Assembly: GCA_965204855.1 (NCBI GenBank)
Contig: OZ242018.1
Location: 304,185 to 368,184 of the forward strand
DNA length: 64,000 nucleotides
Direction of reading: 5' to 3'
DNA from: Dehalococcoidia bacterium
GTDB lineage: Bacteria; Chloroflexota; Dehalococcoidia; Lucifugimonadales; JADFKI01
The notes beneath the pieces are model-generated. The model had not been told where the DNA came from, made no database searches, and was given only the letters and a program-made list of their open reading frames with translations. The translations under genes and the position numbers were made by a program. This document shows, piece after piece, positions 1 through 64,000 of the stretch. Numbering within the stretch: the first letter of the stretch is position 1; the number at the start of each line of letters is the position of its first letter.

Positions 1-1
1 G

Positions 2-955
2 CCAAGATTTTACCTTAGGGGTTTCTCGCCAGATGGACACGCTTTGCGGGACAAGGTTCACGTCTTCGACAAGTACCGTCCAGAATTCGGCGTCAAATTG
101 CGGTCCGTAGAAAATGTGTCTGTGTCAAGGCATGCCTACACGATGACTGACGACGCACATTTGACGGCCTTGGAGGTTGGATTCAAGATTTGTTTGGACT
201 TCATCGTTCGACGAGTGGAAAAGGATGGCGATTTTCCTATCAGAACTCAGAAAGGATCTGGAGATCTGCTCGGGTGGATGGCGAACTTTCTATTGATTTC
301 CTTGCTGCGAAGTAGCGGCAATCGGTCGCCCGACAACCCCGCGATGCAGTCCTTGTTTCAGGAATCTGCACGTCAATTTAAAGGTCGACTGGATAAACTT
401 AGACTAACTAATCTGGAGTGGGAAAAAGAACTTCGGAAAAATGGTTTGGAGTATGAGACACTCAGAGATCAATTCCTCGAAGAGTTTGGGTTAGAGAACA
501 TTCGTAAATTCATTCCGATATTCGTGGATCCCCTTGGAAGGTCGTCCGCAAATCGGGAAATACTGAGTCTCATCAAGGAGGGCAGTTGGCGGTTTTATCG
601 CGCTGCTCAGGGAAGATCTTTCATAACATCCGATAGGCCTGCGACTTCATTTCGCCTTGGTCTTGAGCCCGAATACAGAGACTTCATTATGTGGGGGATG
701 CCCTTGAGCAAGAATGTTGCCGTTTCTGTATTGTGTGGTGATGGGTCAGATCCGACAGGCACTTATCCCTTGCGGGGCGTCTATGAAATTGAAAAGCATC
801 TGGATATGTACAACATGTGCCAATATGCAGTCGCACACCGCTTCGTATACGCGTCGAGCAAAAATGAGTTGATTCGTGCATGTAGATGGCACGAGAGTGG
901 CTTGTCTCCACTTACTGACATCCTTCCTGATGACGCCTTTGTAGAGAGCACATAA
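2..955 (+). CDS. DUF4238-like protein, 5' end cut by window edge
   Basis: The frame is open from base 2 (PRFYLRGFSPDGHA...), so the track start at 44 (TTG) is internal. The N-terminal PRFYLxxF motif and the later FITSDRP motif fit my recollection of DUF4238. GC is lower than in neighbouring genes. Confidence 0.55.
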   Translation, partial: PRFYLRGFSPDGHALRDKVHVFDKYRPEFGVKLRSVENVSVSRHAYTMTDDAHLTALEVGFKICLDFIVRRVEKDGDFPIRTQKGSGDLLGWMANFLLISLLRSSGNRSPDNPAMQSLFQESARQFKGRLDKLRLTNLEWEKELRKNGLEYETLRDQFLEEFGLENIRKFIPIFVDPLGRSSANREILSLIKEGSWRFYRAAQGRSFITSDRPATSFRLGLEPEYRDFIMWGMPLSKNVAVSVLCGDGSDPTGTYPLRGVYEIEKHLDMYNMCQYAVAHRFVYASSKNELIRACRWHESGLSPLTDILPDDAFVEST

Positions 956-1100
956 TAAAGCATAATTGATGCGCTGCTGTTATGGTGTCAACCTAATTTG
1001 CCGGTTATGACAATTGTTATTGCCACTCTGATTCACTCTCCAAAATCCGCTGAAAGAAGTGCCGCGTTAACTCTCCAACATTCTACATCTCTACTAAATT

Positions 1101-1135
1101 ATAATTATTATATCGATATCTACCTAGATAATTAT
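1101..1135. promoter_or_regulatory. AT-rich palindrome cluster upstream of parA (candidate operator or centromere-like site)
   Basis: ATAATTAT occurs at 1101-1108 and 1128-1135, flanking the perfect 10-bp palindrome ATATCGATAT (1110-1119). The cluster lies about 55-90 bp upstream of the parA ATG in the most AT-rich stretch of the window. Confidence 0.3.
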
Positions 1136-1188
1136 AGAGATATGGGCCTATGCTTTCACTATCCCAGATGAAAGGTGAGTGAATCACA

Positions 1189-1872
1189 ATGATAGTTGCT
1201 GTTGCAGGTGAAAAGGGAGGCTGCGGCAAGACTTCGTTCGCGGTTCATCTCTCCGGATGGCGCGTGTGCGCCGGCAGGGATGTAATGCTAGTGGATGCCG
1301 ACCGTCAAGGCAGTGCGAGTCTCTGGGTAGAGTCACGCCTTCAGCAGGAACTTCCCGCGCCCTCCACGGTGAGGCAGTTCGACAGAGGGCTGCGACGTGC
1401 TATCCGGGACCTGTCCAGGCGTTACGATGACGTTGTGGTAGACATAGGCTCAGGAGACGGTGCAGCGATCGAGGCGGTTATGCGCGTCTCTCAATGTGTC
1501 GTAGTTCCGGTTCAGCCGAACGGCATGGATGTCTGGACCATAGACCTATTGGATGAAATTGCTTCAGAGGCGCTCGACCTCAACGACCATCTGAGAGCTT
1601 TCTCGGTAATTAACCGCGCTTCCACGCATCATGCCAACCGGGATGTGATTGCAGCGCAGGAGGCTCTTCGCAAGTTTGAGGATGTCGAGCACTCCGAAGT
1701 TATCATACATGAGCGTTCCTCGATCAGGCGCGCAGTGCCCGCAGGCTTGCTGGTCAACGAGTATCGCCCGGTCGATCCAAAAGGCATCACCGAGCTTCAA
1801 GCCGTGTTCCGGCTCGTCTTCGGAGATGCCCCGCCCTCAGCAACCCGAAACAGCGGAGGTAAAAAAGCATGA
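1189..1872 (+). CDS. parA: ParA-family partition ATPase
   Basis: Deviant Walker A motif VAGEKGGCGKTS at the N-terminus. Typical small ParA length (227 aa). AAAGGTGAG lies upstream of the ATG. An ATGA overlap couples it to the next ORF. Confidence 0.85.
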   Translation: MIVAVAGEKGGCGKTSFAVHLSGWRVCAGRDVMLVDADRQGSASLWVESRLQQELPAPSTVRQFDRGLRRAIRDLSRRYDDVVVDIGSGDGAAIEAVMRVSQCVVVPVQPNGMDVWTIDLLDEIASEALDLNDHLRAFSVINRASTHHANRDVIAAQEALRKFEDVEHSEVIIHERSSIRRAVPAGLLVNEYRPVDPKGITELQAVFRLVFGDAPPSATRNSGGKKA

Positions 1873-2138
1873 CAATGATAAACATGACTCCGCCGGGAGA
1901 CAGAGAGAGAAGGCGCAGCCGCAGGTCTAGCGGCTCATCTGCTCATAGGGGGCCAACACGCACCATAGACGCAGATGGAGACACTTATCGCCAGATTTCA
2001 ATTGACGTGTCTGAGGATCTGTTCAATCGGCTAAAAGTCGCGGCCGCGCTCGACAGGGTCCCTGCCAGAGAGCTGGTGCTGCGGGTTGTGATTCCCGAAG
2101 TCGATCGAGTTTACAGAGAGCACGGGCTTGATTCATAG
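1869..2138 (+). CDS. Small ribbon-helix-helix protein (ParG-like partition adaptor candidate)
   Basis: 89 aa, start overlaps the parA stop (ATGA). The C-terminal ISIDVSEDLFNRLKVAAALDRVPARELVLRVV looks like an RHH strand-helix-helix. The Arg/Ser-rich N-terminal tail looks disordered. Confidence 0.5.
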   Translation: MTMINMTPPGDRERRRSRRSSGSSAHRGPTRTIDADGDTYRQISIDVSEDLFNRLKVAAALDRVPARELVLRVVIPEVDRVYREHGLDS

Positions 2139-2162
2139 GTCCGGGGCAGATGAGGCAACACG

Positions 2163-3530
2163 ATGACTGGGGAATCGCTAGGCAGTATCCTGCGGCGCAT
2201 CAAGGCACAGCGTGAGACCGAGGGCGCGAGTCCTGCCCACTTGCCCGCATTCGAAGCGCCGGCTCAGCCGCAGGAGCCAGTCTGTCAGATCTGCAAAGAC
2301 CGCGGCTGGCTGACTCCAAGAGTACCAGTCGGGCACCCGGATTTCAGCAGGTTTCAGCCCTGCACGTGCCAGCAGGAAGTGCTTCAGTCCGACAGACTGC
2401 GAAGGCTTCGGCTTTACAGCAACCTGGGTCAGATGGTGCGCTTCACCTTCGAGTCCATTGATGAGGAAAGGATTGATCCCGCCAACGCCGACTTCTTCCG
2501 TGGCGCCCTGGCTGCCGCTTTGGCCTATTCCCAAACACCTTCAGGCTGGCTCATCTTCGATGGACCTCCCGCATCGGGCAAGACGCATCTCGCAGCATCC
2601 ATCGCCAACTACCTTATCGCCTCCGGCCTTCCGGTTCTCTTTGTGTCAGCCGCGGACTTGCTGGACGAGCTGCGGTCCGGCTATGCTCCCGATAACCCGT
2701 TGCCATTCAGCGAGATCTACCAGCGCGTTGCTGAAGCCGATGTCCTCGTCCTCGATGCGCTCGGCGGCCACACCACAAGCCCGTGGGCACAGGAGAAGCT
2801 CCATCAGCTGATCAACCACAGGTTCAACGGTTCCCTTCCCACTGTCGTCACGCTCAGCTGTCCTATCGAAGACCTCGACACCCATCTTAGGGTGAGACTC
2901 CAAGAAGCTCCCGATTCACAAGTCGTCTCGACGGGAGTGAAAACTGCGGACGCTGGTGGCTCCAGCATAGGCTCACCCCATCCGTCGGCGCTTGAGCGAA
3001 TGCGGTTCGATACATTTGAGCAACATGGCACGGCCCGAGAGCGACACGAACTGATAACAGCGCTGCAGCCAGCCCGCGCGTTCGCTCACACTCCGCAGGG
3101 CTGGCTGGTGCTGTGCGGGCCGCACGGAGTGGGTAAGACGCACCTTGCGGTCGCTATCACGGGGGCGCTGTCGGGGAGATACGACGTGTACTTTGCTCGC
3201 GTTCAACAGCTGATGTATCGCCTACAATCCAGCTTTCAGTCGGTCGACGACTCCCAGCAGACCTTCGACACGCTGTTTAAGGCAGCCGCAGATGCCGAGG
3301 TTCTCGTATTGGACGATCTCGGCGCGGAGAATGACTCTGAGTGGACCCGCGCCACATTGCATGAACTTCTTTCCCATCGCTATGAGGCACGTCTGCCCAC
3401 CGTTGTGACGACATTCATCGACTTGACCCAGCAATCCGGCGCGATAGCTTCCCGTCTCTGCGACCGCTCAATCAGTCGGGTCATCCACATTGCCGCACCG
3501 GACTACCGTAGGACTCCGCCTGTTGACTAG
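2163..3530 (+). CDS. Tandem DnaC/IstB-like AAA+ protein (two helicase-loader-like modules) with N-terminal Cys cluster
   Basis: Two Walker A motifs ([11 protein letters not shown] and [11 protein letters not shown]), each followed by a Walker B-like motif ([18 protein letters not shown]) and an LPTVVT segment. The N-terminus has [10 protein letters not shown]...QPCTC. Confidence 0.75.
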
Positions 3531-5029
3531 CGGATGACCCCCATTGCGCCGTCGCCCGGGCAGTCGTCGCTCTTTCTCCCGTCTGGACAGACCGTATCGC
3601 GCCACTCGGCATCACGTGTGCCCGAAACCCTGGCAAAGTCCGCGCCCGTAAGGTCTGTCCGAACGAACTTCGCGTTCCTCACCTCCGAGCCGTTGAGAAA
3701 GGCGTCTTCAAGCTTCGCGTCGGTGAAGTCCGCGTTACGCAGGTCGGCATTTCGAATCTTTGCATCCTCCAGTCGCGCCCCGACGAACACCGATCGCTGC
3801 AGGTCGGCGCCGTCGAACAACACGTCCAGCAGGACGGCATCCGTGAATTCGGCCCGAACCAGCCTGGCTTGAGTGAAGTCGATACTTCTGAGCGTCATGC
3901 CGGCATAGATCGTCTCCCGCAGGTTCGCCTGGCTGAAGTCGGTCGTCTTGTCGAAGACGACTCGTGTCATGTTAGCTTCCTTCAGGTTGGCCTCACCCAA
4001 GTTGGCCCCGGTAAAGTCCGTATCGGTGAGGTTGGCGTCCTCGAAGTTCACTCGCCGGAGCGAAGCCCCGTTGAAATTAACCCGATAGAGCGTGGCTGAG
4101 ACAAAGGAAGCTCCATCTAGGACCGTGCCTTCGCCAAACCTGCTGCGGGACAGGTCCGTCCCATAGAAGCTAACATCGATCAGCAGAGCCTCAGCCGGCC
4201 AAGTCGTGTTGTGCATGATCGCCCTGTCGAAAGAGACCACGCGGGACAAGTCGGCGCTACTCAGATCCACGTTCGACAGGTTCACCTGGTCCAGGATAGC
4301 GCCCGATAGAGACGCCTCCTTAAGAATTGCGCCTTTCAGGTTCGCCTTTCTGAGGTCGGCGTTCGCCAAGTTTGCGCCGGTCAGGTCAAGCCTCCGTAAG
4401 TCTCGCCCTGAGAAGTCGCAGCCGACCAGCTGAGCGCCCGGCGCGGGAGTGCAGGGCGGAGGTGTCTTCGTGGGCGTCGGCGTGATGGTAGGCGTGGATG
4501 TAGCAGTGGCAGTTCCCGTCGCGGTTGCAGTGCCTGTTGCCGTTGGGGTAGGCGTAGCTGTCGGAGTCGCGGTAGGCGTTGCGGTGGATGTTCTGGTAGG
4601 TGTAGCCGTCCCTGTCGCCGTGGGCGTTCTGGTCGGAGTTGCAGTAAATGTCGCGGTTGCCGTCGCCGTGGGAGTCGCGGTGGGTGTGCTGGTGGGTGTC
4701 GGAGTTATGGTCGGGGTGTGGGTTCTGGTCGCCCAGATTATTCCGTAGGCCGTCGCCGTGGTGTGCGGAGTGAAAGTAGGCGAGGGGACTGGAGTTTCCG
4801 CTGGGGACGGCGTTGAGTGCTCCAGGACCGCCTCGTCGTCCGCGTCCGCCATTCCTTTCTCTTCGACTTGCACGGCCAACCCATTTGCCACAGATTCCTC
4901 GGATGCTACTCCACCGTCCGAACCTCCGAGGAACTGGCAGCCGAGCGAGGGCAGCAGGAGAAGGGCAATAAGCAGCCCCGCGCCAAGCAGTCCTGCCCGG
5001 ACTCCGGAGCTGGCAGGACCTGAAATCAC
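3527..5029 (-). CDS. Exported pentapeptide-repeat protein with Thr/Pro-rich linker
   Basis: Long run of A(D/N)LxX pentapeptides ([28 protein letters not shown]...). N-terminal hydrophobic segment [18 protein letters not shown]. The start was re-derived as GTG at 5029, with GGAGGAG 9 nt upstream and a GTGA overlap with the stop of the upstream ORF. The track start 5128 would overlap that ORF by about 100 nt. Confidence 0.8.
4449..4748 (-). repeat. Low-complexity (TPTA/TGTA)n coding repeat inside the pentapeptide-repeat gene
   Basis: Translated as [32 protein letters not shown]... on the minus strand. The mirror plus-strand ORF (VGVAVGV...) is an artefact. Confidence 0.8.
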
Positions 5030-5520
5030 TGCTGGTTCTCCTCCACTATCCTCGCCTGGCAGAAGCTGAATGCCATTCCAATGTACGCCTCGAAGCTGCC
5101 ATACTGTCCGGCCTCGAGCGCCTCCCACATCCTACGTTCCGACTCCGTGATTTCACGCTCGATAACCTCCTTGGGCAGGTTCGGATTGAGATAGGTTCGA
5201 GCCGTGCAGTCGGCCATCCAGCGGACTATCTCCAGTTCGTTCTCACTGGCATCTTTCCTAGCCAGCGTGTATTGAGCCACGGAACCCTGACTGTTTGTCG
5301 ACGAACCTCCACTTGCGCGGTCTTTTTTCGCTTGGGCGACGATATAGTCCTGAAAGCTCTTCATCTGCTCTTCCAGCGCCGCGATCCGCTCGCTGTCCGA
5401 GCGCCCATTTGCCGACGAACTCTCGTCATCGTCACCGCAGGCCGCGAGAACCAGAAGCGCGGCGATAAGCGCGGTGCCCAGATGCAGCTTAATCCCCGGC
5501 ATTAAGCGCAGCATCGTCAT
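5026..5520 (-). CDS. Lipoprotein
   Basis: Signal peptide with lipobox LVLAAC|GDDD. ATG at 5520 is preceded by GGAGGAG (4-nt spacer). The gene overlaps the rpoB 3' end by 32 nt. Confidence 0.7.
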
Positions 5521-8500
5521 ACGACTCCTCCGGCCGCGGAAGCGGCGCAGTTGCAATCTCCGGCGTGTCCCGAATCAGCTCGGGATTCAGCCCCAGGCTC
5601 CTGAGTTCGGACAGTAGCAGTTCAAAGCTGTCCGGCACTCCGGGCTTGATCTGTGTGCCCTTACTGAACCCGCTCCCGTCGTCTGCCATAATCGCCCTGA
5701 GCAATGCCTCCCGCCCGCCGACATCATCCGACTTCACAGTCATCATCTCCTGCAGCAGGTGCGCCGCGCTGTATGCCTCAAGCCCCCAGACCTCCATCTC
5801 TCCCAGCCGCTGACCGCCACCGACGGACTTGCCGCCCAGCGGTTGCTGGGTGATCATCGAGTACGTGCCAGTCGAGCGTGCGTGCATCTTGTCCTCGACC
5901 ATGTGTATGAGCTTGAGCATGTACTTGTAGCCAACCGTCACCGGTCTGTCGAAAGGCTCCCCCGTCCTCCCGTCTCGCAAGACCTGCTTGCCCATGATCG
6001 GAGCCGACAGGTTCTCTTCGCGATCAAGCCGCAGCGCTTCTTCGCGCAGTTCCTGATAAGAAGAGAAGCCCGTAGAGTCCAGTCCCTGTTGACGCATCCA
6101 GAGCTCCAGGCAGACACGCCCGCAGTAAGTACGATTCTCCGCGCCCTCACCGAAGAGCGCCTCGTAGTCGTAGCCCTGCGCCTCGGCCCAGTTCCTGACC
6201 CGATCCCAGTCCACCTTGTATACATCGTCCTCCGGCAACCGTTCAGTGGGTAAACCGCCTGCCTGCTCGACCAGCCAGGCCTGTGCAAGACACTGCTCTA
6301 TCTGCTCCCAGCGTGCCGAGTCAAACACCGGCGTCCTCGCGCGAAACCCTAGGCGATGCGCCGCCCAGCCCAGATGCACCTCCATCAACTGCCCGAGGTT
6401 CATTCGGGACGGCACTCCGAGCGGAGAGAGAATCACATCCACGGGCGTCCCGTCCGGAAGGAACGGCATGTCCTCCTGTGGTACGATAATCGACACGCAG
6501 CCCTTGTTCCCGTGACGACCGGACATCTTGTCTCCTGACCTCAGGTCCCTCGTTCCCGCCACCTCGACCTCCACTCGCGTGTGGCAACTCGGCGGCAGTC
6601 CACGCGCGGCCTCGCTGCCGTCTCCTCGACGAACGACCTTCACGCTCACCACCCGACCCTGCTGGCCCTTCGGTAGCAGTCGTGAGCCATCCTGGTAGCG
6701 CAGGTTATCCGACGTCTCACCAAGTACCTTAAAGAGCAGTTTCTCCTCCGGCGTCCGTTCCCTGTCCTGATGCTCGACGGGGACGGGCTTCGGCGTCGCC
6801 TTGCCTATAAGAATCTGTCCAGATCCGACGTATGCGCCCACGGGCGCCACTCCTTCTTCGTCCAGAAGCTGCCTGCGCCAGTCGGCGACGTCCGGAACAT
6901 CACGAGTTAAGATCTCCGGACCGAGTGGCGTGTCCATCGCGTCGAGCCTGTACTTCTTCAAAATGCGAGAGCGAAACTTGCCCTCGCGCACTACGCGCTC
7001 TGACACGATGATGGCGTCTTCGTAGTTGTATCCGCCCCAGCTCATATAGGAGACGAGGACACGCTGACCCAGAGCGAGTTCGCCTTCGCTAGTGGCGGGG
7101 CCGTCCGCGATTGGCTGTCCGGCATCCACGCCCTGGAAGCGGTTGACGATAGGCCGCTGTCCTATCCAGGTGAAGGCGTTCGACCGAATAGCACTCTGCA
7201 GATCGTAGCGTTGCATTCCACCACCGTCGTCCGGCATCAACTCGATGCGGTCAGCGGAGGCGGACATCACAGTGCCGCTGTCTTCAGCTCTGATCTGATG
7301 GCCGCTGTCACGAGCCATGTCCACCTCCATTCCGGTGGCGACGAGAGCCGTCTGCGGATGAAGCAGAGGAACCGCCTGTCGCTGCATGTTGCAGCCCATC
7401 AGCGCGCGATTCGCGTCGTCATGCTCGAGGAACGGGATGAGCGCGGTGGAGGCGCTGACTATCTGGCGGGGCGTCAGGTCGATGCAATCGATACTCTCCC
7501 GGGGGACGAGGAGCCAATCCTCGCCCCGCCTTGCCGCTACCTGCTCTTCTACGAACTGCCCTAGTTCGTCCAGTTCAACGGTGCATTGAGCGATGGTCAG
7601 TCCAGCTTCTTCATATGCTGTGAGATAAACAACGTCCGCATCGTCGCCCGATACATAAGGACGCACAGCTACGCTGAATGCCGGAATCGCCGCGAGGCGT
7701 TTCACCAGTTCCGGCGTCGCAATGCTGCCCACTCTCGCCAGAAAGTCCGCACCGACTCTTACGTCCTGCCTCAGTTCACGACCGGCCAGCCTCTCGTCGT
7801 GGCTGGAGACCTCCTTCATCACCCGGCGCACCGGCGTGGTGAGAAGCCCGTGTCGGTCAATCTGTGCCGCTGTCGTCAGAGTTGACAGCAGCCCGATGTT
7901 CTGCCCCTCGGGTGTCTCGATCGGGCAGAGCTTGCCGTAGTGCGTGTGATGCACGTCCCTGGGGTCCACGCCCGCGTTCTGCCGGTTCAGTCCGCCGGGG
8001 CCTAGAGACGTCACACGCCGCTTGTGCGTCAGCTCGGCGAGCGGGTTTGTCTCGTCCACCAACTGGCAGAGCTTCGAGCCGTTGAAGAATCCGTCTAGGC
8101 GCTTAAGCAGGGGCGCAGTGTTCAGGAGGTCCGAGGGACGCTTTGGGCGACTTCGTCCCAGCTCCAGTCGCTGGTTAACTGCTCTGCCGACCTCGTACAA
8201 CCCGGTCTCGAACTCCGTCTGCACCAATTCGGCGGCGGTACGTACGCGCCTGTTTGCCAGATGGTCAATGTCGTCCGCCCCCGCGCTTCCCAGTGATACC
8301 TTTATTACGTGCCCGACGATTCGCACCAGGTCGTCGCAAGTCAGCAGCAGGCTTGTCTCGCTGGTGCCGAAACGCCGGTTGAGCATGTGTCGGCCGACCG
8401 CCGACAGGCTGTAATGCTGCGGGCTGAAGAAGAGACGCTCCCTGCGGCGCTCGGCGCTCTCGCGGCTCGGAGGCGCACCCGGGGCGACTTCGGCATAGAC

Positions 8501-9217
8501 TTGAAAGAGCGCCTCGTCACGGCTCCGGCAATCGCCTGCCGCGAGGGTGTTGCGGATGAATCGCCTGCTCGGATCGGTGTCCGCATTGCTGAAGGCATCG
8601 AGCAGTTCGTCGTCGGTCTCCAGGCCGAACAATCGCAGGACTGTCAGCGCGCTCAGGCTGCTTCCATTGTTTAGCCTGACGCGCAGTTGGTCGCGCTCGT
8701 TCGTCTCGAAGCCGATCCAGGAACCGCGAGCGGGAATGATGCGTCCTCTTCCCAGCCGATGCCCGGAAACAGGCTCGCGGTCGAAGCCGAACCAGACGCC
8801 GGGGGCGCGTACTATCTGGTGAATGACGACTCGCCGCACTCCATTGATGATGAAGCTACCTGAAAGATCCATCACGGGAACCCGGCACAGGAGGAGGCGC
8901 TGCTCGATTATCTCGCTGCTGTTTGTGTTCGTCAGTGTCGCTCTGACCGTCACCTGTGCGTCGTATGTCAGGCCTTCTGCGACACACTCTGAGGGGCTGC
9001 GCTCACGCGGTTCCAGCTCGGGCTGGTCGAGGCTCAGCGAGAAGCGGCCGGACGCATCGCTTATGTCGGCCATTTCGCTGAGGGACTGGGCGATGCCGCT
9101 CTCCAGAAACTGGCGGTACGAGTCCAACCGGAGCGACAGTAGTCCTGGCTGTGCCGTTGGCGCTTTCAGCCTGCCGTACCGACGTACCGGTAGGGTTGAT
9201 GTGATTTTGGGCGTCAT
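5489..9217 (-). CDS. rpoB: DNA-directed RNA polymerase beta subunit
   Basis: 1242 aa with the hallmark blocks FIINGVRRVVIHQ, NPLAELTHKRRVTSLGPGGL, IPFLEHDDANRALMGCNMQRQAVPL, GRHGNKGCVS and GEMEVWGLEAYSAAHLLQEMMTVKSDD. Confidence 0.95.
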   Translation of the reverse strand: MTPKITSTLPVRRYGRLKAPTAQPGLLSLRLDSYRQFLESGIAQSLSEMADISDASGRFSLSLDQPELEPRERSPSECVAEGLTYDAQVTVRATLTNTNSSEIIEQRLLLCRVPVMDLSGSFIINGVRRVVIHQIVRAPGVWFGFDREPVSGHRLGRGRIIPARGSWIGFETNERDQLRVRLNNGSSLSALTVLRLFGLETDDELLDAFSNADTDPSRRFIRNTLAAGDCRSRDEALFQVYAEVAPGAPPSRESAERRRERLFFSPQHYSLSAVGRHMLNRRFGTSETSLLLTCDDLVRIVGHVIKVSLGSAGADDIDHLANRRVRTAAELVQTEFETGLYEVGRAVNQRLELGRSRPKRPSDLLNTAPLLKRLDGFFNGSKLCQLVDETNPLAELTHKRRVTSLGPGGLNRQNAGVDPRDVHHTHYGKLCPIETPEGQNIGLLSTLTTAAQIDRHGLLTTPVRRVMKEVSSHDERLAGRELRQDVRVGADFLARVGSIATPELVKRLAAIPAFSVAVRPYVSGDDADVVYLTAYEEAGLTIAQCTVELDELGQFVEEQVAARRGEDWLLVPRESIDCIDLTPRQIVSASTALIPFLEHDDANRALMGCNMQRQAVPLLHPQTALVATGMEVDMARDSGHQIRAEDSGTVMSASADRIELMPDDGGGMQRYDLQSAIRSNAFTWIGQRPIVNRFQGVDAGQPIADGPATSEGELALGQRVLVSYMSWGGYNYEDAIIVSERVVREGKFRSRILKKYRLDAMDTPLGPEILTRDVPDVADWRRQLLDEEGVAPVGAYVGSGQILIGKATPKPVPVEHQDRERTPEEKLLFKVLGETSDNLRYQDGSRLLPKGQQGRVVSVKVVRRGDGSEAARGLPPSCHTRVEVEVAGTRDLRSGDKMSGRHGNKGCVSIIVPQEDMPFLPDGTPVDVILSPLGVPSRMNLGQLMEVHLGWAAHRLGFRARTPVFDSARWEQIEQCLAQAWLVEQAGGLPTERLPEDDVYKVDWDRVRNWAEAQGYDYEALFGEGAENRTYCGRVCLELWMRQQGLDSTGFSSYQELREEALRLDREENLSAPIMGKQVLRDGRTGEPFDRPVTVGYKYMLKLIHMVEDKMHARSTGTYSMITQQPLGGKSVGGGQRLGEMEVWGLEAYSAAHLLQEMMTVKSDDVGGREALLRAIMADDGSGFSKGTQIKPGVPDSFELLLSELRSLGLNPELIRDTPEIATAPLPRPEESYDDAALNAGD

Positions 9218-9431
9218 AATTCAACGATACGAGCGCCCGTTATGCAGTTTCAACGGCTGGTGTCGGGTTGTATGTTCTGATTGCCCGCTTTGGAAAGTAG
9301 TAGATGAAGGCAAGACGGCTCGAAGTCCTGCTTTGTGCAACTGAAAGTGCGACGCCCCCTGCCAGCGTTCGATCTCGACGGCGCTACACCCGTCGCTTCC
9401 GAGTAAGCCAGGTCCCCGGAATAAGGAAAGG

Positions 9432-9887
9432 TCAATCCTTGTCTGACCCAATCCTCAAGCCAGGTATAATCATGAAGATACAGATCACGAACCCGAATAA
9501 CCCGACACCTACAAATGCCTGCACCCATAAAGGTGCTTCAACGGAAGCCTGTCCTATAATTTCTTGGCTAGTGTAGGCGGGAATCAAGGCGACACAAAAG
9601 AAAACCATACTCCACACCATCAACTTGGTCTTTCTCCCCGATCTCACCTTGATGTTGTACCACTCATCATTGATGGCCTGAATGAACCCTCTGTTACGTA
9701 GCTTGCCCAAATTCAGGCATAATAACCATGCTCCGAAGATGAAAAAGCAAGGAATCCCGACCACAACGGCAATTTCGCTCAGCAATGCCAATGAGGCTGG
9801 CAGCCCTTCCGGGCTCCACACTTGATAAAGTCCTCCACCAATCAACGCCCACTTCCCGAAGGCAAACACCCTTCTCAAGACTTCCAC
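9432..9887 (-). CDS. Integral membrane protein (about 4 TM)
   Basis: Four hydrophobic stretches (WALIGGGLY, IAVVVGIPCFFIFGAWLL, MVWSMVFFCVALIPA, FVGVGLFGFVICIFMIIPG). Lies in the lower-GC islet. Confidence 0.55.
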   Translation of the reverse strand: MEVLRRVFAFGKWALIGGGLYQVWSPEGLPASLALLSEIAVVVGIPCFFIFGAWLLCLNLGKLRNRGFIQAINDEWYNIKVRSGRKTKLMVWSMVFFCVALIPAYTSQEIIGQASVEAPLWVQAFVGVGLFGFVICIFMIIPGLRIGSDKD

Positions 9888-10289
9888 TATGTCCTCCCGT
9901 TAAGGTATTGCAATGTTTCCATCCAATTCATTCGCTGCGTCTCTCTGTACGACTTGGACTCCGGCGTAACTCGACGTACGGTACCCGATTCGCAATAAGC
10001 GTTCTAAACTCGGTAGGAGTTTTGCAATCGCTTTGGAGTTGGCATTATCACAGCAATATTGTCCCTTCCCCGCTGATGGAGGAAGGTTCGGCCGGGGTGT
10101 TGCAATTGACACCAGCCCCGAATCATCTCGAAGACATGGAGTCCTGGATCCTCAACAACCCGCACTTCCAACAGTCCGCAAAAGTTCGCGGCACACTGAA
10201 TGCCCCAAGTCCGAGACCGTCGGCTGCAGATTCCTGGCACAGTATCGTAAACTTCCAAATGCTCGTCCTTCCAAAGGGCATCTGAATTC

Positions 10290-10793
10290 ATGGGAGAGAC
10301 TATGAACAGGCAGAAAATTTCGACCATAATTGCTTCGTCTATTGATACGTTTATGCTCATTATTGCAGGTGTCTGCTTCCTTAGTGTCCTTTACGGAGCT
10401 TTCTTGTGGATAGTCCTGTATCTCCAGGATCCCAACCGCCCTTACATTGGTGGTTCCCTGTTCACGATAGCTCAGGTGGTAACTATATTTGGAGGATTCA
10501 GCTTCGCTGCGACATTTTCCGAGCGTGTAAACTGTGACACTCGCCACTTGTTGCGATATGTGGGCGCTTTGCACCTGATTTCTGCATTGGGATTCGTGCT
10601 TCTAGGGCTGCTGTTCCCGCTGGTAACAGTTGACGCAATATGGAGCCATTCTGCAGGATATGTCCTGCAGGGGATTGTTGCCCTAGCATTTTGCATGGCG
10701 TCAGGGGGCTTCGCCATTGGCACATTTCTGTGGGTGGGTCGTATTCACAAAATAGCGGACTCGCAGAGTGCCTGTTGTACAGAAACAGACTAA
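10290..10793 (+). CDS. Integral membrane protein (4 TM)
   Basis: Four clear hydrophobic helices. Same strand as the nucleotidyltransferase gene and 133 bp upstream of it. Confidence 0.55.
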   Translation: MGETMNRQKISTIIASSIDTFMLIIAGVCFLSVLYGAFLWIVLYLQDPNRPYIGGSLFTIAQVVTIFGGFSFAATFSERVNCDTRHLLRYVGALHLISALGFVLLGLLFPLVTVDAIWSHSAGYVLQGIVALAFCMASGGFAIGTFLWVGRIHKIADSQSACCTETD

Positions 10794-10926
10794 CGACTCG
10801 AAGCAGATTCTGGTAAGAAGCCCTCTCTTTCGGCCCGAACGCGTTATTCAATCTCTAGTTGGGAACGAACTGCGACAACTCTGCTTCAGGCAGCATGTAT
10901 TCAAGATTGAGGTGTGAATAATAGAA

Positions 10927-11697
10927 GTGACGAACGGAAACAGATATATTGATGAAATCGTGCTGACTTATCGGCCTGTTACCGGGTCCGGCACACCTGT
11001 CTATGAGGTTGGCCAAAGGCTACGAGGAATGATCCAGAGGTGGTACTCCGAGCGTTTGGAGAGAGTCCATAACTCCGGCTCCTTCGCCAAGGGAACATCG
11101 ATACGAGGTGGAGTCGACCTGGACCTATTCATCTCATTGAAACCCGGAACCGGGAAGTCGCTCCGCGCCATCTATGAAGGACTGTACCGCTATGCCGACG
11201 GCGAAGGACTGAATCCCAGACGCCAGAATGTATCGATTGGCGTTGAGATGGACACCGTGAAGGTCGACCTCGTTCCAGCTCGCAAGCACAAGGGGAGCAA
11301 CTTCCACAGCCTATACCGCAGTCGGCAACAGACGTGGACGAAGACAAACGTCGACAGGCACATTGATCTGATACGAAGGTCAGGAAAGTCCCGTACAATC
11401 CGCGCCGCCAAGATATGGCGTCGGAATAGGGGCCTTCGCTTTCCTTCCTTTTACCTTGAGCTCGCAGTGTTGAGAGCATTGCGCAACGAATCTCCACAGG
11501 GCTCCGCAGCAGAACTAACGAAAGTATTGGAATTCCTCGCTGCTGGAGTCGTTGAAGTGGAGTTCGTTGACCCGGCAAACGATTTGAACGTAATCTCCGA
11601 TGATCTGACATTGGCTCAGAAGCGGGATATTGCAAACCAGGCACGGGCCTCACTGCGAATCATCGGACTTGGCTCGTGGGAACGAGTTATATGGTGA
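10927..11697 (+). CDS. Pol-beta-fold nucleotidyltransferase, cGAS/OAS/SMODS-like
   Basis: GSFAKGTSIRGGVDLDLF (G-S...DxD) plus the downstream VKVDLVPA (third acidic residue), then the helical FPSFYLELAVLRAL segment. GTG start with GAGGTG upstream. Confidence 0.65.
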   Translation: MTNGNRYIDEIVLTYRPVTGSGTPVYEVGQRLRGMIQRWYSERLERVHNSGSFAKGTSIRGGVDLDLFISLKPGTGKSLRAIYEGLYRYADGEGLNPRRQNVSIGVEMDTVKVDLVPARKHKGSNFHSLYRSRQQTWTKTNVDRHIDLIRRSGKSRTIRAAKIWRRNRGLRFPSFYLELAVLRALRNESPQGSAAELTKVLEFLAAGVVEVEFVDPANDLNVISDDLTLAQKRDIANQARASLRIIGLGSWERVIW

Positions 11698-11707
11698 ATT
11701 TGGAAAT

Positions 11708-12460
11708 ATGACTGCCAAAATCAATCGTATCGACCTCAACGACCTGTTTGAAAGCGCGCAGCAGAAGATGGTTGCTGAGTTGAGCAGCATCCGTCTTACA
11801 GTTGATCACGGAAGTACACTCGGTGACGAGACCGAGTTCGCTTGGGTCAGATTCCTCAACAGAATGCTGCCGAATCGCTATCAGGCCAGTGACGGCTTCG
11901 TGGTGGACGCCGACGGACGACGCAGCGATCAGATTGATGCCATAGTGTTCGACAGACAATACTCGCCTCCCCTGTTTCAGTTTGAAAAGGTGCAATATGT
12001 GCCCGCGGAGGCTGTCTATGCGGTATTCGAGGTGAAGCAGAGAATAGACGCCAGAAACTTGAAAGCGGCGTCAGCGAAGGCCGCTTCAGTAAGGAGACTG
12101 AGGCGAACCACGGCGCGCATCCCCACTGCGGATGGCGTGCTTGAACCGAAAGTGCCTCACCGAATCATCGCCGGCGTTCTCGCGTTGAGTATTGCGGATC
12201 CGAAGACATTCGAGAGAATTGTAAGGCGTGAGATGGCGCACGCTTCCGAAGACGCACGACTGGACCTGGGTTGCGCCATAAGAGACGGTTCGTTCACTGT
12301 AGATTACGAGGCAGCCAACGCTCCCGCAGTCAGCATCAGCCCCGGACAGTCCTCACTGATTACATTCTTCTTCCGGTTCCAAACCTTGCTGCAGGCTCTT
12401 GGCACCGTGCCTGCCATTGATTATTCGGAGTACGCTAAGGCGGCTATCGACCGCGTGTAA
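11708..12460 (+). CDS. PD-(D/E)xK (restriction-endonuclease-fold) protein, DUF6602-like
   Basis: SDQIDAIVFD ... VYAVFEVKQ matches the D...(D/E)xK signature. ATG at 11708 lies 10 bp after the NTase TGA. The track start 11630 would overlap the NTase. Confidence 0.55.
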   Translation: MTAKINRIDLNDLFESAQQKMVAELSSIRLTVDHGSTLGDETEFAWVRFLNRMLPNRYQASDGFVVDADGRRSDQIDAIVFDRQYSPPLFQFEKVQYVPAEAVYAVFEVKQRIDARNLKAASAKAASVRRLRRTTARIPTADGVLEPKVPHRIIAGVLALSIADPKTFERIVRREMAHASEDARLDLGCAIRDGSFTVDYEAANAPAVSISPGQSSLITFFFRFQTLLQALGTVPAIDYSEYAKAAIDRV

Positions 12461-13068
12461 CCACCATGGACGTGAGATTACTCATTGAAGAATTCTTCGG
12501 GCATTCATGAGCATCAGCAATTTCGCAAATTTCTTGCCGAGATCAAAAGCAACTTGGGGGAACAGTTAGCGCTCCAACTAGCGAAAGCCTATCTACCGCA
12601 GCAGCATCTAGCCGGATGCTTGTCTACGCAAGCATCCGCGATAATGCTAGGACATCTCACTCCCATCCCTTCCGACTCGCCAGACACACTGCATTGCGGC
12701 TTGCACGTCTCGCTCGGCAACACGACCCCGAGTTTAGCGACGTTAATCGGTCTTGTAGGCGTATCCTATCGCACCGTCCGCCGATTCACCAAGTTTCTCC
12801 TGTGGCTTCGGCTTGGCTAGTTTTAGCCGGTGCTTGAACTTGGCGATCTATATCCAATACTCTCACCATAAGCGATTCGACGCGCGCACGGTGGCAACCA
12901 TATTCTAGGCGGATTCAGGTCCGTCAGCTTGCTCAAGCTCAGGACCGTCGATACCGTACGTCCTCATGTGTGTGAACTGCCCGCGAAACCTACACTCAAT
13001 GCTATCGCCATCCACCGCGCCAACACTCGTGATGAGAGCCATAACGGCCCTGCTTTGTCGCAGATGGA

Positions 13069-13374
13069 TTAATCTCTCCCGCTACGCACAATGTCAGATA
13101 AGCCGCTGCCAGCCGTGAAAGCCACACGCTTGCCCGCAGGAACCTCGACAAGCTGACCGGCGTTGGGACCGGCAATGGGCCTGATTTTTCGAGGCGACGT
13201 GTCACGCACCTCAAATGTGCCGAAGCCGGTCAGGGTCACCCGGTCATTCTCCCTGAGGGCCTGTCCAATGCTGTTAAGCACGGAGTTCACCGACTGGGCC
13301 GCCTGCGCCTTCGGGCAACCGAGGCTTTTCGCTACCATGTCTACCAGTTGTCCCTTGTGTATTCTGTCCGCCAA
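13069..13374 (-). CDS. hup: HU/IHF-family DNA-binding protein
   Basis: LTGFGTFEVRD...GKRVAFTAG core of HU. The start was re-derived as TTG at 13374 with GGAGG 7 nt upstream. The track N-terminal extension has no HU homology. Confidence 0.85.
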   Translation of the reverse strand: MADRIHKGQLVDMVAKSLGCPKAQAAQSVNSVLNSIGQALRENDRVTLTGFGTFEVRDTSPRKIRPIAGPNAGQLVEVPAGKRVAFTAGSGLSDIVRSGRD

Positions 13375-13743
13375 TTTGAAACCTCCTCTGTTCAATCCGT
13401 TCTTGTAGTGGTTGATACCAGCAGGTTGCAATCGACTGGCGTTCCAGCTCATTGTTCGACGGTAGCTGCAGATCTCTATAACGCAGAAAAGACCGTTTTC
13501 TCGCGAACTTCGGTCGACTCAACGTCTCCCCAGCCGACTCATACGATAGCAAGTTCGTGGGGCCTCAGGAGTGCTGAGCCACTTCTGCCTGTGCTCCCGT
13601 AGATCGACAGTTGCCCTGACCGCTTGCACGACAGAGAATCTCGCACGGCTATATATGCTACACCAGGCAATGCACCTGAAACGCAAAAAAGTCCTTCTTT
13701 CCGTCAACTGATCCTGACTGGGACAATGAATGGTCAACGACAT

Positions 13744-14319
13744 TTACTCCGACCACTGCAGACAGATGAGGGCGCTGCATCCTGTCCTTACGAACTCAGC
13801 AAGCAGAAACTCTCGAAGCGCGTCGTCCATATCGCGGTCATCTTCGACAGGAGTCTTATCGACCGCCCACATCCTTACGGCGCTGGCTATCTGCTCGCCC
13901 GGAAGAGGCTCGAACTCCTCCTCTAGCTCATACGCCAGCCTGCTGAAATCGGACGGCGGTATCGCGCTCAGAACATTCTTCAAGTTAAGCAGGACGTTGC
14001 GCCAGATTATGTAGTATATGGTCTCGTCAGGGTCATGCCACTGCAGCATCCAGAGGTTCCGGCGCGAACTCCCATCCATAAGAAGACGCAGCCTGTCCGC
14101 CAGCCTGTCATCGCTTGTCAAGAACTCAAGCATCGAGTATTCGAGCGACCTGCACCGCACGAAGACGTAGGTTCCCGGCACGGTTCCGCTTTCAAACCTG
14201 GCCTCCAGCGCGTCCAAGACCGATTCGGCGGAGCGACGCGGCGCCAGTTCCTCTACGTTCTTCAGTTCGCAGTCCTCGATCAGGTAGTATTCCGTATCCA
14301 TCATTTTCCTCTTCCTCAT
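13744..14319 (-). CDS. Hypothetical protein
   Basis: 191-aa ORF with balanced, acidic composition, co-directional with dnaN. No motif recognised. Confidence 0.5.
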   Translation of the reverse strand: MRKRKMMDTEYYLIEDCELKNVEELAPRRSAESVLDALEARFESGTVPGTYVFVRCRSLEYSMLEFLTSDDRLADRLRLLMDGSSRRNLWMLQWHDPDETIYYIIWRNVLLNLKNVLSAIPPSDFSRLAYELEEEFEPLPGEQIASAVRMWAVDKTPVEDDRDMDDALREFLLAEFVRTGCSALICLQWSE

Positions 14320-14596
14320 TGCAGACGCTTATAGATCAGGGCCGACGCCGACTGAGCCAACTCGCTCACTCAGCCCTCAGAACTGTTGAGTGAAGCCTTC
14401 CCGCCCTTTTCCAAGTCGCAGCGACGCCTTGGCGCTTCTCCGACTTTTCTCCTGATTCCCTTACCCCTTGAGGCGGGAAGGCCTGAGTCTGAGTTTGTCG
14501 AGGGAATGGGAGGGCGAATCGTTTGCTCTCCGCCCTCCTGACGATGATTCCGCAAGTTTACCCAATGTCCGATTTTACCGGAAAGGGTCTCTTCGC

Positions 14597-15736
14597 TCAG
14601 TCTGTCCAGTCATGTACGAACATCGGCATCACGACATGCACGTAGCCGTTGTCCTCCGCAGGCTTCAGCACGCCGGGGTTTGTCGCCGATGACACTTCCA
14701 TCGCAATGTCCTCGCCCAGCACGTCAAGAACATCGGTGAGGTACTTGTAGTTGAAGGCGATCTTCGCCTCGTCGCCCTCCACGGCGGCGTTCAGTTGCCC
14801 CTCGTTGTCTCCAACCTCTTGAGAGCGAGACGCCACCGTCAGGCGTCCAGGCGTCTCTTCTTCCCCTGCCGCCACTCTCAGCCGGATGATGCCGCTGTCG
14901 TCCCGGGCGAAGATCGCGGCCGTGCGCGTGGCCCGCAGGAACTCCTGCGAGTTTAGCACGGCGCGCGTTGCGTATCCTTTAGGGATCAGTCTCTCGTAAT
15001 TCGGGAAGTTCCCGGCGATCAGCGACGAGACTATTTCCACGTCGCCCACGCGGAAGAGAGCCTGGTTTCCGGTGGGGGTCACCGTGAACTCCACGTCCTG
15101 CTCCTGGCTGCCCAGCAGGCGCGCCATCTCGTTCAGCACACGCGCCGGCACGAGGATGTCGATGTCCTTCTCTGAAGCCTCCGCCAGCTTCGCTCCGTAC
15201 ACGGCCAGCCTGAAACCGTCAGACGCCACGAACCTGGCCTCGTCGCCTCTTATCTCGACCTTCACTCCCGTCAGCGCGGTCCGCGCCTCATCGGTCGCCG
15301 CGGCAAACGCCACGCGCCTGATAGCCTCCCGCAGAGCGTCCGGCTGCATCCGCAGCGCTATCCCATCCTCGACGGTCGGGACCGGCGGGAAGTCGTCGGC
15401 ATCCGTGCCGCTGACATTCGATTCGAAGCTCACGCACTTGACGTTAACGCCGACTGGCTTCGCGGTCGACTCTATGCTGATCGTCTCCTCCGGCAGCGAG
15501 CTCACGAAGTCCCCGAGCAACCGCGCGGGAACCGTGATCGCCCCCTCCTCTTCGACGTTCGCTCCAATCCAGGTCGTCATCGACAGGCTCAGGTCGGTAG
15601 CCGAGAGCTTGAGCATCGACTGCTCGGCGCACAGAAGCACGTTCTGCGTGATGGGCAGCGTCGAAGGCGACGAGACGGCCCTTCCGACGACCGACAGCGC
15701 GCGGGCAAGATTCTCCTGTAGGCAAGTAAACTTCAT
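14597..15736 (-). CDS. dnaN: DNA polymerase III beta sliding clamp
   Basis: MKFTCLQENLARAL...LPITQNVLL N-terminus and three-domain length. ATG at 15736 with AGGAG 7 nt upstream. Confidence 0.9.
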   Translation of the reverse strand: MKFTCLQENLARALSVVGRAVSSPSTLPITQNVLLCAEQSMLKLSATDLSLSMTTWIGANVEEEGAITVPARLLGDFVSSLPEETISIESTAKPVGVNVKCVSFESNVSGTDADDFPPVPTVEDGIALRMQPDALREAIRRVAFAAATDEARTALTGVKVEIRGDEARFVASDGFRLAVYGAKLAEASEKDIDILVPARVLNEMARLLGSQEQDVEFTVTPTGNQALFRVGDVEIVSSLIAGNFPNYERLIPKGYATRAVLNSQEFLRATRTAAIFARDDSGIIRLRVAAGEEETPGRLTVASRSQEVGDNEGQLNAAVEGDEAKIAFNYKYLTDVLDVLGEDIAMEVSSATNPGVLKPAEDNGYVHVVMPMFVHDWTD

Positions 15737-15920
15737 TGTAATTCTCCTGAGTGCATTTCGGGACCTGTCATAGACCATTCCGCTGCCATAACTAGCATGC
15801 TGCGGTTCAGCGCGCAGGTGACGATTACGTCCCGTTCATATATATTCGCGCGAAGGAGGCCCCGCTCGCATAAGCGAGACTTCCATTTTCACATCGACGG
15901 CGAGCTGCATCGCTTTGCCG

Positions 15921-16412
15921 TCAGGACATCTCAGTGTCCTCGGACACTTCCGCTTCCTCATTCAGGCATTCCAGAAACTCGGCAATCTCCCGCCCGTCGC
16001 CCCTCATCTCCTCGACAAGACGCTCGCCGAAGTCGTATGGCAGCACCGCGTACGAAACTGCCGGGTAGAACGACCCGAACGGCGCCGCTGCTCCTCCTAT
16101 CCCGCTCTCTGCGGCAGACCCTCTCACATCAAAGCCCAGCCGGCAGTCAAGCGCCGCCCAGGCATCCTCGTTCCGCTCTTCGCAGTCGCCGTCCACGTCG
16201 TGCCAGTCGAAAGGCGTGGAGAACATTATCCCATCATCCTCGACGGACGCCGTGAACTCGAACTCCGCTCCATAGTGCGGCTCCTTTACCTTCAACCTAA
16301 CTTCCAGTATCCTGCCGTCCTTGTCTAGTGCCACTGTCCTGTCCTCGACCTGAACCGGCTCGTTGCAGGCGAGGCAGACAACATTCGCACCTTCGAGTCG
16401 GCTGCGTAACAC
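15921..16412 (-). CDS. Hypothetical acidic protein (start uncertain)
   Basis: The track ORF runs to 16484, but its first 11 codons cover the terminator hairpin at 16451-16480. In-frame GTGs downstream, including 16412, are possible starts. Confidence 0.4.
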   Translation of the reverse strand: MLRSRLEGANVVCLACNEPVQVEDRTVALDKDGRILEVRLKVKEPHYGAEFEFTASVEDDGIMFSTPFDWHDVDGDCEERNEDAWAALDCRLGFDVRGSAAESGIGGAAAPFGSFYPAVSYAVLPYDFGERLVEEMRGDGREIAEFLECLNEEAEVSEDTEMS

Positions 16413-16450
16413 CTTTCGGTAGCCATGACACGTTCCCTCATATCTAAGTG

Positions 16451-16480
16451 AAAAGCCCCCACCAGTTTCCCGGCAGGGGC
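16451..16480 (-). terminator. Intrinsic terminator
   Basis: On the minus strand: GCCCCTGCC-loop-GGTGGGGGC followed by TTTT. Confidence 0.65.
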
Positions 16481-16510
16481 ACATCTGCAGTTGTTTTCAC
16501 TGGAAATCTC

Positions 16511-17110
16511 CTAGAGCTTCCCGACCCATCCCACGTACCAACCGCCATGTTCATCCGACTGCACCGTCAGAAACCTGAACCACGCGTTGTCGGACAGCTT
16601 CACGTCCATAATCAGCGTATCCCGCTTTCCGGCAGCCAGCGCCAGCTCGTAATCCCCTACGACGCTCATTGCGCCGCCAATCACTCGAGCTCTCCATGCA
16701 GACCTCATCAGGTCGTTCTGCGCCAGTTCCCTGACCGCATGTCTGAGCTGCGGGCCGGTCATCGGCGCTCCATACGTCCCGCCGCCGTCACGCTCGGTCC
16801 ACACCGCAGAGCAGGTCATGCACCGCCAGATGCCGTCGAAGCGGCCACGCAGCTGACAGTCCCGCGAGCAGTCGATGTTTCTGGCACGGTATGCCCATAC
16901 CGCTTCGTAGAACTCCTCGCATTCCTCTTCGGTGGGGTTTCGGTAGCTCTCGCCATCGTTGTCGGAAACCGCCCATGTGTATTCAAGCGCAGCGTCCCTG
17001 ATACCGCCCACGAGCGCGGCGTCCATTCCGACGCGCTCCAGCACGAACTCGTCCAGCGTGCCGCAGGCGTCCGTGTCACCGTAGTTCCTGTATATGATCC
17101 TGTCTCCCAT
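16511..17110 (-). CDS. Hypothetical protein
   Basis: 199-aa ORF with protein-like composition. The overlapping 331-aa Arg-rich ORF in another frame was rejected. Confidence 0.5.
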   Translation of the reverse strand: MGDRIIYRNYGDTDACGTLDEFVLERVGMDAALVGGIRDAALEYTWAVSDNDGESYRNPTEEECEEFYEAVWAYRARNIDCSRDCQLRGRFDGIWRCMTCSAVWTERDGGGTYGAPMTGPQLRHAVRELAQNDLMRSAWRARVIGGAMSVVGDYELALAAGKRDTLIMDVKLSDNAWFRFLTVQSDEHGGWYVGWVGKL

Positions 17111-17189
17111 GAACCAATCCTCTTGTTCATCAAGTAAGAAGAGGGCGACAGCACGAGCCGCCGCCCTCCGAATCTTCCGGTGCAGCAGG

Positions 17190-18680
17190 TTATCTGCCCG
17201 AATCGGCGCCTTTCGCCAGCTTCAGGGCAATCGTCGCGCCGGCGGACGCGCAGGAGTCTCCCCACGAATACCCGTGGGAGAACTCGCCGTCCGTAAGCGC
17301 ATGACCCAGCTCGTGTATCACGAGCGCCAGCTGCTCCCTGTCGCGTCCCTCGAAGAACTCGTCGCCCAGACGAGCCAGGTTGAACCTCATCGTGGGCCGC
17401 GCCGAGCGGGATGTGCAGTCCGCAAGCGCGAATGAGCGCGGGTTGTGGATGAATACCGGGTTCACCGTAACGCCGACATAGCGGCCAAGTTCCTTCACCC
17501 ACTTCGCAAAGGCCATCTTCGCCTGATCGTCCGACACGTCGACCACCTTGAGGTGCGGGTCCCGCTCTCCGCCGAGAGTCTTCCCGAAGCGCGCGCTTGC
17601 CGATTCCATTCCGCCCAGCTCGCGCAGGTTGGAACGCTCCTCCCTGCTCATCGTGCGTGGATGAATCACTTGGTAGCCCTTGTCCATGGCCTCCGAGTTG
17701 GCGTTTCTGTCGGATGACCACAGCACCGCCTTCCTGCCGTAACGCCGTTCCACGGTCGCGCGCGCAGCGTCTTCGCTGATCCTGCCGTCCTCGACGGCGG
17801 TGCGCACCCACGTCTCGCCGAACTCCTCGCGCTCCATTTGCCCGTGCATGCAGTTCAGCGCCTCGGCGTAGATGTCCTGAAGGTAGGATTCACTCACGGT
17901 GTCACGGTTGGGCGGCATGGGCACCTTCTGCTGCACGTCCACGTCGTAGGGAACCTCAATCGGCTGTATCGGGATGCCCATCTCGTAAATCCATCCCCTG
18001 CCCTCCGGATCGCTGACGCCGGTGATGTGAAGCTCTGTCTTGCGTCTCGTCGGGCGCATCGGCTCCCCGGGCGCGCCCTGAATGAGCGTAGAGAGAATTG
18101 CCGTATGCACCTTCAGCGCCTCTCGACGCTCCACTTCAATGTCGTTGACGGTGTACTTGCACCCCTCAGGCGGACGGAACAGCATCAGCCGCTCGACGAG
18201 CCTCTCGGCGTCCGCCTTCGTCCACGGCATCATCGCCTCCACGACCGTGCCGCGCTTGCGGTCGTTCCGCCGGACCTCGCGGCCGCCCTCCGGCGGAAAG
18301 CTCACCGTCCAGCCCACTGTCTGCACCACCGCATATGCGGCGACCGACAGGACCTCCTTCTCGCCCAGGTTGAACCGCCCTCGCTTTTCAGGATCCGCCC
18401 GCTTCTCGGTCTCTCCCATAAGGGTGTAGGCATCGTCGATGTTCGCGAAGCCTTCTCCATCATCCTCCACCGACACCAGCACCCTGTTTCTCGACTGGTG
18501 CTGCACTTTCACCCTGCACATCGTGGCATCTTCGTCCCATACGTTCTGAATTAGTTCCTTCACCAGGCTCTCCGGAGTCCTGCCCTTGTGCAGCGCCCGC
18601 ATACCCTCGGCGCTGACGCTGAAGCGCTCCTTCGCGCGCCTGACCTTCCTGTTTCTCATATCTCTAACCTTTCCTGACAT
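17190..18680 (-). CDS. GHKL-type ATPase-like protein with C-terminal HExxH motif
   Basis: The N-terminal ELIQNVWDEDA ... VEDDGEGF resembles the Bergerat-fold N and G1 boxes. The C-terminus has LVIHELGHAL (HExxH). Confidence 0.55.
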   Translation of the reverse strand: MSGKVRDMRNRKVRRAKERFSVSAEGMRALHKGRTPESLVKELIQNVWDEDATMCRVKVQHQSRNRVLVSVEDDGEGFANIDDAYTLMGETEKRADPEKRGRFNLGEKEVLSVAAYAVVQTVGWTVSFPPEGGREVRRNDRKRGTVVEAMMPWTKADAERLVERLMLFRPPEGCKYTVNDIEVERREALKVHTAILSTLIQGAPGEPMRPTRRKTELHITGVSDPEGRGWIYEMGIPIQPIEVPYDVDVQQKVPMPPNRDTVSESYLQDIYAEALNCMHGQMEREEFGETWVRTAVEDGRISEDAARATVERRYGRKAVLWSSDRNANSEAMDKGYQVIHPRTMSREERSNLRELGGMESASARFGKTLGGERDPHLKVVDVSDDQAKMAFAKWVKELGRYVGVTVNPVFIHNPRSFALADCTSRSARPTMRFNLARLGDEFFEGRDREQLALVIHELGHALTDGEFSHGYSWGDSCASAGATIALKLAKGADSGR

Positions 18681-18762
18681 TCCACAAGATCAGCCCCGCA
18701 GCCGCTCGCTGCGGGGCTTTGTTTTCTACGGCTCGCTTTACTCAGACAGCCTGCACCGGCCG

Positions 18763-19149
18763 TCAGAACATTCTTGCCTGTCCCACAGCCCTATTGCGAG
18801 TTGGGACCCTCAGCCCGAGGCAGTCATCGCATCGCTCTAGGAACAGGGGCATCGTAGGGCCGCCCCATCCACTGTTGAGCTTCCGAGTCCCGCCGCAGAA
18901 GGCGCACGCGCCGGTGCGCTCCTTTATTCCTATGTCCTCGCAGTCCCCGCTGTGGCACACGGCGGCGCCTCTCGTGCGCTCCCGCTTGCCGCACCCGATA
19001 CACAGGTTGGCGTCGCGCCACGCTTCAAGTATCTTCACCTGTTCGTAGAACCAGTGCCAGTCGATGCTTCCGTCCGGCATCAGGCGCGGCTCGCAGTCGA
19101 GCGCATCCGGCGTCGGCACGCCAGCCGGCCTTCCCGTAGCGGCTGACAC
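18763..19149 (-). CDS. Cys-rich hypothetical protein (zinc-binding candidate)
   Basis: CIGCG, CHSGDC, CAFCGG and CDDC clusters. Tightly packed in the operon. Confidence 0.45.
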   Translation of the reverse strand: MSAATGRPAGVPTPDALDCEPRLMPDGSIDWHWFYEQVKILEAWRDANLCIGCGKRERTRGAAVCHSGDCEDIGIKERTGACAFCGGTRKLNSGWGGPTMPLFLERCDDCLGLRVPTRNRAVGQARMF

Positions 19150-19346
19150 TATCTTCTACTCCCGCAAGCGCAGTCGCAGCGAGTGCCGGGGACTTCGATC
19201 CTGTCGCAGATGTGGTCGGCGATGTCGCCGCCCATCTCCACCAGGAACATCCCCACCTCTTCGCGAGTCGCATCCTGGGCTATCATCCCAAGGTCCTCCT
19301 GAAACGCATCGATGCACGCTCCGCAGATTTCTGTCGTTCCGATCAT
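19149..19346 (-). CDS. Small Cys-containing hypothetical protein
   Basis: 65 aa, starts 5 nt after the ligA stop. Contains CGAC and CDCAC motifs. Confidence 0.35.
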   Translation of the reverse strand: MIGTTEICGACIDAFQEDLGMIAQDATREEVGMFLVEMGGDIADHICDRIEVPGTRCDCACGSRR

Positions 19347-19350
19347 CTCT

Positions 19351-21336
19351 TCACCTCGTCATCGCCTCGAATTCACTCTCGGTCACCACACGGACACCGA
19401 GCTTCCGTGCCTTAGCCAGCTTGCTGCCGGCTCTATCGCCAACCACCAGCAGGTCGGTCGTCTTCGTCACGGAACTCTGCACGGTCCCGCCCAGCACCGC
19501 GACCCTCGCGTTGATGCTGCCCCTGGTGTAGCCTTCCAGCTTGCCGGTCGCGCATATCTTCATGCCTGACAGTGGCAAGGTTTCGGTATCGGTATCCACA
19601 TCCTGCGGATCTACGCTTTCGGTGCCGACTCCGAGTTCTTGCAGGGCACGTAACTGCCGGCGATTGCTTGTATTCTGAACGTAGCCGACGAACGACTCTG
19701 CCATCTTCGGGCCGAAGCTCTCCACCTGACGAACCTCGTCGTAGGTTGCATCGAGCAGCCGGTCCAGGCTGCCGAACTGTTCCACCAGCTTCTCCGACGC
19801 GCTTCGCCCCACCTCCCTGATGCCAAGAGCAGCGAGCAGCTTGTGGAGCGGCCGGTTCTTCGACTCCCTTATCTCACGGAGCAGGTTCTGCGTCTTCTTT
19901 GGACCGAAGCCGTCAAGTGAGCCGATGTCCTCAGATTTCAGTCGGTAGAGGTCGCCGATCTGCTTCACCAGCCCGTGGTCGATCAGTTGCCTGATTACGG
20001 CTGGGCCTGCGCCGCGGACGGCCATGTAGTCCTGTCCGATGAAGTGCTCAAGCCCGCGCTGCAACTGCTCAGGGCAGAGCAGTGTGTTGGGGCAATAGAT
20101 CCGAGCCTCGTTCGCCGGACGCGCCAGCTTGCTGCCACACGCGGGGCAGACGGACGGAAACTCGATGCGCTGCTCGCCGCCGGTGCGTTCGTCTGCGAAC
20201 ACCTTCTCGACGGCGGGAATGACGTCGCCTGCGCGTTTCACCAGGATGCTGTCCCCGACCCGCAGGTCGAGCTCGTCGATAACGTCTTTGTTGTGCAGCG
20301 TGAGCCTCGAGATCGTCACGTCGCCTATCACGACAGGCTTCACCTCGCCAACGGGCGTCACGGCGCCTGTGCGCCCGACCGAGAAGGACACATGGTCGAG
20401 CCTCGTGCGCTCGGCCCTTGCCGCGAACTTGCAGGCAAAGGCCCAGTTCGGCGAAGTCCGCCCCGCTCCGAGTATCCCCCTCGCCGCGAGACTGTCCAAC
20501 TTCACGACCACGCCGTCGCAGTCGTAGCCAATGCCCTGGCTTTTCTCCAGCAGGGTATTGAACGCGCCTTCGATATCGCTCTCTGTGCGCAACCCGCCGA
20601 TGCCGTGCTCGACGACCTTGAATCCCAGACCGGCAAGCCACTGCATGATCTCGGAATGGCAGGCAAAGCCCCGCGGCCGGTCGGAGTGAAGCAGCCCATA
20701 GGCGAAGAAGCGAATGCCGCGCCTTGCGACTTCCTTCGGGTCGGAATGCCGCATCCCGCCCGCGACCGTGTTCCTGGGGCTGGTGTACAGTTCCTCGCCC
20801 GCCTGCTCCCTGTTATTGTTCAGCAGAACGAATTGCGAGTTCGGCATGTACGCCTCGCCGACTACCGAGATGCGACCGGAGATTTTCTCTCGTAGCCGCC
20901 TGGGCACATCCACTATCTGCAAAGCGTTCTGATAGACATTCTCGCCAACCGTGCCGTCGCCGCGCGTAGCCGCTCCGGAAAACACCCCATCCTGGTAGTC
21001 CAGGCGCAGCGCCATTCCGTCGATCTTCAGGTCGGCATAGCCTTCCGCCTCATTTGCCTTCCGGACTATTGCATGCCACGCCTCCGCTCTCTCCACTTGG
21101 CCGAAGGCATTGTCGAGGCTCAGCATCACCGCAGGATGCGCCACCTTCGGGCTGCCTGCAGGGACCGCGGCTCCAACTACAGGCGGACTTACGGGCTGTG
21201 CGGACGTTCCGCCCTCTCTGCGATGCAGCTGGCGAACCATCGCGTCGTACTCCTCGTCGCTGATGAGCGGAGTGCCCTTGTCGTACAGCTGCGAGTGCAG
21301 CCTTATGCTCTGTTCCAACAGTTCAATCTCAGTCAT
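19351..21336 (-). CDS. ligA: NAD-dependent DNA ligase
   Basis: Adenylation motif DLKIDGMAL (KxDG), zinc finger CPACGSKL...CPNTLLCP, HhH region and C-terminal BRCT-like segment. AGGAG upstream of the ATG. Confidence 0.92.
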   Translation of the reverse strand: MTEIELLEQSIRLHSQLYDKGTPLISDEEYDAMVRQLHRREGGTSAQPVSPPVVGAAVPAGSPKVAHPAVMLSLDNAFGQVERAEAWHAIVRKANEAEGYADLKIDGMALRLDYQDGVFSGAATRGDGTVGENVYQNALQIVDVPRRLREKISGRISVVGEAYMPNSQFVLLNNNREQAGEELYTSPRNTVAGGMRHSDPKEVARRGIRFFAYGLLHSDRPRGFACHSEIMQWLAGLGFKVVEHGIGGLRTESDIEGAFNTLLEKSQGIGYDCDGVVVKLDSLAARGILGAGRTSPNWAFACKFAARAERTRLDHVSFSVGRTGAVTPVGEVKPVVIGDVTISRLTLHNKDVIDELDLRVGDSILVKRAGDVIPAVEKVFADERTGGEQRIEFPSVCPACGSKLARPANEARIYCPNTLLCPEQLQRGLEHFIGQDYMAVRGAGPAVIRQLIDHGLVKQIGDLYRLKSEDIGSLDGFGPKKTQNLLREIRESKNRPLHKLLAALGIREVGRSASEKLVEQFGSLDRLLDATYDEVRQVESFGPKMAESFVGYVQNTSNRRQLRALQELGVGTESVDPQDVDTDTETLPLSGMKICATGKLEGYTRGSINARVAVLGGTVQSSVTKTTDLLVVGDRAGSKLAKARKLGVRVVTESEFEAMTR

Positions 21337-21363
21337 ATTCTTTCTCCTGTTTCCATAAACACG

Positions 21364-21397
21364 GAGAGGGCAGCGGGATTAAACCCACTGCCCTCTC
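21364..21397 (-). terminator. 10-bp-stem hairpin 25 nt upstream of the ligA start (terminator/attenuator or operator)
   Basis: GAGAGGGCAG / CTGCCCTCTC arms with a 14-nt loop. Only a partly U-rich tail (GUGUUUAU) follows on the minus strand. Confidence 0.4.
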
Positions 21398-21615
21398 TGT
21401 CAATAAACTATTCGGTTGTTGTGCCATGTGGCGCTCTCAGCGTCGCTCCCGCTCAGGAACCGTGCAGGTTGCCACAATCTGTCAATTCGGCGCGTGACGT
21501 GCCTGTTTCCGAGCTTCGGATGCTACGCAGGGAGTGGAGCCGCCAGTCTCGGGGTTGTTCGGGAGTAATCGACGAGAATCATGGAACGCCGTTATGCTCC
21601 CTTCCGTCTGAAATG

Positions 21616-21649
21616 AAAAGACCCCGCAGGGGGAATTCCCTACGGGGTC
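21616..21649 (-). terminator. Intrinsic terminator
   Basis: GACCCCG...CGGGGTC stem enclosing the GGGAATTCCC palindrome, followed by a T-run on the minus strand. Confidence 0.65.
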
Positions 21650-21673
21650 CGACTTGTTGTGGATTGGTGGATT

Positions 21674-22489
21674 CTACCGGGGTGCGTCCGGCTGCATATC
21701 TCGCAGTTCGACTTCATGCCAGAAAGCGGCATTCGGATCGTGCGCCTTCACGAAATCGTACTCGTCCCTTATTACCGTGCCCCTTATCTCTGAACGGACT
21801 GATGCGCCGGCGACCACAGCGTACGCATCCTTGCCTGTGGCGCGCGCAATCAATCTGGCATTGCTGGTGGATTTGGCAATGTCCCGGTCCTCAACCGTGT
21901 AGGATGCTTCAATCGCGACATAGAACTCAGTCCTGTTCCTGTTATTCTCGGTAACCTTCAGTACAAGGTCAGCAGTGTCGAGGTTCCCCAATAGCGTCTC
22001 CATGGGAATGTCGCCGTAAATGTCAGACATGTCCATATCTTCGGCGTTGCTGCTTATCAGGTTCAGCTCGTCGTCATCCAGCACCACCGTTGCCGACAGC
22101 CGATTGCCCCGGGCGCGGGCGATAGTCCTGGCGATAATCCTCCTGAACCTGCGCGTTCCTTCCATTGCATAAGCTCCGCGGAACCTGTCGAGGCTTCTAT
22201 TCTGCTCACTGAACAGAGCGTGCTGAGTGTCCAATCGCCCGTCGATACCGTCTAAACGCTCATCGATACCGTCGAAGCGCCTGTCGATGCCGTCGAACCT
22301 TTCCTCCGCTCCCCTCTGGAACTCCTTCGTATCCCGCTGGAATACCTTCACTTCTTTCTGGAACTCCCCGAACTCGTGAGGCAGCCTAATCAATTCCTCA
22401 GTGAGGATCTTGTACCGCACGGCTGCCAGAAACTGCTCGTTTTCGTCCAGCAGTCGCAACAGGTCGTCGATCGAATTGATGGTAGTCAT
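21674..22489 (-). CDS. Coiled-coil protein with RFDGID repeats
   Basis: 271 aa containing ERFDGIDRRFDGIDERLDGIDGRLD tandem octads. The C-terminal half (FYVAIEASYTVEDRD) is of unknown fold. Confidence 0.55.
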   Translation of the reverse strand: MTTINSIDDLLRLLDENEQFLAAVRYKILTEELIRLPHEFGEFQKEVKVFQRDTKEFQRGAEERFDGIDRRFDGIDERLDGIDGRLDTQHALFSEQNRSLDRFRGAYAMEGTRRFRRIIARTIARARGNRLSATVVLDDDELNLISSNAEDMDMSDIYGDIPMETLLGNLDTADLVLKVTENNRNRTEFYVAIEASYTVEDRDIAKSTSNARLIARATGKDAYAVVAGASVRSEIRGTVIRDEYDFVKAHDPNAAFWHEVELRDMQPDAPR

Positions 22490-22668
22490 TTCCTATCTCC
22501 TTTTCAGATTATAACCGATGTTCGCCAATAGAGAAGGGTGATGAATCTAAAGCCATAATTCCGTCCCTGAAAGGCGTGGGCGTGATTAGGGACGCTCGTT
22601 CCGATCTTAGTTTCCGTGAGTCCAGGCCTGTCAACCTGGCCCTGAAGATCATGCGAGTTCGGCCAACT

Positions 22669-23331
22669 TCACGCGAGCCCATCGCCCCGGTCCAACTTCC
22701 TGATGCCGGGACGAACACCTTCGCTTACCACGGTAGAGCCAACTCTGGAAGCGCCATTCTCCCCTGCCGGTCGGCACCCCAGCGCCCTTTCGAGCAGGCT
22801 GTCGTACTCACCTCCGAGGAACCTTTTCAGCACGACTGCTACGCCGTCCTCAGCGGAGCGCACGAGCACACCCCTGTTCCATACGGGCTCCGACGTGATC
22901 CCGCTCAGCTGGTCGACTATTCCTTCGACACGTCCGCCGATGCGCAGGCAGTACGAGACCATTCGCGCAAGTCCCTCAAGGTGGGCGTACTCGATCTCCC
23001 CGCACTTGCCGACGCGGATGAATACCTCGAAAAGCCTCCAGTCCTCATCGGTGTTGAGCGTAACGAACAGCTTGCCGCCAGCCGTCATCACCTCGTCGGT
23101 GACTCCGGCAACAACCCTGGGACGTTCACGCGCACCGTAGTTGCCTTCTCTCCCGTTATCAGTCTCACCCGTGGTCAGGTCCAGTTCCTCGCTCAAATCC
23201 AATCGGAAGTCCTCTAGTGTCTCCGCAATCGGCTCCTCGCTGTCCAGGAACTCCGTCAGGTCTTTCGTCTCCCGGGCGACGTTCATCGTCGCGGTTACTT
23301 CCTTTAGCATTCGCTCTCTCTCTCCTGTCAT
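22669..23331 (-). CDS. TSCPD-domain-like protein
   Basis: LFVTLNTDEDWRLFEVFIRVGKCGEIEYAHLEGLARMVSYCLRIGG...QLSGI resembles the TSCPD module found at the C-terminus of class II ribonucleotide reductases. Confidence 0.5.
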   Translation of the reverse strand: MTGERERMLKEVTATMNVARETKDLTEFLDSEEPIAETLEDFRLDLSEELDLTTGETDNGREGNYGARERPRVVAGVTDEVMTAGGKLFVTLNTDEDWRLFEVFIRVGKCGEIEYAHLEGLARMVSYCLRIGGRVEGIVDQLSGITSEPVWNRGVLVRSAEDGVAVVLKRFLGGEYDSLLERALGCRPAGENGASRVGSTVVSEGVRPGIRKLDRGDGLA

Positions 23332-23991
23332 TTACTTTCTGCGCGTGAGCTTCGGGAGCATCCTTGCGCGCCGCATGCTGAACGCCCGGTCGTTGTGGCA
23401 GATGATGTGGTCGAGAATCTCGATCCCCAGCATCTTGCCCACCCGGCACATGTCCCTCGTCGTTCGCCTGTCCAGCCTGCTCGGCTGCACCTTTCCCGAC
23501 GGATGGTTGTGAAACAGCACCACGTACTCCGCGCCAGTAAGCAGCGCGTCGCGGAAGATGTCCCTAGGCTCCAGCCTCTGAATGCCGTCAACCGTGCCCT
23601 GATAGACCATCCTCTTCGCCAGAAGCCCGTCGAATCGCGTCAGCGCCGCAACGTGCAACTGCTCATGCCCCAGTCCATATAGCTCTTCGCGTACCAGCTC
23701 GAACAGTGCCTCGGGCCCCCTCACGATGAGAAGTCCTGCGGCGTCCCTGTTCAGGCTGTCCCTGTCGTATCCCAGCAGCGCCAGTGCCTCGATGAGGTCG
23801 GCCGAGTTCCCTTTGGGGGCTTGCCTGAGCATCCTGCGCAGGTGAGCGGCAGCCGCCACCGGGTCGATTTCAATCCTCTCTCGTCTTCCGGTAATCGTCA
23901 GAACCAACAGTCGCTTCCTATCCCTTCGCCATTCGCCGGTTTCGCAGCACTCTTGCGGAGTGAGCGCCGCCGAACTTCCGCCTGGTTCCAC
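23332..23991 (-). CDS. radC: RadC-like JAB domain protein
   Basis: VVLFHNHPSG JAMM-like motif and typical RadC length. The start is uncertain because of the overlap with the upstream ORF. Confidence 0.8.
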   Translation of the reverse strand: MEPGGSSAALTPQECCETGEWRRDRKRLLVLTITGRRERIEIDPVAAAAHLRRMLRQAPKGNSADLIEALALLGYDRDSLNRDAAGLLIVRGPEALFELVREELYGLGHEQLHVAALTRFDGLLAKRMVYQGTVDGIQRLEPRDIFRDALLTGAEYVVLFHNHPSGKVQPSRLDRRTTRDMCRVGKMLGIEILDHIICHNDRAFSMRRARMLPKLTRRK

Positions 23992-24298
23992 TTAGGCTCT
24001 CCTCGGCGGTCATGTCGAACTCCTCTCCCCACTCGTATGCGTCCTGGCTTACGGCATCCGCGCTGAGCGGCTCGGTCTTCATCGGATCGGCCGCCGTCGC
24101 CCGCAGGTGCTGCTGGTGCAGGAACCGCCGATAGCAGTCCCTCTCACCCGCGTGGTAGCTTCTGACCGTGGACACCGTTGCACGCGAGTCCTTTCCGGTT
24201 ACGCTTGTCACATCCACGGATGTCGTCTGCACCGCTGGCGCGTCAGAGGGGATCACTTCCCTGCACCAGTCGCAGACCCTAATAACTTTCCGTTCCAT
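23918..24298 (-). CDS. Hypothetical protein
   Basis: ATG at 24298 (MERKVIRVCDWC...) with GAAGGA upstream. The track start 24322 would run into the terminator hairpin. Confidence 0.4.
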   Translation of the reverse strand: MERKVIRVCDWCREVIPSDAPAVQTTSVDVTSVTGKDSRATVSTVRSYHAGERDCYRRFLHQQHLRATAADPMKTEPLSADAVSQDAYEWGEEFDMTAEESLSGTRRKFGGAHSARVLRNRRMAKG

Positions 24299-24320
24299 TT
24301 CAGATTCCTTCCCTGACGAC

Positions 24321-24351
24321 AAAAGCCCCCACCGCCGTAGCGAGTGGGGGC
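24321..24351 (-). terminator. Intrinsic terminator
   Basis: 8-bp stem GCCCCCAC/GTGGGGGC with an 11-nt loop, followed by TTTT on the minus strand. Confidence 0.7.
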
Positions 24352-24380
24352 CGTCGGTCAGAACCGGGGTTGCCGGTAAT

Positions 24381-27300
24381 CTAGTGTACGTTCAGCAGGG
24401 ACTGCTGCTCCGCAGCCTCCGCTCCTTTCTTGCGTCTGCTCCTCTTGCGCCTGCCGCGCTCCATGTCCTCTGTCGTCAGGTCGAAGGCGCTCAGCCAATC
24501 GTCCATGCTCACAGCGCCGAAGCTCTCAGGCTCGGGCACGTCGGCAGCAGGCTCAGGCGCCGCCTTCGGGGCGTTGAGGGGCGGCGCAACCTCCACTGGC
24601 TCGTTGCCGTCCGCCCTTGCCTTCATCCTCTCGTCCCACGGGCCGTAGCAGCCGGTGTGGAACACCCGCCCGGGCACTATCCTGATCCCGTCAATCGAGC
24701 TAATGCTCTCGGCGGCAGGGGTCTTGATGCGCTGCTCGTCGGGTACTATGAACTGCTCGCAGCCGTCGCACACCTCGAGAGCCTCCGCGCCCGGCTCAAG
24801 CGTGCCGAACAGAGGCATCCTGAAGCCGTCCCCGGCGTCATCGCTTCCGTCGGCAGAATCGGCGGGCGTGAGAGTCTGCGTCACCAGAGACGCCGCGACG
24901 TCCGCGCTCAGTCCGTCCGCCTCCTCGGCCTCGAAGTCAACGTCCCAGGCATCGGCGTCGTCCACCAGCAGCTGCTCGCTCTCGGCGTCGGTGTCGAGTC
25001 CCGCGATGTTGATGCCCGACTCGAAGCTGCCGTCGAACTCGAAGTCGCCCTCGACGAGCATCCTCGCGATGTCGCGGCCCATGCTGTCCCCGCCTGCCAT
25101 CGCGGTGAGCCCGTCGTTCGACAGGTCGCCCTCGACGGCGAGCGAGGTAGCGACTTTCTGCGCTATCAGGTAGAGCGCCTGCGTCTGCTTGCTGTCGCCG
25201 TAAGTGAGGTAGTAGATGCGCACGGGCTGGGTCTGCCCTATGCGCCAGGAGCGCCGCGACGCCTGCCTGACGCGGGCGGTGTTGTAGTCGGCTTCCATCC
25301 AGATTATGGTCGGAAACTCCAGCATGTCCACGCCGGTCTCTACGAGCTGCGGGTGGCATATCAGCACATCCAGCCCCGTTCTGAGCTGCTCGTCCAGCCA
25401 GCCCATGCGCTTGTCGGCATCGACGGTGTTGGAGCGCAGGACGCTCGCGCGGATGCCTTCCTTGCCGAGGACGTCGGCCAGGCGCGGCATCACGTCCCTC
25501 TTGTTGGTGTGGACACAGAATACCAGCACCTTGCGGCCCGCCTCCTTCTCCGCCTTCACTATCTCCAGGAGCTTCTCCTCCTTCGGGTAGAGCCTGTCGG
25601 CGGAGAGCGGAGGCCGGTTGATCAGCACGCTGCCGTCAGCAGGGCTGTGTATCACCGACGCCCCCGGCTGCGTGCAGCAGTCGGGGTAGCTGATGACAGC
25701 CTGCCCGAATATGGACACGAGCTGCGCGGCGGCGCGCGGATTCGTGTAAGTCAGCGACTTTATCTCCTCTTTGACTCGCCGCTCCATCACCTGGTAGACG
25801 TCCTTCTGCGTGTCGCCGGTGACGGGATCAGGCGTCTCGTCGAGGTCCACGGTGATCGAGTGCTCGCTGAAGTCGGGCAGTCCGGCGGCCACGTCCAGCA
25901 GGCGGATGAACACCGCCTGCCCCAGGATGTAGCGCAGCACGCCCGGCATCGCCCCCGGCAGGTCCTTGGGCTTTGAGTTCTGCTTCTTGTTGCGGCTGCG
26001 CTTGCTGTTCTCGGTGTCGAGGTAGACTGTCTTCTCCACAAATCCGAAGATGTTGCGCCAGCGTGTCTCCTCGCCGTGTCCGAAGTCGCGCCGTATGCCG
26101 CGACCGCCGAAGCCCCAGAGCAGGTGGAAGAGGTCCCGGGCGTAGCCTGCCATAAGAGTTCCCGTCAGGCTCATGTTCTGCGGAACTATCTCCGACATCA
26201 TGCGTGCCATCATGCCCTGCACCGAGTTACCCGCCTTAAACTGGTGAACCTCATCATTGATCACCAACTGCGCGAATTCGGGCATGTACCGCTTGATATA
26301 CTCCGCAAGGTCGTACCGCCGGGGCGGTATCTGCTTCGTCCTGAATATCTCGCGCTCTTCAGACTCGGCTACCGCGAACTCGTCGGGCGAATAGTCGGGA
26401 GACAGCGAGCCCATGCCTCGGTAGGAGAGGGCTTCATTTGCGTCCACGCTGTTGGCGTACAGGTACTTTCTGAGAACCTTCTGCTTGAGCTTCTCACCGC
26501 GCGTGGGAAAGCCGGTATCGACAGCGCTGACCCTTGTGTTCGTTAGCGCCTGCCAGAGCGGAGCGCCGCACCTGCGCGAATCGGTGCCGTAGGCGTCCAT
26601 GCCCAGGTTGTCCTTGAACACGGCGCGTCCTGTCGTGATGCGGCTGTCGCAGAAGCGCCTGCGCCGTGCCAGCCAGTCCCACTCGGCGGGCTCGTCGTCC
26701 TTGCCCACGAGTATGGGCTGACCGCACTCGGTGCAGCACATCCTCTGGACCCTGCGCCTGACGACCTTCGTGAGCCTCTCGTCGCTCCGGTCGTCGTCAT
26801 CGTCCTTCTGCACCTCGACCTCCTCGATGAACGGCCGCCATTTCGGATGCACCGGCTCGCCGGTCGTCTCCGCGTACTGCGGCTGCGGGCGGTAGCCCCA
26901 GCGCCAGTGGACGGCGGGTATGCGGCCATAGCTCAGCTTCGCCGTGCTGTGCGCGAAGATGGCGTACACCGGAGTGTCCGTGTCCTGCCTGCCGTAGTTG
27001 CGCTCAAGCCACCGGATCTGCTTGAGAGGGCTGCGGTAGAGCCGGTAGAACTCCTGCCTCGCCTTCGGACCGACCGGCTTCCGCCCGACGACGTACACCC
27101 GCGCCCCGGGTATCGTCTTCAGTATCTCGTCCTCCCACTTCCATACGAGGGTAGGAGGGCAGAGGATGAAGACTCGCCGCAGCCCCGCGAGGTACGATGC
27201 CGCGAGGCTGATGTAGGTCTTTCCTGTGCCCATCTCTCCCACGACCGTGGTGCCGGACTCACCGGAGAGCAGCGAGAACATCGCGCCCTCGATTGCGAGT

Positions 27301-28526
27301 CTCTGCCCGTTGCCGGGCATGGGCCTGCGCAGCAGCCTGTGGTACTCGGGCGCGTGTCCGAGCAGGTCGCGCAGCGCCTGCGGGCTGTACTTGGGAGGCA
27401 TTATCGCCGCGAGGTAGTCCGCAAGCTCCCTGCTCCACTTCGCAACGAACTCACCGAGCTGCACGTCGTCGGTGAACTCCCATGTGGCGGGGTCCAGGGT
27501 GACGGCGCTGCTGGTCATGCGCTCGATCAGGCGCTGCACGGTGCCGGACTCGTTCTCCTTCTGCACGTCCACGACCTTCTTCGAGGCTGCTCTGAATATC
27601 GTGGCATCCTCGTCGCCAGCCAGTCCGATGCCCAGACCGCCCACGCCGCCGCCGGACATGATCAGCCCCATGTGACCCACGCGGGGCGGCATCAGGGGCT
27701 CCACGATGTCGTTGGCGGGGGGACTGGTCATGTCGCGCCACTCGACCCGCGTCTCGTAGCCGGAGCGCGCTATCTCCTCCAGCACGTCGGCGTAGTCCAC
27801 GCGCAGCGCGGCGAACCTGTCCACGTCTTTCTCTGCAGCCGTGAGGCTGTACCTGACGTCCTCGCCGATGACGTCCTCCTTGCCCTGGGCGAAGCGTTCC
27901 AGGCTCTGCCGGTTTTCGGTCTGGCTCGGCGGGCTGGTATTGCGAACGGCGACGAGCATCACCTGGTTGAAGCGCTCGGCGTCGGGATTGCCGTCCTCCT
28001 GCCAGACGCGGAAGCTGGAGTAGTTGCGCGCCAGGAACTTCGCGCTTGTGTTGAGCACGTGGCGGGGCACCATGTATATGAGAATGCCGCCCGCGGCCAG
28101 CAACTGTGTCGCCCGCACCAGGAACCGCTGCTCCAGCCGCTTGTAGTCCGCGTCGTAGTCGTAGGGCGGGTTCAAGAGCATCAGGTTGAACGCTTCCGGC
28201 GTAACCAGCGTGTTGAAGTAGTCGGTCTGCACGACGCGCTTGAGCTTCCTGCGGGCCTTGCGGGCGCGCCCCGTGTCCAGCTCCACGCCGTAGGTCTCTA
28301 TCTGCTTCCTTGCGATCCGTCGTCCGGTCCTGCTCTCGTACTCCGCCCGCAGCGCATCGGCCAGCGTCCGCAGGGCGTCTCCTTCCCCGGCGCATGGGTC
28401 GATGAGCCGCAGGGGAGCGAGGTCACGCAGTTGCCCGATGTTGTCGAAGAGCTGCACTAGCCCCGCGATGGTGGGACAGTATGAGGGCAGATATTCCATA
28501 TCCGCCTGGGCTGAAAGTCTGCTCAT
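24381..28526 (-). CDS. Amino-methyltransferase / SNF2-type helicase fusion protein (1381 aa)
   Basis: The N-terminus has IDPCAGEGD (SAM motif I) and LLNPPYDYD (NPPY). The centre has GEMGTGKT (helicase motif I), NDEVHQFK (DEVH) and QASRRSWRIGQ (motif VI), with a Cys-ribbon insert CCTECGQP. Confidence 0.85.
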   Translation of the reverse strand: MSRLSAQADMEYLPSYCPTIAGLVQLFDNIGQLRDLAPLRLIDPCAGEGDALRTLADALRAEYESRTGRRIARKQIETYGVELDTGRARKARRKLKRVVQTDYFNTLVTPEAFNLMLLNPPYDYDADYKRLEQRFLVRATQLLAAGGILIYMVPRHVLNTSAKFLARNYSSFRVWQEDGNPDAERFNQVMLVAVRNTSPPSQTENRQSLERFAQGKEDVIGEDVRYSLTAAEKDVDRFAALRVDYADVLEEIARSGYETRVEWRDMTSPPANDIVEPLMPPRVGHMGLIMSGGGVGGLGIGLAGDEDATIFRAASKKVVDVQKENESGTVQRLIERMTSSAVTLDPATWEFTDDVQLGEFVAKWSRELADYLAAIMPPKYSPQALRDLLGHAPEYHRLLRRPMPGNGQRLAIEGAMFSLLSGESGTTVVGEMGTGKTYISLAASYLAGLRRVFILCPPTLVWKWEDEILKTIPGARVYVVGRKPVGPKARQEFYRLYRSPLKQIRWLERNYGRQDTDTPVYAIFAHSTAKLSYGRIPAVHWRWGYRPQPQYAETTGEPVHPKWRPFIEEVEVQKDDDDDRSDERLTKVVRRRVQRMCCTECGQPILVGKDDEPAEWDWLARRRRFCDSRITTGRAVFKDNLGMDAYGTDSRRCGAPLWQALTNTRVSAVDTGFPTRGEKLKQKVLRKYLYANSVDANEALSYRGMGSLSPDYSPDEFAVAESEEREIFRTKQIPPRRYDLAEYIKRYMPEFAQLVINDEVHQFKAGNSVQGMMARMMSEIVPQNMSLTGTLMAGYARDLFHLLWGFGGRGIRRDFGHGEETRWRNIFGFVEKTVYLDTENSKRSRNKKQNSKPKDLPGAMPGVLRYILGQAVFIRLLDVAAGLPDFSEHSITVDLDETPDPVTGDTQKDVYQVMERRVKEEIKSLTYTNPRAAAQLVSIFGQAVISYPDCCTQPGASVIHSPADGSVLINRPPLSADRLYPKEEKLLEIVKAEKEAGRKVLVFCVHTNKRDVMPRLADVLGKEGIRASVLRSNTVDADKRMGWLDEQLRTGLDVLICHPQLVETGVDMLEFPTIIWMEADYNTARVRQASRRSWRIGQTQPVRIYYLTYGDSKQTQALYLIAQKVATSLAVEGDLSNDGLTAMAGGDSMGRDIARMLVEGDFEFDGSFESGINIAGLDTDAESEQLLVDDADAWDVDFEAEEADGLSADVAASLVTQTLTPADSADGSDDAGDGFRMPLFGTLEPGAEALEVCDGCEQFIVPDEQRIKTPAAESISSIDGIRIVPGRVFHTGCYGPWDERMKARADGNEPVEVAPPLNAPKAAPEPAADVPEPESFGAVSMDDWLSAFDLTTEDMERGRRKRSRRKKGAEAAEQQSLLNVH

Positions 28527-28614
28527 GTTCTTCCTCTCTTAAGTTGTTAAGGTGCTGTCGGCCTGTCACGCCCGTGGCGCGACAGACACATTCTCGTGGC
28601 TACATGCAGAAACT

Positions 28615-30486
28615 CTAATCCGCGACGAATCCTGCCGGAGTCCATGCAAGGGCAGACTCGCGGCCCTCCGGAGTGATGCCTTCAGGCAGATCGTCGCCCT
28701 CGGCGAAGGTGTCTTCCATTGCCTGCGCGAGCGCGGCCTTCTTGTCCCCCGAGTGAGCGTCAGCCCACTCCGCGCCCAGGGTATCTTCGGCAATAGCGAG
28801 GATTCGGGGTTTCGTCAACCGACCCCAGAAGTTATCCACGGTGGGGCGGAAATTCGCCTCAAAGTCGATTCCGAGATCGTCAACGACCATCTCGACCTCC
28901 GGAGAGACGGTGGCATCCACCGTCAGTTGCCCCCTAAGGGTCATGGCGACACAAGCAGCGAATAGCGCCTGCTTCTCCTGTTCGCTGAGCGAGCGCATTT
29001 GCTCAAATGCAACGCCATCGTCCGATTCTCTCGCCCAGTCGGTCGAAAGCGCCTCGATGTCTATTGAACTGGCCGCCTCGTGCCGGCTGCCATCACGGAA
29101 CAGCTCGACATCGAGCGCATGAGTGAAGTACCTCTCCACGGCGAACACCTCCCGGGCCATCTGGAACAGCAGAAGGTCGAACGCCTCAGTGAACGCGCCC
29201 GACAGGTGGGAGCGCACGATCCTGGTACGCTCGTCGCGCATAGCGTCCATGTGCTTCTTGCTGTAGCCTGCCTTCTCCCGCGCGACTGTCTGGGCGTCCT
29301 TGTAGCCGCCGCTATCTCGACCGCCTTCGACCTTCGGCGCATCGCCGGGCCTCACGAGACCCTCGATTACCTTAGACTTCCCTGAGTAGTCAATCGTCAC
29401 GACGCATCCTGCCATCGCCCGCTGTTCCTCAGAGTAAGTGTCGCGGGATGCCTTCAGGTCCCTCAGACATTGAAGCCGCCGGTTGACCTTGTCGTATTCT
29501 TCCCGCATCTCTTCGGAGACCCCGGCTTCCCGTATCTCCCGCAGCCGTTCCATCAGGCCGTCCGTCTCAGCCTCCTCGTCTGGCGTCAACTCTCCCTTTG
29601 TGGGGTGAACCTTGTTGAACTTGCCCTCTTCCTCCCATCCGAACTCCAGAGCGAACTCCACCCACTTCCAGGACTCTCTCAGTTCCTCGGCAATCGCCGC
29701 CAGCTTGCGGTCGGCGAGGTCATGCAGAATGTGAGGATCTTCGAGCCAGATGCCGCTGTCGTCCTCGGCGGCGAACAGGTCCCGCGTCACGCCGCCCCCG
29801 GCCTGCTCATAGTCATCCATTCCGACGAACTGCGCGAGTCGCGAGTCGCCGCGAACGCGGTCCTCAAGCAAAATCTCACGGACGTGGTAGTTGCCCACAA
29901 ACCCTCTCGTCTCACACAGGTTGTTCCAGATTTCCTCCTGCAGCTTCTGATCGGTCGTCAGAGCGAACGCCGTCAGTGTCTCCAGGCTGGTTTCACCATT
30001 CCGGTACGCCTCAAGGAGCATCGGGGAGACGTTGCCGAGGCGCAGGCGCTGCTCGACCGTCCTCTCCGACATGCCGAGTCTCACGGCGATCTCCGAAACT
30101 GTGCTGCCTTCGCTCACGAGCCGCGCGAATGCCTCCACCTGGTCAGCAGGGTGCATGTCGGCTCGCATCGTGTTCTCGACGAGGGATACCTCGACAGCCG
30201 TCGACGCATCCTCGAGCAGGATGCAGGGCACGGGAAAGTCCTCGCCGATTACGCCTTCTGCGGCAAGTTCCTTCAGCTGCGTGACGCGGCGCCTGCCGGC
30301 GTCAACGTCGTAGTGCCCCTCGATGCTCTCGTTCCTGTGGACGACGAGGTTCTGAAGGAGGCCGTGAGCGGCGAGCGAGGCCTTCAATTCAGCGTCGGAA
30401 GCGGAGTCCGCCGGAGTTCGCCTTACATTCAAGTCCGAAACCGTCAGGCAATTCAGCGGGACGGTTATCTCAGTAGTAGCGTTCAT
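28615..30486 (-). CDS. ParB/Srx-domain protein (plasmid/ICE-type ParB-like)
   Basis: N-terminal LTVSDLNVRRTP...LKASLAAHGLLQNLVV ParB-N motif, then the HTH-like LGMSERTVEQRLRLGNVSP. Long alpha-helical C-terminal extension. Confidence 0.75.
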   Translation of the reverse strand: MNATTEITVPLNCLTVSDLNVRRTPADSASDAELKASLAAHGLLQNLVVHRNESIEGHYDVDAGRRRVTQLKELAAEGVIGEDFPVPCILLEDASTAVEVSLVENTMRADMHPADQVEAFARLVSEGSTVSEIAVRLGMSERTVEQRLRLGNVSPMLLEAYRNGETSLETLTAFALTTDQKLQEEIWNNLCETRGFVGNYHVREILLEDRVRGDSRLAQFVGMDDYEQAGGGVTRDLFAAEDDSGIWLEDPHILHDLADRKLAAIAEELRESWKWVEFALEFGWEEEGKFNKVHPTKGELTPDEEAETDGLMERLREIREAGVSEEMREEYDKVNRRLQCLRDLKASRDTYSEEQRAMAGCVVTIDYSGKSKVIEGLVRPGDAPKVEGGRDSGGYKDAQTVAREKAGYSKKHMDAMRDERTRIVRSHLSGAFTEAFDLLLFQMAREVFAVERYFTHALDVELFRDGSRHEAASSIDIEALSTDWARESDDGVAFEQMRSLSEQEKQALFAACVAMTLRGQLTVDATVSPEVEMVVDDLGIDFEANFRPTVDNFWGRLTKPRILAIAEDTLGAEWADAHSGDKKAALAQAMEDTFAEGDDLPEGITPEGRESALAWTPAGFVAD

Positions 30487-30522
30487 TTCATTCTCCTCGA
30501 TTTGAATCTGTTTCAGGTAAAG

Positions 30523-30557
30523 AAAAAGCCCCGATCGGCGAATTGCCGACCGGGGCT
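30523..30557 (-). terminator. Intrinsic terminator
   Basis: AGCCCCGaTCGGC-gaatt-GCCGAcCGGGGCT hairpin followed by a T-run on the minus strand. Confidence 0.7.
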
Positions 30558-30578
30558 CTTAATTTTAAGTATGCTCTG

Positions 30579-30881
30579 TTAGCGGACTAGCTGCAGCACG
30601 ATGCCAACGACCACAGCGCCACCTATCTCGAGCATGAAATACGTCAGGCGGTCTATCTTGGCGTTGACCCTTGCGTCCAAAGAGTCGATCTTCGTGTCGA
30701 ACTTTGTGTCCAGCGCCCCAATTTTCGCGTCGAGCGCCCGGTAGTTCTCATCGCTCCGCCGTCCGTTCTCGCGCACCACTTCGATCAGCAGTTCCTGCTG
30801 AGCCTCGACGGCAGCCATGCGCTCGCCAATGGTCCTCTCTCCAACAGCCTCTATCTGCTGTCCTTCGTTTGTAGTCACCAA
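30579..30881 (-). CDS. Small coiled-coil protein with C-terminal TM anchor
   Basis: DAKIGALDTKFDTKIDSLDARVNAKIDRL repeats followed by the hydrophobic tail FMLEIGGAVVVGIVLQLV. Confidence 0.5.
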   Translation of the reverse strand: MVTTNEGQQIEAVGERTIGERMAAVEAQQELLIEVVRENGRRSDENYRALDAKIGALDTKFDTKIDSLDARVNAKIDRLTYFMLEIGGAVVVGIVLQLVR

Positions 30882-30949
30882 AGGTAACCCTCCTTCGAGT
30901 TATCCGTATATTACCATAGCTCATCAGCGCTCGATGAACCCAGTTGCCG

Positions 30950-31279
30950 CTAGTAGAAGAGCGTCACCGAAATGCCGCAATGCGCCGGCAGATCGCGCTC
31001 CTTCCAATACTCTTCGCACCACTCCAAGAACACTCTCGCCTGCTCGACGTCGTCCTGCTCGTATCCGCCGCGCTCTTCCATCGACTCGTATGCAGACCTG
31101 ATCTCCTCCAGCGTCAGCACCTCGTCGTTCTGGATGCAGGCGTAGTGAACGAGATGACTGTCCCACAGCGCCAGTCCCGGCCGGGGCGCGCTCCAGTTGA
31201 TCTTCTCCACAAATCCTATGTCCAGTCCCATGTCGGTTCTCCCGTATCTCTCCCGCGACTTTACCCTCGTCGCGGTCAT
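30950..31279 (-). CDS. Hypothetical protein (start uncertain; ATG at 31231 also possible)
   Basis: Acidic, protein-like composition. The competing 177-aa Arg/Gly-rich ORF in another frame was rejected. Confidence 0.4.
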   Translation of the reverse strand: MTATRVKSRERYGRTDMGLDIGFVEKINWSAPRPGLALWDSHLVHYACIQNDEVLTLEEIRSAYESMEERGGYEQDDVEQARVFLEWCEEYWKERDLPAHCGISVTLFY

Positions 31280-31324
31280 ATGTATCGATGATTGGGCGAC
31301 GTGACGACACGCCGCCCCAAATGT

Positions 31325-32338
31325 CTAGCCTTGCTCGCGCTCGATCTCGCGGGCCTGCTGCACCAGCAGCGCCAGCTCTTCGCTCGTCGCCTGGCTGATG
31401 GGCTTGCCGTGCTTGCGCATGTAGTTGGTGAAGATCTGTCCCCTGTTCAGCCCGCACTCCACGCCTATGGTGACGTACTCCTCCATGACCTCGTCACGCG
31501 AGAGCGCGCCCGAACCATTCCCGTTTGCCGTGGGGGTAGGCTGCTCCACGGCTTCCCGCGCGGCATACGGCCACTCGCCTGCCGCATCCTGAGCAGTTCG
31601 CGCGGACGCGGTTGCGCGGCCGTTGCGCTGAGGGCCGCTCGACGCGGGCGCTGCATAGCTCGCCGTCTCCCTGCTCAGCGGAACCTCTGCCGGCACGTAC
31701 GGCGTCTGCTCGCAGTAGCCGGTATCGGTGCTGTCCTTGCGGGAGCAGTAGTAGCCGTCCCCGCGATTGCTCTCGTGGATGTGCCTGCCCGGTCCGTGCC
31801 TGGGGCAGGTCGGCTGGTTGGGATCGGACGCTGAGCTCTCCCCGTCGCCCGCGTACAGCGCGTTTCCGAACTGGTTGCCCAGACCCCGGCTGCACCGCTT
31901 CAGGCCGTCCGAGATGCTGCCCTTGCGCGCCTTCTCGTGGTTCTCCAGAACGACGTGCATCGAGACGCCCGGCTTCATCCGGTCGACGAGGCCGAAGCCC
32001 TCGTCGCTGAACATCTCGCGATCGAAGACGTACAGCGCCACGAGTGCCGCGTAGTATTCGCCCCTGCGGATCGCTCCCGTATTGTCGTCCACATGCTCCA
32101 CCCGGTAGAGCGTGGGACCCGCCTTCACCCTGTAGTGCCAGTTGCCGTGCCCGAAGATGCGGTTGTGCTGGTTGATGACCTCGTTCGTTTCCAGGTAGGA
32201 ATACTCCTTGCCGCCCGCGCCGGTGTAGCTGTCCACCAGCTTCGGGTCCAGCTCCTCCTGCAGCTGCTGCACGATCCCCTTCGAGAACGCGCCGTCTCCC
32301 GTTCCGTCGATGTTGTGCTTTCCGTTGTTGTTCTCCAA
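31325..32338 (-). CDS. Rad52/Rad22-family single-strand annealing protein
   Basis: YLETNEVINQHNRIFGHGNWHYRV ... KARKGSISDGLKRCSRGLGNQFGNALY matches conserved Rad52-type blocks. C-terminal extension with Cys/His residues. Confidence 0.75.
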   Translation of the reverse strand: MENNNGKHNIDGTGDGAFSKGIVQQLQEELDPKLVDSYTGAGGKEYSYLETNEVINQHNRIFGHGNWHYRVKAGPTLYRVEHVDDNTGAIRRGEYYAALVALYVFDREMFSDEGFGLVDRMKPGVSMHVVLENHEKARKGSISDGLKRCSRGLGNQFGNALYAGDGESSASDPNQPTCPRHGPGRHIHESNRGDGYYCSRKDSTDTGYCEQTPYVPAEVPLSRETASYAAPASSGPQRNGRATASARTAQDAAGEWPYAAREAVEQPTPTANGNGSGALSRDEVMEEYVTIGVECGLNRGQIFTNYMRKHGKPISQATSEELALLVQQAREIEREQG

Positions 32339-32394
32339 TGTCTTTTCCTTTCCGGCTCATGGCCAGTGGGTTCCGTTGGCTTTGAGAGACGGCG

Positions 32395-32589
32395 CTATCC
32401 GCCTGTCACCAGATTCAGCAGCGGGGAGATGGGCTGTAACTCCGTTAGCATCTCGAGCATCTCGGAGAGTCCCCATCCCAGCGCCTTGGACGAGATCCAC
32501 ATGACCGCCAGAAACGTGGGCGCCGTCCGTATCAGAACGTCCGCCGTTCCCCTGAGAAGTCCGTCAATCTGCCGTTTCGCTATCTCCAT
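32395..32589 (-). CDS. Small hypothetical protein
   Basis: 64 aa, fills the gap between neighbouring minus-strand genes. One hydrophobic segment. Confidence 0.3.
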   Translation of the reverse strand: MEIAKRQIDGLLRGTADVLIRTAPTFLAVMWISSKALGWGLSEMLEMLTELQPISPLLNLVTGG

Positions 32590-32593
32590 CGCG

Positions 32594-32824
32594 CTACCCT
32601 CTCACCAGGCCCGGGTTCAGCGCGCGGAAGTTCGCCGTAACTATGCCGTTGAAGGTCGCGTCGTCCGCCCGGTGCCCGAACGCGCTGTGCAGGCTGACCG
32701 GCTCGTCCGGGGCGAAGAAGACGATGCGGTCGTCGTCGGTGATGCCGCCGTCCAGCCTGACCTGCCTCAGTTTCTGAAGAAGCCCGATGTCGATAGGCTC
32801 TTCGTGGTGGTTCGATGTTGTCAT
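32594..32824 (-). CDS. Small hypothetical protein
   Basis: 76 aa, tightly spaced with its neighbours. No motif recognised. Confidence 0.35.
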   Translation of the reverse strand: MTTSNHHEEPIDIGLLQKLRQVRLDGGITDDDRIVFFAPDEPVSLHSAFGHRADDATFNGIVTANFRALNPGLVRG

Positions 32825-32867
32825 CTACTCGTTCCTTTCCATTCAGCCGCTGATGCGGCGTCAAAAC

Positions 32868-32905
32868 AGAAAGCCCCTCTCGATTCGTATCGAGAGGGGC
32901 TTTCG
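32868..32905 (-). terminator. Intrinsic terminator (symmetrical, possibly bidirectional)
   Basis: 14-bp perfect stem AAGCCCCTCTCGAT/ATCGAGAGGGGCTT with a 4-nt loop, flanked by an A-run and a T-run. Confidence 0.8.
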
Positions 32906-32940
32906 CTTGTTCGGATTGATGCAGGAGCCTGCGGCAGGCG

Positions 32941-33459
32941 CTAGACTCCTATGTCCTTATGCTCGTACTCGAAGCCGTCGTCCTTCGCGTTGTCGTAGAA
33001 CCTCGAATCCCCGGAGCGCACCCACTGATGCACGATGGACAGCGCCTCCTGTTCGGACAGCGCCGACACGCTTATCGACGAGCTGCCGGAATAGGGCACG
33101 TACACCGTGTACTCCGACTTCTCCCGCTTGCCCGCTTCCCTTGCGCCCACGCGCACCGCCTCCATCACCGCCTCGTCCAGGTTGTCGAAATCCGTCGCCC
33201 TCCCCAGCGTCACCACCCTCGCTATGCGCGGAGGGTCCATGCGCTCACTCGCGCTGGTGTACAGGTACAGCTTCCAGTAGCCGGCCATGCGCTCGCTCTC
33301 CAATGCGCCTCGACTGATGTCGTGTATTGCCATCTTGGAGACCGGCTGCTCGGAAGCCGGCTCCGCCCCCCGATACCACATAGCGTCGTATCCGCTCCCC
33401 GGACACAGCCGCACGCTCCATTCGTCCGCCCCGGTCTCCGGAACTCTCAGGTCAGTCAT
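32941..33459 (-). CDS. Hypothetical protein
   Basis: 172-aa ORF with balanced composition. No motif recognised. Confidence 0.5.
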   Translation of the reverse strand: MTDLRVPETGADEWSVRLCPGSGYDAMWYRGAEPASEQPVSKMAIHDISRGALESERMAGYWKLYLYTSASERMDPPRIARVVTLGRATDFDNLDEAVMEAVRVGAREAGKREKSEYTVYVPYSGSSSISVSALSEQEALSIVHQWVRSGDSRFYDNAKDDGFEYEHKDIGV

Positions 33460-33525
33460 CTCACCTTGTCCTTATCCTCTTGTCGTCAAAGCGGAACCCG
33501 CCCCTTGGCGAGTCCCGCATCACTT

Positions 33526-34947
33526 CTAGAACATCGACGCCTGCACGCTGACGGTCGGAGTTTCAACCGTGTCGTCCGGCTGCGCCTCGGCCGACTTCCC
33601 GGAATCAGCGTCGAACGCGCTGACCTGCATGCGCTCGATACTTCGGGCCTTCTCGTTCGTCTGCCGGATCCACTCCCGGGCAATGTCCTCGCGGACTTCA
33701 CCCTCGACGCCCTCTGCCATGTTCCTGAAGGCGTAGATCTCGCAGGACTCGTACCTGCCGTCCTCCGGTGCAAGCGGGATGTTGCGCTTGCCCTTGACCT
33801 GCAGCGCGCCGCAAAGCGACTTGCAGTCACCGGCGAGCGGACAGACTCGCAGATCATTCTTCACTGCATCGGGGCTTTCGACCACTCCCCTGAGCATCCG
33901 CCGGGCGTGCTGCACGGTAGTTCCTTCAGCGAGCGCGACCTTCACGCCAAGGTCGATGGTGAACTCGGTGTGCCCGCGCACCTCCTCGACGAGGATTTCC
34001 TCTGCGGGCCTGCCGTAGTGACCTCCCATGGAGATATGCGGCGTCCAGCCGGCGGAGCAGCCCGGGCAGCGGTTGTACCAGTCGTAGGGAATCTTGTCCT
34101 CGTCTACCGCGAACCAGTTCGTGCAGCTCACGCAGCCGCGCACCCTCGCGCCGAAACGCTCGATAGCATTGCGCACTGCCTCCGCGCTGTCGATCGCGCC
34201 GCAGTCCACGAGGAAGTCGGTCAGTCCCGCGGACGACAGGGACTTATGCACTTCCTCTACACTTATCCGCTTACTGGTGTGCTCACGCGAGTCGCTCTCG
34301 ATGCGGTCACGCCGCCACTCCATCTCGTTCAGGAGGTGCGTGACCTCAGACAGCGTGACCTGCAGTCTCTCGTCCTCCGGCAGTTCCCCTTGTCCGGCCT
34401 GAAGCATGCCCAGCACGGCGGGCGCGGACGGAATATCGGGCAGGAGCGACGCCAGCGCCGTGCGCAGCGCCTCGGTCAGCAAGACGGTTGACTCCGTATG
34501 CGCCTTGTGATGCCCCTCGATCAGAACGTAGTAGTTCAGCTGTCCGTCGCGCTCCTTGCCGCGCCCGTCGGAGTCATGCAGCCACCACGCGCCCACGTCC
34601 TCGCCGATGCCGGGGAGCAGGGCGAAGTTCTGAAGCACATGCTGAAGCGCGTAGAAGTCGCCCGCTCCGGGGTGGCACCCCCTTGCGCCGACCCCGCTCC
34701 ACAGCTCGATGAGCTCAAGCTGCCTCCTGCTCATGCCCTTGCCCAGAAGCTCGTCGCAGCGCTGCATCACTCCAATGGGAATGACGGCCGTCTCCCGCGC
34801 TATCGTCTTCTCCGCCTCGGCCCTGACGCCCGTCGCCCACTCGACCGCGTCCCTGTACTCGGGAAGCTCGTCCACCGGCACAGGGAGCTTCCGCATTCTA
34901 GTCTTGTTCGGTTTCCGTATCGTCGTTACCATTCGATCACCTCGCAA
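33526..34947 (-). CDS. Hypothetical protein with Cys clusters
   Basis: 473 aa with CVSC...CPGC and CPLAGDCKSLC clusters. Its start abuts the stop of the upstream gene (34947/34948). Confidence 0.5.
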   Translation of the reverse strand: MRGDRMVTTIRKPNKTRMRKLPVPVDELPEYRDAVEWATGVRAEAEKTIARETAVIPIGVMQRCDELLGKGMSRRQLELIELWSGVGARGCHPGAGDFYALQHVLQNFALLPGIGEDVGAWWLHDSDGRGKERDGQLNYYVLIEGHHKAHTESTVLLTEALRTALASLLPDIPSAPAVLGMLQAGQGELPEDERLQVTLSEVTHLLNEMEWRRDRIESDSREHTSKRISVEEVHKSLSSAGLTDFLVDCGAIDSAEAVRNAIERFGARVRGCVSCTNWFAVDEDKIPYDWYNRCPGCSAGWTPHISMGGHYGRPAEEILVEEVRGHTEFTIDLGVKVALAEGTTVQHARRMLRGVVESPDAVKNDLRVCPLAGDCKSLCGALQVKGKRNIPLAPEDGRYESCEIYAFRNMAEGVEGEVREDIAREWIRQTNEKARSIERMQVSAFDADSGKSAEAQPDDTVETPTVSVQASMF

Positions 34948-35748
34948 TCAGTCGGCTGCCACTTCGTACTCGACCGGCTGCATCGTCTCGGGGAAGCCAT
35001 CCGGCAGCGGCAGCTTGCCGGACCGTCCCAGATAGCCGATGGCGTCCCGCAGCACCTCACTCGACGGCTCGCATAGCCACGCCTTGCCCCGCAGTCTCGT
35101 CAGTGGCTCGATGCCCTTCTGCGCCAGCACGCAGTAGTCCCACAGGGGCTGCGCCCACTCCGCAAGCATCGGCTCGCTCACGCGCTTGGGCAGGTAGGCG
35201 AACCAGCGCTGCGCTATCACCGTCCTGTCCTCTTGCTCGTCCGCCATCAGGATGAAGCGCCTCTGAGCAAGCTCCTTCTGCGCCTTCGCCTGGTCAGACT
35301 CGTCCTTCTCCTCTATGGCCGCCCTGGTCTGGATGTGGGCGTAGTTGTAGTCCCAGCGCAGCAGGTTGGACACCAGCACCACCTGCGCTACCCTTGTTCC
35401 CTGCACCTTCCTGGTGATGCGGCGCATCGCTCCTATCGTGTGCGTGGCGATCTTTATCCTCGTGGACTTGCTCCACAGCCCGTCCTCGCCGTTGAGCGGC
35501 GTGTTCAGGTACACCTCGTTCTTGTTGCGGTGCCCGCTGTCGAGCAATGCGGCCGCAATGCCCTCGGACATCTGGCGGCTGCCAGCCATGCTCAGGTAGT
35601 ACAGCCCGCCGTCCTTGTCGTGGGCGATGTCGTACACGACCGCGTACTTTCCCTTGTGCGTTACCCTCTCGAAATCGGTGAATTCTCTCTTCTCCAATTG
35701 ACCTCGTTCCTTTCCGTGATACACTGAAAGGGCACGGGCAATCTGCAT
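34948..35748 (-). CDS. Hypothetical protein
   Basis: 266-aa ORF in the operon. No motif recognised. Confidence 0.5.
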   Translation of the reverse strand: MQIARALSVYHGKERGQLEKREFTDFERVTHKGKYAVVYDIAHDKDGGLYYLSMAGSRQMSEGIAAALLDSGHRNKNEVYLNTPLNGEDGLWSKSTRIKIATHTIGAMRRITRKVQGTRVAQVVLVSNLLRWDYNYAHIQTRAAIEEKDESDQAKAQKELAQRRFILMADEQEDRTVIAQRWFAYLPKRVSEPMLAEWAQPLWDYCVLAQKGIEPLTRLRGKAWLCEPSSEVLRDAIGYLGRSGKLPLPDGFPETMQPVEYEVAAD

Positions 35749-35805
35749 TGCCCGCGCCCATTTGCATTGGGGCAGTCTTGTTTGGCGGCTTGTCTGCCCC
35801 GATCT

Positions 35806-36951
35806 CTACTTCTTCTTCGCGGGCGTTATGTTGAGCCTCCGACTCACGGTCGGCAGCACCACCTGCTCGCGGACCTCGGGAGCGACAAGCTCGTTGAACG
35901 CGTCCATGTCGATGCTGACTCCCGGCTTCTCCGAGACCTTCATATTCCACGTCTTACCGTCGATCACCATCTCGCCGGCGAGCTCGCCGGTCGAGACGAG
36001 GTGCGCCTTGATCGTCTCTGATGCCGCCTTCTTCTGCTTCGACGCGGGAGAGCTGGACTTCGGGGCGCCGGAGCTGGCGTCGATCCACGACCTCAGCTGC
36101 GACTCTAGCTCCTCGTCCGTCAGACCGCCCTCGCCGGGGTTCTCAGGCTTCTCGGCGTTTCCGCACAGGCTCCTGTAGGGGCAGGACTGGCAGTGGGAGT
36201 CTCCCTGTGGAAGCTCCGGCTCCGGTATATCGCCCTTCAGCACCATCCGGCCTATCTCGCTCACGCGCTTCATCGTCCTGTCGTACGCCTGCTTCGCGCG
36301 CGCCGCCGGTATCCGCTCCGCCCTGTAGTCCCCGGAGTCGCGCGCCATCGTTACCACCACGATGTCCCGTATCTCGCCGAACCTCGCCATGCTGTACAGC
36401 GCGGCCTGGTTCACGGCGTCGGGATGCGTGCGCTCGACACCCACCTCCCAGGCGTACTCGGCCATCGACACCGACCGCGTCTTGATCTCGATGACGGCAG
36501 GCGCGCCCGATGTCTTCACCGGGTGGCTCGCCACGCCGTCGGGGTGTCCGGTGAGGATGATCCTGCCGTGGGGCAACTCGACGACATCATCTTGCTCGCC
36601 CTCGATCTCCCAGCCGTCCTCGCGCATCAGCTGCTTGACCAGCGGCTCCAGGTACTTGCCCATCTCCATCAGCGCACGGTTCCGCGTGGGGATCTCGTCG
36701 CTCGGCTCGACCTCCTTTGCCTCGTATGCCAGTCGGCGCATGCACTCGTCAACGCCGGACATGCGCACCTCCATGCTCACGACCGCCCTCACGTTCGGCC
36801 TGTCGAGCGGCAGGTCCCTGCTCTCGCCTGGCTGCGCAGGCGGTCTCACCGGCTCCGGCGCGGCGGCCGTCACCTGAGCAGTGGCAACCGGCTCAGGCCC
36901 GTACAGCGCATCCACGATTTCTCTCGTCTTCGCGTCACTCGTTCCTATCAT
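35806..36951 (-). CDS. Cas4/RecB-like PD-(D/E)xK exonuclease with Cys cluster
   Basis: GHPDGV...AVIEIKTRS (D...ExK), one N-terminal Cys (DECMRRL) and a C-terminal CQSCPYRSLC (C-x2-C-x5-C), as in Cas4/AddB iron-sulfur nucleases. Confidence 0.7.
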   Translation of the reverse strand: MIGTSDAKTREIVDALYGPEPVATAQVTAAAPEPVRPPAQPGESRDLPLDRPNVRAVVSMEVRMSGVDECMRRLAYEAKEVEPSDEIPTRNRALMEMGKYLEPLVKQLMREDGWEIEGEQDDVVELPHGRIILTGHPDGVASHPVKTSGAPAVIEIKTRSVSMAEYAWEVGVERTHPDAVNQAALYSMARFGEIRDIVVVTMARDSGDYRAERIPAARAKQAYDRTMKRVSEIGRMVLKGDIPEPELPQGDSHCQSCPYRSLCGNAEKPENPGEGGLTDEELESQLRSWIDASSGAPKSSSPASKQKKAASETIKAHLVSTGELAGEMVIDGKTWNMKVSEKPGVSIDMDAFNELVAPEVREQVVLPTVSRRLNITPAKKK

Positions 36952-36984
36952 TGCTTTCCCTCTCCGCCCTTTCGGGCTGGCTTC

Positions 36985-37236
36985 TTATCCTCGGTTCTCC
37001 CCGATGCACGCGTGGCAGTAGGAGTTCGGGTCGAAGCTCTCGCTTTGTTCGTAGGCGATGAACTCCCACTCGAACTGCCAGTTGACTTCCGCAACAGGCA
37101 GTCCGCAGACCGTCACGGACGCCAACGTGTCACGCCTTACGTGCAGTGTGTTCTCGTCCGGGGCGCAGCATGCGCTCGCCGCAGCCTCGGTTTCGTAGTG
37201 CTGTCCGCAGCACCCGCAGGTGTATCTTCCGCTCAT
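36985..37236 (-). CDS. Small zinc-ribbon-like protein
   Basis: ATG at 37236 with AGGAG upstream. MSGRYTCGCCGQHY...ACCAPD...CHAC. The Arg-rich N-terminal extension in the track was rejected. Confidence 0.45.
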   Translation of the reverse strand: MSGRYTCGCCGQHYETEAAASACCAPDENTLHVRRDTLASVTVCGLPVAEVNWQFEWEFIAYEQSESFDPNSYCHACIGENRG

Positions 37237-37265
37237 ATCGCTCCTTCCCCGTATATGCGCCAAAG

Positions 37266-37297
37266 AAAAAGCCCCGATGCGCAGTCGCACCGGGGCT
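37266..37297 (-). terminator. Intrinsic terminator
   Basis: AGCCCCGaTGCG...CGCAcCGGGGCT hairpin followed by a T-run on the minus strand. Confidence 0.7.
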
Positions 37298-37318
37298 TCA
37301 CTTTGCGGTTCGCTTTCT

Positions 37319-37843
37319 CTACGCCTTGCCGGCGTACTCGATGTTGTGCTCGTCGAACGGCAGTCCCGCCGCAAGCACCTCGCCGAGGCGCGAGTTGGGG
37401 CAGTCGTCGAATGCTGCCCCGCAGACGCCACACATGACCTCGTATCCGGTCCTGATGGTCTCGCTCGCGGGAGCGGGCTTGATGTAGTCCTTCTCGCAGG
37501 CGCAGTCTATGTAGTCCAGCGCCAGCCATACCTCGGTCGGCCTCTCGCGTCTGCGGGGCGCCACCACGTCGGAGATGTCTATCAGCATGTGGCCGGCGAA
37601 CTCGGGCATCGCGTCTATCCACTCCTTCGCCGCCATCACCTCCTCGAAGGTGGCCTCTAAGTCGTTGAAGTAGTCGCGCAGCCACTCGTGAGCGTCGTGC
37701 CTGCTCACGAAGAACACCGTGCCCTGTGCCTTCTCCTGCTCCGGGTAGTGCAGTTCAAGCAGGAACTCCCCGAAGCCTACCGGGATGTCCGGAAGCTCTT
37801 TGTGGATGATCCTGCGGGCTATGCCGTATTTCATGTCTGTCAT
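37319..37843 (-). CDS. Hypothetical protein
   Basis: 174-aa ORF with protein-like composition and a CACEKD...CGVCG motif. Confidence 0.5.
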   Translation of the reverse strand: MTDMKYGIARRIIHKELPDIPVGFGEFLLELHYPEQEKAQGTVFFVSRHDAHEWLRDYFNDLEATFEEVMAAKEWIDAMPEFAGHMLIDISDVVAPRRRERPTEVWLALDYIDCACEKDYIKPAPASETIRTGYEVMCGVCGAAFDDCPNSRLGEVLAAGLPFDEHNIEYAGKA

Positions 37844-37935
37844 TTCAGTTGTGCCTCTCCGTTGCTGCTTCCCAGCGGCAGCGACCCATCGATGGGCCGC
37901 GCCGATCTCAGGTTCCGTGACCCGGCGCCTGCTGC

Positions 37936-38937
37936 CTACGCAGCCTCCTGAAGAACCTCCTCGTCCCCGAAGTCCTCGGCGTTCGGCGGGGGATTGTCCT
38001 CGTTCACGAACCTGATCACCGCCATCGCGTCCTTGATCGCGCCGCCCAGCAGCTCCGGCTTGTCTTCGATTGCCCTATACCAACTCACAATGTAGTCGGC
38101 GCTGGTCTTGCGCTCGTGCGCGAAGCCGTACTGCGTGAGCAGCGAGGCGGTGGCGAACTGCGTCACCATCTCCTCGTACGCGTAGTCGCCTCCCTGTGGG
38201 GCGCAGGGCGAGCCGTACCTGTTGACCTTGAATCGGTTGAGCTCGCCCGGCGCGCCGGTCGCATGCACCAGTTCGTGGATCATCGACTGCGCGAACCGCT
38301 CCGGCTTCCGGTACTCCCGCGTCGGCGGCAGCACGACCTCGTGAGTCGCAGGCCGGTAGTGCGGGGCGCGTATCATCGCCTCCTCACGCATCGTGGGAGC
38401 GGTCCTGAAGTTCGCCAGCATATGCTCCTTCACCGCCTCGATGCGCTCGCCAGCCGGCGTATCGCCCCAGTCCGATACCTGAAGCGGCGGTATGTCCAGC
38501 TCCGCGAGGTTCGCGAACTGCTCCACGTTGAACACGAAGAACGGACGATAGTACACGCCGACCACCTCTTCCTCGCCCGTGTCCTCGTTGACCTCCTTCC
38601 GCTGCATCGGATACCAGAGCTGCGTCATGCGCTGGCCGCGGAAGTCGGCCTTGAGCTCCCTCGCCTTGCCCCTAGTGACGAAGCGCGGGTCCGTCCAGCC
38701 CGTGCCGAAGGCGCGCACCTGAAGCATGAACATGTTGAACGAGCCGCCGTACTGGTGGCTCGTGAACGGGTTGTAGGGCAGGTGTCCCAGCCTTCCGGAG
38801 TCCCAGGGCATAACCTCCCGCTTCAGAACCTCTTCCTTCAGCCCGAGCATGTACTCCAGTATCCTCTGCTCAGGCGTCTGCTTTTTGCCGCCGGACTTCC
38901 TGCGCCTGTAGGTCTTCTTTCCTCTGTTCTTTGGCAT
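37936..38937 (-). CDS. ardC: ArdC-like antirestriction protein (ssDNA-binding N-domain plus zincin-like metallopeptidase)
   Basis: The N-terminal PWDSG...PYNPFTSHQYGGSFNMFML...TRGKARELKADFRG matches the ArdC-N pattern. The C-terminus has MIHELVHATG (HExxH). Confidence 0.8.
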   Translation of the reverse strand: MPKNRGKKTYRRRKSGGKKQTPEQRILEYMLGLKEEVLKREVMPWDSGRLGHLPYNPFTSHQYGGSFNMFMLQVRAFGTGWTDPRFVTRGKARELKADFRGQRMTQLWYPMQRKEVNEDTGEEEVVGVYYRPFFVFNVEQFANLAELDIPPLQVSDWGDTPAGERIEAVKEHMLANFRTAPTMREEAMIRAPHYRPATHEVVLPPTREYRKPERFAQSMIHELVHATGAPGELNRFKVNRYGSPCAPQGGDYAYEEMVTQFATASLLTQYGFAHERKTSADYIVSWYRAIEDKPELLGGAIKDAMAVIRFVNEDNPPPNAEDFGDEEVLQEAA

Positions 38938-38988
38938 TTCCGTTCCTTTCCATCTTTATGCGAATGCCGTCACCGACCGCATCCGGCT

Positions 38989-39456
38989 CTAGTTGCCTGC
39001 ACTCGCCCTGCGGCGCACCTCGTCCCGCCACCTCTCCTCTGCATCGCTTCTCGCGGGAACCTCGTCGAGGTATTCGAGCGGGCATGCGTAGTACGCAGGC
39101 AGCATCTGTGTCTCCATCACCTTGCGGCCCCAGCACTGCACAAGCTGCGAACCGGAGCTGTACACCTTGTCGCTCATATCGTCGTAGATCAGGTCTCCGG
39201 CATCGGCGAGCATTTCGACCTTCGCTTCCATGTCGGCGTCGAAGAGGATGACGCCGATGAATCGCTCCCCGCTCACGGGCGCGGTGGCGACGAACCAGAC
39301 CTCGATGAAGTCGTCGTAGGTCCTGCCCTCAGCCTTTGCCGCAAATAGCCTCTGCGAAGTGGTCGTCATCTTCGCCTCAGTCGCGCCGACGTTCCCAAGC
39401 GCCCTGTTCACCTGGTTGTTCAGGTGATCCAATCCAATCGAGTAGTCCCAGCCCAT
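38989..39456 (-). CDS. Hypothetical protein
   Basis: ATG at 39456 with AAGGAAG upstream. The track extension to 39597 runs through a terminator and the tRNA-like element. Confidence 0.5.
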   Translation of the reverse strand: MGWDYSIGLDHLNNQVNRALGNVGATEAKMTTTSQRLFAAKAEGRTYDDFIEVWFVATAPVSGERFIGVILFDADMEAKVEMLADAGDLIYDDMSDKVYSSGSQLVQCWGRKVMETQMLPAYYACPLEYLDEVPARSDAEERWRDEVRRRASAGN

Positions 39457-39483
39457 AGTTCTTCCTTTCGTTCGTAGAAGAGA

Positions 39484-39512
39484 AAGCCCCCACCGGTATT
39501 CGGCAGGGGCTT
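39484..39512 (-). terminator. Intrinsic terminator
   Basis: AAGCCCC...GGGGCTT stem followed by TTTCTCTTC on the minus strand. Near-identical arm sequence to the terminator at 16451. Confidence 0.65.
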
Positions 39513-39545
39513 GGTGATCATTCTGTGGTGTACAATTGATATATG

Positions 39546-39612
39546 CGCCCCGGTGGGATTTCGGTCCCATTCCTCCCTCAGAGACCAGCTCGCGCAACTG
39601 AGCTACGGGGCC
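39546..39612 (-). pseudogene. Degenerate tRNA-like element
   Basis: On the minus strand: GGCCCCG-TA-GCTC-AGTTGCGC-GAGC... is a canonical acceptor 5' arm and D-arm. TGGGA-CCGAAA-TCCCA is a T-arm-like hairpin, and CGGGGC(G) is the acceptor 3' arm. No proper anticodon arm or variable loop can be drawn, G19, A21 and T54-Psi55-C56 are not conserved, and there is no CCA. Confidence 0.4.
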
Positions 39613-39622
39613 TGCGTGTTGG

Positions 39623-39655
39623 GAGCGACGCCATCCATTTCTAATGGCGTCGCTC
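39623..39655 (-). other. Perfect 12-bp inverted repeat 4 nt after a gene stop
   Basis: GAGCGACGCCAT / ATGGCGTCGCTC arms with a 9-nt loop. No U-tract on the minus strand. Confidence 0.6.
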
Positions 39656-39659
39656 TCTT

Positions 39660-40631
39660 CTATGCAACTCTGTACTGCTGTCTCAACTGCGTCATAGCCT
39701 CCTGAAACCGCCGTTTCTCCAGACTCGCCTTCAGCTCCGTATCTTGCCTGTGGCGCTTTCGCGCCTCCTCCATGCGCCGCTCATAAAGCGCATCCTCAGC
39801 CTGCCTCGCGCCCTCGACGAGCTTCTCCAGAGTCTTCGCCTTAACCGCAACGAGCCTCGTGCGCTGCCAGGGAGTGCCGACCATTCCGAGGCAGCGAATG
39901 CAGTTTCCCCGGTAGGAGGGACGCGGCTGGCTGTCCGAGTGGCGCACGGCCTTCAGCCAGATCATCGACACCTCCCGCCTGCAGCTGAGGCAGTAGGCGT
40001 ACTCAGGCGGCTCGAAGACGAGCTTGCGCTCCGCGAGACTGCGATGCCTCTCCCTGCGTACCTTGATGCCGCCGGTGCGCGTCATGATGGCGTCGCACTC
40101 AGGACAGCTGGCGATAGTCATCGTGCGGCCGCCGATCTCCACCTCTTCTATATCCTCCGCGGCAACCGTCCTCCGGCAGTCCTCGCCTCCGGCGTTGCGG
40201 CAGCTCACGCAGTAGAAGTCCTGAAGGACGACCTGCTCGAAGCGAGGCTCCTTCCTGGTGAAGAGCTTGCCGCGCCTGCCGGTTCTCACGTCAACCTTGT
40301 TCTCGTCGCTGTCGAGGAACTTGACCGCGTATATGCCGTGCAGGGCAACGTCCACCTGGCGTCCCGCAAGCGCGGCAATGCCGGCGAGTTCTTCCGTATC
40401 GGTTATCGCCTGTCCGGTCAGGGTGATTACGCTGACGAACCCGAGGGGGTAGCGCTCCATCTCGTCGCGCAGCATGTCGAGCGCAGGCGAGTCGAACTTG
40501 GCGACGACGGCCACGGTGTCCCCGTAGCTGCCAACGCCGAGCGCGAGGCAGTCGCCGCTGCCCTCGTTGACCTCGGCCTCACCGATGAAGCCGAGCGTGA
40601 ATATCCTTGCCGACCTGATTTGCTTCCTCAT
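39660..40631 (-). CDS. Multi-zinc-ribbon hypothetical protein
   Basis: ATG at 40631 (MRKQIRSARIF). Contains CVSC, CPEC, CLSC and CIRC pairs. The track start 40691 overlaps the terminator at 40675-40703. Confidence 0.5.
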   Translation of the reverse strand: MRKQIRSARIFTLGFIGEAEVNEGSGDCLALGVGSYGDTVAVVAKFDSPALDMLRDEMERYPLGFVSVITLTGQAITDTEELAGIAALAGRQVDVALHGIYAVKFLDSDENKVDVRTGRRGKLFTRKEPRFEQVVLQDFYCVSCRNAGGEDCRRTVAAEDIEEVEIGGRTMTIASCPECDAIMTRTGGIKVRRERHRSLAERKLVFEPPEYAYCLSCRREVSMIWLKAVRHSDSQPRPSYRGNCIRCLGMVGTPWQRTRLVAVKAKTLEKLVEGARQAEDALYERRMEEARKRHRQDTELKASLEKRRFQEAMTQLRQQYRVA

Positions 40632-40674
40632 AGCAGTTGTCCTTTCCCGGCGTCCTCGCACCGATTCCAAGTAG

Positions 40675-40703
40675 AAAAAGCCCGATGGCAAATGCCACCG
40701 GGC
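40675..40703 (-). terminator. Intrinsic terminator
   Basis: GCCCGaTGGCA-aa-TGCCAcCGGGC hairpin followed by TTTTT on the minus strand. Confidence 0.65.
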
Positions 40704-40728
40704 GTAGGTTTGCGATAGCTGGGTTGAC

Positions 40729-41484
40729 CTATTCTTGGGGGAAGTAGTCCGCGAATGGACTCAGCAGGAGCGCGTCCAGCTCATCGCGCACCTTCCTGAC
40801 TTCCCTGTACTGCGTCACCGCGAAAACGGCGAGGTCTTCGAGCAAGCCTTCCGTGTTTCGCAGTTCGTAGAGCCCGCGTTCGAGACCCGCCACAGCCTCG
40901 ATGTTCCGCAAGTAGCTGTCGTCCTTCCTATCTTGGACCGGCTGCGTGACTTCAAGCAATTGCGGAAAGTCCCGAGTTCTGTTCCGCAATCTGAGATTCA
41001 TCACCGCGAGAAGCAGGTCCTTCGCAAGCTCGTCGCCGATGTACTTTCGCGGCTCCACTCTGACCCACCGCGTACAGGCTGTCAGCCGCTCGTACATCTG
41101 CACGATGGGATTACTGCTCGTAAAGAGCGGCTCGGCCATCAGGTAGAACCTTAATCCTCTTCGGTCGATCCACTTTCCCATGTATTCTTCCCAGTAGAGT
41201 GGGTCGTATGAAATTGTGGAGCGGCGGCCGTCTATTGGCGCGTACACCAGCTCGCTGAGGTAGGTGCGGTCGAAGACATACAGCGTGTCTTCGGGAGCGT
41301 CCTCGACCATTTTCATATCCGCATCGAGCCTGTCCGGCGTGCTGTCGCCCCTGGAATGGTGAATGCTCTGCACCTCCTTCCATTCACCGGACGCCAATGC
41401 CACCTTCTTGATCTGCCCGGCTAGTGTGCTCTTGCCCGACCCATGTGTGCCTTCCAGTGCAATTATGTGTCCCACGTTTCTCAC
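40729..41484 (-). CDS. P-loop (d)NMP-kinase-like protein (thymidylate-kinase-like)
   Basis: HIIALEGTHGSGKSTLAG Walker A in the Tmk-like context. The GTG start overlaps the macrodomain gene stop (GTGA). Confidence 0.55.
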   Translation of the reverse strand: MRNVGHIIALEGTHGSGKSTLAGQIKKVALASGEWKEVQSIHHSRGDSTPDRLDADMKMVEDAPEDTLYVFDRTYLSELVYAPIDGRRSTISYDPLYWEEYMGKWIDRRGLRFYLMAEPLFTSSNPIVQMYERLTACTRWVRVEPRKYIGDELAKDLLLAVMNLRLRNRTRDFPQLLEVTQPVQDRKDDSYLRNIEAVAGLERGLYELRNTEGLLEDLAVFAVTQYREVRKVRDELDALLLSPFADYFPQE

Positions 41485-41951
41485 TCCGATTCTGATTCTT
41501 GTCTGGGGTTGCAGACCGTTACCTCGATTGCCGACTGCTTGCCGAACTCCCTCTCGATGACCTCCCGCACGTCTCGCCAGCCAAGACCGCCCAAACCCAC
41601 GCCGAGCGCGGGAAGCGCGACCGAGCGGATACCGCGTCTGAGCAGCTCACGGTTCAGGTTGCCCAAGCCCAGCCGTATGTCGCGCAGCCGGCTCTCATCG
41701 CGCCAGTGCCGTTTCGTGGGGAAGTTGACAATGTACCCGGGGCTGTCCAACCCTGTCTCGGTGATGGTCCCGCGCCCCGGCTTAATCCGACCTTCCTTGC
41801 AGGCCTTCCTGTACAGCCTGTCGTTCTCCGGATAGCGCGTGGCGAACTCTCTCGCCAGCCCTGCCCCGGAGACACCGACGGAGTTCACCGGATTCACAAT
41901 AGCCTCTGCGTCTATCTCGAAAATGCTGCTGTCCGTGTAGCTGACTCCCAT
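41481..41951 (-). CDS. Macrodomain protein, DarG/TARG1-like
   Basis: AIVNPVNSVGVSGAGLAREF ... NFPTKRHWRDESRLRDIRLGLGNL ... IRSVALPALGVGLGGLGWRDV follows the DarG-type macrodomain pattern. Confidence 0.7.
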   Translation of the reverse strand: MGVSYTDSSIFEIDAEAIVNPVNSVGVSGAGLAREFATRYPENDRLYRKACKEGRIKPGRGTITETGLDSPGYIVNFPTKRHWRDESRLRDIRLGLGNLNRELLRRGIRSVALPALGVGLGGLGWRDVREVIEREFGKQSAIEVTVCNPRQESESE

Positions 41952-41953
41952 CC

Positions 41954-42139
41954 CTAGCCCATCCTCACGAAGTTCGTGTATCCGCCAATACCGATGTCCC
42001 TCCTGTAGAGGTGCAGCTCGCCGCGGAAAATGCTTTTCCTTCCGACGGCAATCTCAACGCCCCTGAAGCGACCGTATCCACCCCTATTCACCTCAAGATA
42101 AGGTAGTCTGTTTCTTGTCTTCACTTTGCATTCCTCCAT
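41954..42139 (-). CDS. Small hypothetical protein (start uncertain)
   Basis: ATG at 42139, or a GTG five codons downstream preceded by GGAGGAA. Its stop lies 2 nt before the macrodomain gene start. Confidence 0.35.
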   Translation of the reverse strand: MEECKVKTRNRLPYLEVNRGGYGRFRGVEIAVGRKSIFRGELHLYRRDIGIGGYTNFVRMG

Positions 42140-42297
42140 TTCTGTGTTCACTGATTCCCGGTGTGATGTCGCACGGCGGCGCGGCGACATCTTCGGATGC
42201 CGTTGCGCCGTACTCCGGATGATGAAGGCGCGGAACCTAGCACCTTCCTGTCCGTGATTCCTCTCCTATCAGGAAGGGGTAAGTCCTCTTAGAAACG

Positions 42298-42330
42298 AAA
42301 GCCCCGTCACGAAATCGCGTGACGGGGCTC
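42298..42330 (-). terminator. Intrinsic terminator
   Basis: 11-bp stem GCCCCGTCACG/CGTGACGGGGC with a 6-nt loop, followed by TTTCGTTTCT on the minus strand. Confidence 0.75.
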
Positions 42331-42355
42331 TTGTGCTGTTAGTCGCGCTGTAGGA

Positions 42356-43090
42356 CTACCAGGGCATGTCGTCTCCCTGCCGCCCCGAGCCGTTCCCTGC
42401 GGGCGCTCCAGCAGGGGCACCGTCGCTGGGCGCGCGATCGAGGAACTGGATGAAGCTCGCGGTCAGCACGAAATTAACCCTGTCCTCGCCGGCGTTCGTC
42501 TTGTAGAAATCGAGTTCCACGCGCTCGCCCTCGACGTAGAGCTTGCTGCCCTGGCGTGTGTACTGGTCGAGGTTCTCGGCGAGGCCGTTCCACGCGGTCA
42601 TGTCGGCCCAGAGCGTGTCCTCCTGGCGCTCGCCCGCGCTGTCCGTGAAGCGGCGGTTGAAGGCGATCCTCGCGTTGGTGACCGGAATGCCCGCCTCGTT
42701 GGTGTAGCGCATCTCAGGATCCGCGCCCAGGTTGCCGATTCCGCGGAAGCGGATGTACGTCTCAGAGGAGTCTCCCAGCGGGAGAACCCTGTGCGCTGCG
42801 ATCACCATACGGGCCTGCAGCGCGCCGTCGCTCTGCCTGTTGTACTCGCGCACCTTCAGGTCGCCGTCGATGAAGATGGCGTCGCCATCCTTGAAGCGAT
42901 CGGCGCAGAAGAGCGCGGTGTTGTTCCAAACCTCGACGGTGAAGTGCGTCTCGCGCTCGCGCCTGTCGCCGCCCTCCGTCTCCCACGACTCGCTAACGAT
43001 GACCGGGATGCGGCCACCGACGGCGCCGGACTCGAACTGCTGGGTGAAGATGTTGCCGTTGACCTTGCCAATGATAGAGATGTTCTTCAT
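42356..43090 (-). CDS. ssb: Single-stranded DNA-binding protein with two OB folds and an acidic C-terminal tip
   Basis: Two OB-like halves (...HFTVEVWNNTA...DGDLKVREY... and ...TLWADMTAWNGLAENL...GSKLYVEGERVELDFY...). A Gly/Pro-rich linker ends in GDDMPW, a variant of the canonical DDDIPF tip. Confidence 0.75.
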   Translation of the reverse strand: MKNISIIGKVNGNIFTQQFESGAVGGRIPVIVSESWETEGGDRRERETHFTVEVWNNTALFCADRFKDGDAIFIDGDLKVREYNRQSDGALQARMVIAAHRVLPLGDSSETYIRFRGIGNLGADPEMRYTNEAGIPVTNARIAFNRRFTDSAGERQEDTLWADMTAWNGLAENLDQYTRQGSKLYVEGERVELDFYKTNAGEDRVNFVLTASFIQFLDRAPSDGAPAGAPAGNGSGRQGDDMPW

Positions 43091-43199
43091 TTTGAAGATT
43101 CCTTTCCTGGGCTTTGCCCTGGTTGAGATATAGTTGATTCCGCACTCCGTTCCTTAGTCCCGCTGAAGCTCTCAGCCGGACCGCCGTTTCGATGCAGCC

Positions 43200-43877
43200 T
43201 TACGCAGCTTTTGCCGCTCCAGCCGACGTGCCGTTTGCCTGTCTGATCCGGCAGGTCAGGAACCTGACGTCCGACGCCTGCACGTCGAGGCTTGCCTTCT
43301 GCTTGCCATCGCGCCCGCGATACTTCGACACCTGCAACGACCCTTCGACACGGACACAGCGCCCCCGGTAGAGATGGGATTGGCAGACCACCGCCCTTGC
43401 ACCGAAGACGCTCACGTCCACGGTGTCCGTCCTCTCCCTGCCGCGCTTTGTGCGAACCGCCTTCACCTGGAACGAGCTGACGTCAGTGCCGTTCGCCGTG
43501 CGCGAGTGATAGGGATTCGTTCCCAACTCGCCCACGACGGTCGCCTTCGCGTAATGCTGCTCTCCCCTCTTGCAGAACGTCACCTCGTTTGTTGTCACGG
43601 TTGCCTTCGCCTTCACACCGCCTCTCTTGCCCTCTCTAACCGAGAATTCGAGCGTGCCCCTGACCTGGACGATTGCGCCCCTGTCCACATACCTGCTGGC
43701 GTATTTCGCCGCGGGCCCGAACACCAGCACGTCGTAGTAGTCGCGCCTGAGCGGGTTTACCTGCACTCCGACCTTCAGCAGAGCCATCTTCCCGTTCGCC
43801 TTGAGTACCGGCTTGAATGTGGCGAATCCCTTGATATCGATATTCAGCTCGTGTCCGTTTCCCTTCTGCGTGGCCAT
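43200..43877 (-). CDS. Second tandem-OB SSB-like protein without acidic tip
   Basis: Two OB-like halves (YYDVLVFGPAAKYASRYVDRGAIVQVRGTLEF and TVDVSVFGARAVVCQSHLYRGRCVRVEGSLQVSKY). Basic C-terminus. Confidence 0.55.
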   Translation of the reverse strand: MATQKGNGHELNIDIKGFATFKPVLKANGKMALLKVGVQVNPLRRDYYDVLVFGPAAKYASRYVDRGAIVQVRGTLEFSVREGKRGGVKAKATVTTNEVTFCKRGEQHYAKATVVGELGTNPYHSRTANGTDVSSFQVKAVRTKRGRERTDTVDVSVFGARAVVCQSHLYRGRCVRVEGSLQVSKYRGRDGKQKASLDVQASDVRFLTCRIRQANGTSAGAAKAA

Positions 43878-43954
43878 ATCCGACTGTCCTTTCTCGACTC
43901 TTGCCGTATCATTTCGTTGTTGGCTTGGGATTGCGCTACTCGCCTCAGTCCATA

Positions 43955-43992
43955 AGAAAAAACCCCCGCCGGCGGGTGCCTTGCGGGGGGGG
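43955..43992 (-). terminator. Intrinsic terminator containing a C9 (plus-strand G9) run
   Basis: On the minus strand: CCCCCGC...GCGGGGG stem followed by TTTTTT. The homopolymer occupies 43984-43992. Confidence 0.65.
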
Positions 43993-44013
43993 GTGATTAG
44001 AGAATGGCGATGA

Positions 44014-45078
44014 TTACCCGAGCGCCTCCATAAAGCGCGTCTTGCCGTCGGGGACAGTCGCCAGGTCCGCTATGTCCTCGTAGCCGCCGGGCAACCTGAT
44101 CGCTGACGCGTTCGCGAGAGTCGCAAGCTGTTCTTCGCCGTCTTCGATGTCCAGCCCCAGCAGCCTTCTCGTCAGGCTCTCGCCTTTCTCGTTGGCGTCG
44201 AGCGCGAGAACCACCTCTCCCGCCCGCACCCTGTTGAGCTGCTGCACCAGCCGCTCGATGTTGCCGTTGCCCGCAAGCCCCACTGATGGCAGTTCCCACT
44301 CGCGCAGGGTCAGCCAGTCGAAGACGCCCTCTGCCACTATCAGACGCTTCATTCGTCGAGGCAGGGTGCCTATGCCCAGGATGGCCTTGCTTCCGGGTAG
44401 GGCATTGAAGCGAGGCTTCACGTTCTCACGGACGGTGCGACCGGTCATCCAGACCGTACTGCCGTTCAGTGTCTCCGGAACTACTACCATGCAGGCGAAG
44501 CGTTCACGCCTCCCTCTGTCCAGCAGAAGCCCCGACCGAAGAATGCGGTCCTTACCGAAGCCCTGCTTCAGCAGGTAGCTCTTCAGTCCTTTTCCCGTGC
44601 AGTAGCCGAGCTGCAGGGCTTGCGCCGTCGCCCTGCTGATGCCGCGTGCCTTGAGGTAGTTGCGTCCGGGCAGTCCTGAATCTGCGCTCAGCAGTATGTC
44701 CCGATAGAAGGTGAGCGCTGCACGCACTACCGCGCCGTCCTGCCCGAGAGTGCGGCGGAACGTGGGCTTGGCGTAGCGAGTCCTGACTGGTGTCACAGGC
44801 TGTCGCTGTAAGGTACTTGCAGCCTCCTGAACACCCACGTCATCGAGCTTGCGGATGAAGTCGAGCGCGTCGCCCCAGGCCCCGCAGCCGAAGCAGTGAA
44901 AGCGCTGACTATCAGCGTAAACGGTGAAGCTGCCTTCGCTTTCGTCGTGGAACGGGCAGACGCCCTGGCGAACGCGTCCCGAGCCGGGAGTGAGCTTGAT
45001 GCCGCGACTCTCCACGATGTCTCCAAGATCTCTGGTCCGTGCTATCTGTCCGAGTTTCGTGAAATATGCAGTTGCCAT
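44014..45078 (-). CDS. DnaG-like DNA primase (CHC2 zinc finger plus TOPRIM)
   Basis: CPFHDESEGSFTVYADSQRFHCFGCGAWGD zinc finger. TOPRIM-like VAEGVFDWLTL ... LALDANEKGE. No helicase-binding C-domain (354 aa). Confidence 0.85.
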   Translation of the reverse strand: MATAYFTKLGQIARTRDLGDIVESRGIKLTPGSGRVRQGVCPFHDESEGSFTVYADSQRFHCFGCGAWGDALDFIRKLDDVGVQEAASTLQRQPVTPVRTRYAKPTFRRTLGQDGAVVRAALTFYRDILLSADSGLPGRNYLKARGISRATAQALQLGYCTGKGLKSYLLKQGFGKDRILRSGLLLDRGRRERFACMVVVPETLNGSTVWMTGRTVRENVKPRFNALPGSKAILGIGTLPRRMKRLIVAEGVFDWLTLREWELPSVGLAGNGNIERLVQQLNRVRAGEVVLALDANEKGESLTRRLLGLDIEDGEEQLATLANASAIRLPGGYEDIADLATVPDGKTRFMEALG

Positions 45079-45775
45079 TTGGTCTCCTTTCTGCGGTTGG
45101 ATTACTTTCCGAGTTGACTCTGGCGTTTGAAAAAGACGTGACGATACGCAGCGGGTCTTAGTGTGCGAGACGCGCCGTTAGGAAATAGGGAAGGGTAGGG
45201 GAATGAGCTGCCATGCAGTTATAGCGAGGAAGGGTTTGGATGCTGGCTATACAGTATCCACAGCTATGCGGCTTCAATGCATTACCTGAGGAGAGCTGGT
45301 GAACCTGTGGAGTTACAGGGGCGTAGGGGAACGCATAGGTCCTTGGACAGGCTATGCGGAATGAAGTGAGGGAAGCGCGTTAGAGCGCAGGAAAGCCCAC
45401 CGCTGTTTCACGGCTTTTCTGAAAAAGCGCCGCAAACGCGATGGACAGAGGCCTCGGAATTGCACCGGTTGGGAGCGATGAACGCTGCGACACATGCCGA
45501 TACCGATTGTCGAAATCATAAACACAGAGGGACTGGGAGCGAGAACGCTACAACGCGAATCCTTGCATTCCTAGCCGGATGGATTCCGGCTGCTTCGACT
45601 ACGACTGCTCAGAGGCTGCAGGCGTAACTGATGGGGTGGGGGATAGATTTATACACCCTTATTATCTCACGGAAAACGGGCGATGCAAGGAAGAACGCCC
45701 GAATTTACTCAGTATCGGTGCACATCCGCCGTAATTCCTAACTATGACGTGGGACACGGTGATCCGAGCCACCTG

Positions 45776-48181
45776 CTACTCCCCCTTCGGCATCCGGAAG
45801 CCGACGCGGGGCTCGGTGAAGATGTATGTGGGGCTGCTTGCGGCGTCGCCCAGCTTGCGGCGGAGCTTGCTGACCATCGTGCGCATTGGCCGCACGCTGC
45901 CGTCGCCCCTATCCCTCCAGACGCGCTCCAGCAGGTGCTCGTAGGTCAGCACCCTTCCGGCGTGGGCCGCCAGCTCCGCCAGCATCCCGTACTCCGTAGG
46001 GGTCAGCTCCACGCGGCGGCCGGCCAGTGTCACCCTGCGCTGGGAGTAGTCGATTGTCAGGTCGCCCAGCGTGTACGGCTCCGACGGCTCTTCGGTCACG
46101 CGCCTGCGCAGCGCCGCCCTGATCCTCGCGGAAAGCTCGGTGGGAGAGAACGGCTTGACCACGTAGTCCACCGCCCCCATCTCGAACGCCCTGGCGACGA
46201 CCTCGTCCCGCCCGTATGCGGACAGGAAGATGACCGGCACGTCCGCCACATCCAGGATGTCGCGCATCAGCTCTATCCCACCGATGCCCGGAAGCATCAG
46301 GTCCAGCAGCACCAGCTCGGGCCTCTCCTCCTCCACGAGGCGCACCGCCTCATCCGGGTCTCCGGTCACCACCGGCGCGTAGCCTGACACGGTGAGCGTA
46401 TCGCGGATGTAGCGGAGGTCGTTGGGGTCGTCGTCCACCGCGAGCACCCGCACCCGATCCTCCGGGTCCATCAGCCCGCCTTCCCGCGACCCGGCTGGGA
46501 CGAGCCGGAGCGCGCCCGCCGCGCCGTGCCCCGTCCCCTCCACCGTCGGCAGGGTGAAGGTGAAGCGCGCGCCCAGGCCAGGCCCGTCGCTCTCCGCCCA
46601 TATGCGGCCCCCGTGCGCCTCCACGATACCCTTGCAGATGGCAAGCCCCAGTCCCGTGTCTCCTCCCCGCTCCTCGGACTGCACCGCTGAGAACTTGCGG
46701 AACAGGTGTGGCATGCTCTCTGCCGGGATGCCTCGCCCTTCGTCTGCCACCGAGACCGCCACATACACGGCTTCCCTCACCGCGCTCACCCTGATGACCG
46801 ACGACTCCGGCGAGTGACGCGCCGCGTTGGCGAGCAGGTTGCCCAGCACCTGCGCGATGCGCCGCCTGTCGGCCATCACCAGTGGCAGGCCCGGCTCGAT
46901 GTCGATGGCAAGGTCGCTCCTGCCTCCCGCGCTCCTGAAGGCGTTCCTCGCCCGATCTACCAGCACTGCCACCTCCGCCGGCTCGGGGCTGACCGGCAGC
47001 GTGCCCGTCTCGATGCGCGCCACGTCGAGCAGGTCGCCGACCAGAGCGTGCATGTGGTCGGCCTGGTCGCCGATGATGCGGAAGAACTGGCGCACCACGG
47101 CGGGGTCCAGGTCGGCGGGCGAGTCCAGCACGGTCGATGCCGAGCCCTTGATGGAGGTCAGGGGCGCGCGCAGCTCGTGGCTGACCATCGCCAGGAACTC
47201 AGCGCGCATGCGCTCCAGCTCCTCGACGTCCGCCATGTCCTGGAGGGTGACCACCATAGACTCGACCTCCCCCTCCTCAGAGCGGATGGGCGTGGCGTTG
47301 ATCAGGGTGGTCACGCTGCGCCCGTCAGGGACGCTGATGACCACCTCCTCTGCGCGCAGCGTCTCCCCCGAGCGCAGCGCCTCGGCAATCGGGAACTCCC
47401 GCAGCGAGACCTCCCGCCCGTCCGCCCGCCGGAAGGTCAGCACGCCGAGAAGGTCCTGCGGCGACTGGTCGGGGTCGCGCAGGCTATCCACGATCCGCCG
47501 CGCCTCACGGTTGAAAGACTTAGGCGCTCCGGTCACGGCGTCGAAGACCACCACGCCCACTGGGGAGGTGTCTATCAGCGTCTCCAGGTCGGCCCTGGCG
47601 CGCTGCTCCTCCCGGTGCCGGCTGGCGTTGGCGATTGCCATTGCCGCCTGCGCCGCGAACAGCACCAGCGTCTCTTCGTCCTCACGGGTGAACTCCTGCC
47701 CGCCTTCCCTTTCGCCCAGTTTTTCGCCCAGTTTTTCGCCCAAGAGAATGTATCCCACACGCTCACCGCGGTTCGTTATGGGAGCCAGCAGGAAGGACAT
47801 CGCCGCTCCCGCATCCGTGGGCGGGCCGAGTTCCGGCAGGCCCATGTCTCTGAGGTGGGTGTTCAGGTCGGCGACCCGAAGCGCGCCGGGGAGTTCGCCG
47901 AAGTAGCGCAGCAGCCGCTCCCCGCCCGGCATGTCGCGGAACCGGCGCGCCTCCTGCTCGGTTACGCCGGAGAAGAAGACGTCCTGGAGGCCGAGGGAAT
48001 CGTCCACGAGGGTTATCGCGCCGTAGCGAGCGCCGGTGAGGGAGCGGGCGGAGTCGAGCACGCCCTGGAGCACGGTGTTGAAGTCGAGGTCTTCGGTGAT
48101 GCGGAGGCTTGCGCTGCTCAGGCGTGAGAGGCGCTCTTCCAGTTCCCGTATCCGTATGTCTTGCTCGTCGGGTCCGTTCAT
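45776..48181 (-). CDS. Fused sensor histidine kinase / response regulator with OmpR-type DNA-binding domain (GAF-PAS-HisKA-HATPase-REC-wHTH)
   Basis: H-box MVSHELRAPLTSI. N/G boxes NLLANAARHSP, DEGRGIP and GLGLAICKGIVEAHGG. REC segment VLAVDDDPNDL...LLDLMLPG. C-terminal LTPTEYGMLAELA...VWRD...VRPMRTMVSKLRRKL winged helix. Confidence 0.9.
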   Translation of the reverse strand: MNGPDEQDIRIRELEERLSRLSSASLRITEDLDFNTVLQGVLDSARSLTGARYGAITLVDDSLGLQDVFFSGVTEQEARRFRDMPGGERLLRYFGELPGALRVADLNTHLRDMGLPELGPPTDAGAAMSFLLAPITNRGERVGYILLGEKLGEKLGEREGGQEFTREDEETLVLFAAQAAMAIANASRHREEQRARADLETLIDTSPVGVVVFDAVTGAPKSFNREARRIVDSLRDPDQSPQDLLGVLTFRRADGREVSLREFPIAEALRSGETLRAEEVVISVPDGRSVTTLINATPIRSEEGEVESMVVTLQDMADVEELERMRAEFLAMVSHELRAPLTSIKGSASTVLDSPADLDPAVVRQFFRIIGDQADHMHALVGDLLDVARIETGTLPVSPEPAEVAVLVDRARNAFRSAGGRSDLAIDIEPGLPLVMADRRRIAQVLGNLLANAARHSPESSVIRVSAVREAVYVAVSVADEGRGIPAESMPHLFRKFSAVQSEERGGDTGLGLAICKGIVEAHGGRIWAESDGPGLGARFTFTLPTVEGTGHGAAGALRLVPAGSREGGLMDPEDRVRVLAVDDDPNDLRYIRDTLTVSGYAPVVTGDPDEAVRLVEEERPELVLLDLMLPGIGGIELMRDILDVADVPVIFLSAYGRDEVVARAFEMGAVDYVVKPFSPTELSARIRAALRRRVTEEPSEPYTLGDLTIDYSQRRVTLAGRRVELTPTEYGMLAELAAHAGRVLTYEHLLERVWRDRGDGSVRPMRTMVSKLRRKLGDAASSPTYIFTEPRVGFRMPKGE

Positions 48182-48218
48182 CTCTTCACCTCTATACAGG
48201 AATCGGTGTCAGCGCGGT

Positions 48219-48285
48219 CAATTATGCCGCATTCGGCGTATAGTTACAATAAGTTACAGATATTTGCGGATAAAGTGACGCAATA
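48219..48285. promoter_or_regulatory. Conserved regulatory block, copy 1 (in-phase AGTTACA direct repeats)
   Basis: AGTTACA at 48242-48248 and 48252-48258, AGTGAC at 48274-48279 (spacings 10 and 22 bp). Preceded by the palindrome ATGCCGCAT. An almost identical block lies at 53383-53449. Confidence 0.55.
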
Positions 48286-48451
48286 GAAATATTTGTAGTG
48301 GTAAGATGCCGTGTGGGTTTGCCCATCACACGGGAGGTACGCACTCGTCTCTTGAAGGAACCCCGCCCGGACCGGCAGCATTGGCGCCGATGGCGGATAC
48401 CTCAGAACCAAGGTATATGACGATAAACAGCTCAGCGATAGGAATGATTCA

Positions 48452-51400
48452 ATGAGAAGGTTTACCATAAGCAGCAGTCCGTCCACAATTACGGCCCGGC
48501 TCATGACCAGAGCGGGACTTGTTCTGCTCGCGCTGTTAGCGTTCGCGGCATCGGTGGGAACGCCCGTGGCATTCGCGCAGGAAGCCACATGCTCTACGGG
48601 CACGGCGGTTCCTGACGTGGCGAACAATCCCGGACTGGTGGCGGACTGCGAGGCGCTGCTTGCGTCGAAGAGTGTACTCGACCCCGGTGGTACGCGCCTC
48701 AACTGGAGCGCGACCGTTTCGATGTCGTCCTGGCAGGGTGTCACACTGAGCGGCACACCGCTCCGCGTAACCGAGCTGTCCCTCGCCGGTAACCCCGCCG
48801 ATCCCGACAGGCAGCTGACCGGCAGCATACCCGCGAAACTGGGCGACCTCGACAGTCTGACTTTTCTGTACCTGTACGGTAATCGATTGACGGGGAGTAT
48901 CCCGGCGGAGCTGGGCAACATTGGCAGCCTGTTGAACCTGTTCTTGTACGACAACCGACTGACGGGCAGCATACCCGCGGAACTGGGCGACATCAGCGGC
49001 CTGCTGAATCTGCTTCTCCACGACAACCAGTTGACGGGCAACGTTCCCGCCGACCTGGGTGATCTCAGCAGCCTGAGGGTGCTGAACCTGAAGTGCAACG
49101 AACTGATGGGCAGCGTTCCGTCCGAGTTGAGCGGCCTCTCCGGCCTCAGGGCAAATTCACTCTCGCTCTACGGCAATCAGCTTACCGGCTCTGTGCCCTC
49201 CGGGCTTGCCGACAAGCTGGAGCCGCCGGGACTGTCCCGTTCGGGCTGCGCGCGTCCGCCACGATTCGAGGATGGCACACCCACGACCTTGACCATCGAG
49301 GCGGGCGCGCAGTCCGGCGCGAATGTGGGCGACCCCGTAACTGCCTACGACCCGGACGGAGATACGCTCGCATACAGGCTGTCGGGGGATGACGCCGCGT
49401 CATTCGCCATTGCCGCAGATGGACAGATGAAAGTCGCGGCGCAGACACTGGAGGTCGGCGACTACGAGGTGACCATCGAGGCAAGCGACGGGACGGGACG
49501 CACCGCCAGCACAGCCGTGACCATCAGCGCGACGGCGCCGCCGAGTCCGTGCTTGACTGGCGCTGCGGTCCCTGACGCGGCGAACAACCCCGGCCTGGTC
49601 AAGGACTGCGAGGCGCTGCTGGCATCGAAGGATACGCTCGACCCCAGTGGCACAAAACTCAACTGGAGCGCGAGTCTATCGATATCCTCGTGGTGGGGCG
49701 TCACCCTTGAAGGAACTCCGTCCCGTGTCACAAAATTGAACCCCGACAGCTACCAGTTGACGGGCAGCATTCCCACAGAGTTGGAAGACCTCTCTAATTT
49801 GACGTATTTGAGCCTCTGGGGCAACCAGTTGACGGGCAGCATTCCCACGGAACTGGGCAACCTCTCCAACCTCAAGCAACTGCACCTCCACATCAATAAG
49901 TTGACGGGCAGCATTCCCACAGAACTGAGTAACCTCTCCAACCTGACCGAGCTGGTCCTCCACAGCAATCAGTTGACGGGTAGCATTCCCACGGAACTGA
50001 GTAACCTCTCCAACCTGGAGTTTCTGACCCTCGGCGATAAGCTGACGGGCAACATTCCCGCGGAACTGGGCAACCTCACCAACTTGACGGAACTGCACCT
50101 CCACAGTAATGAATTGACGGGCAGCATACCCACGGAGTTGAGCAACCTCTCCAACCTGAAGGGGCTGGGCCTCGCCAGAAATCAGCTGACGGGTAGCATT
50201 CCTACGGAGTTGGGCAACCTCTCCAATCTAGAGAGTCTGCGGCTCAGTGGCAACCAATTGACGGGCAGCATTCCTACGGAGTTGGGCAACCTCTCCAACC
50301 TGCAGATACTGATCTTCAGCGACAACCAATTGACGGGCAGCATTCCTACGGAGTTGGGCAACCTCACTAACTTGTGGGCACTGAGCTTCAGCGACAACCA
50401 ATTGACGGACAGCATACCCACGGAGTTGGGCAACCTCGCCAACCTGCAGCATTTGTGGATCAGCGACAACCAATTGACGGGCAGCATCCCTACGGAACTG
50501 GGCAACCTCACCAATCTGTTAGAGTTGCATCTCGCCAATAATCAGTTGACGGGCAGCATTCCTACGGAACTCGGGAATTTATCCAATCTGGGGACTCTGC
50601 ATCTTGAAGGTAACCAATTGACGGGCGCTATACCCGCGGAACTGGGCAACCTCCGGAATGTGATTTCCATATATCTACAATGCAACGAACTTACGGGCAG
50701 TGTCCCTACCGAGCTAGGAAGTCTAAACAACATAGAGGTAAATTATCTAATCCTCTACGGCAACCAACTCACGGGTTCCGTCCCGTCCGGACTTACCGAT
50801 AAATTGCGGTCCCCAGGCTTGTCGCGTTCAGGCTGTGCGCGTCCCCCACGCTTTCCGGAGGGTACGCCGATGAAGATTGTGCTCACTTCCAGCGCACAGG
50901 CGGGTGTGAATGTAGGCGACCCAGTAACAGCTTACGACCCGGATGGCGACACGCTCACTTACACTCTGTCCGGTCCCGATGCCGCATCATTCGCCGTCGC
51001 CGCGAATGGGCAGCTCAGCATCGGCGCTTCAGCTCTTAGCGGAGGTGACTACGCGGTGACGGTAACCGCTGGCGACGGCACGTTCTTCGATAACGAAGAG
51101 GACGAGAGAGTGGAGCGAACCGCGAGTATCGATGTGACGATCACCGTGGCCGCACCGCCCGAGCAACTCGGCACGCCCGATGTGTCCGCCGCAAGCACGA
51201 CCAGCCTGAATGTCAGCTGGACCGCTCCGGACAGCGGCTCCGCCATAACCGACTACGACCTGCGCTATCGCGTGAGCGGCAGCGACGGCGAGTTCACCGA
51301 CTTCGAACACGAGGGTACGACCACATCCGCAACCATCGCGGGATTGGCGCAGAACACCGAGTACGAGGTGCAGGTGCGCGCGGTCAACGCTTCGGGGACG

Positions 51401-53077
51401 GGCGAGTGGTCGCTGTCCGGTATCGGCAGCACGAACGCCCCCAACCATGCGCCGAGCTTCCCGCCGGACATCGTCAGTTCCGACGGCTACGCGCGCCGCA
51501 GCATGATCGAGAGCGTGGGCGCGACTGTCTCGGTCGCGGCGGACCTGGGAGCTCCTATCGCGGCGACGGACCAAGACGGCGACGCCCTGACTTACAGCCT
51601 TGTCCTCGATGAGGGCGATGCGGGCCTGTTCACGATAGACCCAAGCAGCGGCCAGATTCGCACGACGGCAAGCATCTACGACTATGAAGCCCGCAGCGGG
51701 TATCTCGTGCAGGTAGAAGTGAGCGACGGCAAGGACGCAGAGGGCATATCCGACGACTCGCCGGACGCCTCGGTCGATGTGCTCATCGAGATACTGGATG
51801 TCAGCGAACCCCCGGTCGGGCGACTCTCACTGACCACGGGACTGGTTGGCGCCAACCGGCTGAGCATTTCGTGGAACGAGCCCGACATGGCTGGGCGTCC
51901 TCCGGTCACCGGCTACGAGGCGCAATACCGCACTGCAGGTAGGCACTTCGCCGACGCCACCCCCACGGTCAACGGCCGGAGCGTGGACATCAGAGGCCTG
52001 AGTCCGTATACCTTGTACAAGATCCGGGCGCGCGCGCTCAACGAGGACGGAGCGGGCGAATGGGCGCTGCGGTCGATACAGACCGTCAGATCGAACGCAC
52101 CTCCCAGCCTTCCCACCGGGCTGATAACGCGCGATATAGACGAGAACGCCGCACCGGGAGCCGCCGTCGGCGCGCCTATAGCGGCGACGGATGACGACAA
52201 GGACGCGCTGGCGTACAGCTTGCAAGAGACCGGGGACGAGGAAGTGGACGGCGCATTCACGATAGACGGTAGCGGACTTCTGCGCGTGAGCGGGAGTCTG
52301 GACTATGAATCGCGTGTCGCGTATCTGCTGGTGGTGCAAGTCAGTGACGGGAAGAACGATGACGGCAATCCTGACGCTTCGGTGGACGACACGGTTACGG
52401 TGCTCGTTCGCCTGGGCGATGTCTTTGAACTGCCCCCTGCGCCTGCCGCGCCAACGGTGACTCCCGCCAGCGCCACCGCGCTGACGGTCGAGTGGACTGT
52501 GCCCGGTGCGGCCGGATCGCCGGAGATAGACAGATACATACTGCTGTACAAAGCCGCAAGCGCCGCTTCGTATGAGGACGTGGACATCTCCGGCGCCGAG
52601 AGCAGCGCCACGCTGCTGGGGCTGAGACCCGACACCCTGTACGATGTGCAGGTTCATGCCTACATTGACGAAGTCGGATTGGGCCCGCCGTCTCCTGCGG
52701 GTCAGGGCAGGACGAATGCCCTCAACTCCGCGCCAAGCTTCCCGAGCGCCGTGGCGGTGCGTCGAATCGATGAGAGCATCGGCGCAGCGGTATCGACGGT
52801 AGAGAAGGTGGGCGCGCCGGTGGAGGCGCAGGACGGAGACGGGGACGCTCTGACATACGGCTTGCAAGGAGCCGGCAGCGGGCACGCGGCGTTCTTCACC
52901 ATCGATCCCGCAACCGGGCAGCTAAGCACTGTCCGAAGAAACTACGACTACGAGACCGTGAGAGCTTACCTGCTCGTGGTGCAAGTGAGCGACGGCAAGG
53001 ACGCCTGGGGGATGTCCTCCGATGCGGTGGACGCGCGCGCCACGGTCATAATTCAAGTGCGCGACTTGGACGAATAA
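48452..53077 (+). CDS. Secreted giant protein: two plant-type LRR blocks, cadherin-like and FN3 domains (1541 aa)
   Basis: Signal peptide ...LALLAFAASVGTPVAFA|QE. LRRNT-like caps (DCEALLASK..LDP....LNWS.....W.GVTL) are followed by 24-residue LTGSIPTELGNLSNL repeats. Cadherin-like modules (DPDGDTLAYRLSG...) and FN3 (PDVSAASTTSLNVSWTAP). Confidence 0.9.
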   Translation: MRRFTISSSPSTITARLMTRAGLVLLALLAFAASVGTPVAFAQEATCSTGTAVPDVANNPGLVADCEALLASKSVLDPGGTRLNWSATVSMSSWQGVTLSGTPLRVTELSLAGNPADPDRQLTGSIPAKLGDLDSLTFLYLYGNRLTGSIPAELGNIGSLLNLFLYDNRLTGSIPAELGDISGLLNLLLHDNQLTGNVPADLGDLSSLRVLNLKCNELMGSVPSELSGLSGLRANSLSLYGNQLTGSVPSGLADKLEPPGLSRSGCARPPRFEDGTPTTLTIEAGAQSGANVGDPVTAYDPDGDTLAYRLSGDDAASFAIAADGQMKVAAQTLEVGDYEVTIEASDGTGRTASTAVTISATAPPSPCLTGAAVPDAANNPGLVKDCEALLASKDTLDPSGTKLNWSASLSISSWWGVTLEGTPSRVTKLNPDSYQLTGSIPTELEDLSNLTYLSLWGNQLTGSIPTELGNLSNLKQLHLHINKLTGSIPTELSNLSNLTELVLHSNQLTGSIPTELSNLSNLEFLTLGDKLTGNIPAELGNLTNLTELHLHSNELTGSIPTELSNLSNLKGLGLARNQLTGSIPTELGNLSNLESLRLSGNQLTGSIPTELGNLSNLQILIFSDNQLTGSIPTELGNLTNLWALSFSDNQLTDSIPTELGNLANLQHLWISDNQLTGSIPTELGNLTNLLELHLANNQLTGSIPTELGNLSNLGTLHLEGNQLTGAIPAELGNLRNVISIYLQCNELTGSVPTELGSLNNIEVNYLILYGNQLTGSVPSGLTDKLRSPGLSRSGCARPPRFPEGTPMKIVLTSSAQAGVNVGDPVTAYDPDGDTLTYTLSGPDAASFAVAANGQLSIGASALSGGDYAVTVTAGDGTFFDNEEDERVERTASIDVTITVAAPPEQLGTPDVSAASTTSLNVSWTAPDSGSAITDYDLRYRVSGSDGEFTDFEHEGTTTSATIAGLAQNTEYEVQVRAVNASGTGEWSLSGIGSTNAPNHAPSFPPDIVSSDGYARRSMIESVGATVSVAADLGAPIAATDQDGDALTYSLVLDEGDAGLFTIDPSSGQIRTTASIYDYEARSGYLVQVEVSDGKDAEGISDDSPDASVDVLIEILDVSEPPVGRLSLTTGLVGANRLSISWNEPDMAGRPPVTGYEAQYRTAGRHFADATPTVNGRSVDIRGLSPYTLYKIRARALNEDGAGEWALRSIQTVRSNAPPSLPTGLITRDIDENAAPGAAVGAPIAATDDDKDALAYSLQETGDEEVDGAFTIDGSGLLRVSGSLDYESRVAYLLVVQVSDGKNDDGNPDASVDDTVTVLVRLGDVFELPPAPAAPTVTPASATALTVEWTVPGAAGSPEIDRYILLYKAASAASYEDVDISGAESSATLLGLRPDTLYDVQVHAYIDEVGLGPPSPAGQGRTNALNSAPSFPSAVAVRRIDESIGAAVSTVEKVGAPVEAQDGDGDALTYGLQGAGSGHAAFFTIDPATGQLSTVRRNYDYETVRAYLLVVQVSDGKDAWGMSSDAVDARATVIIQVRDLDE
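49757..50762 (+). repeat. Tandem 72-bp coding repeat (14 units, one of 69 bp) encoding 24-aa LRRs
   Basis: The (T/C)TGACGGG... anchor recurs at 49757, 49829, 49901, 49973, 50042, 50114, 50186, 50258, 50330, 50402, 50474, 50546, 50618 and 50690. Confidence 0.9.
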
Positions 53078-53140
53078 CGCAAGAAGAACCACAAACGGAC
53101 AGGGGCAGGTTACCCATGTGGCGGTGCGGAACAGCAACCT

Positions 53141-53309
53141 GAGCGGCGGGCTGCCGTCCGGTTTCACCAGCATGGGCGGCCTGCAACGGGCTAGCCATCG
53201 CCAATACCGGCATCTGCATTCCAGCGGGTGACACGTTCAGCGATTGGCTGGCCGCGGTGCCTGACAAGCCGGGGATCGATGGGCTGACGGCCTGCGCCTC
53301 ACCATAAGC
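53141..53309 (+). pseudogene. Frameshifted remnant of the LRR C-terminal tail module (paralogue of 62430-62598)
   Basis: Aligns base-for-base with the last 169 nt of the 3004-aa gene, including the stop, except for substitutions and one extra base (caacgGgctagcc versus caacgcctagcc). It is out of frame with, and downstream of, the stop of the 1541-aa gene. Confidence 0.75.
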
Positions 53310-53382
53310 GCGGCAGTACAATGTAGCCTGCAGGATGCAACCATCCTACAGGCTCTAACTCGTTTGAGTGCTGGGTTCGGGC

Positions 53383-53449
53383 CAATTATGCTGCATTCGG
53401 CAGATAGTTACAATAAGTTACAGATAATTGCTGCTAAAGTGACATAATG
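53383..53449. promoter_or_regulatory. Conserved regulatory block, copy 2
   Basis: AGTTACA at 53406-53412 and 53416-53422, AGTGAC at 53438-53443. Same spacing as copy 1, preceded by the palindrome ATGCTGCAT. Confidence 0.55.
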
Positions 53450-53580
53450 GTAATGCCTATGGTGCTATGATGAAACGTGGGTCCCCCATCAGCGGGAGAT
53501 ATCTATTTGTCTCTCAAACGGACCCGGACCGGCCGCATTGATGACGCGCCGCCGCACCCGAATCAGACCGAGGATAAATT

Positions 53581-56500
53581 GTGATGAACAGTAGCAGCCA
53601 TGGCGTAGCACAATCACAACTCCTGAAAATCGGGGGGGGGGGGGTGGACTCCAAGAGAAGGCTCCAGATTCCCCTGGCCGCCGTACTCTTCGCTCTGGCG
53701 GCGTTTCTTGCCTTGTGGCAACCTGGCGCAGAAGCTGCCCCGGCGCAGCAGGCCACCGTACCGGGCGTGCCCACCAACCTCATCCTCACCTCAGACGTTG
53801 ATTCGATCACCCTCTCCTGGACGGCGCCCACTTCCGACGGTGGCTCTCCTATCACCTATTATCACATCACGTACCAGAGGGGCGATACAACAAGGGACTA
53901 TTGGACCGACACTGACGGGCCGCCCGGCAGCGACCCCCTCGCTACCACGCTCACCATTTCAGACCTCGATGTTGGCAGGTACGAAGTAACCGTAACCGCC
54001 GGAAATACAAACGGTGAAGGCGACCCCGTCACCGGCACCATCGCCACCTCCACTTACGTCACGCCCGTCATCTCCATAGTGTCCGACAGCTTAGATGAGG
54101 GTGCGACTACATCCATTGTCGTCAGAATCGATCCCGCGCCGGCCGGGGCCGTGAATTTCGATTATCAGGCCTCCAGGGAATCCGGCAACACTGCCGCAGT
54201 CGGGGACACTTTCGCTATTCAAACAGGCTTGGACATCTCCAATGAAAAGTATACAGACGGGTTCTTTGACGACTTCGAGGGAAACCAGGAGTACTCCCTT
54301 TACATAGAGATCGTACAGGACGCCATAGATGAGGACGACGAGACCTTCACGTTAACCCTGTCCAACCTGACCGGCAGCGACGCCACGTTCGAGGGCGGCA
54401 CGGGTACATTGACCAAGGTAATCACCCTCATCGACGACGACAGGGCGGCCAGCGCGCCGCAAAAGGTTCATGCTTACGAGGATGACTCCGGCCTCTGGGT
54501 GGCTTGGGACGAACCGGCCGACCTGGGGGAAGAGGATGGCGCGACGGGTTCGATCCAGTACTACGAATACCGCACCTCAACGACGAGCGGCTCCCTGGCT
54601 GTAGCGTCGTGGGATTCGACGTTCGACACCGGCACAAGCCTCCTCATCGCCAACCCGACCACCGGCAACCATTACTTTCAGGTGCGCGCAATCACCCATT
54701 ACAACGGGGCGATCGCCGGCGCAATCTCCAATGTCGCAGCCGCCACAGCCGACACCGACGTCGTGTTCGCAGTAACTACCCCCGGATTCATCGTTACCGA
54801 GGGCGAGTCCGCAGATCTCCGTGTGCGTCTGGCGACGCAACCCACGGCCAATGTCACCTTGTCCATATCTGAAAGCTCCGCAGATATCAGCTTGGACAAG
54901 TCTTCACTGACTTTCACCCCCACGGACTTCGACTCGGACGGTTCCAACGGTTTTGACGATTACCAGGCTATCAAGGTGACTGCCCGCGAGGACGACATGG
55001 ATGACGCCGACGAAGCGGCGATTATCAATTTCACAGTAACCAGTACCGACCCCAACTACGGCGGGAAGACCGTCGTGGCAAGCGTGATCATCGAGGACGA
55101 CGAGTCCACGCTGGTCCCGCCGGAGAACTTCCAGGCAACGCCGCGCGACAAGCGTATCGATGTCTCCTGGGACGCCCAGACCGGCGCCGCGTCCTACACC
55201 ATCACCTGGAGCTGCGGCAGCGCTTCAGCGCAAACCCATACCACCGCCGATGGGGATGCTACGACCTACACCATTCCCGGCCTGACCAACGGCACCGAGT
55301 GCTCCGTCTCCATGCGAGCCAACGGCACTGAAGTGGACGGCGGCACCTTCGACAGCGCCTCGACTGCCAGCATGACCGCCACACCGCTCCCACTCGTCGT
55401 AGTTACCCCAACTGTCCTGTCCTTGAACGAGAACCTTTCGCACACGGACAACACCGGCGAGTACACCATCGTCCTGACGCAAGAGCCGACGAACACCGTA
55501 TTCATACTGGTAAATAACCCCGATTCCTCCAAGTTGGACATCAGCGCCGGATCATCCGGCGAGCTGACCTTCACGCCCAGCGACTACGACCAGCCGCAAA
55601 CTGTCTCCGTTTTTGCGCTACAGGACGACGATCCGGTGGACGACACCCTCACCGTGACGAACACCGTATCCCACAGCTCTGACCCCGCATACAGCGGCCT
55701 CGTCATTGACAGCGTTACAGTAACGGTGACCGACAAAGACCATGCCGCGATTGATACATCGCCGTCGTCGCTGGACGTGACCGAGGGGAACCAGGATACC
55801 TTCAATGTCTTTTTGTCGTCCAAGCCGGCGGGCAACATCGTCGTCAACGCAGTTAGCGCCGATACTGACACGGTTACCGTAAGCCCGGATAAGCACACCA
55901 TCGCGCCGGACGATTACTTCAGTGGAGTCGATTTCACCGTAACAGCGCAGCAGGACTCCGACGGGTCGGACGCAACCGTTCAAATTACGTTCAGCATAAA
56001 CACCGGCGAGTCTGTGGATAAGAACTACCCCGCTCCCAACATCATCCGGGCGGTCAACGTATTCGACGACGACACGCGGGGCGTCACCCTTGCCTACGTC
56101 ACTTATCCAGACGTGAATGAGAACGGGGGCACGGCTACCTACACCCTCGTGCTCGATACTAAGCCGACGGGTCCTGTGACCATCAGGCCGCAAAGCTCTG
56201 ACGTCAGCAGTGCTACGGTGATGCCGTCATCGCTGACCTTCGATGCCTCAAATTGGGACGACCCTCAGACCGTTGCCGTCACCGGCGTCAACGACAACAT
56301 CGACAACAGCAACGACTTCCGCAGCGCAATCATCACCCACAGTGTCAGCGGCGGCGATTACGGCGAAGTGGACACATCAGCGTCGGATCTGTTCATTAGC
56401 GTGAACGACGACGACACCCGGGGAGTTACGGTTACGGCCACTGATCCGTTGGAAGTGCCGGAGAGCGGCTCGGCCCAATATACCGTCGTGCTGAACACAC

Positions 56501-59500
56501 AACCCACCGGTACGGTTACGGTTACGCCGGAAGTTGACGGCAACAGCGCCGACCCCGGCTCGGTCACCGTGTCCGGCCCGCTGACCTTCGATGCCTCGAA
56601 TTGGAGCGACCCGCAGACCGTTAACGTTACCGGCGTCAACGACAATATCGACAACGCCGGCGAGATGCGTGAAGCCACCGTCACCCACACGGTGAGCGGC
56701 GCCGACTATGCGTCTGAGTCGGCCGATAGCGTGAATCTGCACGTTACTGACGACGACGATGACCCCACGGTTGGCCTGGTTTTGAACCCGGACAACATCA
56801 GCGAATCCTCACCGGGCAACGTCGCCACCGTAACGGCCACGCTGAGCCATCCCTCCGACGCCGCAACCACCATCACCGTGACGACAATGCCGGCAGCGGG
56901 TGATTTCGCCCTCAGCTCCACCCCGACGTTGACCATCGCCGCCGGCGCAACCACCAGCACAGGCACGGTTACCATCATGGCCCGAGACGACGCCGACAGC
57001 GTTGCGGATGTCGTCAGCGTTGGGGCTACCGTGGTCAATACTGAGGGATTTGTGGCGCCCGCTGCCAGAACACTCACCATCACCGACGATGATTCGGCCG
57101 GCGTAACGGTCAGCGCCGCCGACCCGTTCGCGGTTCCTGAGGGCATGGGGGCGGACTACACCGTCCAGTTGGTCAGCCAACCCACCGGCAACGTGGTCAT
57201 TAACATCGGCGTAACCGGCAGCAGCGACGTTTCGACCACCCGGAACCAACTCTTGTTTGACGCGTCGAATTGGAGCGACCCGCAGACCGTAACCGTAAAC
57301 GCCTCCGATGACCAGGATGCGGTAGCGGACACGGCAACCATCACCCACACCATCGACCAAGGGGCAACCGTCAGCGAGTACGACGGCGTCAGTGTCCAGA
57401 ACATCAGCGTCCAGGTGACGGAGAACGATTTCCGGGGCATCGTCATTGACACCGACAGCGTGATGAGTGGCGTCCAAACCACACCCATCACCATCGCCGA
57501 GGCCGACGGCGAAGGCGCGGACTACTCCATCCGGTTGGAGAGCCAACCCACCGCGACGGTAACCATCAGCGTCCGAAGCTCCGACACCAGCATTGCCCGA
57601 GTGACACCGGGCAGCCTCAGGTTCACGCCTACCAATTGGAGCGACCGCCAGGAATTCACCGTCCACCCCGTGCCGAACGACATCGACGACCCGGGCGACA
57701 GGCGCACCGCCACTTTCAGCCACACCGTGTCCGGCGGCGACTACGCCGGCGATACGGCCGCCTCAGTAACCGTGGACGTAACCGACGACGACACCCGGGG
57801 CATATCGGTGGACACCGACGGTGTACTGAGTGGTGTCCAATCCACGCCCATCACCGTCGTCGAGAACGCAACGGCCATCTACACCGTGGTTCTCACCAGC
57901 CAGCCCACCGGGACCGTAACGGTCACCCCCAACAGCCTCAGTCCAGACGTTGCCACAGTCAGCCCCGCGTCCCTGCGTTTCACGTCAGGAAACTGGAGCC
58001 AGGCTAGGACCGTCACTGTAAGGCCCGTCAACGACGACAAAGACAACGCCGGCGAGAAACGCACGGCAACCCTTAGGAACGATGTAGCAGCTCCTGGCTC
58101 TGACTATGTGTCGGTCTCCGCCTCCAGCGTGACAGTGGACGTTACCGACGATGAGGATGACCCCACCGTTTCCCTGGCGGTTGCCCCGTCCGCCATCGTT
58201 GAGAACGGAGAGGCCGCTCTGATAACTGCCACACAGAGCATCGTCTCGGACGCTGATACCATCGTTACCGTTACTGCAACGCCGGATGTCGAGAATTTCA
58301 ACGTGGATTTCGAACTTCTCGGAACAACCCTGACTATTCCCGCCGGACAGACCGGCAGCGTGGGTCTCGTGTCCATCCGGGCGCGCCGGGACGCCAACAC
58401 CGCCGACTACACGGTGGCAATTTCCGGCAATGCGGACAACATAGAAGGCGTCAATGATCCGGCTGACGTACAGGTTACCGTCGGTGAGGAAGCCGAGCCC
58501 GGCGCCACGCTGTTCCCCGCCGACCTCCTCACAGTCGAAGAGGGTTCTACCTCCATCTACACGCTGGTCCTGAACCGGGAACCCCTGGGCGACGTGGTAA
58601 TCCAGGCGCGCGTCACCGGCAACAGCGACGTCACGATTGATACCGACGAGATTATGAACGGCAACCAGGACACGCTGACCTTCACGCTGGAGAACTACCG
58701 CGACCCCCAGATCGTAACCGTCCGGGCCGCCTCGGATGATGACGCAGCGAATGATACGGCCTCCGTGACCCACAGCGTCGTCGCCTCCCAAAGCTCCAAC
58801 GAGTACGACAGCGTTGCCATCGCCGCTTTGAACGTGAGGATAAACGACGACGAGACCGCTGGGGTAACCGTCACTGAAAGCAATTTGCGCATCGAAGAGG
58901 GCCGCAGCGATACATACACCGTCCGGCTGAACACGCCACCCGTGGGCAATGTCCGCATCGCCGTCTTCAGCAACCATGATTACATAACCGTCAGCCCCAG
59001 TGCGTTCACACTCACCCGGAGCAACTGGCAGCGAGGGCAGACCGTAACCGTCCGCTCCCGAAACGACGACGAGGCCCTGCCGGTGTCGGCCAGGCTTACC
59101 CATACCATCGACGCCGATGCTACCACTGCCGACGAGTACGACGGCAAATACGTCGCACGCGTGGACGTGGACGTCATCGACGATGAGTCGCCGGTGGACT
59201 ACGACCGCGAAAACAATGGCCGCATCGACATCACCACGAGGGAGCAGCTGAACGCCATCCGCTGGGACCTGGACGGCGACGGAGAGGCGGACGACGCGAA
59301 CAACGACAGCCGCTACGCTGCCGCCTTCCCGCGCATCATGGAGAACATGTGCGACGAGGACTTCACCGAAACTGCAATTGGCGGCGACCCCGGCAACTGC
59401 ACGGGATACGAGCTGGCCAACGACATCACCCTGTCGGGCAGCTGGACGCCCATCGGTGGCAACCAGGATGACGAGGACTTCTCCGATCCCGCGGAGTACG

Positions 59501-62500
59501 ACGCCGAGTTTGACGGCAACGGCTACACCATCAGCAACCTGAGCATCAGCCGGGGCGACCGGATCAACGTGGGGCTGTTCGGTGCGGTCGGCGACGGAGC
59601 CGAAATCCGCGAAGTTGGCGTGGTGAAAGCCAACGTGCGCGGCTTTGCCCATGTGGGCGCGCTGGCGGGCCGCAACAACGGCACGATTTTGGGCGCATGG
59701 TCAAACGGCCATGTGTCAGGCAACGCGTTCGCGGGCGGCCTGGTGGGCTGGAACATGAAAGGCAGCACCGTCGAGCGGAGCTTCTCCAAGGCCGAAGTGA
59801 CCGGCTTCAACTCCTCTGACCAGGGCGGTCCCCTCTGGTCCACGCGGATCGCCGGATTGGTGGGTGGAAACTACGGCACGATAGCGAACACCTACGCTAC
59901 GGGCAGCGTGCGGGGCAGGGGCCATGTCGCCGGCCTGACCGGGGAAAACAGCCACAGCAAAGGCATCAGTAACGGCGTCAGCAACGACATCAGCAACAGC
60001 TACTCCATAGGCGCGGTGTCCACCGAAGAGGACTGGCCCTTCGTGGGCGGCCTGGTCGGCTGGCAGACGGCTACGGTGACCAGCAGCTACTGGGACACCG
60101 AGGCCTCGGGTCAAAGCGAAGGTTACAGCCAGGGCGAACCTTCCGGCGCTGTCGGCAAGACCAAAACCGAGCTGCAAGCGCCCACCGGCCCTGACGCCGA
60201 CACTGACGGCGACGGCAACCCCGACACCTACGTCGGCTGGAGCGCAAGCGTCTGGAACTTCAGGGATGACGACAAGTACCCCTGCCTGATAGATGTGGGA
60301 GATTGCCCAGCGCCAACCGCGACGCAGCCGGAGCCGCCGGACTCCACGCTACAGCCGGTCCTGGCAATGCGGGCAAGCGTAACGGTTGACGCCATCGACC
60401 CGGTGGAGCTGGCGGAAGGCGGCTCGGCCACCTATGAGATGTATCTGGACGGCCAGCCCACCGACAACGTGACCATCACGATGAGCAGCGACAACGGCGA
60501 CATCACGCTGGAGCCGTCGTTCCTGACCTTCACGCGTGACAACTGGCACACGGCGCAGTCCGTAACCGTCCGCGTGGCACAAGACGACGACGCGGCGAAC
60601 GACACCGCGACCGTCAGACACGCGGTCGGCGGTGCCCACGAGTACGCCGGCATCACGGTTGACACCGTTGCCGTTGCCGTATCCGACGACGACACTGCCA
60701 GCATAACGGTGCAGCCGACCAGCCTCACCCTGCCGGAGGGCTTCACCGGCTCCTACTCGATATCGCTGTCCCACCGGCCCGTCGGCGAGGTGCGAATCTT
60801 CATGCTCAGCGACAACCCCGACGTTGTGCCGTACCCGGACCCGATCATCTTCACCCCGGACAACTGGCAGACGGAACAACTGGTAGGGGTCCCGGCGGCA
60901 CACGACGACGACGTGGCGGACGATGAAGCCTTCATCACCCACGGAATCCTAGCCGCCACCGGGTCCGGGTACACCAGCGCGACGGTGGCATCCGTAGTTG
61001 TGTCCATAACCGACGACGACGAACCCGCCGCTCCGGGCGTCACGGTGTCCGCCGCCGACCCGGTAACGGTTGCGGAGGGCGGTTCAGCCACCTACCAGGT
61101 GTCGCTGGACGCGCCGCCCACAGGCGATGTAACCATCACCGCGAGCAGCGACAACGGCGACGTTACGGCGCAGCCGGCCAGCCTCACATTCAACCCGGAC
61201 AACTGGCAGAACGCGCAGACCGTAACCGTCAGCGCGGCCCATGACAACGATGCGGTTGACGATACCGCTGCCGTCAGCCACGCCGTCAGCGGCGGCAACT
61301 ACGACGGGGTGGCGGCGGCATCCGTAACCGTCAGCATCGACGATGACGACAGTGCCGGCGTTACGGTGGAGCCGTTGACCCTCATGGTTATCGAGGGCGG
61401 CGACAGTGCGTCCTACACGGTGGTTCTGGATACCGAACCCAGCGCCAATGTGGTAATCGACGTGAGCAGCGACAGCGCCGACGTAAGCACGCAGCCGACC
61501 GAGTTGACCTTCACCACCGGCGACTGGCAGACCGCGCAGACCGTGACCGTCAGCGTCGGACAGGATGACGACAGCGACCCGGACAGGGCAACCGTCAGCC
61601 ACGAGGTCAGCGGCGCAGCCGAGTACGACGGTATCGACGCAGCCGGTGTAACCGTACTCATAAGCGACGACGATCCGATCACCCTGCCCGCCACCGATGC
61701 AGGGAGTGTAACGGTGGAGCCGTTGACCCTCGACATAACCGAGGGCGGCGACGGCGCGTCCTACACGGTGTCGCTGGACGTCGAACCCAGCGCCAATGTG
61801 GTCATAGACGTAAGCAGCGACAACGCCGACGTAAGCACGCAGCCGGCCAGCCTCACCTTCACCACCGGAGACTGGCAGACCGCGCAGACCGTGACCGTAA
61901 GCGCCGGAAAGGACGACGACAGCGACGACGAGACGGCAACCGTCAGTCACCAGGTCAGCGGCGGCAACTACGACGGCGTAACGGCTGCATCGGTAGCCGT
62001 CAGCGTAACCGACGACGACCAGGAAACGGAGGAACCCGTCGCCGAAACCGACCCCAACCGGGCGGCACTGGAGGCGTTCTACAATGCCACGGGCGGCGCA
62101 AGCTGGACCAACAACGCCAACTGGCTGAGCAATAGGCCGCTGTCCGAGTGGCACGGCGTAACCACCAACGGGCATGGCGAGGTAACCACCATAGTCCTCG
62201 ACGGGAACAACCTCACCGGCAGCCTGCCCGCCGAGCTAGGCAACCTGGGTAGCCTCACACGTCTCGCGCTGAACCGCAACGGCCTCAGCGGCGCCATCCC
62301 GTCGCAACTGGGCAGCCTGCCCAACCTGAGCATCATCGGCCTGGCACGCAACCAGTTGAGTGGGTCGCTACCTGCGAGCCTGGGCAACCTGCCGCTCACG
62401 CGGCTGTCGCTCCACGACAACACAGAGTTGAGCGGACCGCTGCCGTCCGGCTTCACCAGCATGGGCAGCCTGCAACGCCTAGCCATCGCCAACACCGGCA

Positions 62501-62595
62501 TCTGCATCCCCGCAGGCGACGCCTTCACCAACTGGCTGGCGACGGTGCCCGACAAGCCGGGGATCGACGGACTGACCACCTGCGCCTCACCATAA
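53581..62595 (+). CDS. Giant secreted protein (3004 aa): FN3, Calx-beta-like and related beta-sandwich repeats, GLUG-motif region, C-terminal plant-type LRR
   Basis: FN3 (VPGVPTNLILTSDVDSITLSWTAP). A Calx-beta-like first module. At least a dozen modules carry ...TF(T/D)xxNWxxxQTVTV...DD.D signatures. The GLUG-like stretch includes FAGGLVGWN, IAGLVGGNYG and FVGGLVGWQ. The C-terminus has LTGSLPAELGNLGSL LRRs. The true start may be GTG at 53644. Confidence 0.9.
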   Translation: MMNSSSHGVAQSQLLKIGGGGVDSKRRLQIPLAAVLFALAAFLALWQPGAEAAPAQQATVPGVPTNLILTSDVDSITLSWTAPTSDGGSPITYYHITYQRGDTTRDYWTDTDGPPGSDPLATTLTISDLDVGRYEVTVTAGNTNGEGDPVTGTIATSTYVTPVISIVSDSLDEGATTSIVVRIDPAPAGAVNFDYQASRESGNTAAVGDTFAIQTGLDISNEKYTDGFFDDFEGNQEYSLYIEIVQDAIDEDDETFTLTLSNLTGSDATFEGGTGTLTKVITLIDDDRAASAPQKVHAYEDDSGLWVAWDEPADLGEEDGATGSIQYYEYRTSTTSGSLAVASWDSTFDTGTSLLIANPTTGNHYFQVRAITHYNGAIAGAISNVAAATADTDVVFAVTTPGFIVTEGESADLRVRLATQPTANVTLSISESSADISLDKSSLTFTPTDFDSDGSNGFDDYQAIKVTAREDDMDDADEAAIINFTVTSTDPNYGGKTVVASVIIEDDESTLVPPENFQATPRDKRIDVSWDAQTGAASYTITWSCGSASAQTHTTADGDATTYTIPGLTNGTECSVSMRANGTEVDGGTFDSASTASMTATPLPLVVVTPTVLSLNENLSHTDNTGEYTIVLTQEPTNTVFILVNNPDSSKLDISAGSSGELTFTPSDYDQPQTVSVFALQDDDPVDDTLTVTNTVSHSSDPAYSGLVIDSVTVTVTDKDHAAIDTSPSSLDVTEGNQDTFNVFLSSKPAGNIVVNAVSADTDTVTVSPDKHTIAPDDYFSGVDFTVTAQQDSDGSDATVQITFSINTGESVDKNYPAPNIIRAVNVFDDDTRGVTLAYVTYPDVNENGGTATYTLVLDTKPTGPVTIRPQSSDVSSATVMPSSLTFDASNWDDPQTVAVTGVNDNIDNSNDFRSAIITHSVSGGDYGEVDTSASDLFISVNDDDTRGVTVTATDPLEVPESGSAQYTVVLNTQPTGTVTVTPEVDGNSADPGSVTVSGPLTFDASNWSDPQTVNVTGVNDNIDNAGEMREATVTHTVSGADYASESADSVNLHVTDDDDDPTVGLVLNPDNISESSPGNVATVTATLSHPSDAATTITVTTMPAAGDFALSSTPTLTIAAGATTSTGTVTIMARDDADSVADVVSVGATVVNTEGFVAPAARTLTITDDDSAGVTVSAADPFAVPEGMGADYTVQLVSQPTGNVVINIGVTGSSDVSTTRNQLLFDASNWSDPQTVTVNASDDQDAVADTATITHTIDQGATVSEYDGVSVQNISVQVTENDFRGIVIDTDSVMSGVQTTPITIAEADGEGADYSIRLESQPTATVTISVRSSDTSIARVTPGSLRFTPTNWSDRQEFTVHPVPNDIDDPGDRRTATFSHTVSGGDYAGDTAASVTVDVTDDDTRGISVDTDGVLSGVQSTPITVVENATAIYTVVLTSQPTGTVTVTPNSLSPDVATVSPASLRFTSGNWSQARTVTVRPVNDDKDNAGEKRTATLRNDVAAPGSDYVSVSASSVTVDVTDDEDDPTVSLAVAPSAIVENGEAALITATQSIVSDADTIVTVTATPDVENFNVDFELLGTTLTIPAGQTGSVGLVSIRARRDANTADYTVAISGNADNIEGVNDPADVQVTVGEEAEPGATLFPADLLTVEEGSTSIYTLVLNREPLGDVVIQARVTGNSDVTIDTDEIMNGNQDTLTFTLENYRDPQIVTVRAASDDDAANDTASVTHSVVASQSSNEYDSVAIAALNVRINDDETAGVTVTESNLRIEEGRSDTYTVRLNTPPVGNVRIAVFSNHDYITVSPSAFTLTRSNWQRGQTVTVRSRNDDEALPVSARLTHTIDADATTADEYDGKYVARVDVDVIDDESPVDYDRENNGRIDITTREQLNAIRWDLDGDGEADDANNDSRYAAAFPRIMENMCDEDFTETAIGGDPGNCTGYELANDITLSGSWTPIGGNQDDEDFSDPAEYDAEFDGNGYTISNLSISRGDRINVGLFGAVGDGAEIREVGVVKANVRGFAHVGALAGRNNGTILGAWSNGHVSGNAFAGGLVGWNMKGSTVERSFSKAEVTGFNSSDQGGPLWSTRIAGLVGGNYGTIANTYATGSVRGRGHVAGLTGENSHSKGISNGVSNDISNSYSIGAVSTEEDWPFVGGLVGWQTATVTSSYWDTEASGQSEGYSQGEPSGAVGKTKTELQAPTGPDADTDGDGNPDTYVGWSASVWNFRDDDKYPCLIDVGDCPAPTATQPEPPDSTLQPVLAMRASVTVDAIDPVELAEGGSATYEMYLDGQPTDNVTITMSSDNGDITLEPSFLTFTRDNWHTAQSVTVRVAQDDDAANDTATVRHAVGGAHEYAGITVDTVAVAVSDDDTASITVQPTSLTLPEGFTGSYSISLSHRPVGEVRIFMLSDNPDVVPYPDPIIFTPDNWQTEQLVGVPAAHDDDVADDEAFITHGILAATGSGYTSATVASVVVSITDDDEPAAPGVTVSAADPVTVAEGGSATYQVSLDAPPTGDVTITASSDNGDVTAQPASLTFNPDNWQNAQTVTVSAAHDNDAVDDTAAVSHAVSGGNYDGVAAASVTVSIDDDDSAGVTVEPLTLMVIEGGDSASYTVVLDTEPSANVVIDVSSDSADVSTQPTELTFTTGDWQTAQTVTVSVGQDDDSDPDRATVSHEVSGAAEYDGIDAAGVTVLISDDDPITLPATDAGSVTVEPLTLDITEGGDGASYTVSLDVEPSANVVIDVSSDNADVSTQPASLTFTTGDWQTAQTVTVSAGKDDDSDDETATVSHQVSGGNYDGVTAASVAVSVTDDDQETEEPVAETDPNRAALEAFYNATGGASWTNNANWLSNRPLSEWHGVTTNGHGEVTTIVLDGNNLTGSLPAELGNLGSLTRLALNRNGLSGAIPSQLGSLPNLSIIGLARNQLSGSLPASLGNLPLTRLSLHDNTELSGPLPSGFTSMGSLQRLAIANTGICIPAGDAFTNWLATVPDKPGIDGLTTCASP
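53632..53644 (+). repeat. G13 homopolymer at the 5' end of the 3004-aa gene
   Basis: Thirteen consecutive G counted directly. Read as GGGG plus the first base of GTG in the track ORF. GTG at 53644 begins a canonical signal peptide (VDSKRRLQIPLAAVLFALAAFLALWQPGAEA). Confidence 0.95.
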
Positions 62596-62823
62596 GCGAG
62601 GCAGGACAACAGAGCCGGTAGGGAACCACCCCGCCGGCTCCAAATCAGAGGATGAACCTTCCTGCCGCGCCACCGCGCCACCTGCCAGTGACGCTCGTGG
62701 TAGGAAGACCCGCGCACGGCAGGGTCGTGCTGCGCGACGCTATCGCGGCTTACCGGCCACAGCGCTTCCAAGTGACACGGAGAGCCTGTGTCGTTGCTGC
62801 GACCACTTATCGAGAAGGAGATT

Positions 62824-63657
62824 ATGAACACTCAAAATGTAGTGAACCTGTTTCTGGAGAGCCGCCGATCCAAGCAGCTCTCGAAAGTCACCATAGACAC
62901 CTACGGCTGGGCGCTCGCCAAGATGGCCGAGATGTTCCCGGGAGAACTGCCGGAGAATACATCCGACATTCAGCGACTGCTCATCGAAAACTCCGACCTG
63001 TCGGCTTCGTCGCTGCTGACTATCTGGAACAGGCTTCGTATCTTCTGGTCGTGGGCGGAGAAAGAAGGCTTCTGCTCCAATGTCATGGAAAGTGTTCCCG
63101 CCCCGGTGATGAGGCGCAAGCTGCCTCGCGTGCTCAGATCTGGCGAGATCCGACAGCTCCTGGGCTCTGTGGATGTCGAACGCGATTACGCCATACTTGC
63201 AGTGCTGCTGGACACGGGGATGCGAATCGGGGAGCTCGCGTCGATGACGCGAGCGTGCGTCAGCTCGGAGGGAGTGCTCATATCGGGCAAGACTGGGGAC
63301 AGGACCGTGCCCATGTCGCCGAGTGTAGTTGAGCTGGTGAGCAGGCAGGGAGACGAGCACGGCCTGTGGACCGGGACCCAGGGCCGGCTGACGGACTGGG
63401 GCCTACAGCAGATAGTGAGGCGAAACATGCGAAAGGCGGGTTTCGAGCCACCCAAGATAGGACCGCACACATTGCGGCACACATTCGGGATGCATTACAT
63501 ACTGAACGGCGGGGATGTGTTCTCGCTGCAGCGGATAATGGGACACAAGAGGTTGACGACGACGATGATATACGTGGACATGTCCACAGAGCTTGTGGCA
63601 CAGCAGCACCGCAAGTATTCGCCGATGGCGGGTATCGCGCACGCTCGCGAGTGGTAG
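62824..63657 (+). CDS. Tyrosine recombinase/integrase (XerC/D-like)
   Basis: DTGMRIGEL (catalytic Arg), HTLRHTF (HxxR) and GHKRLTTTMIYV (His...Tyr). ATG at 62824 with GAAGGAG 4 nt upstream. Confidence 0.88.
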   Translation: MNTQNVVNLFLESRRSKQLSKVTIDTYGWALAKMAEMFPGELPENTSDIQRLLIENSDLSASSLLTIWNRLRIFWSWAEKEGFCSNVMESVPAPVMRRKLPRVLRSGEIRQLLGSVDVERDYAILAVLLDTGMRIGELASMTRACVSSEGVLISGKTGDRTVPMSPSVVELVSRQGDEHGLWTGTQGRLTDWGLQQIVRRNMRKAGFEPPKIGPHTLRHTFGMHYILNGGDVFSLQRIMGHKRLTTTMIYVDMSTELVAQQHRKYSPMAGIAHAREW

Positions 63658-64000
63658 AGGGGGAAGGAAAGTCGTCCGCTATCCACCCGCCATAATTCTC
63701 TTCACGGAAGCGAAAGCGCGGTTTGGCGTCTTTACCTGTAACATGAGAAGGACGATCTCGGAGTTGAGTGGCATTATTTCTCGTGCGCGATCAAGCAATT
63801 GCCGTATGCGGGGTAAGTCTTGTGGTGCCGGCTTTCAAGAACTCCTGAGATTCGGGATACTTCACGCCACTTTAGTAGACACTCATTCAAGGTATGAGAG
63901 TTTACCGTGCCGAAGTTGAAAATGCCTTGCAGGATCCAAGAAAGTGGGAGATTCGAGAATGAGAGGATTTAGAAAGTCCTTTGGCACAACTCTTATGATC

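Follow-up and report, generated by a model that had tools for sequence, protein, structure and literature searches.

Does the stretch of lower GC content between rpoB and the HU gene in this Dehalococcoidia genome encode a nucleotide-signalling defence system, and, if so, which of its genes belong to that system? A first-pass annotation of the window (the whole 64,000-nucleotide stretch of DNA that was analysed) had proposed a cassette of three genes encoding a 4-TM protein, a short cGAS/OAS-like nucleotidyltransferase, and a PD-(D/E)xK nuclease, acting together as an abortive-infection module of the CBASS type. The open reading frames, motifs, and spacings that it listed were all found in their places (Table 1), and so was the compositional islet: the genes TM151, 4-TM, cyclase, and NucC have GC contents of 0.485, 0.486, 0.536, and 0.550, respectively (a range of 0.485 to 0.550), whereas the window as a whole has 0.608 and rpoB 0.62. 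The signalling module itself was also recovered as a cGAS/DncV-like nucleotidyltransferase and a PD-(D/E)xK nuclease, both with full-length PADLOC matches. The cassette, however, was reduced to the cyclase-nuclease pair, as the 4-TM gene had no homologue in 88 cyclase loci. We consider it highly probable that positions 10927 to 12460 hold an anti-phage operon of CBASS type I that is intact and consists of two genes.

Table 1. Features of the region between rpoB and the HU gene (window positions)
Feature	Position	Strand	Remarks
rpoB	5489-9217	-	
4-TM protein gene	10290-10793	+	167 aa; 133 bp upstream of cyclase
Lineage-variable cargo segment	10758-12972	.	2.2 kb between two conserved blocks
Intergenic leader of operon	10794-10926	+	GC 0.466; read from sequence
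Cyclase (CD-NTase, CBASS oligonucleotide cyclase)	10927-11697	+	GTG start, 256 aa
NucC effector endonuclease	11708-12460	+	ATG start, 250 aa
HU gene	13069-13452	-	

The nucleotidyltransferase

The cyclase contains the motifs GSFAKGTS (from residue 51), DLDLF (from residue 64, with D64 and D66), and VKVDLVPA (from residue 111, with D114), which together provide the catalytic set G51-S52, D64, D66, and D114. Since G51, D64, D66, and D114 were unchanged in all 42 of the family members compared, these motifs are not due to chance. The profile searches suggested by the first-pass annotation gave a consistent picture. The PADLOC Cyclase model PDLC00803 matched the protein with an E value of 6.5e-75 over 253 of 253 model positions, and the score for the Pfam SMODS family exceeded the gathering threshold, whereas the Pfam NTP_transf_2 match was weak (18.4 bits) and under the cut-off of 21. 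The NCBIfam equivalog models for CBASS cyclases scored 64 and 42 bits, below their curated cut-off of 200, and the cyclase therefore represents a divergent branch.

The AF2 model of the cyclase (pLDDT, 93.8) has the two lobes of the CD-NTase fold, the C-lobe being helical (helices across residues 142 to 255). Structure prediction and Foldseek comparison had also been proposed as a check, and the best PDB matches were EcCdnC (E value, 1.9e-13; TMq, 0.79) and PaCdnD, and the best fold matches overall were to CdnC, CdnD, CdnB, CdnG, and CdnE. The top 50 fold matches comprised CD-NTases, DZF proteins, and CCA-adding enzymes, and MNT/KNTase proteins were absent from them. The protein thus combines the Pol-beta catalytic set with a cGAS/DncV-like two-lobe fold and is neither an MNT/KNTase-type nor an antibiotic nucleotidyltransferase, the outcome that would have spoken against signalling. 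Identity to the solved relatives is only ~20%, and the family profile ranked EcCdnC (1.5e-13) ahead of BcCdnD (9SA4; 6.6e-12) and PaCdnD (5.9e-11). These comparisons show that the cyclase is a compact (~255-aa) CD-NTase and that, among characterised enzymes, it is most closely related to the cyclic tri-AMP synthases of clade C/D.

The protein had been described as shorter than typical CD-NTases. This is true with respect to the type III cyclases, which are ~65 aa longer, but the length is the norm of its own family, as 253 to 259 aa is usual among its more than 1,500 proteins. The compact family is found from bacteria to Bathyarchaeia and CPR lineages.

The effector nuclease

The second gene starts 10 bp past the cyclase stop codon. 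A longer, TTG-initiated reading from position 11630 exists, but the homologues align from the ATG at 11708. The protein matched the PADLOC models Effector "Endonuclease (NucC)" (E value, 8.2e-82) and NucC (2.6e-54) as well as Pfam DUF6602 (4.8e-28), and five solved NucC structures (7ZGV, 6UXF, 6P7O, 6P7P, and 6Q1H) matched residues 9 to 247 with E values of 1.7e-42 to 3.1e-41. Identity to E. coli NucC is 39%. NucC proteins have the fold of type II restriction endonucleases and the active-site motif IDx30E[A/V]K (D73, E104, and K106 in E. coli), and the residue roles used here are taken from the same source (bioRxiv 10.1101/694703). In the window protein, the segments SDQIDAIVFD (at residue 73) and AVFEVKQ (at residue 105) supply I76-D77 and E108-V109-K110; D77 and E108 are separated by 30 residues. 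Among 74 partner NucC proteins, the aspartate was present in 74, the glutamate in 72, and the lysine in 73, and because these residues are invariant or nearly so, a chance occurrence of the motifs can be dismissed.

The nuclease had been thought to lack a recognisable ligand sensor, a view that did not hold, since the residues of the cA3 pocket are conserved: R57, Y85, and T233-V234 correspond to R53, Y81, and T226/V227 of the E. coli protein, and the arginine and the tyrosine are present in all 74 partner proteins and the threonine in 72. Ligand sensing in NucC relies on a pocket formed by the trimer itself, and a SAVED domain would therefore not be expected. In the gate loop, which is present in the window protein, T140 and L145 take the places of the latch residues H136 and Y141 of E. 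coli NucC. At these positions, the histidine occurs in 37 and the tyrosine in 31 of the 74 partner proteins, and Serratia NucC (7ZGV) has asparagine and alanine. The positions thus vary within accepted NucC proteins, and the missing latch residues do not exclude membership; we regard the latch as particular to the NucC proteins of E. coli and P. aeruginosa and not as a hallmark of the family. The replacement may alter the kinetics of ligand gating. Full-length homology, the IDx30E[A/V]K motif, and the cAAA-pocket residues show that the second gene encodes NucC, a DNase that has the restriction-endonuclease fold and carries an allosteric cyclic tri-AMP pocket of its own.

Gene pairing and CBASS type

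Whether the two genes are conserved together elsewhere had been posed as a further check. The cyclase gene is located immediately upstream of a NucC gene in ~70 of 80 reference-genome loci, so the pair is syntenic in other genomes, and the window keeps the 10-bp distance that family members typically show. The cyclase is thus accompanied by an adjacent, co-conserved Cap effector. The exceptions have a SAVED-nuclease, a TIR-SAVED protein, or a 1-TM effector, and these partners show the effector swapping typical of CBASS. The divergence of the cyclases correlated with that of the NucC proteins over 73 loci (r = 0.97), but this value was driven by close relatives (r was only 0.25 at <50% identity), and we therefore do not count it as independent evidence.

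De novo clustering of the flanking ORFs in 85 loci returned the cyclase and NucC as the only recurrent families around the cyclase, and no third recurrent family emerged. The other large clusters consisted of shadow ORFs over the two genes or of lineage-local AbiE and R-M neighbours. Two ORFs located 3' of NucC (239 aa in L001 and 274 aa in L002) were considered as a conserved third gene, but they are mutually unrelated and absent from the window. Likewise, orf111 (12485 to 12820), considered as a regulator, gave no Pfam match and had a homologue in none of the loci. No HORMA, AAA/TRIP13, JAB, or E2 genes were found in eight independent related contexts, counted as such because L003 and L004 repeat core genes of L002. 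In one of these contexts, L007, a ThiF/E1-like gene lies ~900 bp upstream. No match to the ancillary CBASS genes (Cap2/Cap3, HORMA/TRIP13, and Cap9-12) was obtained among the window neighbours with PADLOC, Pfam, or NCBIfam.

These surveys show that no HORMA/TRIP13, Cap2/Cap3, or other accessory genes belong to the system. As a HORMA/TRIP13-like or other partner is nowhere recurrent, the operon, which has no ancillary genes, is of type I. The nearest relatives of its cyclase and effector are type III components, but type III systems encode HORMA and TRIP13/Pch2 genes with the cyclase. As neither the window flanks nor any of the related loci contain such genes, the operon is not filed as type III.

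Genomic setting

The operon is the sole intact content of a cargo segment with one conserved block on either side, rpoB-TM151-4TM to the left and HU-p191-dnaN-ligA to the right. Nucleotide homology to the relatives L090 and L089 extends until position 10757 and that to L093 begins at 12973, whereas homology to the closest CBASS relatives is limited to 10927 to 12451. No recognisable gene was found in 12461 to 12972. At the slot, there was no tRNA gene and no integrase nearby, and the repeats were only short and at chance level. The slot may be a defence hotspot specific to the lineage, with cargo exchanged in the absence of a visible integrase, tRNA, or repeat. Being sharply delimited to 2.2 kb, with a different cargo in each relative, it offers a clean, small case of defence-gene turnover beside core genes.

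Alternative explanations

The 4-TM protein could be a second, membrane effector of the CBASS system or its regulator, as the three-gene cassette implied. Its gene is on the same strand at a short distance upstream and of similarly low GC content, a Kyte-Doolittle scan indicated about four hydrophobic segments, and CBASS operons with 4-TM effectors exist, e.g., EcCdnD12-4TM (bioRxiv 10.1101/2023.05.21.541620). However, the protein matched no PADLOC, Pfam, or NCBIfam family, the CBASS transmembrane (4TM) effectors included; its own family consists of 11 proteins in all, none of them in the cyclase loci; and homology to the CBASS relatives starts only at the cyclase gene. Its homologues occur without CBASS: in L090 and L089, the gene likewise lies beside rpoB, but the cargo behind it is type I R-M or SIR2-STAND. 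A three-gene system is accordingly extremely unlikely, and the 4-TM gene belongs to the resident surroundings of rpoB and not to the CBASS system. Less probable still, to the point of being negligible, is a locus with no signalling function, i.e., an MNT/KNTase-type toxin-antitoxin pair, an antibiotic nucleotidyltransferase, or an orphan restriction endonuclease beside a nucleotidyltransferase. The weak NTP_transf_2 match and the type II restriction-endonuclease fold of NucC would fit such a locus, whereas the full-length matches to CBASS-specific models, the CD-NTase fold with its helical C-lobe, the strict pairing of the cyclase with NucC or other Cap effectors, and the absence of a methyltransferase partner all argue for CBASS.

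Both genes could also belong to a genuine CBASS operon that is now a decaying or silent relic. Consensus scans of positions 9200 to 13500 gave promoter and terminator counts no higher than those in shuffled sequences, the sigma-70 consensus had no match in the leader, and ~510 bp of apparently non-coding DNA follow downstream. On the other hand, the consensus is not calibrated for the host phylum, both ORFs are full length with respect to their homologues, all catalytic and ligand-binding residues are intact, and the family-typical spacing is retained, which makes decay very unlikely. The leader presumably holds the operon promoter, and a Shine-Dalgarno-like GAGGTG is located at 10909 to 10914, 12 nt before the GTG. 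It is somewhat easier to imagine, but still unlikely, that an active cyclase produces cAAG, a 2'-5'-linked trinucleotide, or a dinucleotide instead of 3'3'3'-cAAA and that NucC is tuned to that signal. The low identity of the cyclase to its solved relatives leaves room for such a product, as do the replaced latch residues, the weak activation of E. coli and V. metoecus NucC by cAA and cAAG (bioRxiv 10.1101/694703), and the partnership of same-family cyclases with SAVED and TM effectors. Yet hardly any partner NucC protein deviates at the adenine-stacking tyrosine or at the phosphate-binding arginine and threonine of the three-fold pocket. The XGSX motif of the cyclase is SGSF, and 40 of the 42 family members have either SGSF or SGSY; SGSY, TGSY, and SGSL have been reported for cA3 makers, compared to QGSI for cAAG makers (PMC13424991). 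Moreover, all three of the nearest solved cyclases (EcCdnC, BcCdnD, and PaCdnD) are cA3 synthases. Judged from these relatives, the motif, and the NucC pocket, the product is most likely cyclic tri-AMP.

Proposed mode of action

By analogy with the characterised family, phage infection would activate the cyclase of the two-gene operon, which would then produce 3'3'3'-cAAA from ATP. Two NucC trimers would pair into a hexamer in which the active sites (D77, E108, and K110) are juxtaposed, and the hexamer would cut DNA non-specifically into pieces of ~50 bp. The infected cell would be expected to die ahead of phage release, i.e., by abortive infection.

The locus is an ordinary type I CBASS with NucC and adds a further example to a defence system that is already well described. 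Tools such as PADLOC would call a type I CBASS-NucC automatically, here in an uncultured Chloroflexota-like genome, and the value of the finding is modest: the compact, HORMA-independent cyclase family is large, and a specialist would not be surprised. A more specific idea, which we put forward tentatively and regard as rather doubtful, is that the 253-aa cyclase family is a stripped-down cA3-making CD-NTase, derived from or sister to the HORMA-/DNA-dependent clade C/D enzymes, that lost its HORMA partner and part of the HORMA-binding C-lobe. If this were true, infection would be sensed by a non-HORMA route, such as a phage protein, a nucleic-acid cue, or metabolite control, e.g., inhibition by ATP, and the family would offer a very small scaffold for studying how a stand-alone CD-NTase is switched on.

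Comparison with known systems

The type III CBASS systems of E. coli MS115-1 and P. aeruginosa ATCC27853 consist of CdnC/CdnD, HORMA, TRIP13/Pch2, and NucC (Ye et al. 2020, Lau et al. 2020). They share with the window operon the effector, including its catalytic and cA3-pocket residues, and the expected second messenger, cAAA; among solved proteins, their cyclases come closest to that of the window in both sequence and fold. They differ in the HORMA and TRIP13 genes, which the window and the related loci lack, and in their longer cyclases; in the window protein, the loops are trimmed and the C-lobe, the lobe bound by HORMA, is shorter. As HORMA is absent and the lobe that it binds is shortened, activation through a HORMA closure motif is impossible here.

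The type III CRISPR nucleases of Vibrio metoecus (6UXF) and Serratia (7ZGV) belong to the NucC family as well (E values, 1.7e-42 and 2.7e-42, respectively), and the same cA3-triggered trimer-to-hexamer DNase mechanism is predicted for the window protein by analogy. Their signal comes from Cas10, whereas here the adjacent CD-NTase would supply it, and the window contains no CRISPR-like array as an alternative source of cA3. In the type II BcCdnD-Cap4 system of B. cereus, the cyclase is the second-closest solved relative at the profile level and has SGSY where the window protein has SGSF; the product of BcCdnD is 3'3'3'-cA3, a molecule that activates NucC in vitro as well (PMC13424991). That system, however, has Cap2/Cap3 conjugation accessories, the SAVED-nuclease Cap4 as the effector, and a cyclase of 340 aa.

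The operon had been suggested to be an undescribed variant, but both of its proteins matched dedicated PADLOC CBASS models over their full lengths, and a type I operon of the same layout, XpCdnC03-NucC, has already been tested against phages and restricts coliphages (bioRxiv 10.1101/2023.05.21.541620; Richmond-Buccola et al., Cell Host Microbe 2024). Both operons consist of two genes, a clade-C-type CD-NTase gene and a NucC gene, with no accessories, the comparison being one of architecture. The host of XpCdnC03-NucC is gammaproteobacterial, whereas the operon described here resides in Chloroflexota (Dehalococcoidia/SAR202-like).

Gene content of the region

The three ORFs proposed in the first-pass annotation as a CBASS-like cassette, encoding a 4-TM protein, a nucleotidyltransferase (NTase), and a nuclease, were all found as described, together with their motifs, lower GC content, and rpoB and HU flanks. 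The NTase contains GSFAKGTS from residue 51, D64-L-D66, and, 48 residues on, VKVD114LVPA, and the nuclease contains SDQIDAIVFD at residue 73 and AVFEVKQ at residue 105. The GC content is 0.49 in the two membrane-protein genes, 0.54 to 0.55 in the NTase and nuclease genes, 0.61 in the window, and 0.62 in rpoB.

Features of the cassette region and of the wider window
Feature	Coordinates	Strand	Remarks
ParA-like	1189-1872
IstB/DnaC-like AAA	2163-3530
Pentapeptide-repeat gene	3527-5128		Downstream of rpoB, as in relative L089
rpoB	5489-9217	-	Flank of cassette region
4-TM ORF	10290-10793	+	167 aa
NTase (cyclase) ORF	10927-11697	+	256 aa, GTG start
Nuclease (NucC) ORF	11708-12460	+	250 aa, ATG 10 bp past NTase stop
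HU	13069-13452	-	Flank of cassette region
MORC-like HATPase_c_3 gene	17190-18680
DUF6094 methyltransferase-helicase	24381-28526		1381 aa
ParB-like protein	28615-30486		623 aa
Surface-protein-like giant ORF	48452-53077		LRR/fn3/cadherin, 1541 aa
Second surface-protein-like giant ORF	53581-62595		3004 aa, 348-bp repeat at 61394-62058

HU, dnaN, and LigA are also encoded in the surroundings of rpoB (1-5488 and 9218-30486), and this gene mix, with the ParA-like, IstB/DnaC-like, MORC-like, DUF6094, and ParB-like genes, resembles that of large mobile elements. rpoB is not followed by rpoC, and a scan of large ORFs of the 64-kb window other than the 3,004-aa ORF detected no polymerase gene of rpoC size. 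In the 1541-aa ORF, 12.7 copies of a 72-bp unit in tandem (49746-50653) make up the LRR region.

Identity of the cyclase and the nuclease

The NTase matched the PADLOC CBASS cyclase model PDLC00803 (E value, 6.5e-75; positions 2 to 253 of 253 aligned) and, more weakly, 18 further PADLOC CBASS cyclase models, and it passed the Pfam SMODS threshold. It had been noted as shorter than typical CD-NTases, but the usual length among the 1,557 detectable homologues is 253 to 259 aa, so this is a family trait. Residues G51, K55, T57, D64, D66, and D114 were invariant in an alignment of 42 family members. The AlphaFold2 model is confident (pLDDT, 93.8; pTM, 0.88) and shows a beta-sheet in the N-lobe and only helices in the C-lobe. 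An MNT/KNTase-type enzyme, considered earlier as the alternative, was not among the top Foldseek matches in the PDB, which were headed by Escherichia coli MS115-1 CdnC (E value, 1.9e-13; TMq, 0.79) and Pseudomonas aeruginosa CdnD, with DZF/NF90 proteins, the CD-NTases CdnD02, CdnB, CdnG, and CdnE, and CCA-adding enzymes ranking lower; together with the helical C-lobe, this argues for a CD-NTase. A family profile search ranked E. coli CdnC (1.5e-13), Bacillus cereus CdnD (9SA4; 6.6e-12), and P. aeruginosa CdnD (5.9e-11), all three of which produce cyclic tri-AMP. The "XGSX" motif tracks the product: enzymes that make cA3 carry SGSY, TGSY, or SGSL, and those that make cAAG carry QGSI (PMC13424991). 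The motif is SGSF in the window cyclase and SGSF or SGSY in 40 of the 42 family members.

The nearest relatives of the cyclase are found in Dehalococcoidia/SAR202 MAGs, and the family is spread over many phyla, Bathyarchaeia and CPR bacteria among them. The cyclase-NucC pair was also seen in MAGs of Bathyarchaeia (loci L022 and L043), Gracilibacteria (L074), and Berkelbacteria (L081). Such an archaeal and CPR host range, as assigned from MAGs, appears unusually wide for the short pair.

The nuclease is NucC, as shown by matches to the PADLOC CBASS effector model "Endonuclease (NucC)" (8.2e-82), the PADLOC NucC model (2.6e-54), and Pfam DUF6602 (4.8e-28). It also matched five solved NucC proteins almost end to end (E value, ~1e-42) and is 39% identical to E. 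coli NucC. With residue roles taken from Lau et al. (bioRxiv 10.1101/694703), catalytic I72-D73 and E104-A-K106 of E. coli NucC correspond to I76-D77 and E108-V-K110, and the cAAA contacts R53, Y81, and T226/V227 correspond to R57, Y85, and T233/V234. Across the 74 NucC partners of the cyclase family, these residues show no or almost no variation. The sole difference among the mapped residues is the gate-loop latch, H136/Y141 in E. coli NucC and T140/L145 here, whose positions vary across the family and read N/A in Serratia NucC. The nuclease had been thought to show no recognizable ligand sensor; however, NucC senses its ligand in a pocket built by its own trimer, so a SAVED or CARF domain is not expected, and the contact residues are present.

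A conserved two-gene unit

In all eight metagenomic contexts with cyclase homologues (47% to 85% identical), a DUF6602/NucC gene follows within 5 to 10 bp; the neighbors differ throughout (type I R-M, Hachiman-like HamA plus helicase, AbiE, TIR, and metabolic genes). A scan in which each species was represented by a single genome yielded 267 related loci; of the 80 retrieved, ~70 have NucC directly 3' of the cyclase. This co-conservation, with the full CBASS-model matches of both proteins, upholds the proposed CBASS-type module. When the flanking ORFs were all clustered de novo, two families alone recurred widely, the cyclase at 85 loci and NucC at 76, and there was no recurrent HORMA/TRIP13-like, E1/E2/JAB-like, or other partner. 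Nucleotide homology to the nearest CBASS relatives (78% to 82%) is confined to 10927-12451; the conserved unit is thus exactly the cyclase and NucC genes. NucC-less loci have other Cap effectors, namely, a SAVED-PD-DExK nuclease (L035), TIR-SAVED (L062), or a 1-TM effector (L048 and L057), a replacement that is the modular exchange typical of CBASS.

In a Gemmatimonadaceae MAG (L030:2987-5184), the short cyclase is followed directly by a 473-aa second CD-NTase (PADLOC cyclase models; E value, 5e-64) in the effector's place, a tandem two-cyclase arrangement. In an 82%-identical relative (L007), a 395-aa ThiF/E1-like product is encoded at 3455-4642, ~900 bp before the cyclase, and its gene is preceded by two small ORFs. 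A divergent AbiEi/AbiEii toxin-antitoxin pair lies ~0.8 to 1.8 kb upstream of the cyclase in 11 to 12 Dehalococcoidia relatives (L001, L009, L011 to L013, and others), a hint that the two systems travel together as one island in these bacteria; the window lacks the AbiE pair.

The 4-TM gene and the variable slot

The 4-TM protein had no family match in Pfam, PADLOC, or NCBIfam. None of the 88 cyclase loci holds a homologue of it, and the full protein collection contains only 11. In relative L090, rpoB, a homologue of the adjacent membrane-protein gene TM151, and a 4-TM homologue are collinear with window positions 9290-10757 (78% to 87% nucleotide identity) and lie ahead of a pentapeptide gene and type I R-M genes. 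The cargo that comes after rpoB and the 4-TM homologue in L089 is a SIR2-STAND NTPase and transposases. The 4-TM gene, with such non-CBASS cargo beside it, is therefore a resident flank gene and not a cassette member as first assumed.

On the right, positions 12973-21347 (HU, the 191-aa gene p191, dnaN, the HATPase gene, and ligA) are 85% identical to relatives L093 and L092, in which the genes next to HU or the 191-aa gene are those of an SNF2 helicase and a DUF1156 methyltransferase, a DISARM-like cargo, or are YopA/DUF5677 genes. The comparison places the variable cargo at 10758-12972, with the CBASS pair as its only intact content. The ~510 bp from the NucC stop to the conserved right block (12461-12972) hold no recognizable gene; a 111-aa TTG ORF (12485-12820) had no Pfam match and was without homologues in the loci fetched, and the region may be left over from cargo that the slot once held. 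The slot showed no tRNA, integrase, or flanking repeats and, between the rpoB-TM151-4TM and HU-p191-dnaN-ligA blocks, seems to behave as a defense hotspot.

Proposed mechanism and comparison with known systems

Both enzymes are identifiable and intact, operonically coupled, and free of accessory genes. As in characterized relatives, infection would cause the cyclase to make 3'3'3'-cAAA, which would bind the NucC trimer pocket; two trimers would then form a hexamer, whose nonspecific DNA cutting would kill the infected cell. CdnC and CdnD, the nearest relatives, depend on a HORMA protein that binds the C-lobe in its closed form, with dsDNA as a further requirement of CdnC. The window cyclase family lacks a HORMA partner, its C-lobe is shorter, and it must thus be controlled by other means.

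Type I CBASS is defined as a CD-NTase and a Cap effector without ancillary genes, and the pair belongs to this type. The suggestion of an undescribed variant was not borne out, as this architecture already has a class name and a 2023 defense-system database has dedicated models for both proteins. The remaining interest lies in the neatly bounded slot between rpoB and HU, with its exchange of cargo, and in the activation of a minimal clade-C-like cyclase that works without HORMA. By description, the pair is like XpCdnC03-NucC, an experimentally tested type I operon of a clade-C cyclase and NucC and one of the systems for which restriction of coliphages has been demonstrated (bioRxiv 10.1101/2023.05.21.541620).

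Follow-up and report, generated by a model that had tools for sequence, protein, structure and literature searches.

A replication, recombination and anti-defence gene block of a probable large mobile element in a Dehalococcoidia chromosome

Described systems and how the locus compares

Leading regions of conjugative elements carry SSB, methyltransferase and anti-defence genes in a single orientation (PMC11541004, Samuel et al. 2024); definitions of ICEs are available (PMC3158045, PMC3218068), and our literature search found no described ICE in Dehalococcoidia. The window analysed here, the whole 64-kb stretch of DNA, contains a 32-kb block (13069-45078) with a likewise co-oriented array of SSB, methyltransferase, ArdC and anti-defence genes, ArdC being known from R388 (PMC7213743). 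In relatives of the block this array adjoins a cluster with a candidate relaxase, and gene content together with adjacency suggests the label "leading region". However, the block is far longer than known leading regions and adds a clamp, NAD-ligase, HU, primase and a recombination set; instead of a Frpo-type inverted-repeat ssDNA promoter, which was not seen, it has a conventional promoter and a structured leader. The block is of a known kind, the ICE/IME establishment region, but its cargo of replisome and RNA polymerase genes is unusual. We assign a probability of about 0.75 to the reading that it serves a large mobile element, inserted in a Dehalococcoidia chromosome, as its module for replication, recombination and anti-defence.

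Related copies of the block also resemble T4SS-type ICEs and conjugative plasmids of monoderms (Actinomycetota, Firmicutes; Embleya sp. NZ_CP108778.1): they have the same cassette order, are chromosomally integrated, and belong to a family that includes tyrosine recombinases. However, the cassettes share only 25-31% identity, the host here belongs to Dehalococcoidia, and the window's copy lacks the cassette entirely. The window and a related copy, copy B (L023), also resemble IMEs or "hitchers" (PMC5704250), having a recombinase and maintenance genes, no T4SS, and T4SS-bearing relatives that co-occur with them and share their conserved head sequence. Most IMEs are small and carry a relaxase or a recognisable oriT, whereas the element described here measures at least 62 kb, with no relaxase and no demonstrated oriT.

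The block and its noncoding head

The one-directional organization noted in the sequence-only reading is real: 37 ORFs (35 in the earlier count), all on the minus strand, make up 92% of the block, and the ORF listing with a GC3 filter gave no credible plus-strand gene within it. The quoted junctions are also right, with ORFs abutting at 23331/23332 and 34947/34948 and a 4-nt overlap at 41481-41484; a further pair abuts at 13743/13744. Pfam, NCBIfam and PADLOC gave all earlier domain calls again (Table 1); a weak P-loop match is the sole basis of the dNMP-kinase-like call. About 17 block ORFs have no family (approximately 15 motif-less proteins, many of them Cys-rich, had been listed before); several are Cys-rich, with up to 9% Cys, and one contains four CxxC motifs. 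A weak match of the conserved 323-aa CxxC protein to antiterminator Q vanished in a profile search. At least ten terminators had been claimed; searching intergenic gaps on the minus strand for stems of at least 10 bp, we found eight long-stem hairpin-plus-T sites and one palindromic site, slightly below that number, and weak terminator-like sites in total showed no excess over shuffled controls.

Table 1. Features of the window, in order of position.
Feature	Position	Strand	Basis or remark
ParA partition ATPase	1189-1872	+	Pfam CbiA/AAA_31/MipZ; NCBIfam ParA_partition below cut-off
ParA partner, 89 aa	1869-2138	+	Same gene pair as in L018
Tandem AAA+ protein, both halves DnaC/DnaI/IstB-like	2163-3530	+	Pfam IstB_IS21 twice, Bac_DnaA
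Pentapeptide-repeat protein	3527-5128	-	Pfam Pentapeptide 175 bits
Small conserved ORF, ~164-176 aa	5026-5556	-	No family
Element-borne RNA polymerase beta-subunit (RpoB) paralogue	5489-9217	-	Above rpoB equivalog cut-offs
CBASS cyclase	10927-11697	+	PADLOC Cyclase 250 bits
CBASS NucC effector	11630-12460	+	PADLOC 272 bits
HU-type DNA-binding protein, last gene of block	13069-13452	-	Pfam Bac_DNA_binding 65.8 bits
Element-borne second dnaN (sliding clamp)	14597-15736	-	Three Pfam clamp domains; TIGR00663 288 bits, cut-off 138
GHKL-type ATPase	17190-18680	-	Pfam HATPase_c_3 32 bits
NAD-dependent DNA ligase LigA, full length	19351-21336	-	Six Pfam ligase domains above cut-offs
TSCPD-domain protein	22669-23331	-	Pfam; abuts RadC-like ORF
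RadC-like JAB protein	23332-23991	-	Pfam; abuts TSCPD ORF
DUF6094 methyltransferase fused to SNF2/DEAD helicase, 1381 aa	24381-28526	-	Pfam
ParB-like protein, 623 aa	28615-30486	-	HTH_ParB above cut-off; ParB_N, PRTRC_parB below theirs
Recombination segment	31325-36951	-	Annealase, five conserved family-less ORFs, nuclease
Rad52-like annealase	31325-32338	-	Pfam Rad52_Rad22 61.9 bits
PD-(D/E)XK nuclease	35806-36951	-	Pfam PDDEXK_1 26.6 bits
ArdC anti-restriction protein	37936-38937	-	Pfam ArdcN (ssDNA-binding N-terminal domain), MPTase-PolyVal (zincin peptidase)
Conserved 323-aa protein, four CxxC motifs	39660-40631	-	Alignment of five copies
Stand-alone DarG-type macrodomain	41481-41951	-	PADLOC DarG 181 bits; Pfam Macro
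Two SSB genes	42356-43877	-	Pfam SSB, two OB stretches in each gene
DnaG-type primase (CHC2 zinc finger, Toprim), first gene of block	44014-45078	-	Pfam
Conserved noncoding head, ~310 nt	45380-45693	-	Promoter, ~270-nt leader, terminator-like hairpin
Hybrid sensor kinase/response regulator	45776-48181	-	Pfam
Two giant LRR/fn3/cadherin surface proteins (adhesin-like)	48452-53077, 53581-62595	+	Pfam
XerC/XerD-like tyrosine recombinase	62788-63657	+	Pfam Phage_integrase 85.9 bits

The element-borne DnaN passes the TIGR00663 equivalog cut-off, and its translation truly begins 14 codons into the ORF, so that the protein has 379 aa. LigA is encoded in every element copy, even in those only 59-63% identical, and the GHKL ATPase, with weak MutL-like N-terminal matches, is kept in other copies. 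The methyltransferase-helicase shows 59-96% identity across 11 Dehalococcoidia loci and is approximately 29% identical to DUF6094-helicase genes of conjugative plasmids. Gene order in the recombination segment is the same in all copies. The DarG match covers model positions 2-150 of 329 only. For ten genes dN/dS is 0.07-0.20, which shows purifying selection and indicates functional genes.

The promoter of the noncoding head comprises a -35 box at 45683-45688 and a TG-extended -10 box, GATAAT, at 45661-45666; the leader ends in a 21-bp hairpin with a U-tract after it. Over the head, five aligned copies are 81-91% identical in every pairwise comparison, against 28-60% in flanking noncoding DNA. 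A sixth copy, in L023, fits the same profile with 288 bits, and each mobile element has one copy. The head has no Rfam family, and a 57-aa ORF overlapping it is not conserved as a protein. Support for a leader RNA structure is weak: RNAalifold predicted 85 pairs with 1 compensatory change, and the folding z-score is -1.9, with an uninformative shuffle control.

Copies, transfer genes and competing readings

The window is part of a 3.26-Mb chromosome, integrated and not a free plasmid: its primase is 100% identical to P0121 on a 3,264,858-bp contig, where an RpoB-like protein is also 100% identical. Relatives of the methyltransferase-helicase were found in Dehalococcoidia MAGs only. OZ242283.1 has three element copies and OZ241923.1 has two, their positions unrelated; copies occupy different loci in closely related hosts, and the gene order of the block is retained down to 59% identity. 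The block is an accessory element, not core chromosome. A second dnaN had been proposed as a check, and a separate housekeeping dnaN is indeed present in the source chromosome (a contig of the same length, 3,264,858 bp, encodes a housekeeping-type DnaN) and in two related chromosomes; in OZ242283.1, P0025 has a metabolic neighbourhood and P0089 is part of the block. Among themselves, host DnaNs share 92-97% identity. Element DnaNs fall into two clades, with 66-68% identity between the clades and 72-77% identity to host DnaNs. The window's DnaN shares 92-94% identity with other element copies and only 71-73% with the hosts' own DnaN. The dnaA-dnaN-recF context invoked earlier does not apply, as the housekeeping dnaN of these Dehalococcoidia is not adjacent to dnaA.

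Four related copies encode a VirB4-like ATPase, a coupling-protein-like ATPase and a replication-relaxation protein directly upstream of the primase. In complete members of the family, which are conjugative of the type IV secretion kind, these three genes come in this order and the block follows. The P-loop_TraG (56.7 bits) and Replic_Relax (34.1 bits) matches exceed their cut-offs, a 904-aa protein of these copies matches an annotated T4SS coupling protein (E 2e-29), and an Embleya plasmid has the same order of VirB4, coupling protein and replication-relaxation gene. The replication-relaxation protein, whose family has no match in PLSDB, is a candidate relaxase. Because these genes lie beside the primase in relatives, the family is of conjugative type. 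The entire window lacks a relaxase, VirB4 and coupling protein, so its own copy cannot be called an ICE. It had been suggested earlier to inspect the rest of the contig or assembly for relaxase, T4SS or virion genes; transfer genes were found in related copies, virion genes were not.

The window and copy B form a T4SS-less subfamily, both without the transfer cassette and with a recombinase in common. The window's recombinase is 82% identical to that of copy B, which occupies the corresponding place upstream of the primase; DNA on both sides of it is unrelated between the two. It is probably the terminal integrase of the element, linked to it by one other example, copy B. Since the recombinase is shared upstream of the primase, the element spans at least 1189-63657, or at least 62 kb, about twice the block first flagged. 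Its left end lies beyond the window, and a search for att sites and direct repeats found none. The stretch from the conserved leader to the recombinase, also conserved, is filled by cargo (45776-62595: kinase and giant surface proteins) with no counterpart in any related locus. The window's copy retains its tyrosine recombinase, the ParA/AAA+ arm for maintenance, the RpoB paralogue, and defence and host-interaction cargo. An ICE-, plasmid- or phage-plasmid-type module bringing a clamp, ligase and nucleoid protein of its own had been inferred from the sequence, its element type left open, and our results support this.

With the left end outside the window, T4SS and relaxase genes might lie beyond position 1 or in a tandem partner, making the window part of a complete self-transmissible ICE. 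On one 620-kb contig a single uninterrupted element does carry both T4SS genes and the RpoB/ParA arm. In OZ242283.1, copy B, which has no T4SS, and the T4SS module of copy A share one orientation and are less than 50 kb apart, so that tandem or composite arrangements are plausible. However, the cassette abuts leader and primase in 4/4 T4SS-bearing copies, and in the window and copy B cargo and recombinase occupy this leader-side junction instead; we consider a complete ICE unlikely.

The missing cassette might alternatively mark an immobile, domesticated or decaying remnant, retained for its cargo (defence, adhesins, extra clamp, RpoB paralogue). Both copies without a T4SS have a degraded -35 box (TTGCAT and TTGCTT vs TTGACT), and GC content is similar to that of chromosomal DNA. 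However, none of the 37 block ORFs is disrupted or differs in length from its counterparts in relatives, the dN/dS range given above points to constraint, leader, recombinase and partition arm are conserved, and closely related hosts carry copies at different loci. Such a remnant is therefore quite improbable.

The annealase, PD-(D/E)XK nuclease and SSB trio, methylase and clamp gene are also known in phage early operons, but a prophage or phage-plasmid early region is very doubtful: capsid, portal, terminase and tail families are absent from the window and from ~60 kb of contiguous DNA in relatives, searches for virion genes, PHROG families and viral-contig relatives yielded nothing, megablast gave zero matches among 50,697 phage records, IMG/VR holds no relative, and conjugation-type genes were found instead. 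Although dnaN, ligA, HU and rpoB pass housekeeping family models, an ordinary replisome and repair neighbourhood of the core chromosome is refuted by the separate housekeeping dnaN, the two DnaN groups and the presence of as many as three differently placed copies in one chromosome (the conserved gene order, looked for as core, being that of a multi-copy, variably placed accessory element). Two further points speak against it: the best 120 matches of the RpoB-like gene include none from OZ241923.1, which is closely related to the source genome, and ArdC, DarG-type macrodomain, CBASS, ParA and recombinase genes are interleaved.

For an integrated mobile element, we hypothesize that the conserved promoter and the structured leader with its terminator-like hairpin gate transcription into the co-oriented array, whose products would act on element DNA after excision or entry into a new cell. 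The primase and two SSBs may prime and coat single-stranded DNA, while the DarG-type macrodomain, ArdC and the methyltransferase-helicase could counter ssDNA ADP-ribosylation and restriction. The annealase and nuclease would recombine or repair element DNA; the element's own clamp, NAD-ligase and HU may recruit host polymerase, seal DNA and organise it. The window's copy would move via a T4SS-bearing relative, in trans or in tandem.

The left arm and the RpoB paralogue

The ParA pair is 95% and 92% identical to that of L018 and is also kept in L019; the tandem AAA+ gene adjoins ParA in both. The AAA+ protein scores 190 bits against NCBIfam PRK08116 (cut-off 189) and is a candidate helicase loader or initiator.

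The RpoB paralogue exceeds its cut-offs with 1155 bits (cut-off 896) and 1136 bits (cut-off 801), has no rpoC or rplL among its neighbours, and shows a dN/dS of ~0.1. Like Nonomuraea rpoB(R) (PMC5431353), it adds to the housekeeping gene a further full-length beta subunit, whose catalytic core is intact and which has substitutions in the rifampicin-pocket region. Unlike the actinomycete paralogues, it is on a mobile element in 3/3 contexts examined and belongs to a diverse 38-cluster clade averaging ~43% identity to canonical Chloroflexota RpoB. Its neighbourhood is the same in L018 and L019, including the pentapeptide-repeat gene and small ORF downstream. The two-gene CBASS islet (10927-12460) has a low GC content (0.52) and occupies a variable slot, in which L018 and L019 carry other defence genes.

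Gene content and proposed role of the block

After ORF listing and a GC3 filter, used to tell real genes from shadow ORFs, the block at 13069–45078 holds 37 ORFs covering 92% of its DNA, in a window with a GC content of 0.61. All of them (37/37) lie on the minus strand, which bears out the one-strand organization claimed by the sequence-only reading, and the abutting or overlapping junctions named there are confirmed. That reading also placed at least 10 hairpin-plus-T terminators between the ORFs; terminators are indeed present, and those with a long stem number eight on the coding strand in intergenic gaps plus one palindromic site. Weaker sites of terminator type do not exceed their frequency in shuffled sequence.

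Searches with Pfam, NCBIfam and PADLOC recovered the expected gene list: HU, DnaN, a GHKL ATPase, full-length NAD-dependent LigA, a TSCPD protein, RadC, a 1381-aa DUF6094 methyltransferase-helicase, a ParB-like protein, a Rad52-like annealase, a PD-(D/E)XK nuclease, ArdC, a DarG-type macrodomain, two SSBs with two OB folds apiece and a CHC2/Toprim primase. About 17 block ORFs have no family match in the same three collections; PHROGs gave no meaningful match for ten family-less ORFs, and a PDB sequence search with three ORFs of this kind found nothing significant. A conserved 323-aa protein without family (39660–40631, minus strand) possesses four invariant CxxC motifs and a long C-terminal helix. 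Its single-sequence match to antiterminator Q (E = 0.043) disappears with a five-sequence profile and is attributed to chance, and its AlphaFold2 single-sequence model (pLDDT 40) is unusable.

The stand-alone macrodomain matches the PADLOC DarG model over positions 2–150 of 329 only, and its neighbors are a small ORF on the SSB side and a P-loop protein. A DarTG system would combine the DarG C-terminal domain with an adjoining DarT; no DarT lies beside this macrodomain. The orphan protein may reverse DarT-type ADP-ribosylation of single-stranded DNA.

Leading regions of conjugative elements carry co-oriented SSB, methyltransferase and anti-defense genes (PMC11541004), and the block resembles them in having ArdC, a DarG-type macrodomain, two SSBs and the methyltransferase-helicase on the one strand that holds 37/37 ORFs. 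In relatives it also adjoins a putative relaxase cluster. We hypothesize that on excision or entry the promoter at the block's head would drive transcription across the co-oriented array. Single-stranded DNA would be the substrate of the primase and SSBs, which would convert and protect it; ArdC (role from PMC7213743) and the methyltransferase-helicase could counter restriction, and the annealase and nuclease could recombine the DNA. Recruiting host polymerase and sealing and packaging the DNA would be tasks of the clamp, ligase and HU, with ParA and the AAA+ protein of the left arm possibly serving the upkeep of an extrachromosomal stage.

Features of the element and its relatives (window coordinates unless a locus is named; L016, L017 and L023, loci of the three copies on OZ242283.1; L018, stretch downstream of copy B on that contig; L019, locus on the 620-kb contig)
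Feature	Position	Strand	Remarks
Left-arm gene order	1189–9217		ParA, 89-aa partner, tandem DnaC/IstB-like AAA+, pentapeptide-repeat protein, small conserved ORF, RpoB-like gene
AAA+ protein, two DnaC/IstB-like modules in tandem	2163–3530	plus	always beside ParA and the 89-aa gene
Pentapeptide-repeat protein, 533 aa	3527–5128	minus	directly behind the RpoB paralogue; C-terminal part kept in L018 and L019
RpoB-like gene, full length	5489–9217	minus	element-linked in 3/3 contexts examined
CBASS pair	10927–12460	plus	cyclase 250 bits, NucC effector 272 bits (PADLOC); overlapping genes
Head element, ~310 nt	45380–45693	minus	promoter, ~270-nt leader, hairpin
Giant surface protein, 1541 aa	48452–53077	plus	LRR, fn3, cadherin repeats
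Giant surface protein, 3004 aa	53581–62595	plus	LRR, fn3, cadherin repeats
ImuB–DnaE2 mutagenesis pair	L019 21653–23735		adjoins ParA in the 620-kb-contig element
Group II intron reverse transcriptase	L016 17938–19722; L017 17535–19319; L023 18386–20170		
VirB4-like ATPase, 813–816 aa	relatives		P-loop_TraG 56.7 bits, above cut-off
Coupling-protein-like P-loop protein, ~900 aa	relatives		E 2e-29 vs annotated T4SS coupling protein
Replication-relaxation protein, ~580 aa	relatives		Replic_Relax 34.1 bits vs 25.3-bit cut-off
One or two family-less ORFs	relatives		co-oriented, upstream of the primase

Extent of the element and its mode of transfer

The left-arm gene order is repeated in two places next to related copies, in L018 and in L019, so the left arm is part of the same element as the block. 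Overlap of three loci on the 620-kb contig (L020, L009 and L019) yields about 60 kb of contiguous sequence running from VirB4 to ParA and the ImuB–DnaE2 pair. A DUF4238 protein gene to the left of ParA (44–955, plus strand) is missing from relatives, which puts the end of the conserved backbone at about 1000; the left end of the element itself is outside the window.

At the other side, homology to relatives breaks off near 45700, roughly 60 nt upstream of the head promoter. Upstream of its primase, copy B of OZ242283.1 carries an HU-like gene, a 450-aa integrase, a 784-aa ORF and, on the opposite strand, a 277-aa tyrosine recombinase. The last is 82% identical to the recombinase encoded at 62788–63657 of the window, with matching relative orientation, and the DNA flanking the recombinase on either side is unrelated between the two. 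We read the window gene as the probable terminal recombinase of a subfamily without T4SS, in which case a hybrid sensor kinase gene and the two giant-protein genes (45776–62595) would be cargo. A comparison of the right end with candidate left or internal ends gave no att-like direct repeats of at least 11 nt. The giant-protein genes have paralogous 5′ leaders (48216–48318 and 53380–53482) and paralogous 3′ ends (53191–53334 and 62479–62622).

The interval from the RpoB-like gene to HU is a slot of variable content. The window has there a CD-NTase cyclase with an adjoining effector, the composition that defines CBASS, on an islet with a GC content of 0.52; in relatives the slot contains other defense-type genes, ThsB-TIR or DEAD/DUF6339. 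The pairing of the pentapeptide-repeat protein, a DNA-mimic type, with a polymerase-subunit paralogue hints at target-protection cargo.

Four relatives (copies A and C of OZ242283.1, the 620-kb contig and a 1.52-Mb contig) carry a co-oriented transfer cassette of VirB4-like, coupling-protein-like and replication-relaxation genes directly upstream of the primase. The TraG-D_C Pfam match of the ~900-aa coupling-protein-like product is below cut-off, and a PDB sequence search with it returned no significant match. The replication-relaxation protein is only a candidate relaxase and has no match in PLSDB. In the plasmid collection the VirB4-like protein matches mostly conjugative plasmids, the best at ~31% identity from Embleya and Streptomyces; the Embleya plasmid resembles the relatives in its order of PrgI-family protein, VirB4-like ATPase, coupling protein, replication-relaxation protein and NlpC/P60 hydrolase.

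A prophage or phage-plasmid would be recognized by virion genes, and neither Pfam nor PHROGs finds capsid, portal, terminase or tail genes in the window, nor is there a related phage record or IMG/VR contig. A 25-kb portion of the block had no megablast match in either the phage or the plasmid collection, and scans of IMG/VR and JGI metagenomes with the helicase and with a leader 25-mer revealed no relatives. The window's primase and RpoB-like protein are each 100% identical to proteins on a 3,264,858-bp contig and several of the genomes with relatives are closed chromosomes, which supports a chromosomal location of the window and not a free plasmid. Given the cassette in four relatives and the lack of virion genes and phage relatives, the family is conjugative, of the monoderm T4SS kind, in agreement with the replicon module of plasmid, phage-plasmid or ICE type proposed from the sequence.

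The window's own copy is different in composition. Of the ICE hallmarks set out in PMC3158045, the 64-kb window has no VirB4-family ATPase, no relaxase and no type IV coupling protein, and tblastn of the relatives' cassette proteins against it gave 0 matches. As regards the features of an IME, this copy has a recombinase and lacks both T4SS genes and a relaxase.

A literature search found no ICE or conjugative-type element described for Dehalococcoidia; the present family shows that such elements occur there, reach 60–70 kb and number up to three per chromosome.

Copies in the host lineage and a second sliding clamp

Relatives of the methyltransferase-helicase were found only in Dehalococcoidia MAGs, several of which are closed chromosomes of 3.6–3.8 Mb, and the closest DnaN relatives are from Chloroflexota. 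There are three block copies on OZ242283.1 (near 3.05, 3.18 and 3.36 Mb), two on OZ241923.1 and more in three further assemblies. According to tblastn and blastn, the genes from the SSBs through LigA keep their order even where helicase identity is only 59–63%, and the dnaN/GHKL/HU end of the block is rearranged between lineages. Ten genes compared with relatives have dN/dS of 0.07–0.20 and are thus under purifying selection. The GC content (0.60–0.62), similar to that of chromosomal loci (0.58–0.59), suggests long residence in the host lineage.

The three elements of OZ242283.1 lie inside 340 kb (3.04–3.38 Mb; loci L002, L005, L006, L011, L016–L018 and L023), and under 50 kb separates the T4SS-less copy B from the co-oriented T4SS module of copy A; this clustering may be tandem accretion. 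All three have a group II intron reverse transcriptase inserted just upstream of ardC; the window has no such reverse transcriptase.

The dnaN of the block, expected from the sequence-only reading to be an extra gene, does coexist with a separate housekeeping dnaN: on OZ242283.1 one DnaN (P0025) is encoded among metabolic genes and another (P0089) within the block, and the entry for a housekeeping-type DnaN, P0008, is on a contig of the same length as the source contig, 3,264,858 bp. The element DnaN scores 288 bits against the 138-bit equivalog cut-off of TIGR00663 and has all three Pfam clamp domains, yet it is a second copy. Host DnaNs are 92–97% identical to one another. Those of the elements form two clades (92–94% and 86–95% identity within clades, only 66–68% between them) and share 72–77% identity with the host clade and 61–64% with more distant Chloroflexota. 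From these identities the clamp appears to have been taken from this host lineage and then to have evolved several times faster than the host copy. It offers a natural system to study how mobile elements capture parts of the host replisome and hijack polymerase loading. LigA was found in every block copy, so genomes with several copies have several ligA genes.

The RpoB-like gene and the conserved head of the block

The RpoB-like protein passes both rpoB equivalog cut-offs (1155 bits vs 896 and 1136 vs 801) and conserves the catalytic motifs. Its gene is not in the canonical rplL–rpoB–rpoC context; the neighbors are family-less ORFs and the pentapeptide-repeat gene. Identity to relatives falls in steps (100%, 85–88%, 76–79%, 59–65% and 50–57%) to a plateau of 44–46% for canonical Chloroflexota RpoB. 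The paralogue clade comprises 38 clusters with mutual identity of 48–91% and a mean of 43% to 77 canonical sequences. Clade-specific residues occur in the rifampicin-pocket region, where SQLSQFMDQTNP is replaced by SKLCQV[VTL]DETNP and EGPNIGL by EGQNIGL; type-II divergence sites are only mildly enriched in this region (10/37 sites by our own count, not significant).

The identity pattern does not follow host phylogeny. The chromosome OZ241923.1 (3,622,151 bp), whose host DnaN is 93% identical to that of the window's source, has no member among the best 120 matches, and hosts whose DnaNs share 97% identity have paralogues that are only 87% identical; the gene is therefore accessory. Taken together, these sequence comparisons lead us to infer strongly that it is a paralogue of the host's canonical rpoB. 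PLSDB contains any rpoB in only 68/72,556 plasmid records, all less than 60% identical to the window's protein, and many of these records are Mb-sized or without rpoB annotation. In a literature search the rpoB paralogues found were chromosomal and from actinomycetes only, with no RpoB borne by a mobile element.

The head element upstream of the primase, the block's first gene, is present once per element. Its identity is 81–91% in all pairs of five aligned copies, with only 28–60% in the noncoding flanks, and the primase protein falls to 66%; a sixth copy, the head region of copy B (L023), matches the profile with 288 bits. It begins with a promoter, TTGACT-N16-TGaGATAAT, whose −35 box is degraded in both T4SS-less copies, and the leader ends in a terminator-like hairpin of 21 bp with a U-rich tract behind it. 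Rfam has no family for the head element, whether the gathering threshold or an E-value limit of 5 is applied, and an overlapping 57-aa ORF shows no protein conservation.

We favor a cis-acting leader or attenuator RNA. The fold z-score is −1.9 on the block strand and −0.75 on the other. Among 85 pairs predicted by RNAalifold, about 25 vary by wobble-compatible single changes only, one is compensatory and eight are broken; with one compensatory pair in six sequences, covariation of the leader is equaled by shuffles. An oriT shared with the T4SS-bearing copies is another candidate, and this role would explain why the T4SS-less copies retain the segment. A single-stranded promoter of Frpo/ssi type was rejected, as no complementary arm exists upstream of or inside the conserved element.

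Combining these parts, we speculate that the family carries a private replication and transcription kit: clamp, ligase, HU, primase, SSBs and a divergent beta subunit. The latter could join host alpha, beta-prime and omega in an element-specific RNA polymerase that, perhaps together with the conserved 270-nt leader, transcribes the 32-kb array through its intrinsic terminators, or alternatively resists RNA-polymerase-targeting toxins or antibiotics. We consider this joint reading unlikely as it stands, with a probability of roughly one in five. If true, a conjugative-type element would for the first time be seen to replace a core subunit of RNA polymerase, and the paralogue raises the question of whether a mobile element remodels the core transcription enzyme of its host; the paralogue and the conserved leader could be new parts. 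Extra dnaN, ligA and rpoB on mobile elements can skew marker-gene phylogenies and estimates of MAG completeness and contamination.

The spacer between leader and primase (45080–45380 in the window; ~9700–10000 in L016, L017 and L021, loci of related copies) is poorly conserved and contains element-specific short repeats: CGACCAC occurs 4–5 times in three relatives, and CATAGC/TATAGC motifs are found in the window and in L020. These repeats may be operator or specificity sites.

Follow-up and report, generated by a model that had tools for sequence, protein, structure and literature searches.

The 64 kb window analyzed here, that is, the whole stretch of DNA under study, contains two copies of what we interpret, with a probability of about 0.55, as a portable cassette of about 160 bp that combines a two-way promoter, an operator and a leader and belongs to a lineage of uncultured Dehalococcoidia (Chloroflexota). 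We demonstrate the anatomy of this cassette, its conservation, its linkage to a regulator gene, the distribution of its copies and the likeness of its repeats to known half-sites; binding by the adjoining regulator, and activation as opposed to repression, we infer from these sequence features.

The fused sensor kinase/response regulator gene (45776..48181, minus strand) encodes a protein of 801 amino acids with the Pfam domain architecture GAF-PAS-HisKA-HATPase_c-REC-Trans_reg_C and starts at 48181, immediately beside cassette copy 1, so that the divergent layout described in the original prediction is indeed present. On the other side of copy 1 lies giant surface-protein gene 1 (48452..53077, plus strand, 1541 aa; LRR, fn3, cadherin and Big_9 domains). 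Cassette copy 2 (53383..53532, plus strand) has no regulator gene alongside, has kept the leader, and precedes giant surface-protein gene 2 (53581..62595, plus strand, 3004 aa; fn3, fn3_6 and C-terminal LRR domains). Between giant gene 1 and copy 2, there is an inverted repeat, GCCTGCAGGAT..ATCCTACAGGC (53326..53353, plus strand), that may be a terminator although it has no T run.

The MAFFT alignment of 48182-48470 with 53320-53600 has a mean column identity of 77% and places the start of the homology at 48219 in copy 1 and at 53383 in copy 2; the two stretches originally proposed to be homologous, 48219-48451 and 53383-53580, are thereby confirmed. The predicted repeats are all found where they had been placed: AGTTACA at 48242-48248 and 48252-48258 and AGTGAC at 48274-48279 in copy 1, and AGTTACA at 53406-53412 and 53416-53422 (the pair thus spanning 53406-53422) and AGTGAC at 53438-53443 in copy 2. 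Being offset by 10 and 32 bp, the sites fall roughly on one face of the helix, as suggested. In copy 1, the tandem direct hexamers (AGTTACA-ATA-AGTTACA, 48242..48258) read TGTAAC-N4-TGTAAC on the minus strand and represent a putative wHTH dimer site; the third half-site (48274..48279; GTCAC on the minus strand) is 22 bp from the hexamer pair. When up to two mismatches are allowed, AGTTACANNNAGTTACA (AGTTACA-N3-AGTTACA) matches the 64 kb window only at 48242 and 53406, against a mean of 0.04 matches in shuffled sequences, and none of 100 shuffles reached two matches.

Promoters are predicted on both strands of the cassette. The consensus promoter scan called TTGTAA-17-CATAAT in each of the window copies, in minus-strand orientation (48249..48221 and 53413..53385). 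In copy 1, the -10 element CATAAT (48221..48226, minus strand) is located inside the best-conserved block, GGCATAATTG (48219-48228); this block, previously taken for a palindrome, is thus the -10 of the regulator promoter. The -35 element TTGTAA (48244..48249, minus strand) is the proximal repeat itself read on the minus strand, so that part of the conservation of this repeat has a simpler cause than regulator binding. Copy 2 has kept the regulator-type promoter (-10 at 53385-53390 and -35 at 53408-53413, minus strand). The predicted 5' UTR of the regulator gene (48182..48214, minus strand), delimited by a transcription start placed from the -10, covers the 33 nt before the ATG at 48181 and includes the Shine-Dalgarno sequence GAGGTGA.

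In the rightward direction, giant gene 1 is preceded by the extended -10 element TGGTAAGAT (48299..48307, plus strand) and giant gene 2 by TGCTATGAT (53463-53471, plus strand), both representatives of the family consensus TGnTAnnnT, whose T, G, T, A and T are retained by 17 of 17 copies in the multiple alignment. No -35 was found at the proper distance from this extended -10; AGTGAC was considered for this role and rejected because it lies 21-22 bp away from the -10. Transcription of the giant genes would start near 48314 and 53478, and relative to these predicted starts, the tandem hexamers would extend from about -72 to -56, with AGTGAC at about -40. Relative to the predicted start of the regulator transcript, the same hexamers would extend from about -46 to -30.

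To characterize the cassette in relatives, we searched the window together with 12 fetched loci (304 kb) using a 157-column nhmmer profile that extends from CAATTATGC to CCCGGACCGGC, and obtained 17 cassette copies. The cassette is present upstream of all 13 fetched orthologues of the regulator (69-94% protein identity), with E-values from 1e-46 to 1e-4, the two weakest values being those for regulator homologues at 76-77% identity. In the relatives, the regulator gene is again divergently oriented and adjacent to giant genes with fn3, LRR, cadherin, CLIPPER and Calx-beta domains; in two loci, L005 and L080, a single cassette is flanked by two regulators. Four secondary copies have no adjoining orthologue of the fused regulator (window 53383-53532, L003 6006-5855, L001 9117-9016 and L077 3597-3487), and each of these precedes a further giant surface-protein gene (fn3/cadherin/CLIPPER/LRR). 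The secondary copies with no gene on the regulator side nevertheless keep the regulator-side -10, and some also keep part of the regulator UTR stretch, features for which neither the operator model nor its rivals account. The retained -10 may drive a divergent non-coding transcript, or else gene conversion may homogenise the copies.

The conserved blocks that emerge from the alignment are CAATTATGCC, GTTACAAtAaGTTAC, aAaGTGAC, AyrGwAAy, TGnTAnnnT and the leader. We measured block identity against window copy 1 for the 11 orthologous copies whose regulator gene is complete: the repeat block retains 11-15 of 15 positions (about 89%), CAATTATGCC retains 7-10 of 10 and AAAGTGAC 2-8 of 8, compared to 2-8 of 14 and 7-13 of 19 positions in the spacers (38-64%) and a fraction of 0.51-0.81 identical at the four-fold degenerate sites of the regulator gene. 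Conservation of GGCATAATTG is about 94%, and 6.2 of the 8 positions of the GTCAC block are conserved on average, at a fixed distance of 22 bp. The repeats are far better preserved than either the spacers or the four-fold sites; the blocks are thus under selection, and recent duplication alone is insufficient to explain them. Spacing is conserved as well: on the regulator strand, GTCAC-N17-GTAAC-N5-GTnAC-N15-GCATAAT shows identical spacing in 7 copies from 6 genomes, and the hexamer spacer is 4 bp in 15 of 15 strong copies. The third half-site has no conserved partner 10-11 bp away, and the arrangement of the GTAAC repeats differs in the most distant homologues (L075 and L076).

Two elements of the original prediction are real in the window but not conserved beyond it. 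Both window copies contain the ATGC-N-GCAT palindrome (ATGCCGCAT and ATGCTGCAT), the right arm of which takes various forms among the relatives (GCAA, GTAC, TCAT, GCTT or GTCT in the multiple alignment); the TGGG..CCCA hairpin is likewise present in both window copies, but the left arm is GAG or AAG in relatives, with no compensation in the right arm. Given that neither is conserved in relatives, we reject both as functional elements.

The motif could also have turned out to belong to a widely dispersed repeat family, an outcome that had been named as contradicting regulation through these repeats; instead, it is tied to the cassettes. A search of 185,579 species genomes with the four-part pattern (21 specified bases) gave two matches, each in a 'Dehalococcoidia bacterium' MAG and each preceding a regulator orthologue. 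The search of the metagenome collection with the 18-base repeat pattern yielded 68 loci, all of them chance matches and none from Dehalococcoidia, with nearly all representing a single coding sequence from a bacterium that is common in the human gut. A position weight matrix of the repeat pair gave 20 hits of 12 bits or more across the 304 kb, 17 of which are inside cassettes. A REP/MITE-like dispersed repeat family is ruled out by these species-genome, metagenome and PWM scans.

The Pfam domains tile residues 32-797 of the fused regulator, which is accordingly a soluble protein. The proposal that it has an OmpR/PhoB-type REC-wHTH output is well supported by Pfam (E-values of 1.4e-24 for Response_reg and 2.4e-18 for Trans_reg_C in ORF 45776-48181) and by the relatives in PDB, MtrA, KdpE, PrrA and VicR. 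The nearest solved relative of the REC-wHTH fragment is M. tuberculosis MtrA (2gwr, 3e-41), and that of the wHTH by itself is VicR/WalR (2hwv, 1e-17). MtrA is the best-scoring NCBIfam model for the response-regulator part, with 167 bits where the cut-off is 300, and YycF scores 145 against 340; all NCBIfam models are below their cut-offs, and thus, the regulator is not orthologous to any named system. In particular, these scores, together with the fusion to its own kinase, rule out the identification of the regulator as a WalR or MtrA orthologue. The protein retains an intact H-box His and receiver Asp along with the Lys motifs, suggesting that the phosphorelay should work.

The recognition helix of the wHTH, RPMRTMVSKLRRKL, is identical or nearly so among the cassette-linked orthologues. 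Two paralogous fused regulators encoded in the fetched loci differ in this helix (RPLRAFVKTLRRKL and QVVRTFVKNLRHKL); no cassette occurs in the L002 paralogue's own upstream region, and the L080 paralogue is divergent across a cassette. Comparison of the orthologues revealed no consistent pattern of covariation between the recognition helix and the hexamers. More than 120 database clusters of the regulator are found at 71-94% identity, and the named members of these clusters are Chloroflexota/Dehalococcoidia MAGs, save for one that is labelled Acidimicrobiia.

Operators composed of direct repeats and autoregulation of two-component systems are textbook features of bacterial gene control, and sites in the regulator's own promoter are the common case. 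In the pho box that is recognized by PhoB, tandem direct repeats on the coding strand overlap or replace the -35, resulting in positive autoregulation. The cassette repeats are likewise located at the -35 and point along the transcription of the regulator gene. The cassette differs in that it embeds a reasonable -35 (TTGTAA) and the site ends 16 bp from the -10, as opposed to 10 bp for PhoB; the half-site sequence and period of the PhoB site are unlike those of the cassette as well.

The closest resemblance in the DNA word itself is to the sites of WalR/VicR (YycF) and MtrA. The WalR/VicR half-sites of Firmicutes are TGTWAH-N5-TGTWAH (PMC4168254), to which the cassette hexamer TGTAAC is an exact fit, and the repeats are direct in both cases; however, the cassette spacer is 4 bp rather than 5 bp, which makes the period 10 bp rather than 11 bp. 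The regulators differ too, the one described here being soluble, fused to its kinase and encoded outside any walRK operon, with the recognition helix RPMRTMVSKLRRKL as compared to RTVDVTVRRLREKI in WalR/VicR. Moreover, the targets of WalR/VicR are cell-wall hydrolases, whereas the cassette genes encode giant surface proteins. In Actinobacteria, the MtrA site is G/T-T-G/A-A-C-C-N5-G-T-G/T-A-C-N, that is, GTnACC-N5-GTnAC, in S. coelicolor (PMC5650626), and n-A/G-T-a-A-C-a (nRTaACa) in C. glutamicum (PMC6265350). The GTnAC core is the same as in the GTAAC and GTCAC of the cassette, and direct repeats are again shared, with the difference that the S. coelicolor consensus has a period of 11 bp, in contrast to 10 bp in the cassette, and that the cassette regulator is a fusion protein.

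Considering these resemblances, we propose that TGTAAC-N4-TGTAAC and GTCAC are the operator of the adjoining fused regulator, through which it would control both its own promoter and that of the giant genes, an assignment to which we give slightly better than even odds. Under this model, the leftward sigma-70-type promoter (-35 TTGTAA, 17-bp spacer, -10 CATAAT) would serve the fused kinase-regulator gene, and the rightward extended -10 promoter (TGnTAnnnT), from which a sequence-conserved leader of about 105-140 nt extends, would serve the gene for a giant secreted repeat protein; between the predicted promoters lie TGTAAC-N4-TGTAAC and then, two helical turns on, GTCAC in the same orientation. 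The soluble GAF-PAS kinase part would sense an intracellular signal and phosphorylate the regulator's own receiver domain, after which the two MtrA/WalR-like wHTH domains of the dimer would dock head-to-tail on the tandem hexamers, assisted by the GTCAC half-site. A site so placed on the regulator promoter would have a PhoB-like geometry and could mediate autoregulation, and the position of the pair and of the third half-site relative to the predicted giant-gene start would fit activation of a promoter that lacks a -35. Duplication of the whole cassette would then place further surface-protein genes under common control.

The claim of the original prediction that the fused regulator controls these genes is thus in part strengthened: a cassette upstream of 13 of 13 orthologues and four more before giant genes, the exact half-site spacing in 7 copies, and the fit of TGTAAC to the WalR/VicR and MtrA sites are all consistent with it. 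Other observations weigh against the operator reading. The most conserved block, GGCATAATTG, is a -10 as opposed to a regulator half-site; the proximal hexamer coincides with the -35, which by itself is enough to conserve TTGTnA; the hexamers recur every 10 bp, in contrast to 11 bp in the WalR/VicR and S. coelicolor MtrA consensus sites; the third half-site stands alone; changes in the helix and in the hexamers do not track each other; and the GTAAC arrangement differs in L075 and L076.

One alternative is that the hexamers are core promoter elements only, the proximal one serving as the -35 and the distal one, with its AT-rich surroundings, as an UP-like element, in a strong constitutive two-way promoter to which the regulator does not bind. 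We consider this possible but doubtful. The minus-strand promoter calls in both window copies, the fact that the proximal TTG/ACAA and the -10 are the most invariant positions, and the AT-rich composition of the cassette region within a genome of 60-67% G+C are all as expected for a core promoter. However, a -35 does not explain the distal hexamer GTTAC (about -45 to -40), which is conserved at least as well as the proximal one, nor the conservation of the GTCAC block at its fixed distance, nor the fact that one word occurs three times, always pointing the same way and in helical phase, a word that, moreover, matches the half-sites of the nearest characterised relatives of the wHTH. The repeats could also be a genuine operator for a different factor, another OmpR-family or an unrelated protein, with the linkage to the regulator reflecting synteny; this we regard as unlikely. 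Several paralogous fused kinase-regulators occur in these genomes, two regulators flank one cassette in L005 and in L080, and the helix and the hexamer do not covary, all of which would be compatible with another protein at the site. Against this, the cassette precedes 13 of 13 members of a single orthologous group with a near-invariant recognition helix, the helices of the examined paralogues differ, the upstream region of the L002 paralogue has no cassette, and autoregulation through own-promoter sites is common among two-component systems. The likeness of the window copies could, finally, be no more than the result of gene conversion or of a tandem duplication of recent date, without a selected function, considering that they are 5.2 kb apart and precede related genes that share N- and C-terminal modules. 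This explanation is barely credible, given that the blocks are retained in orthologues that are only 51-81% identical at four-fold sites and have diverged spacers, and that, between the window copies themselves, spacer C is identical at 10 of 19 positions as compared to 15 of 15 in the repeats.

The leader raises the further alternative that it is the transcribed RNA that matters most, as a riboswitch or as the target of an sRNA or an RNA-binding protein, with the repeats being secondary. The leader of giant gene 1 (48312..48451, plus strand) carries the conserved GCCCA..CGGGAGG..GTCTCT..GGAACCC..CCCGGACCGGCAGCATTG at about 48321-48383, and the alignment consensus is GAGTyyGCCCA..GCGGGAG..TTGTCTCTCgAAcGGACCCaaCCCGGACyGGCCGCATTGA. 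About 75 nt past the predicted start are conserved in 12 copies, with CCCGGACyGGCCGCATTGA nearly invariant, and the short hairpin GGGAG/CUCUC retains its pairing with few two-sided changes, which would be in line with an RNA function; this short hairpin is all that RNAalifold supports, with little covariation. Across 7 and then 12 leaders, RNAalifold predicted only 8-15 pairs, 1-2 of them with changes on both sides, with covariation terms of +0.74 and -0.51 kcal/mol, and the minimum-energy folds of single leaders are mutually inconsistent. The search of the whole window against Rfam produced no match at the gathering score, and at E<=10, the 48150-48500 region gave a single chance match to a snoRNA. 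Furthermore, the leader is missing, and the promoter part retained, in the cassette of L005 and in two secondary copies, L001b and L077b. On this evidence, a primary role for the leader RNA is quite improbable, and it is, in any case, compatible with the regulator-operator explanation. A long-range helix, GTCCGCC/GGCGGAC, that was spotted by eye in some copies is not general, and a conserved upstream ORF in the leader is ruled out by a 5-nt indel between the window copies that breaks the frame.

The genes downstream of the leader share an N-terminal peptide, M(T)MNSSGH..QS..K(L/I)GG, that precedes the signal sequence. The counterpart of this start in gene 1 (ATG 48417, followed by 12 codons and TGA 48453-48455) is out of frame with the ATG at 48452, and the stop of this gene is followed by a frame-shifted remnant (53078..53307, plus strand) of the C-terminal LRR/ANTGICIPAGD..CASP module that ends giant gene 2. 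Giant gene 2 contains, within this shared N-terminal stretch, a G13 homopolymer tract (53632..53644, plus strand; codons 18-22) that is in frame as assembled; among assembled contigs, the tract is confirmed by the independent assembly X1, and the X2 assembly breaks at 53586-53640. Five homopolymer runs of at least 9 nt were detected in the 304 kb, and the three longest are located 74-100 nt downstream of a cassette (G13 in the window, C11 in L079 and C14 in L074); the 0-300 nt downstream of cassettes amount to about 1.7% of the sequence searched. In L079, the tract places the called ORF and the conserved start in different frames. The recurrence of G/C tracts downstream of cassettes suggests possible phase variation, and, taken together with the conserved ends and variable bodies of these genes, suggests that they could form one family.

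In the Mycoplasma vlp/vsp and the Neisseria contingency loci, genes with conserved 5' ends and homopolymer tracts are phase-variable. As in these families, the cassette genes share a promoter, a leader and an N-terminus that precede variable, repeat-rich bodies, and long 5' homopolymer tracts are present in the assembled sequences here too. In contrast to the -35/-10 tracts of contingency loci, the cassette-linked G/C runs lie in the leader or in the N-terminal coding region, and the organism is an uncultured, probably host-associated member of the Dehalococcoidia. The public sequencing runs that share a few percent of the words of this locus include coral and sponge metagenomes, and a host-associated lifestyle of the lineage is likely. 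A search for RNA runs with the locus returned none, X1 and X2 being DNA assemblies. A tentative extension, which we hold to be rather doubtful, is that the cassette is the common 'expression head' of a variable, antigenic-variation-like surface-protein system in host-associated Dehalococcoidia. The giant LRR/fn3/cadherin genes would then share the promoter-operator, leader, N-terminal peptide and C-terminal module, would be switched individually by slippage of the G/C tracts and collectively by the fused GAF-PAS kinase-regulator, and would be reshuffled through recombination at the conserved ends, with the C-terminal remnant and the out-of-frame start of gene 1 being possible traces of such recombination.

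The architecture of the regulator is reminiscent of the hybrid two-component systems (HTCS) of Bacteroides, in which the kinase, the receiver and the DNA-binding output are also combined in one polypeptide (PMC11253607). The HTCS control adjacent genes with surface functions, and the same role is putative for the fused regulator described here. The HTCS reside in the membrane, have their sensors in the periplasm and use outputs of the AraC type (PMC11253607), unlike the fused regulator, which is soluble, with GAF-PAS input and an OmpR-type wHTH.

To our knowledge, almost nothing has been learned about transcriptional control in uncultured Dehalococcoidia, and the same holds for the control of the 'eukaryote-like' repeat proteins (LRR, fn3, cadherin) of symbionts. 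New here are the cassette, the regulator family that combines a soluble GAF-PAS kinase with a WalR/MtrA-like output, and the link of the cassette to giant repeat-protein genes in uncultured Dehalococcoidia. The cassette offers a concrete, if putative, pairing of regulator, operator and target for a widespread regulator family. If the regulator does bind the repeats, a DNA word would be defined for a soluble fused kinase-regulator with a WalR/MtrA-like output, and whole promoter-operator modules would be seen to be copied in order to recruit new surface-protein genes into common control. The recurrent homopolymer tracts could add a second, random layer of control, and should the genes indeed be switched and reshuffled behind a common cassette, an uncultured symbiont from the Chloroflexota would turn out to have a system resembling antigenic variation.

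In two of the genomes of relatives (locus L005, 1548-1733, and locus L080, 9622-10000), the cassette, a two-way promoter/operator/leader element of about 160 bp, is flanked on its two sides by fused regulators that are paralogous and divergent, instead of by a regulator and a surface-protein gene. The fused kinase-regulator at 15333-17582 in locus L002 is a further paralogue, whose recognition helix differs, and the region upstream of it (17583-17900) contains the word GTAACCGT twice, 13 bp apart. The repetition of this word upstream of a paralogue with a distinct recognition helix hints that each fused-regulator paralogue has its own operator word, GTAACCGT being the putative one for the L002 paralogue.

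The closest relative is L001 (94% identity), where a split gene for an AhpC-TSA peroxiredoxin takes the place of a giant gene after the regulator-side cassette (9283-9741), and the giant genes are preceded by a second cassette (9117-9016). In L003, about 150 bp of inserted DNA that looks like a MITE and contains inverted repeats (CGTCATTCCCGCGAAAGCGGGAATC...) is located between the cassette and the regulator start codon (9790-9960), with a second copy of the regulator UTR end beyond it. Genes of a CBASS-like defence system, encoding a SMODS nucleotidyltransferase and a CD-NTase C-terminal domain, are found directly downstream of the regulator orthologue in L074 (14035-14955).

The 3' end of giant gene 1 looks truncated or recombined because its stop codon is followed by remnants, shifted in frame, of the LRR / AIANTGICIPAGD..CASP module that forms the C-terminal end of giant gene 2 (window 53078-53307). 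At the 5' end, a 12-codon ORF (MTINSSAIGMIQ*; window 48417-48455) shares homology with the N-terminal start conserved across the family and is in a different frame from the main ORF; it ends in a TGA that overlaps with the start codon of the main ORF, the ATG at 48452 (ATGA).

Two public DNA assemblies that cover parts of the window locus, X1 and X2, contain a second haplotype of the regulator 5' coding region (window 48044-48173 and 47966-48002), with 5 substitutions per 130 nt, which indicates that the sample is a mixture of coexisting, closely related strains. Where giant gene 1 encodes its LRR array (window 48900-50630), these short-read assemblies show many 'skips' of 37-1419 nt that most likely reflect assembly collapse over near-identical LRR units or, less probably, true variation in repeat number.

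G/C homopolymer tracts are present 74-100 nt downstream of the cassette in the window (13 nt, 53632-53644), L079 (11 nt, 9715-9725) and L074 (14 nt, 9711-9724), and account for three of the five runs of at least 9 nt in the 304 kb made up by the window and 12 loci of relatives. The 13-nt tract occupies codons 18-22 of giant gene 2, in frame; in L079, owing to the 11-nt tract, the called ORF and the conserved N-terminal start are in different frames. These tracts downstream of the cassettes may mediate slipped-strand phase variation.

Follow-up and report, generated by a model that had tools for sequence, protein, structure and literature searches.

A G tract of variable length near the start of a giant surface-protein gene is a candidate slipped-strand switch in an uncultured Chloroflexota bacterium

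A run of 13 consecutive guanines lies near the start of a 9-kb surface-protein gene in a Chloroflexota genome, and across the assembled homologous loci this tract is conserved in position and variable in length. We propose that it is a hypermutable simple-sequence repeat controlling production of the giant FN3/Calx-like/LRR protein, a reading to which we give a probability of roughly 45%. Its most realistic form is a combined model in which the gene would be ON at in-frame tract lengths and low or leaky otherwise. The DNA analysed, referred to here as the window, is a 64-kb stretch of a 3.26-Mb contig; its relevant features are listed in Table 1. The original prediction, made from the letters of the window, had named the tract a candidate phase-variation switch, and the comparison with relatives strengthens that candidacy, given that the site recurs with lengths of 13, 9 and 6 and in an interrupted form and that C tracts occur in two further relatives.

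The tract, within tcGGGGGGGGGGGGGtggac, begins 17 codons into the ORF counted from GTG 53581, as had been described, and its last G is the first base of GTG 53644. It is the longest homopolymer of the window (60.8% GC): a homopolymer census found no run of A, C or T above 6, and the only other G run above 6, a G9 at 43985-43993, belongs to a terminator-like hairpin that separates two minus-strand genes. With 2.8 × 10−4 G runs of 13 or more expected per window under a first-order Markov model, the tract is far beyond chance and non-random. At 13 bases it lies within the range in which contingency loci are hypermutable in length (about 8 or more for G:C). The paralogous 1541-aa gene had been noted to have no such tract, and indeed no homopolymer of 6 or more was found in its leader (48201-48451).

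The gene product fits the surface/host-interaction class, combining a signal peptide and an N-terminal FN3 domain with Calx-like repeats, a GLUG-like region and an LRR region. Giant secreted repeat proteins are a classic gene class for contingency loci. Translated from GTG 53644, the product begins VDSKRRLQIPLAAVLFALAAFLALWQPGAEA, with the cleavage site before AP, which bears out the earlier description of a typical signal peptide starting at this codon; the n-region is positively charged, the core is hydrophobic and the site is of the AxA type. GTG 53581 and ATG 53584 share the frame of GTG 53644. Products from either start would lose their N terminus at signal-peptide cleavage.

Table 1 Features of the window around the G tract.
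Feature	Position	Strand	Remarks
Hybrid histidine kinase-response regulator, 801 aa	45776..48181	-	GAF-PAS-HisKA-HATPase-REC-OmpR-type output domain
Cassette copy A	48201..48451	+	Precedes the 1541-aa paralogue; leader ATG mutated to ATA
Paralogous surface protein, 1541 aa	48452..53077	+	LRR, FN3, cadherin, Big_9
Cassette copy B, putative promoter/operator and 5′ UTR	53365..53569 (up to 53643 in the widest span)	+	blastn against relatives; 11-copy alignment
Shine-Dalgarno-like GAGGA	53570..53574	+	6 nt before GTG 53581, 9 nt before ATG 53584
Surface-protein ORF, 3004 aa	53581..62595	+	FN3, ~20 Calx-beta-like repeats, GLUG-like region, C-terminal LRR
Leader codons 1-16, MNSSSHGVAQSQLLKI	53584..53631	+	Start codon (conserved) up to the tract; compare L019 and L020
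G13 homopolymer, candidate slipped-strand switch	53632..53644	+	Encodes GGGG plus the first base of GTG; homologous G9 (L001) and G6 (L018)
Signal peptide (V/M)DSKRRLQIPLAAVLFALAAFLALWQPGAEA	53644..53736	+	GTG 53644 is a possible internal start; tblastn homology to L001 begins here

Read from ATG 53584, the frame is open at G10, G13 and G16, closes after 71-72 aa at G11 and G14, and closes after 134-135 aa at G12 and G15; the earlier statement that, given an upstream start, slippage by ±1 would break the gene thus holds. In the proposed switch, transcription would start in a conserved cassette, probably in response to the neighbouring kinase-regulator. Ribosomes would load at GAGGA (53570-74) and, as conservation suggests, start at ATG 53584, reading 16 leader codons and then the G tract. 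At G13 (or G10 or G16) they would pass in frame into the signal peptide and the rest of the 9-kb gene, and after a replication slip of ±1 they would stop after 71-72 or 134-135 codons and yield little or no adhesin, with the off-frame ribosomes crossing GTG 53644 out of frame. The G run doubles as a strong Shine-Dalgarno-like (SD-like) site for GTG 53644, so some protein may still be made in the OFF state, making the tract a dimmer and not a clean switch. Both the slippage and its effect on expression are what we infer from the sequence.

Two starts had originally been considered, and the comparison favours the upstream one: ATG 53584 is probably the main start in the window, which would place the tract in the coding sequence. 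With a generic anti-SD, GAGGA forms a duplex of -5.9 kcal/mol, which is also the median value among 19 window genes, and homologous GGAGG/AAGG sites are present in the related loci L019, L020 and L018. These 19 genes mostly use AGGAG-type SD sites. In an 11-copy alignment the SD and ATG motif GGAGGTAGATGACGATGAAC is conserved across cassettes, and the first 11 leader codons are common to the window, L019 (MNISGHYIAQS..) and L020 (MNSNGHGIVQS..), with synonymous differences at Asn2 (AAC/AAT) and Ser11 (TCA/TCC/TCT). It is this shared SD, ATG and 11-codon block that makes a tract inside the coding sequence probable, and in the window and L019 the leader is fused in frame to the main ORF. Coding constraint on the leader is weak, since a manual count of window/L019 substitutions by codon position (5/4/6) shows no skew to third positions. 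L001, the only close homologue found, shows no conservation of the leader peptide, and the leader ATG is lost with the motif kept in copy A (ATA) and in L022 (TTG). In copy A and in L001 a short leader ORF ends at an ATGA or GTGA overlapping the main start (in copy A, ATG 48417 to TGA 48455 over ATG 48452), and there it looks like a coupled upstream ORF and not an N-terminal extension. An independent start at GTG 53644 is also plausible: the 12 G before it form a -10.7 kcal/mol duplex with a generic anti-SD, and its reading frame stays the same at any tract length.

An exhaustive search of 1.84 billion cluster representatives returned a single close relative of the giant protein, P0001; beyond it, no match exceeds 46% identity, and the next one that is collinear, P0156, has 35%. 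P0001 is encoded on L001, a 12-kb contig labelled 1x, at ~60-65% amino acid identity (57-65% by method). L001 has a G9 at the homologous site, followed by T and then GTG AGT TCC TTG CGT AGG (MSSLRRPLLV...), and its remaining intergenic DNA is barely alignable with the window. As assembled, it has an in-frame TGA 18 nt before the main GTG, and an upstream ATG (4431) opens a 22-codon ORF that runs across the tract and stops at the GTGA overlapping the main start; a G10 or G13 would join this leader ORF to the main ORF. The L001 giant gene carries at least 7 frame changes in 7.6 kb, hence its homopolymer lengths are not trustworthy. Exact look-ups of the giant protein, from 53584 and from 53644, returned no record, and a single N-terminal protein query against genome, viral and metagenome collections found no related loci. 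A two-sequence alignment query had no match among GTDB genomes and recovered only ~33%-identity relatives in metagenomes, none with the cassette.

Eight further loci (L017 to L024, 168 kb) were fetched via kinase homologues alone, at 79-94% kinase identity, and the kinase adjoins the cassette in all eight. The cargo behind the cassette consists of giant FN3/Glug/LRR proteins in the window, L019 and L023, lipoprotein-like genes in L022 and L024, and AhpC in L017 and L018. In L019 (86% kinase identity), a 2078-aa FN3/Glug/LRR gene carries a leader plainly homologous to that of the window, GGAGGtagatgaccATG AAT ATT AGC GGC CAT TAC ATA GCG CAA TCT..., that is MNISGHYIAQSRPFKLGRRIPMKRSLIALAAF, against MNSSSHGVAQSQLLKIGGGGVDSKRRLQIPLAAV in the window; at the site of the G13 it has GGGCGGCG, which looks like an interrupted, locked tract. 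L018, with a kinase fragment 94% identical over the 74% of the query covered, has lost the giant gene and keeps ...TTTGAAAATCGGGGGG (GAAAATC followed by G6), where the window has CTGAAAATC followed by G13. The leader of L020 reads ATG AAC AGT AAC GGC CAT GGC ATA GTG CAA T and then C11, and L024 has a C14 in the 5′ UTR, 121 nt past the cassette core and ~115 nt short of the start codon of a lipoprotein-like gene. Across the 168 kb these are the only two homopolymers of 8 or more, and both fall in the ~300-nt leader windows that make up ~2% of the sequence (P about 4 × 10−4), 108-121 nt past the cassette core; all leader tracts lie 108-134 nt past the CGGGAG core. Tract length is thus not invariant among the homologous loci, which had been named as the comparison to make, with G13 in the window, G9 in L001 (a 1x contig), G6 in L018 (a remnant) and GGGCGGCG in L019, all of these being distant relatives of the window. 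The position of C14 in a 5′ UTR means that frameshifting cannot be the mechanism for all members.

The cassette itself is ~200 nt long, with the consensus GGTCAATTATGCCGCATTCGGCGGATAGTTACAATAAGTTACAG...AAAGTGAC...GCCCATCnGCGGGAGGTA...GTCTCTCGAACGGACCC...CCGGACCGGCCGCATTGATGA...CTCAGACCGGAGGTAGATGACGATGAACAG (in short form, GGTCAATTATGCCGCATTCGGCGGATAGTTACAATAAGTTACAG ... CGGGAGGTA ... GGAGGTAGATGACGATGAAC), and the window holds two copies, one ahead of the paralogue and one ahead of the giant gene. Copy B contains a GTTACA-N5-GTTACA direct repeat, AAAGTGAC, and a CCCATCAGCGGGAG core ending at 53498. The kinase gene is divergent from copy A and its paralogue, and its product is a candidate transcriptional regulator of the cassette. 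Among named kinase homologues (71-72% identity) Chloroflexota and Dehalococcoidia predominate, one bearing the label Acidimicrobiia, and those of the RpoB-like protein of the window (~46% identity) are all Chloroflexota, SAR202 or Dehalococcoidia, so that these few MAG proteins point to a probable Chloroflexota; an exact-sequence look-up of the window's own kinase gave no record. A promoter scan found no plus-strand sigma70 promoter, and the only sigma70-like match in copy B is on the minus strand (53413..53385), where the equivalent site in copy A would serve the kinase gene. GTGACA...TATGAT, considered as a plus-strand promoter, was dropped for its 21-nt spacer. Rfam searches of the leader and of the whole window and a tRNA scan gave no match. 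RNAalifold on nine 5′ UTRs yielded only one weak hairpin of 8 bp (GGGAGRT/GTCTCTC), in which covariation is nearly absent, so we make no claim of a riboswitch.

A possible, if doubtful, alternative is that GTG 53644 is the real start and the G run a ribosome-binding region or 5′ UTR, perhaps with a coupled upstream leader ORF, in which case tract length would modulate initiation gradually, directly or through a C/U-rich partner RNA, and not by switching the frame. Protein-level homology with L001 begins exactly at this codon, the L001 tract lies outside the main ORF as assembled, and the poly-G/anti-SD pairing is stronger than that of all 19 window genes. The ATGA/GTGA overlaps in the paralogue copy and L001 are the classic geometry of coupling, the C14 tract of L024 lies in a UTR, and C/U-rich stretches just upstream are able to pair with the tract at both loci, although the resulting hairpins are no better than those of shuffles over 121 nt (z = 0.34 and -0.53). 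A precedent is the tlpB-hp0102 leader of Helicobacter pylori, in which a variable G-repeat (6-16 G) is read by the sRNA RepG and translation is graded (PMC8295292). That repeat also lies in an mRNA leader near the ribosome-binding site, a likeness that matters for the UTR tract of L024 and, should GTG 53644 be the start, for the present tract; here, however, nothing separates the tract from the start codon and translation probably runs through it, and tlpB needs a C/U-rich sRNA loop, whereas the search of the window and Rfam found none. It had been suggested that tract length would tune initiation at GTG 53644, but computed SD strength and usable spacing are almost flat from G10 to G17: an SD within a homopolymer can slide, so a change of ±1 hardly tunes initiation, and length control through this codon would need a partner as in tlpB/RepG. 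No candidate sRNA partner was found, nor any Rfam family in the window. The normal upstream SD and ATG, which recur in L019, L020 and L018 and in the window join the main ORF in frame, also argue against this start, which keeps in its favour the -10.7 kcal/mol pairing and the L001 stop.

We consider it unlikely that the run has no regulatory role and is a recombination or deletion junction, or a local expansion, at the border of a fixed cassette and interchangeable cargo. The window loses its homology to L018 exactly at the tract and to L020 where the C11 of L020 begins, the cargo differs among relatives (AhpC, lipoprotein-like genes and various giant proteins), and the tracts are G or C on the sense strand in CDS-like or UTR positions, all of which suits such a by-product. 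Window/L001 homology nevertheless flanks the tract on both sides, making it internal to a unit conserved at ~60-65% amino acid identity, and a junction scar fails to explain its persistence there; an unstable long G:C run should moreover decay without selection, as it seemingly has in L019 and L018. G:C tails of 9-14 nt are not, to our knowledge, left at junctions by any bacterial process. That the run or its length is an artefact of sequencing, assembly or polishing is highly improbable. Homopolymer length is the commonest long-read error, L001 has many indels, and a 3.26-Mb contig implies a long-read assembly, so the true count may be one more or one less than 13. That a long tract exists is beyond doubt, since tracts homologous to it are found in four independent assemblies, including the contig L020, whose METAG-scaffold label we take as a sign of short-read assembly; if the label is so read, the tracts are not long-read artefacts. 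The tract is also internal to an intact contig with 9-kb and 4.6-kb open frames, and its assembled length leaves the frame open. The possibility of an assembly artefact, raised at the outset as grounds for rejecting the switch, therefore finds little in its favour.

Frame switching from ATG 53584, the reading we prefer, is a mechanism of a known kind. Textbooks describe phase variation driven by homopolymers in a small number of host-restricted pathogens. The present candidate is most closely matched by pilC1/pilC2 of Neisseria gonorrhoeae, where a homo-G tract in the part encoding the signal peptide turns expression ON and OFF by frameshifting (PMC5354566). In both, a poly-G of similar length stands within a few dozen codons of the gene start, at the region for the signal peptide of a surface protein related to adhesion; the frame shifts with ±1, and the same genome holds a paralogue. 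The present tract differs in belonging to another phylum, the Chloroflexota, in lying in an N-terminal leader ahead of the n-region and not inside the signal peptide, and in being followed by an in-frame GTG that could leak through its SD-like G run; it is, furthermore, a candidate put forward from sequence. Poly-G:C contingency loci are known from Campylobacter jejuni, Haemophilus and Helicobacter, and poly-C tracts from the fim promoters of Bordetella. Like them, the cassette family combines long G:C homopolymers in promoters or 5′-terminal parts of genes for surface structures with tracts in several members, lengths that vary between strains or loci, and interrupted 'locked' alleles. Those loci, however, belong to small host-restricted Proteobacteria and Campylobacterota in which switching has been measured, whereas here the lineage is uncultured and moderately GC-rich, and all tracts stand behind one shared promoter/leader cassette. 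A literature search turned up no case of phase variation by homopolymers reported for Chloroflexota or sponge symbionts. Domain content and study labels hint at a possible sponge origin of the window. A known mechanism acting in a new lineage and cassette context is, on the comparisons made here, credible.

A broader and quite improbable extension is that one kinase-linked cassette is a platform for interchangeable surface genes, in which G:C tracts at a near-fixed ~110-135 nt past the cassette core would serve both as stochastic switches and as fragile sites for cargo exchange or deletion. If true, phase variation and the turnover of gene cassettes would be linked in an uncultured bacterium that may be associated with animals. 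The cassette together with a G:C run would be a marker for mining ON/OFF ratios from long-read metagenomes without cultivation. If the switch is real, uncultured Chloroflexota with eukaryote-like adhesion domains (FN3, cadherin and LRR) would add stochastic hedging of surface display to their two-component regulation, which would bear on their dealings with hosts, grazers or phages.

A putative promoter/leader cassette of ~200 nt adjoins the hybrid kinase-regulator gene and is conserved in all eight relatives' loci (L017-L024), which were fetched through kinase homologues alone; in the window it is duplicated. Within the conserved cassette lies a direct repeat, GTTACA-N5-GTTACA, a plausible candidate site for the OmpR-type output domain of the kinase-regulator.

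Two of the homologous leaders carry long C tracts. In L020, conserved MNSNGHGIVQS codons are followed directly by C11, and the true start of the GLUG-type gene seems to lie ~550 nt beyond the tract. In L024, C14 falls in the 5' UTR, ~115 nt upstream of a lipoprotein-like gene. A G10 within a surface-protein coding region of L009 (MKWU01004564.1), which encodes a distant homologue of ~33% identity, has a frame change close by and is either a further phase-variable candidate or an assembly error. The second-longest homopolymer of the window, an intergenic G9, adjoins a CCCGCCGGCGGG hairpin and T-run that reads as a putative terminator of the minus-strand primase-like gene.

Features at the cassette, in homologous leaders and in the flanking DNA (coordinates of the window or of the named locus)
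Feature	Sequence	Position	Strand	Remark
Putative cassette, two copies	window	48201-48451; 53365-53643
Short leader ORF, paralogue copy	window	48417-48455		ends at ATGA overlapping main start codon
Short leader ORF	L001	4431-4499		ends at GTGA overlapping main start codon
C11 tract	L020	5967-5977	gene strand	within homologous leader
C14 tract	L024	9711-9724	gene strand	within homologous leader
G10 tract	L009	141-150
G9 tract	window	43985-43993
Primase-like gene	window	44014-45078	-
Palindrome-containing repeats	L021	~3200-3560	-
RpoB-like gene	window	5489-9217	-
Block resembling a mobile element	window	~10000-45100
Tyrosine-recombinase (phage-integrase family) ORF	window	62788-63657	+	directly 3' of giant gene

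The RpoB-like gene lacks an adjoining rpoC and lies between genes for a pentapeptide-repeat protein and for an AAA+ protein of DnaA/IstB-like type. Its product has 76-88% identity to a small group of proteins and only ~46% to named Chloroflexota/SAR202 RpoB, and the gene may either mark a divergent lineage or be a second copy. The block that resembles a mobile element contains its own dnaN, an NAD-ligase, a DUF6094 methylase-helicase (1381 aa), a PD-(D/E)XK nuclease, ArdC, two SSB genes and a short primase. In the relative L017 only ~8 kb separate the rpoB-like gene from the kinase gene. No tRNA gene was found in the window. Downstream of a partial cassette copy in L021, a ~75-nt palindrome-containing repeat (CCCCTC.CCCT.AGGGGGAGGGTTAGG...GACTCTGTCG.GGCTCTCGACAAAGTCGGAGGTG.GGGTGA) occurs twice, resembling a REP/MITE-like element.

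At the paralogue (1541 aa) and in L001, the contig with the only close homologue found for the giant protein, the overlap of leader-ORF stop and main start is, on sequence, the geometry expected of translational coupling. The cargo behind the putative promoter/leader cassette varies by genome: AhpC in some, a lipoprotein-like gene in others and a giant surface protein in others again.
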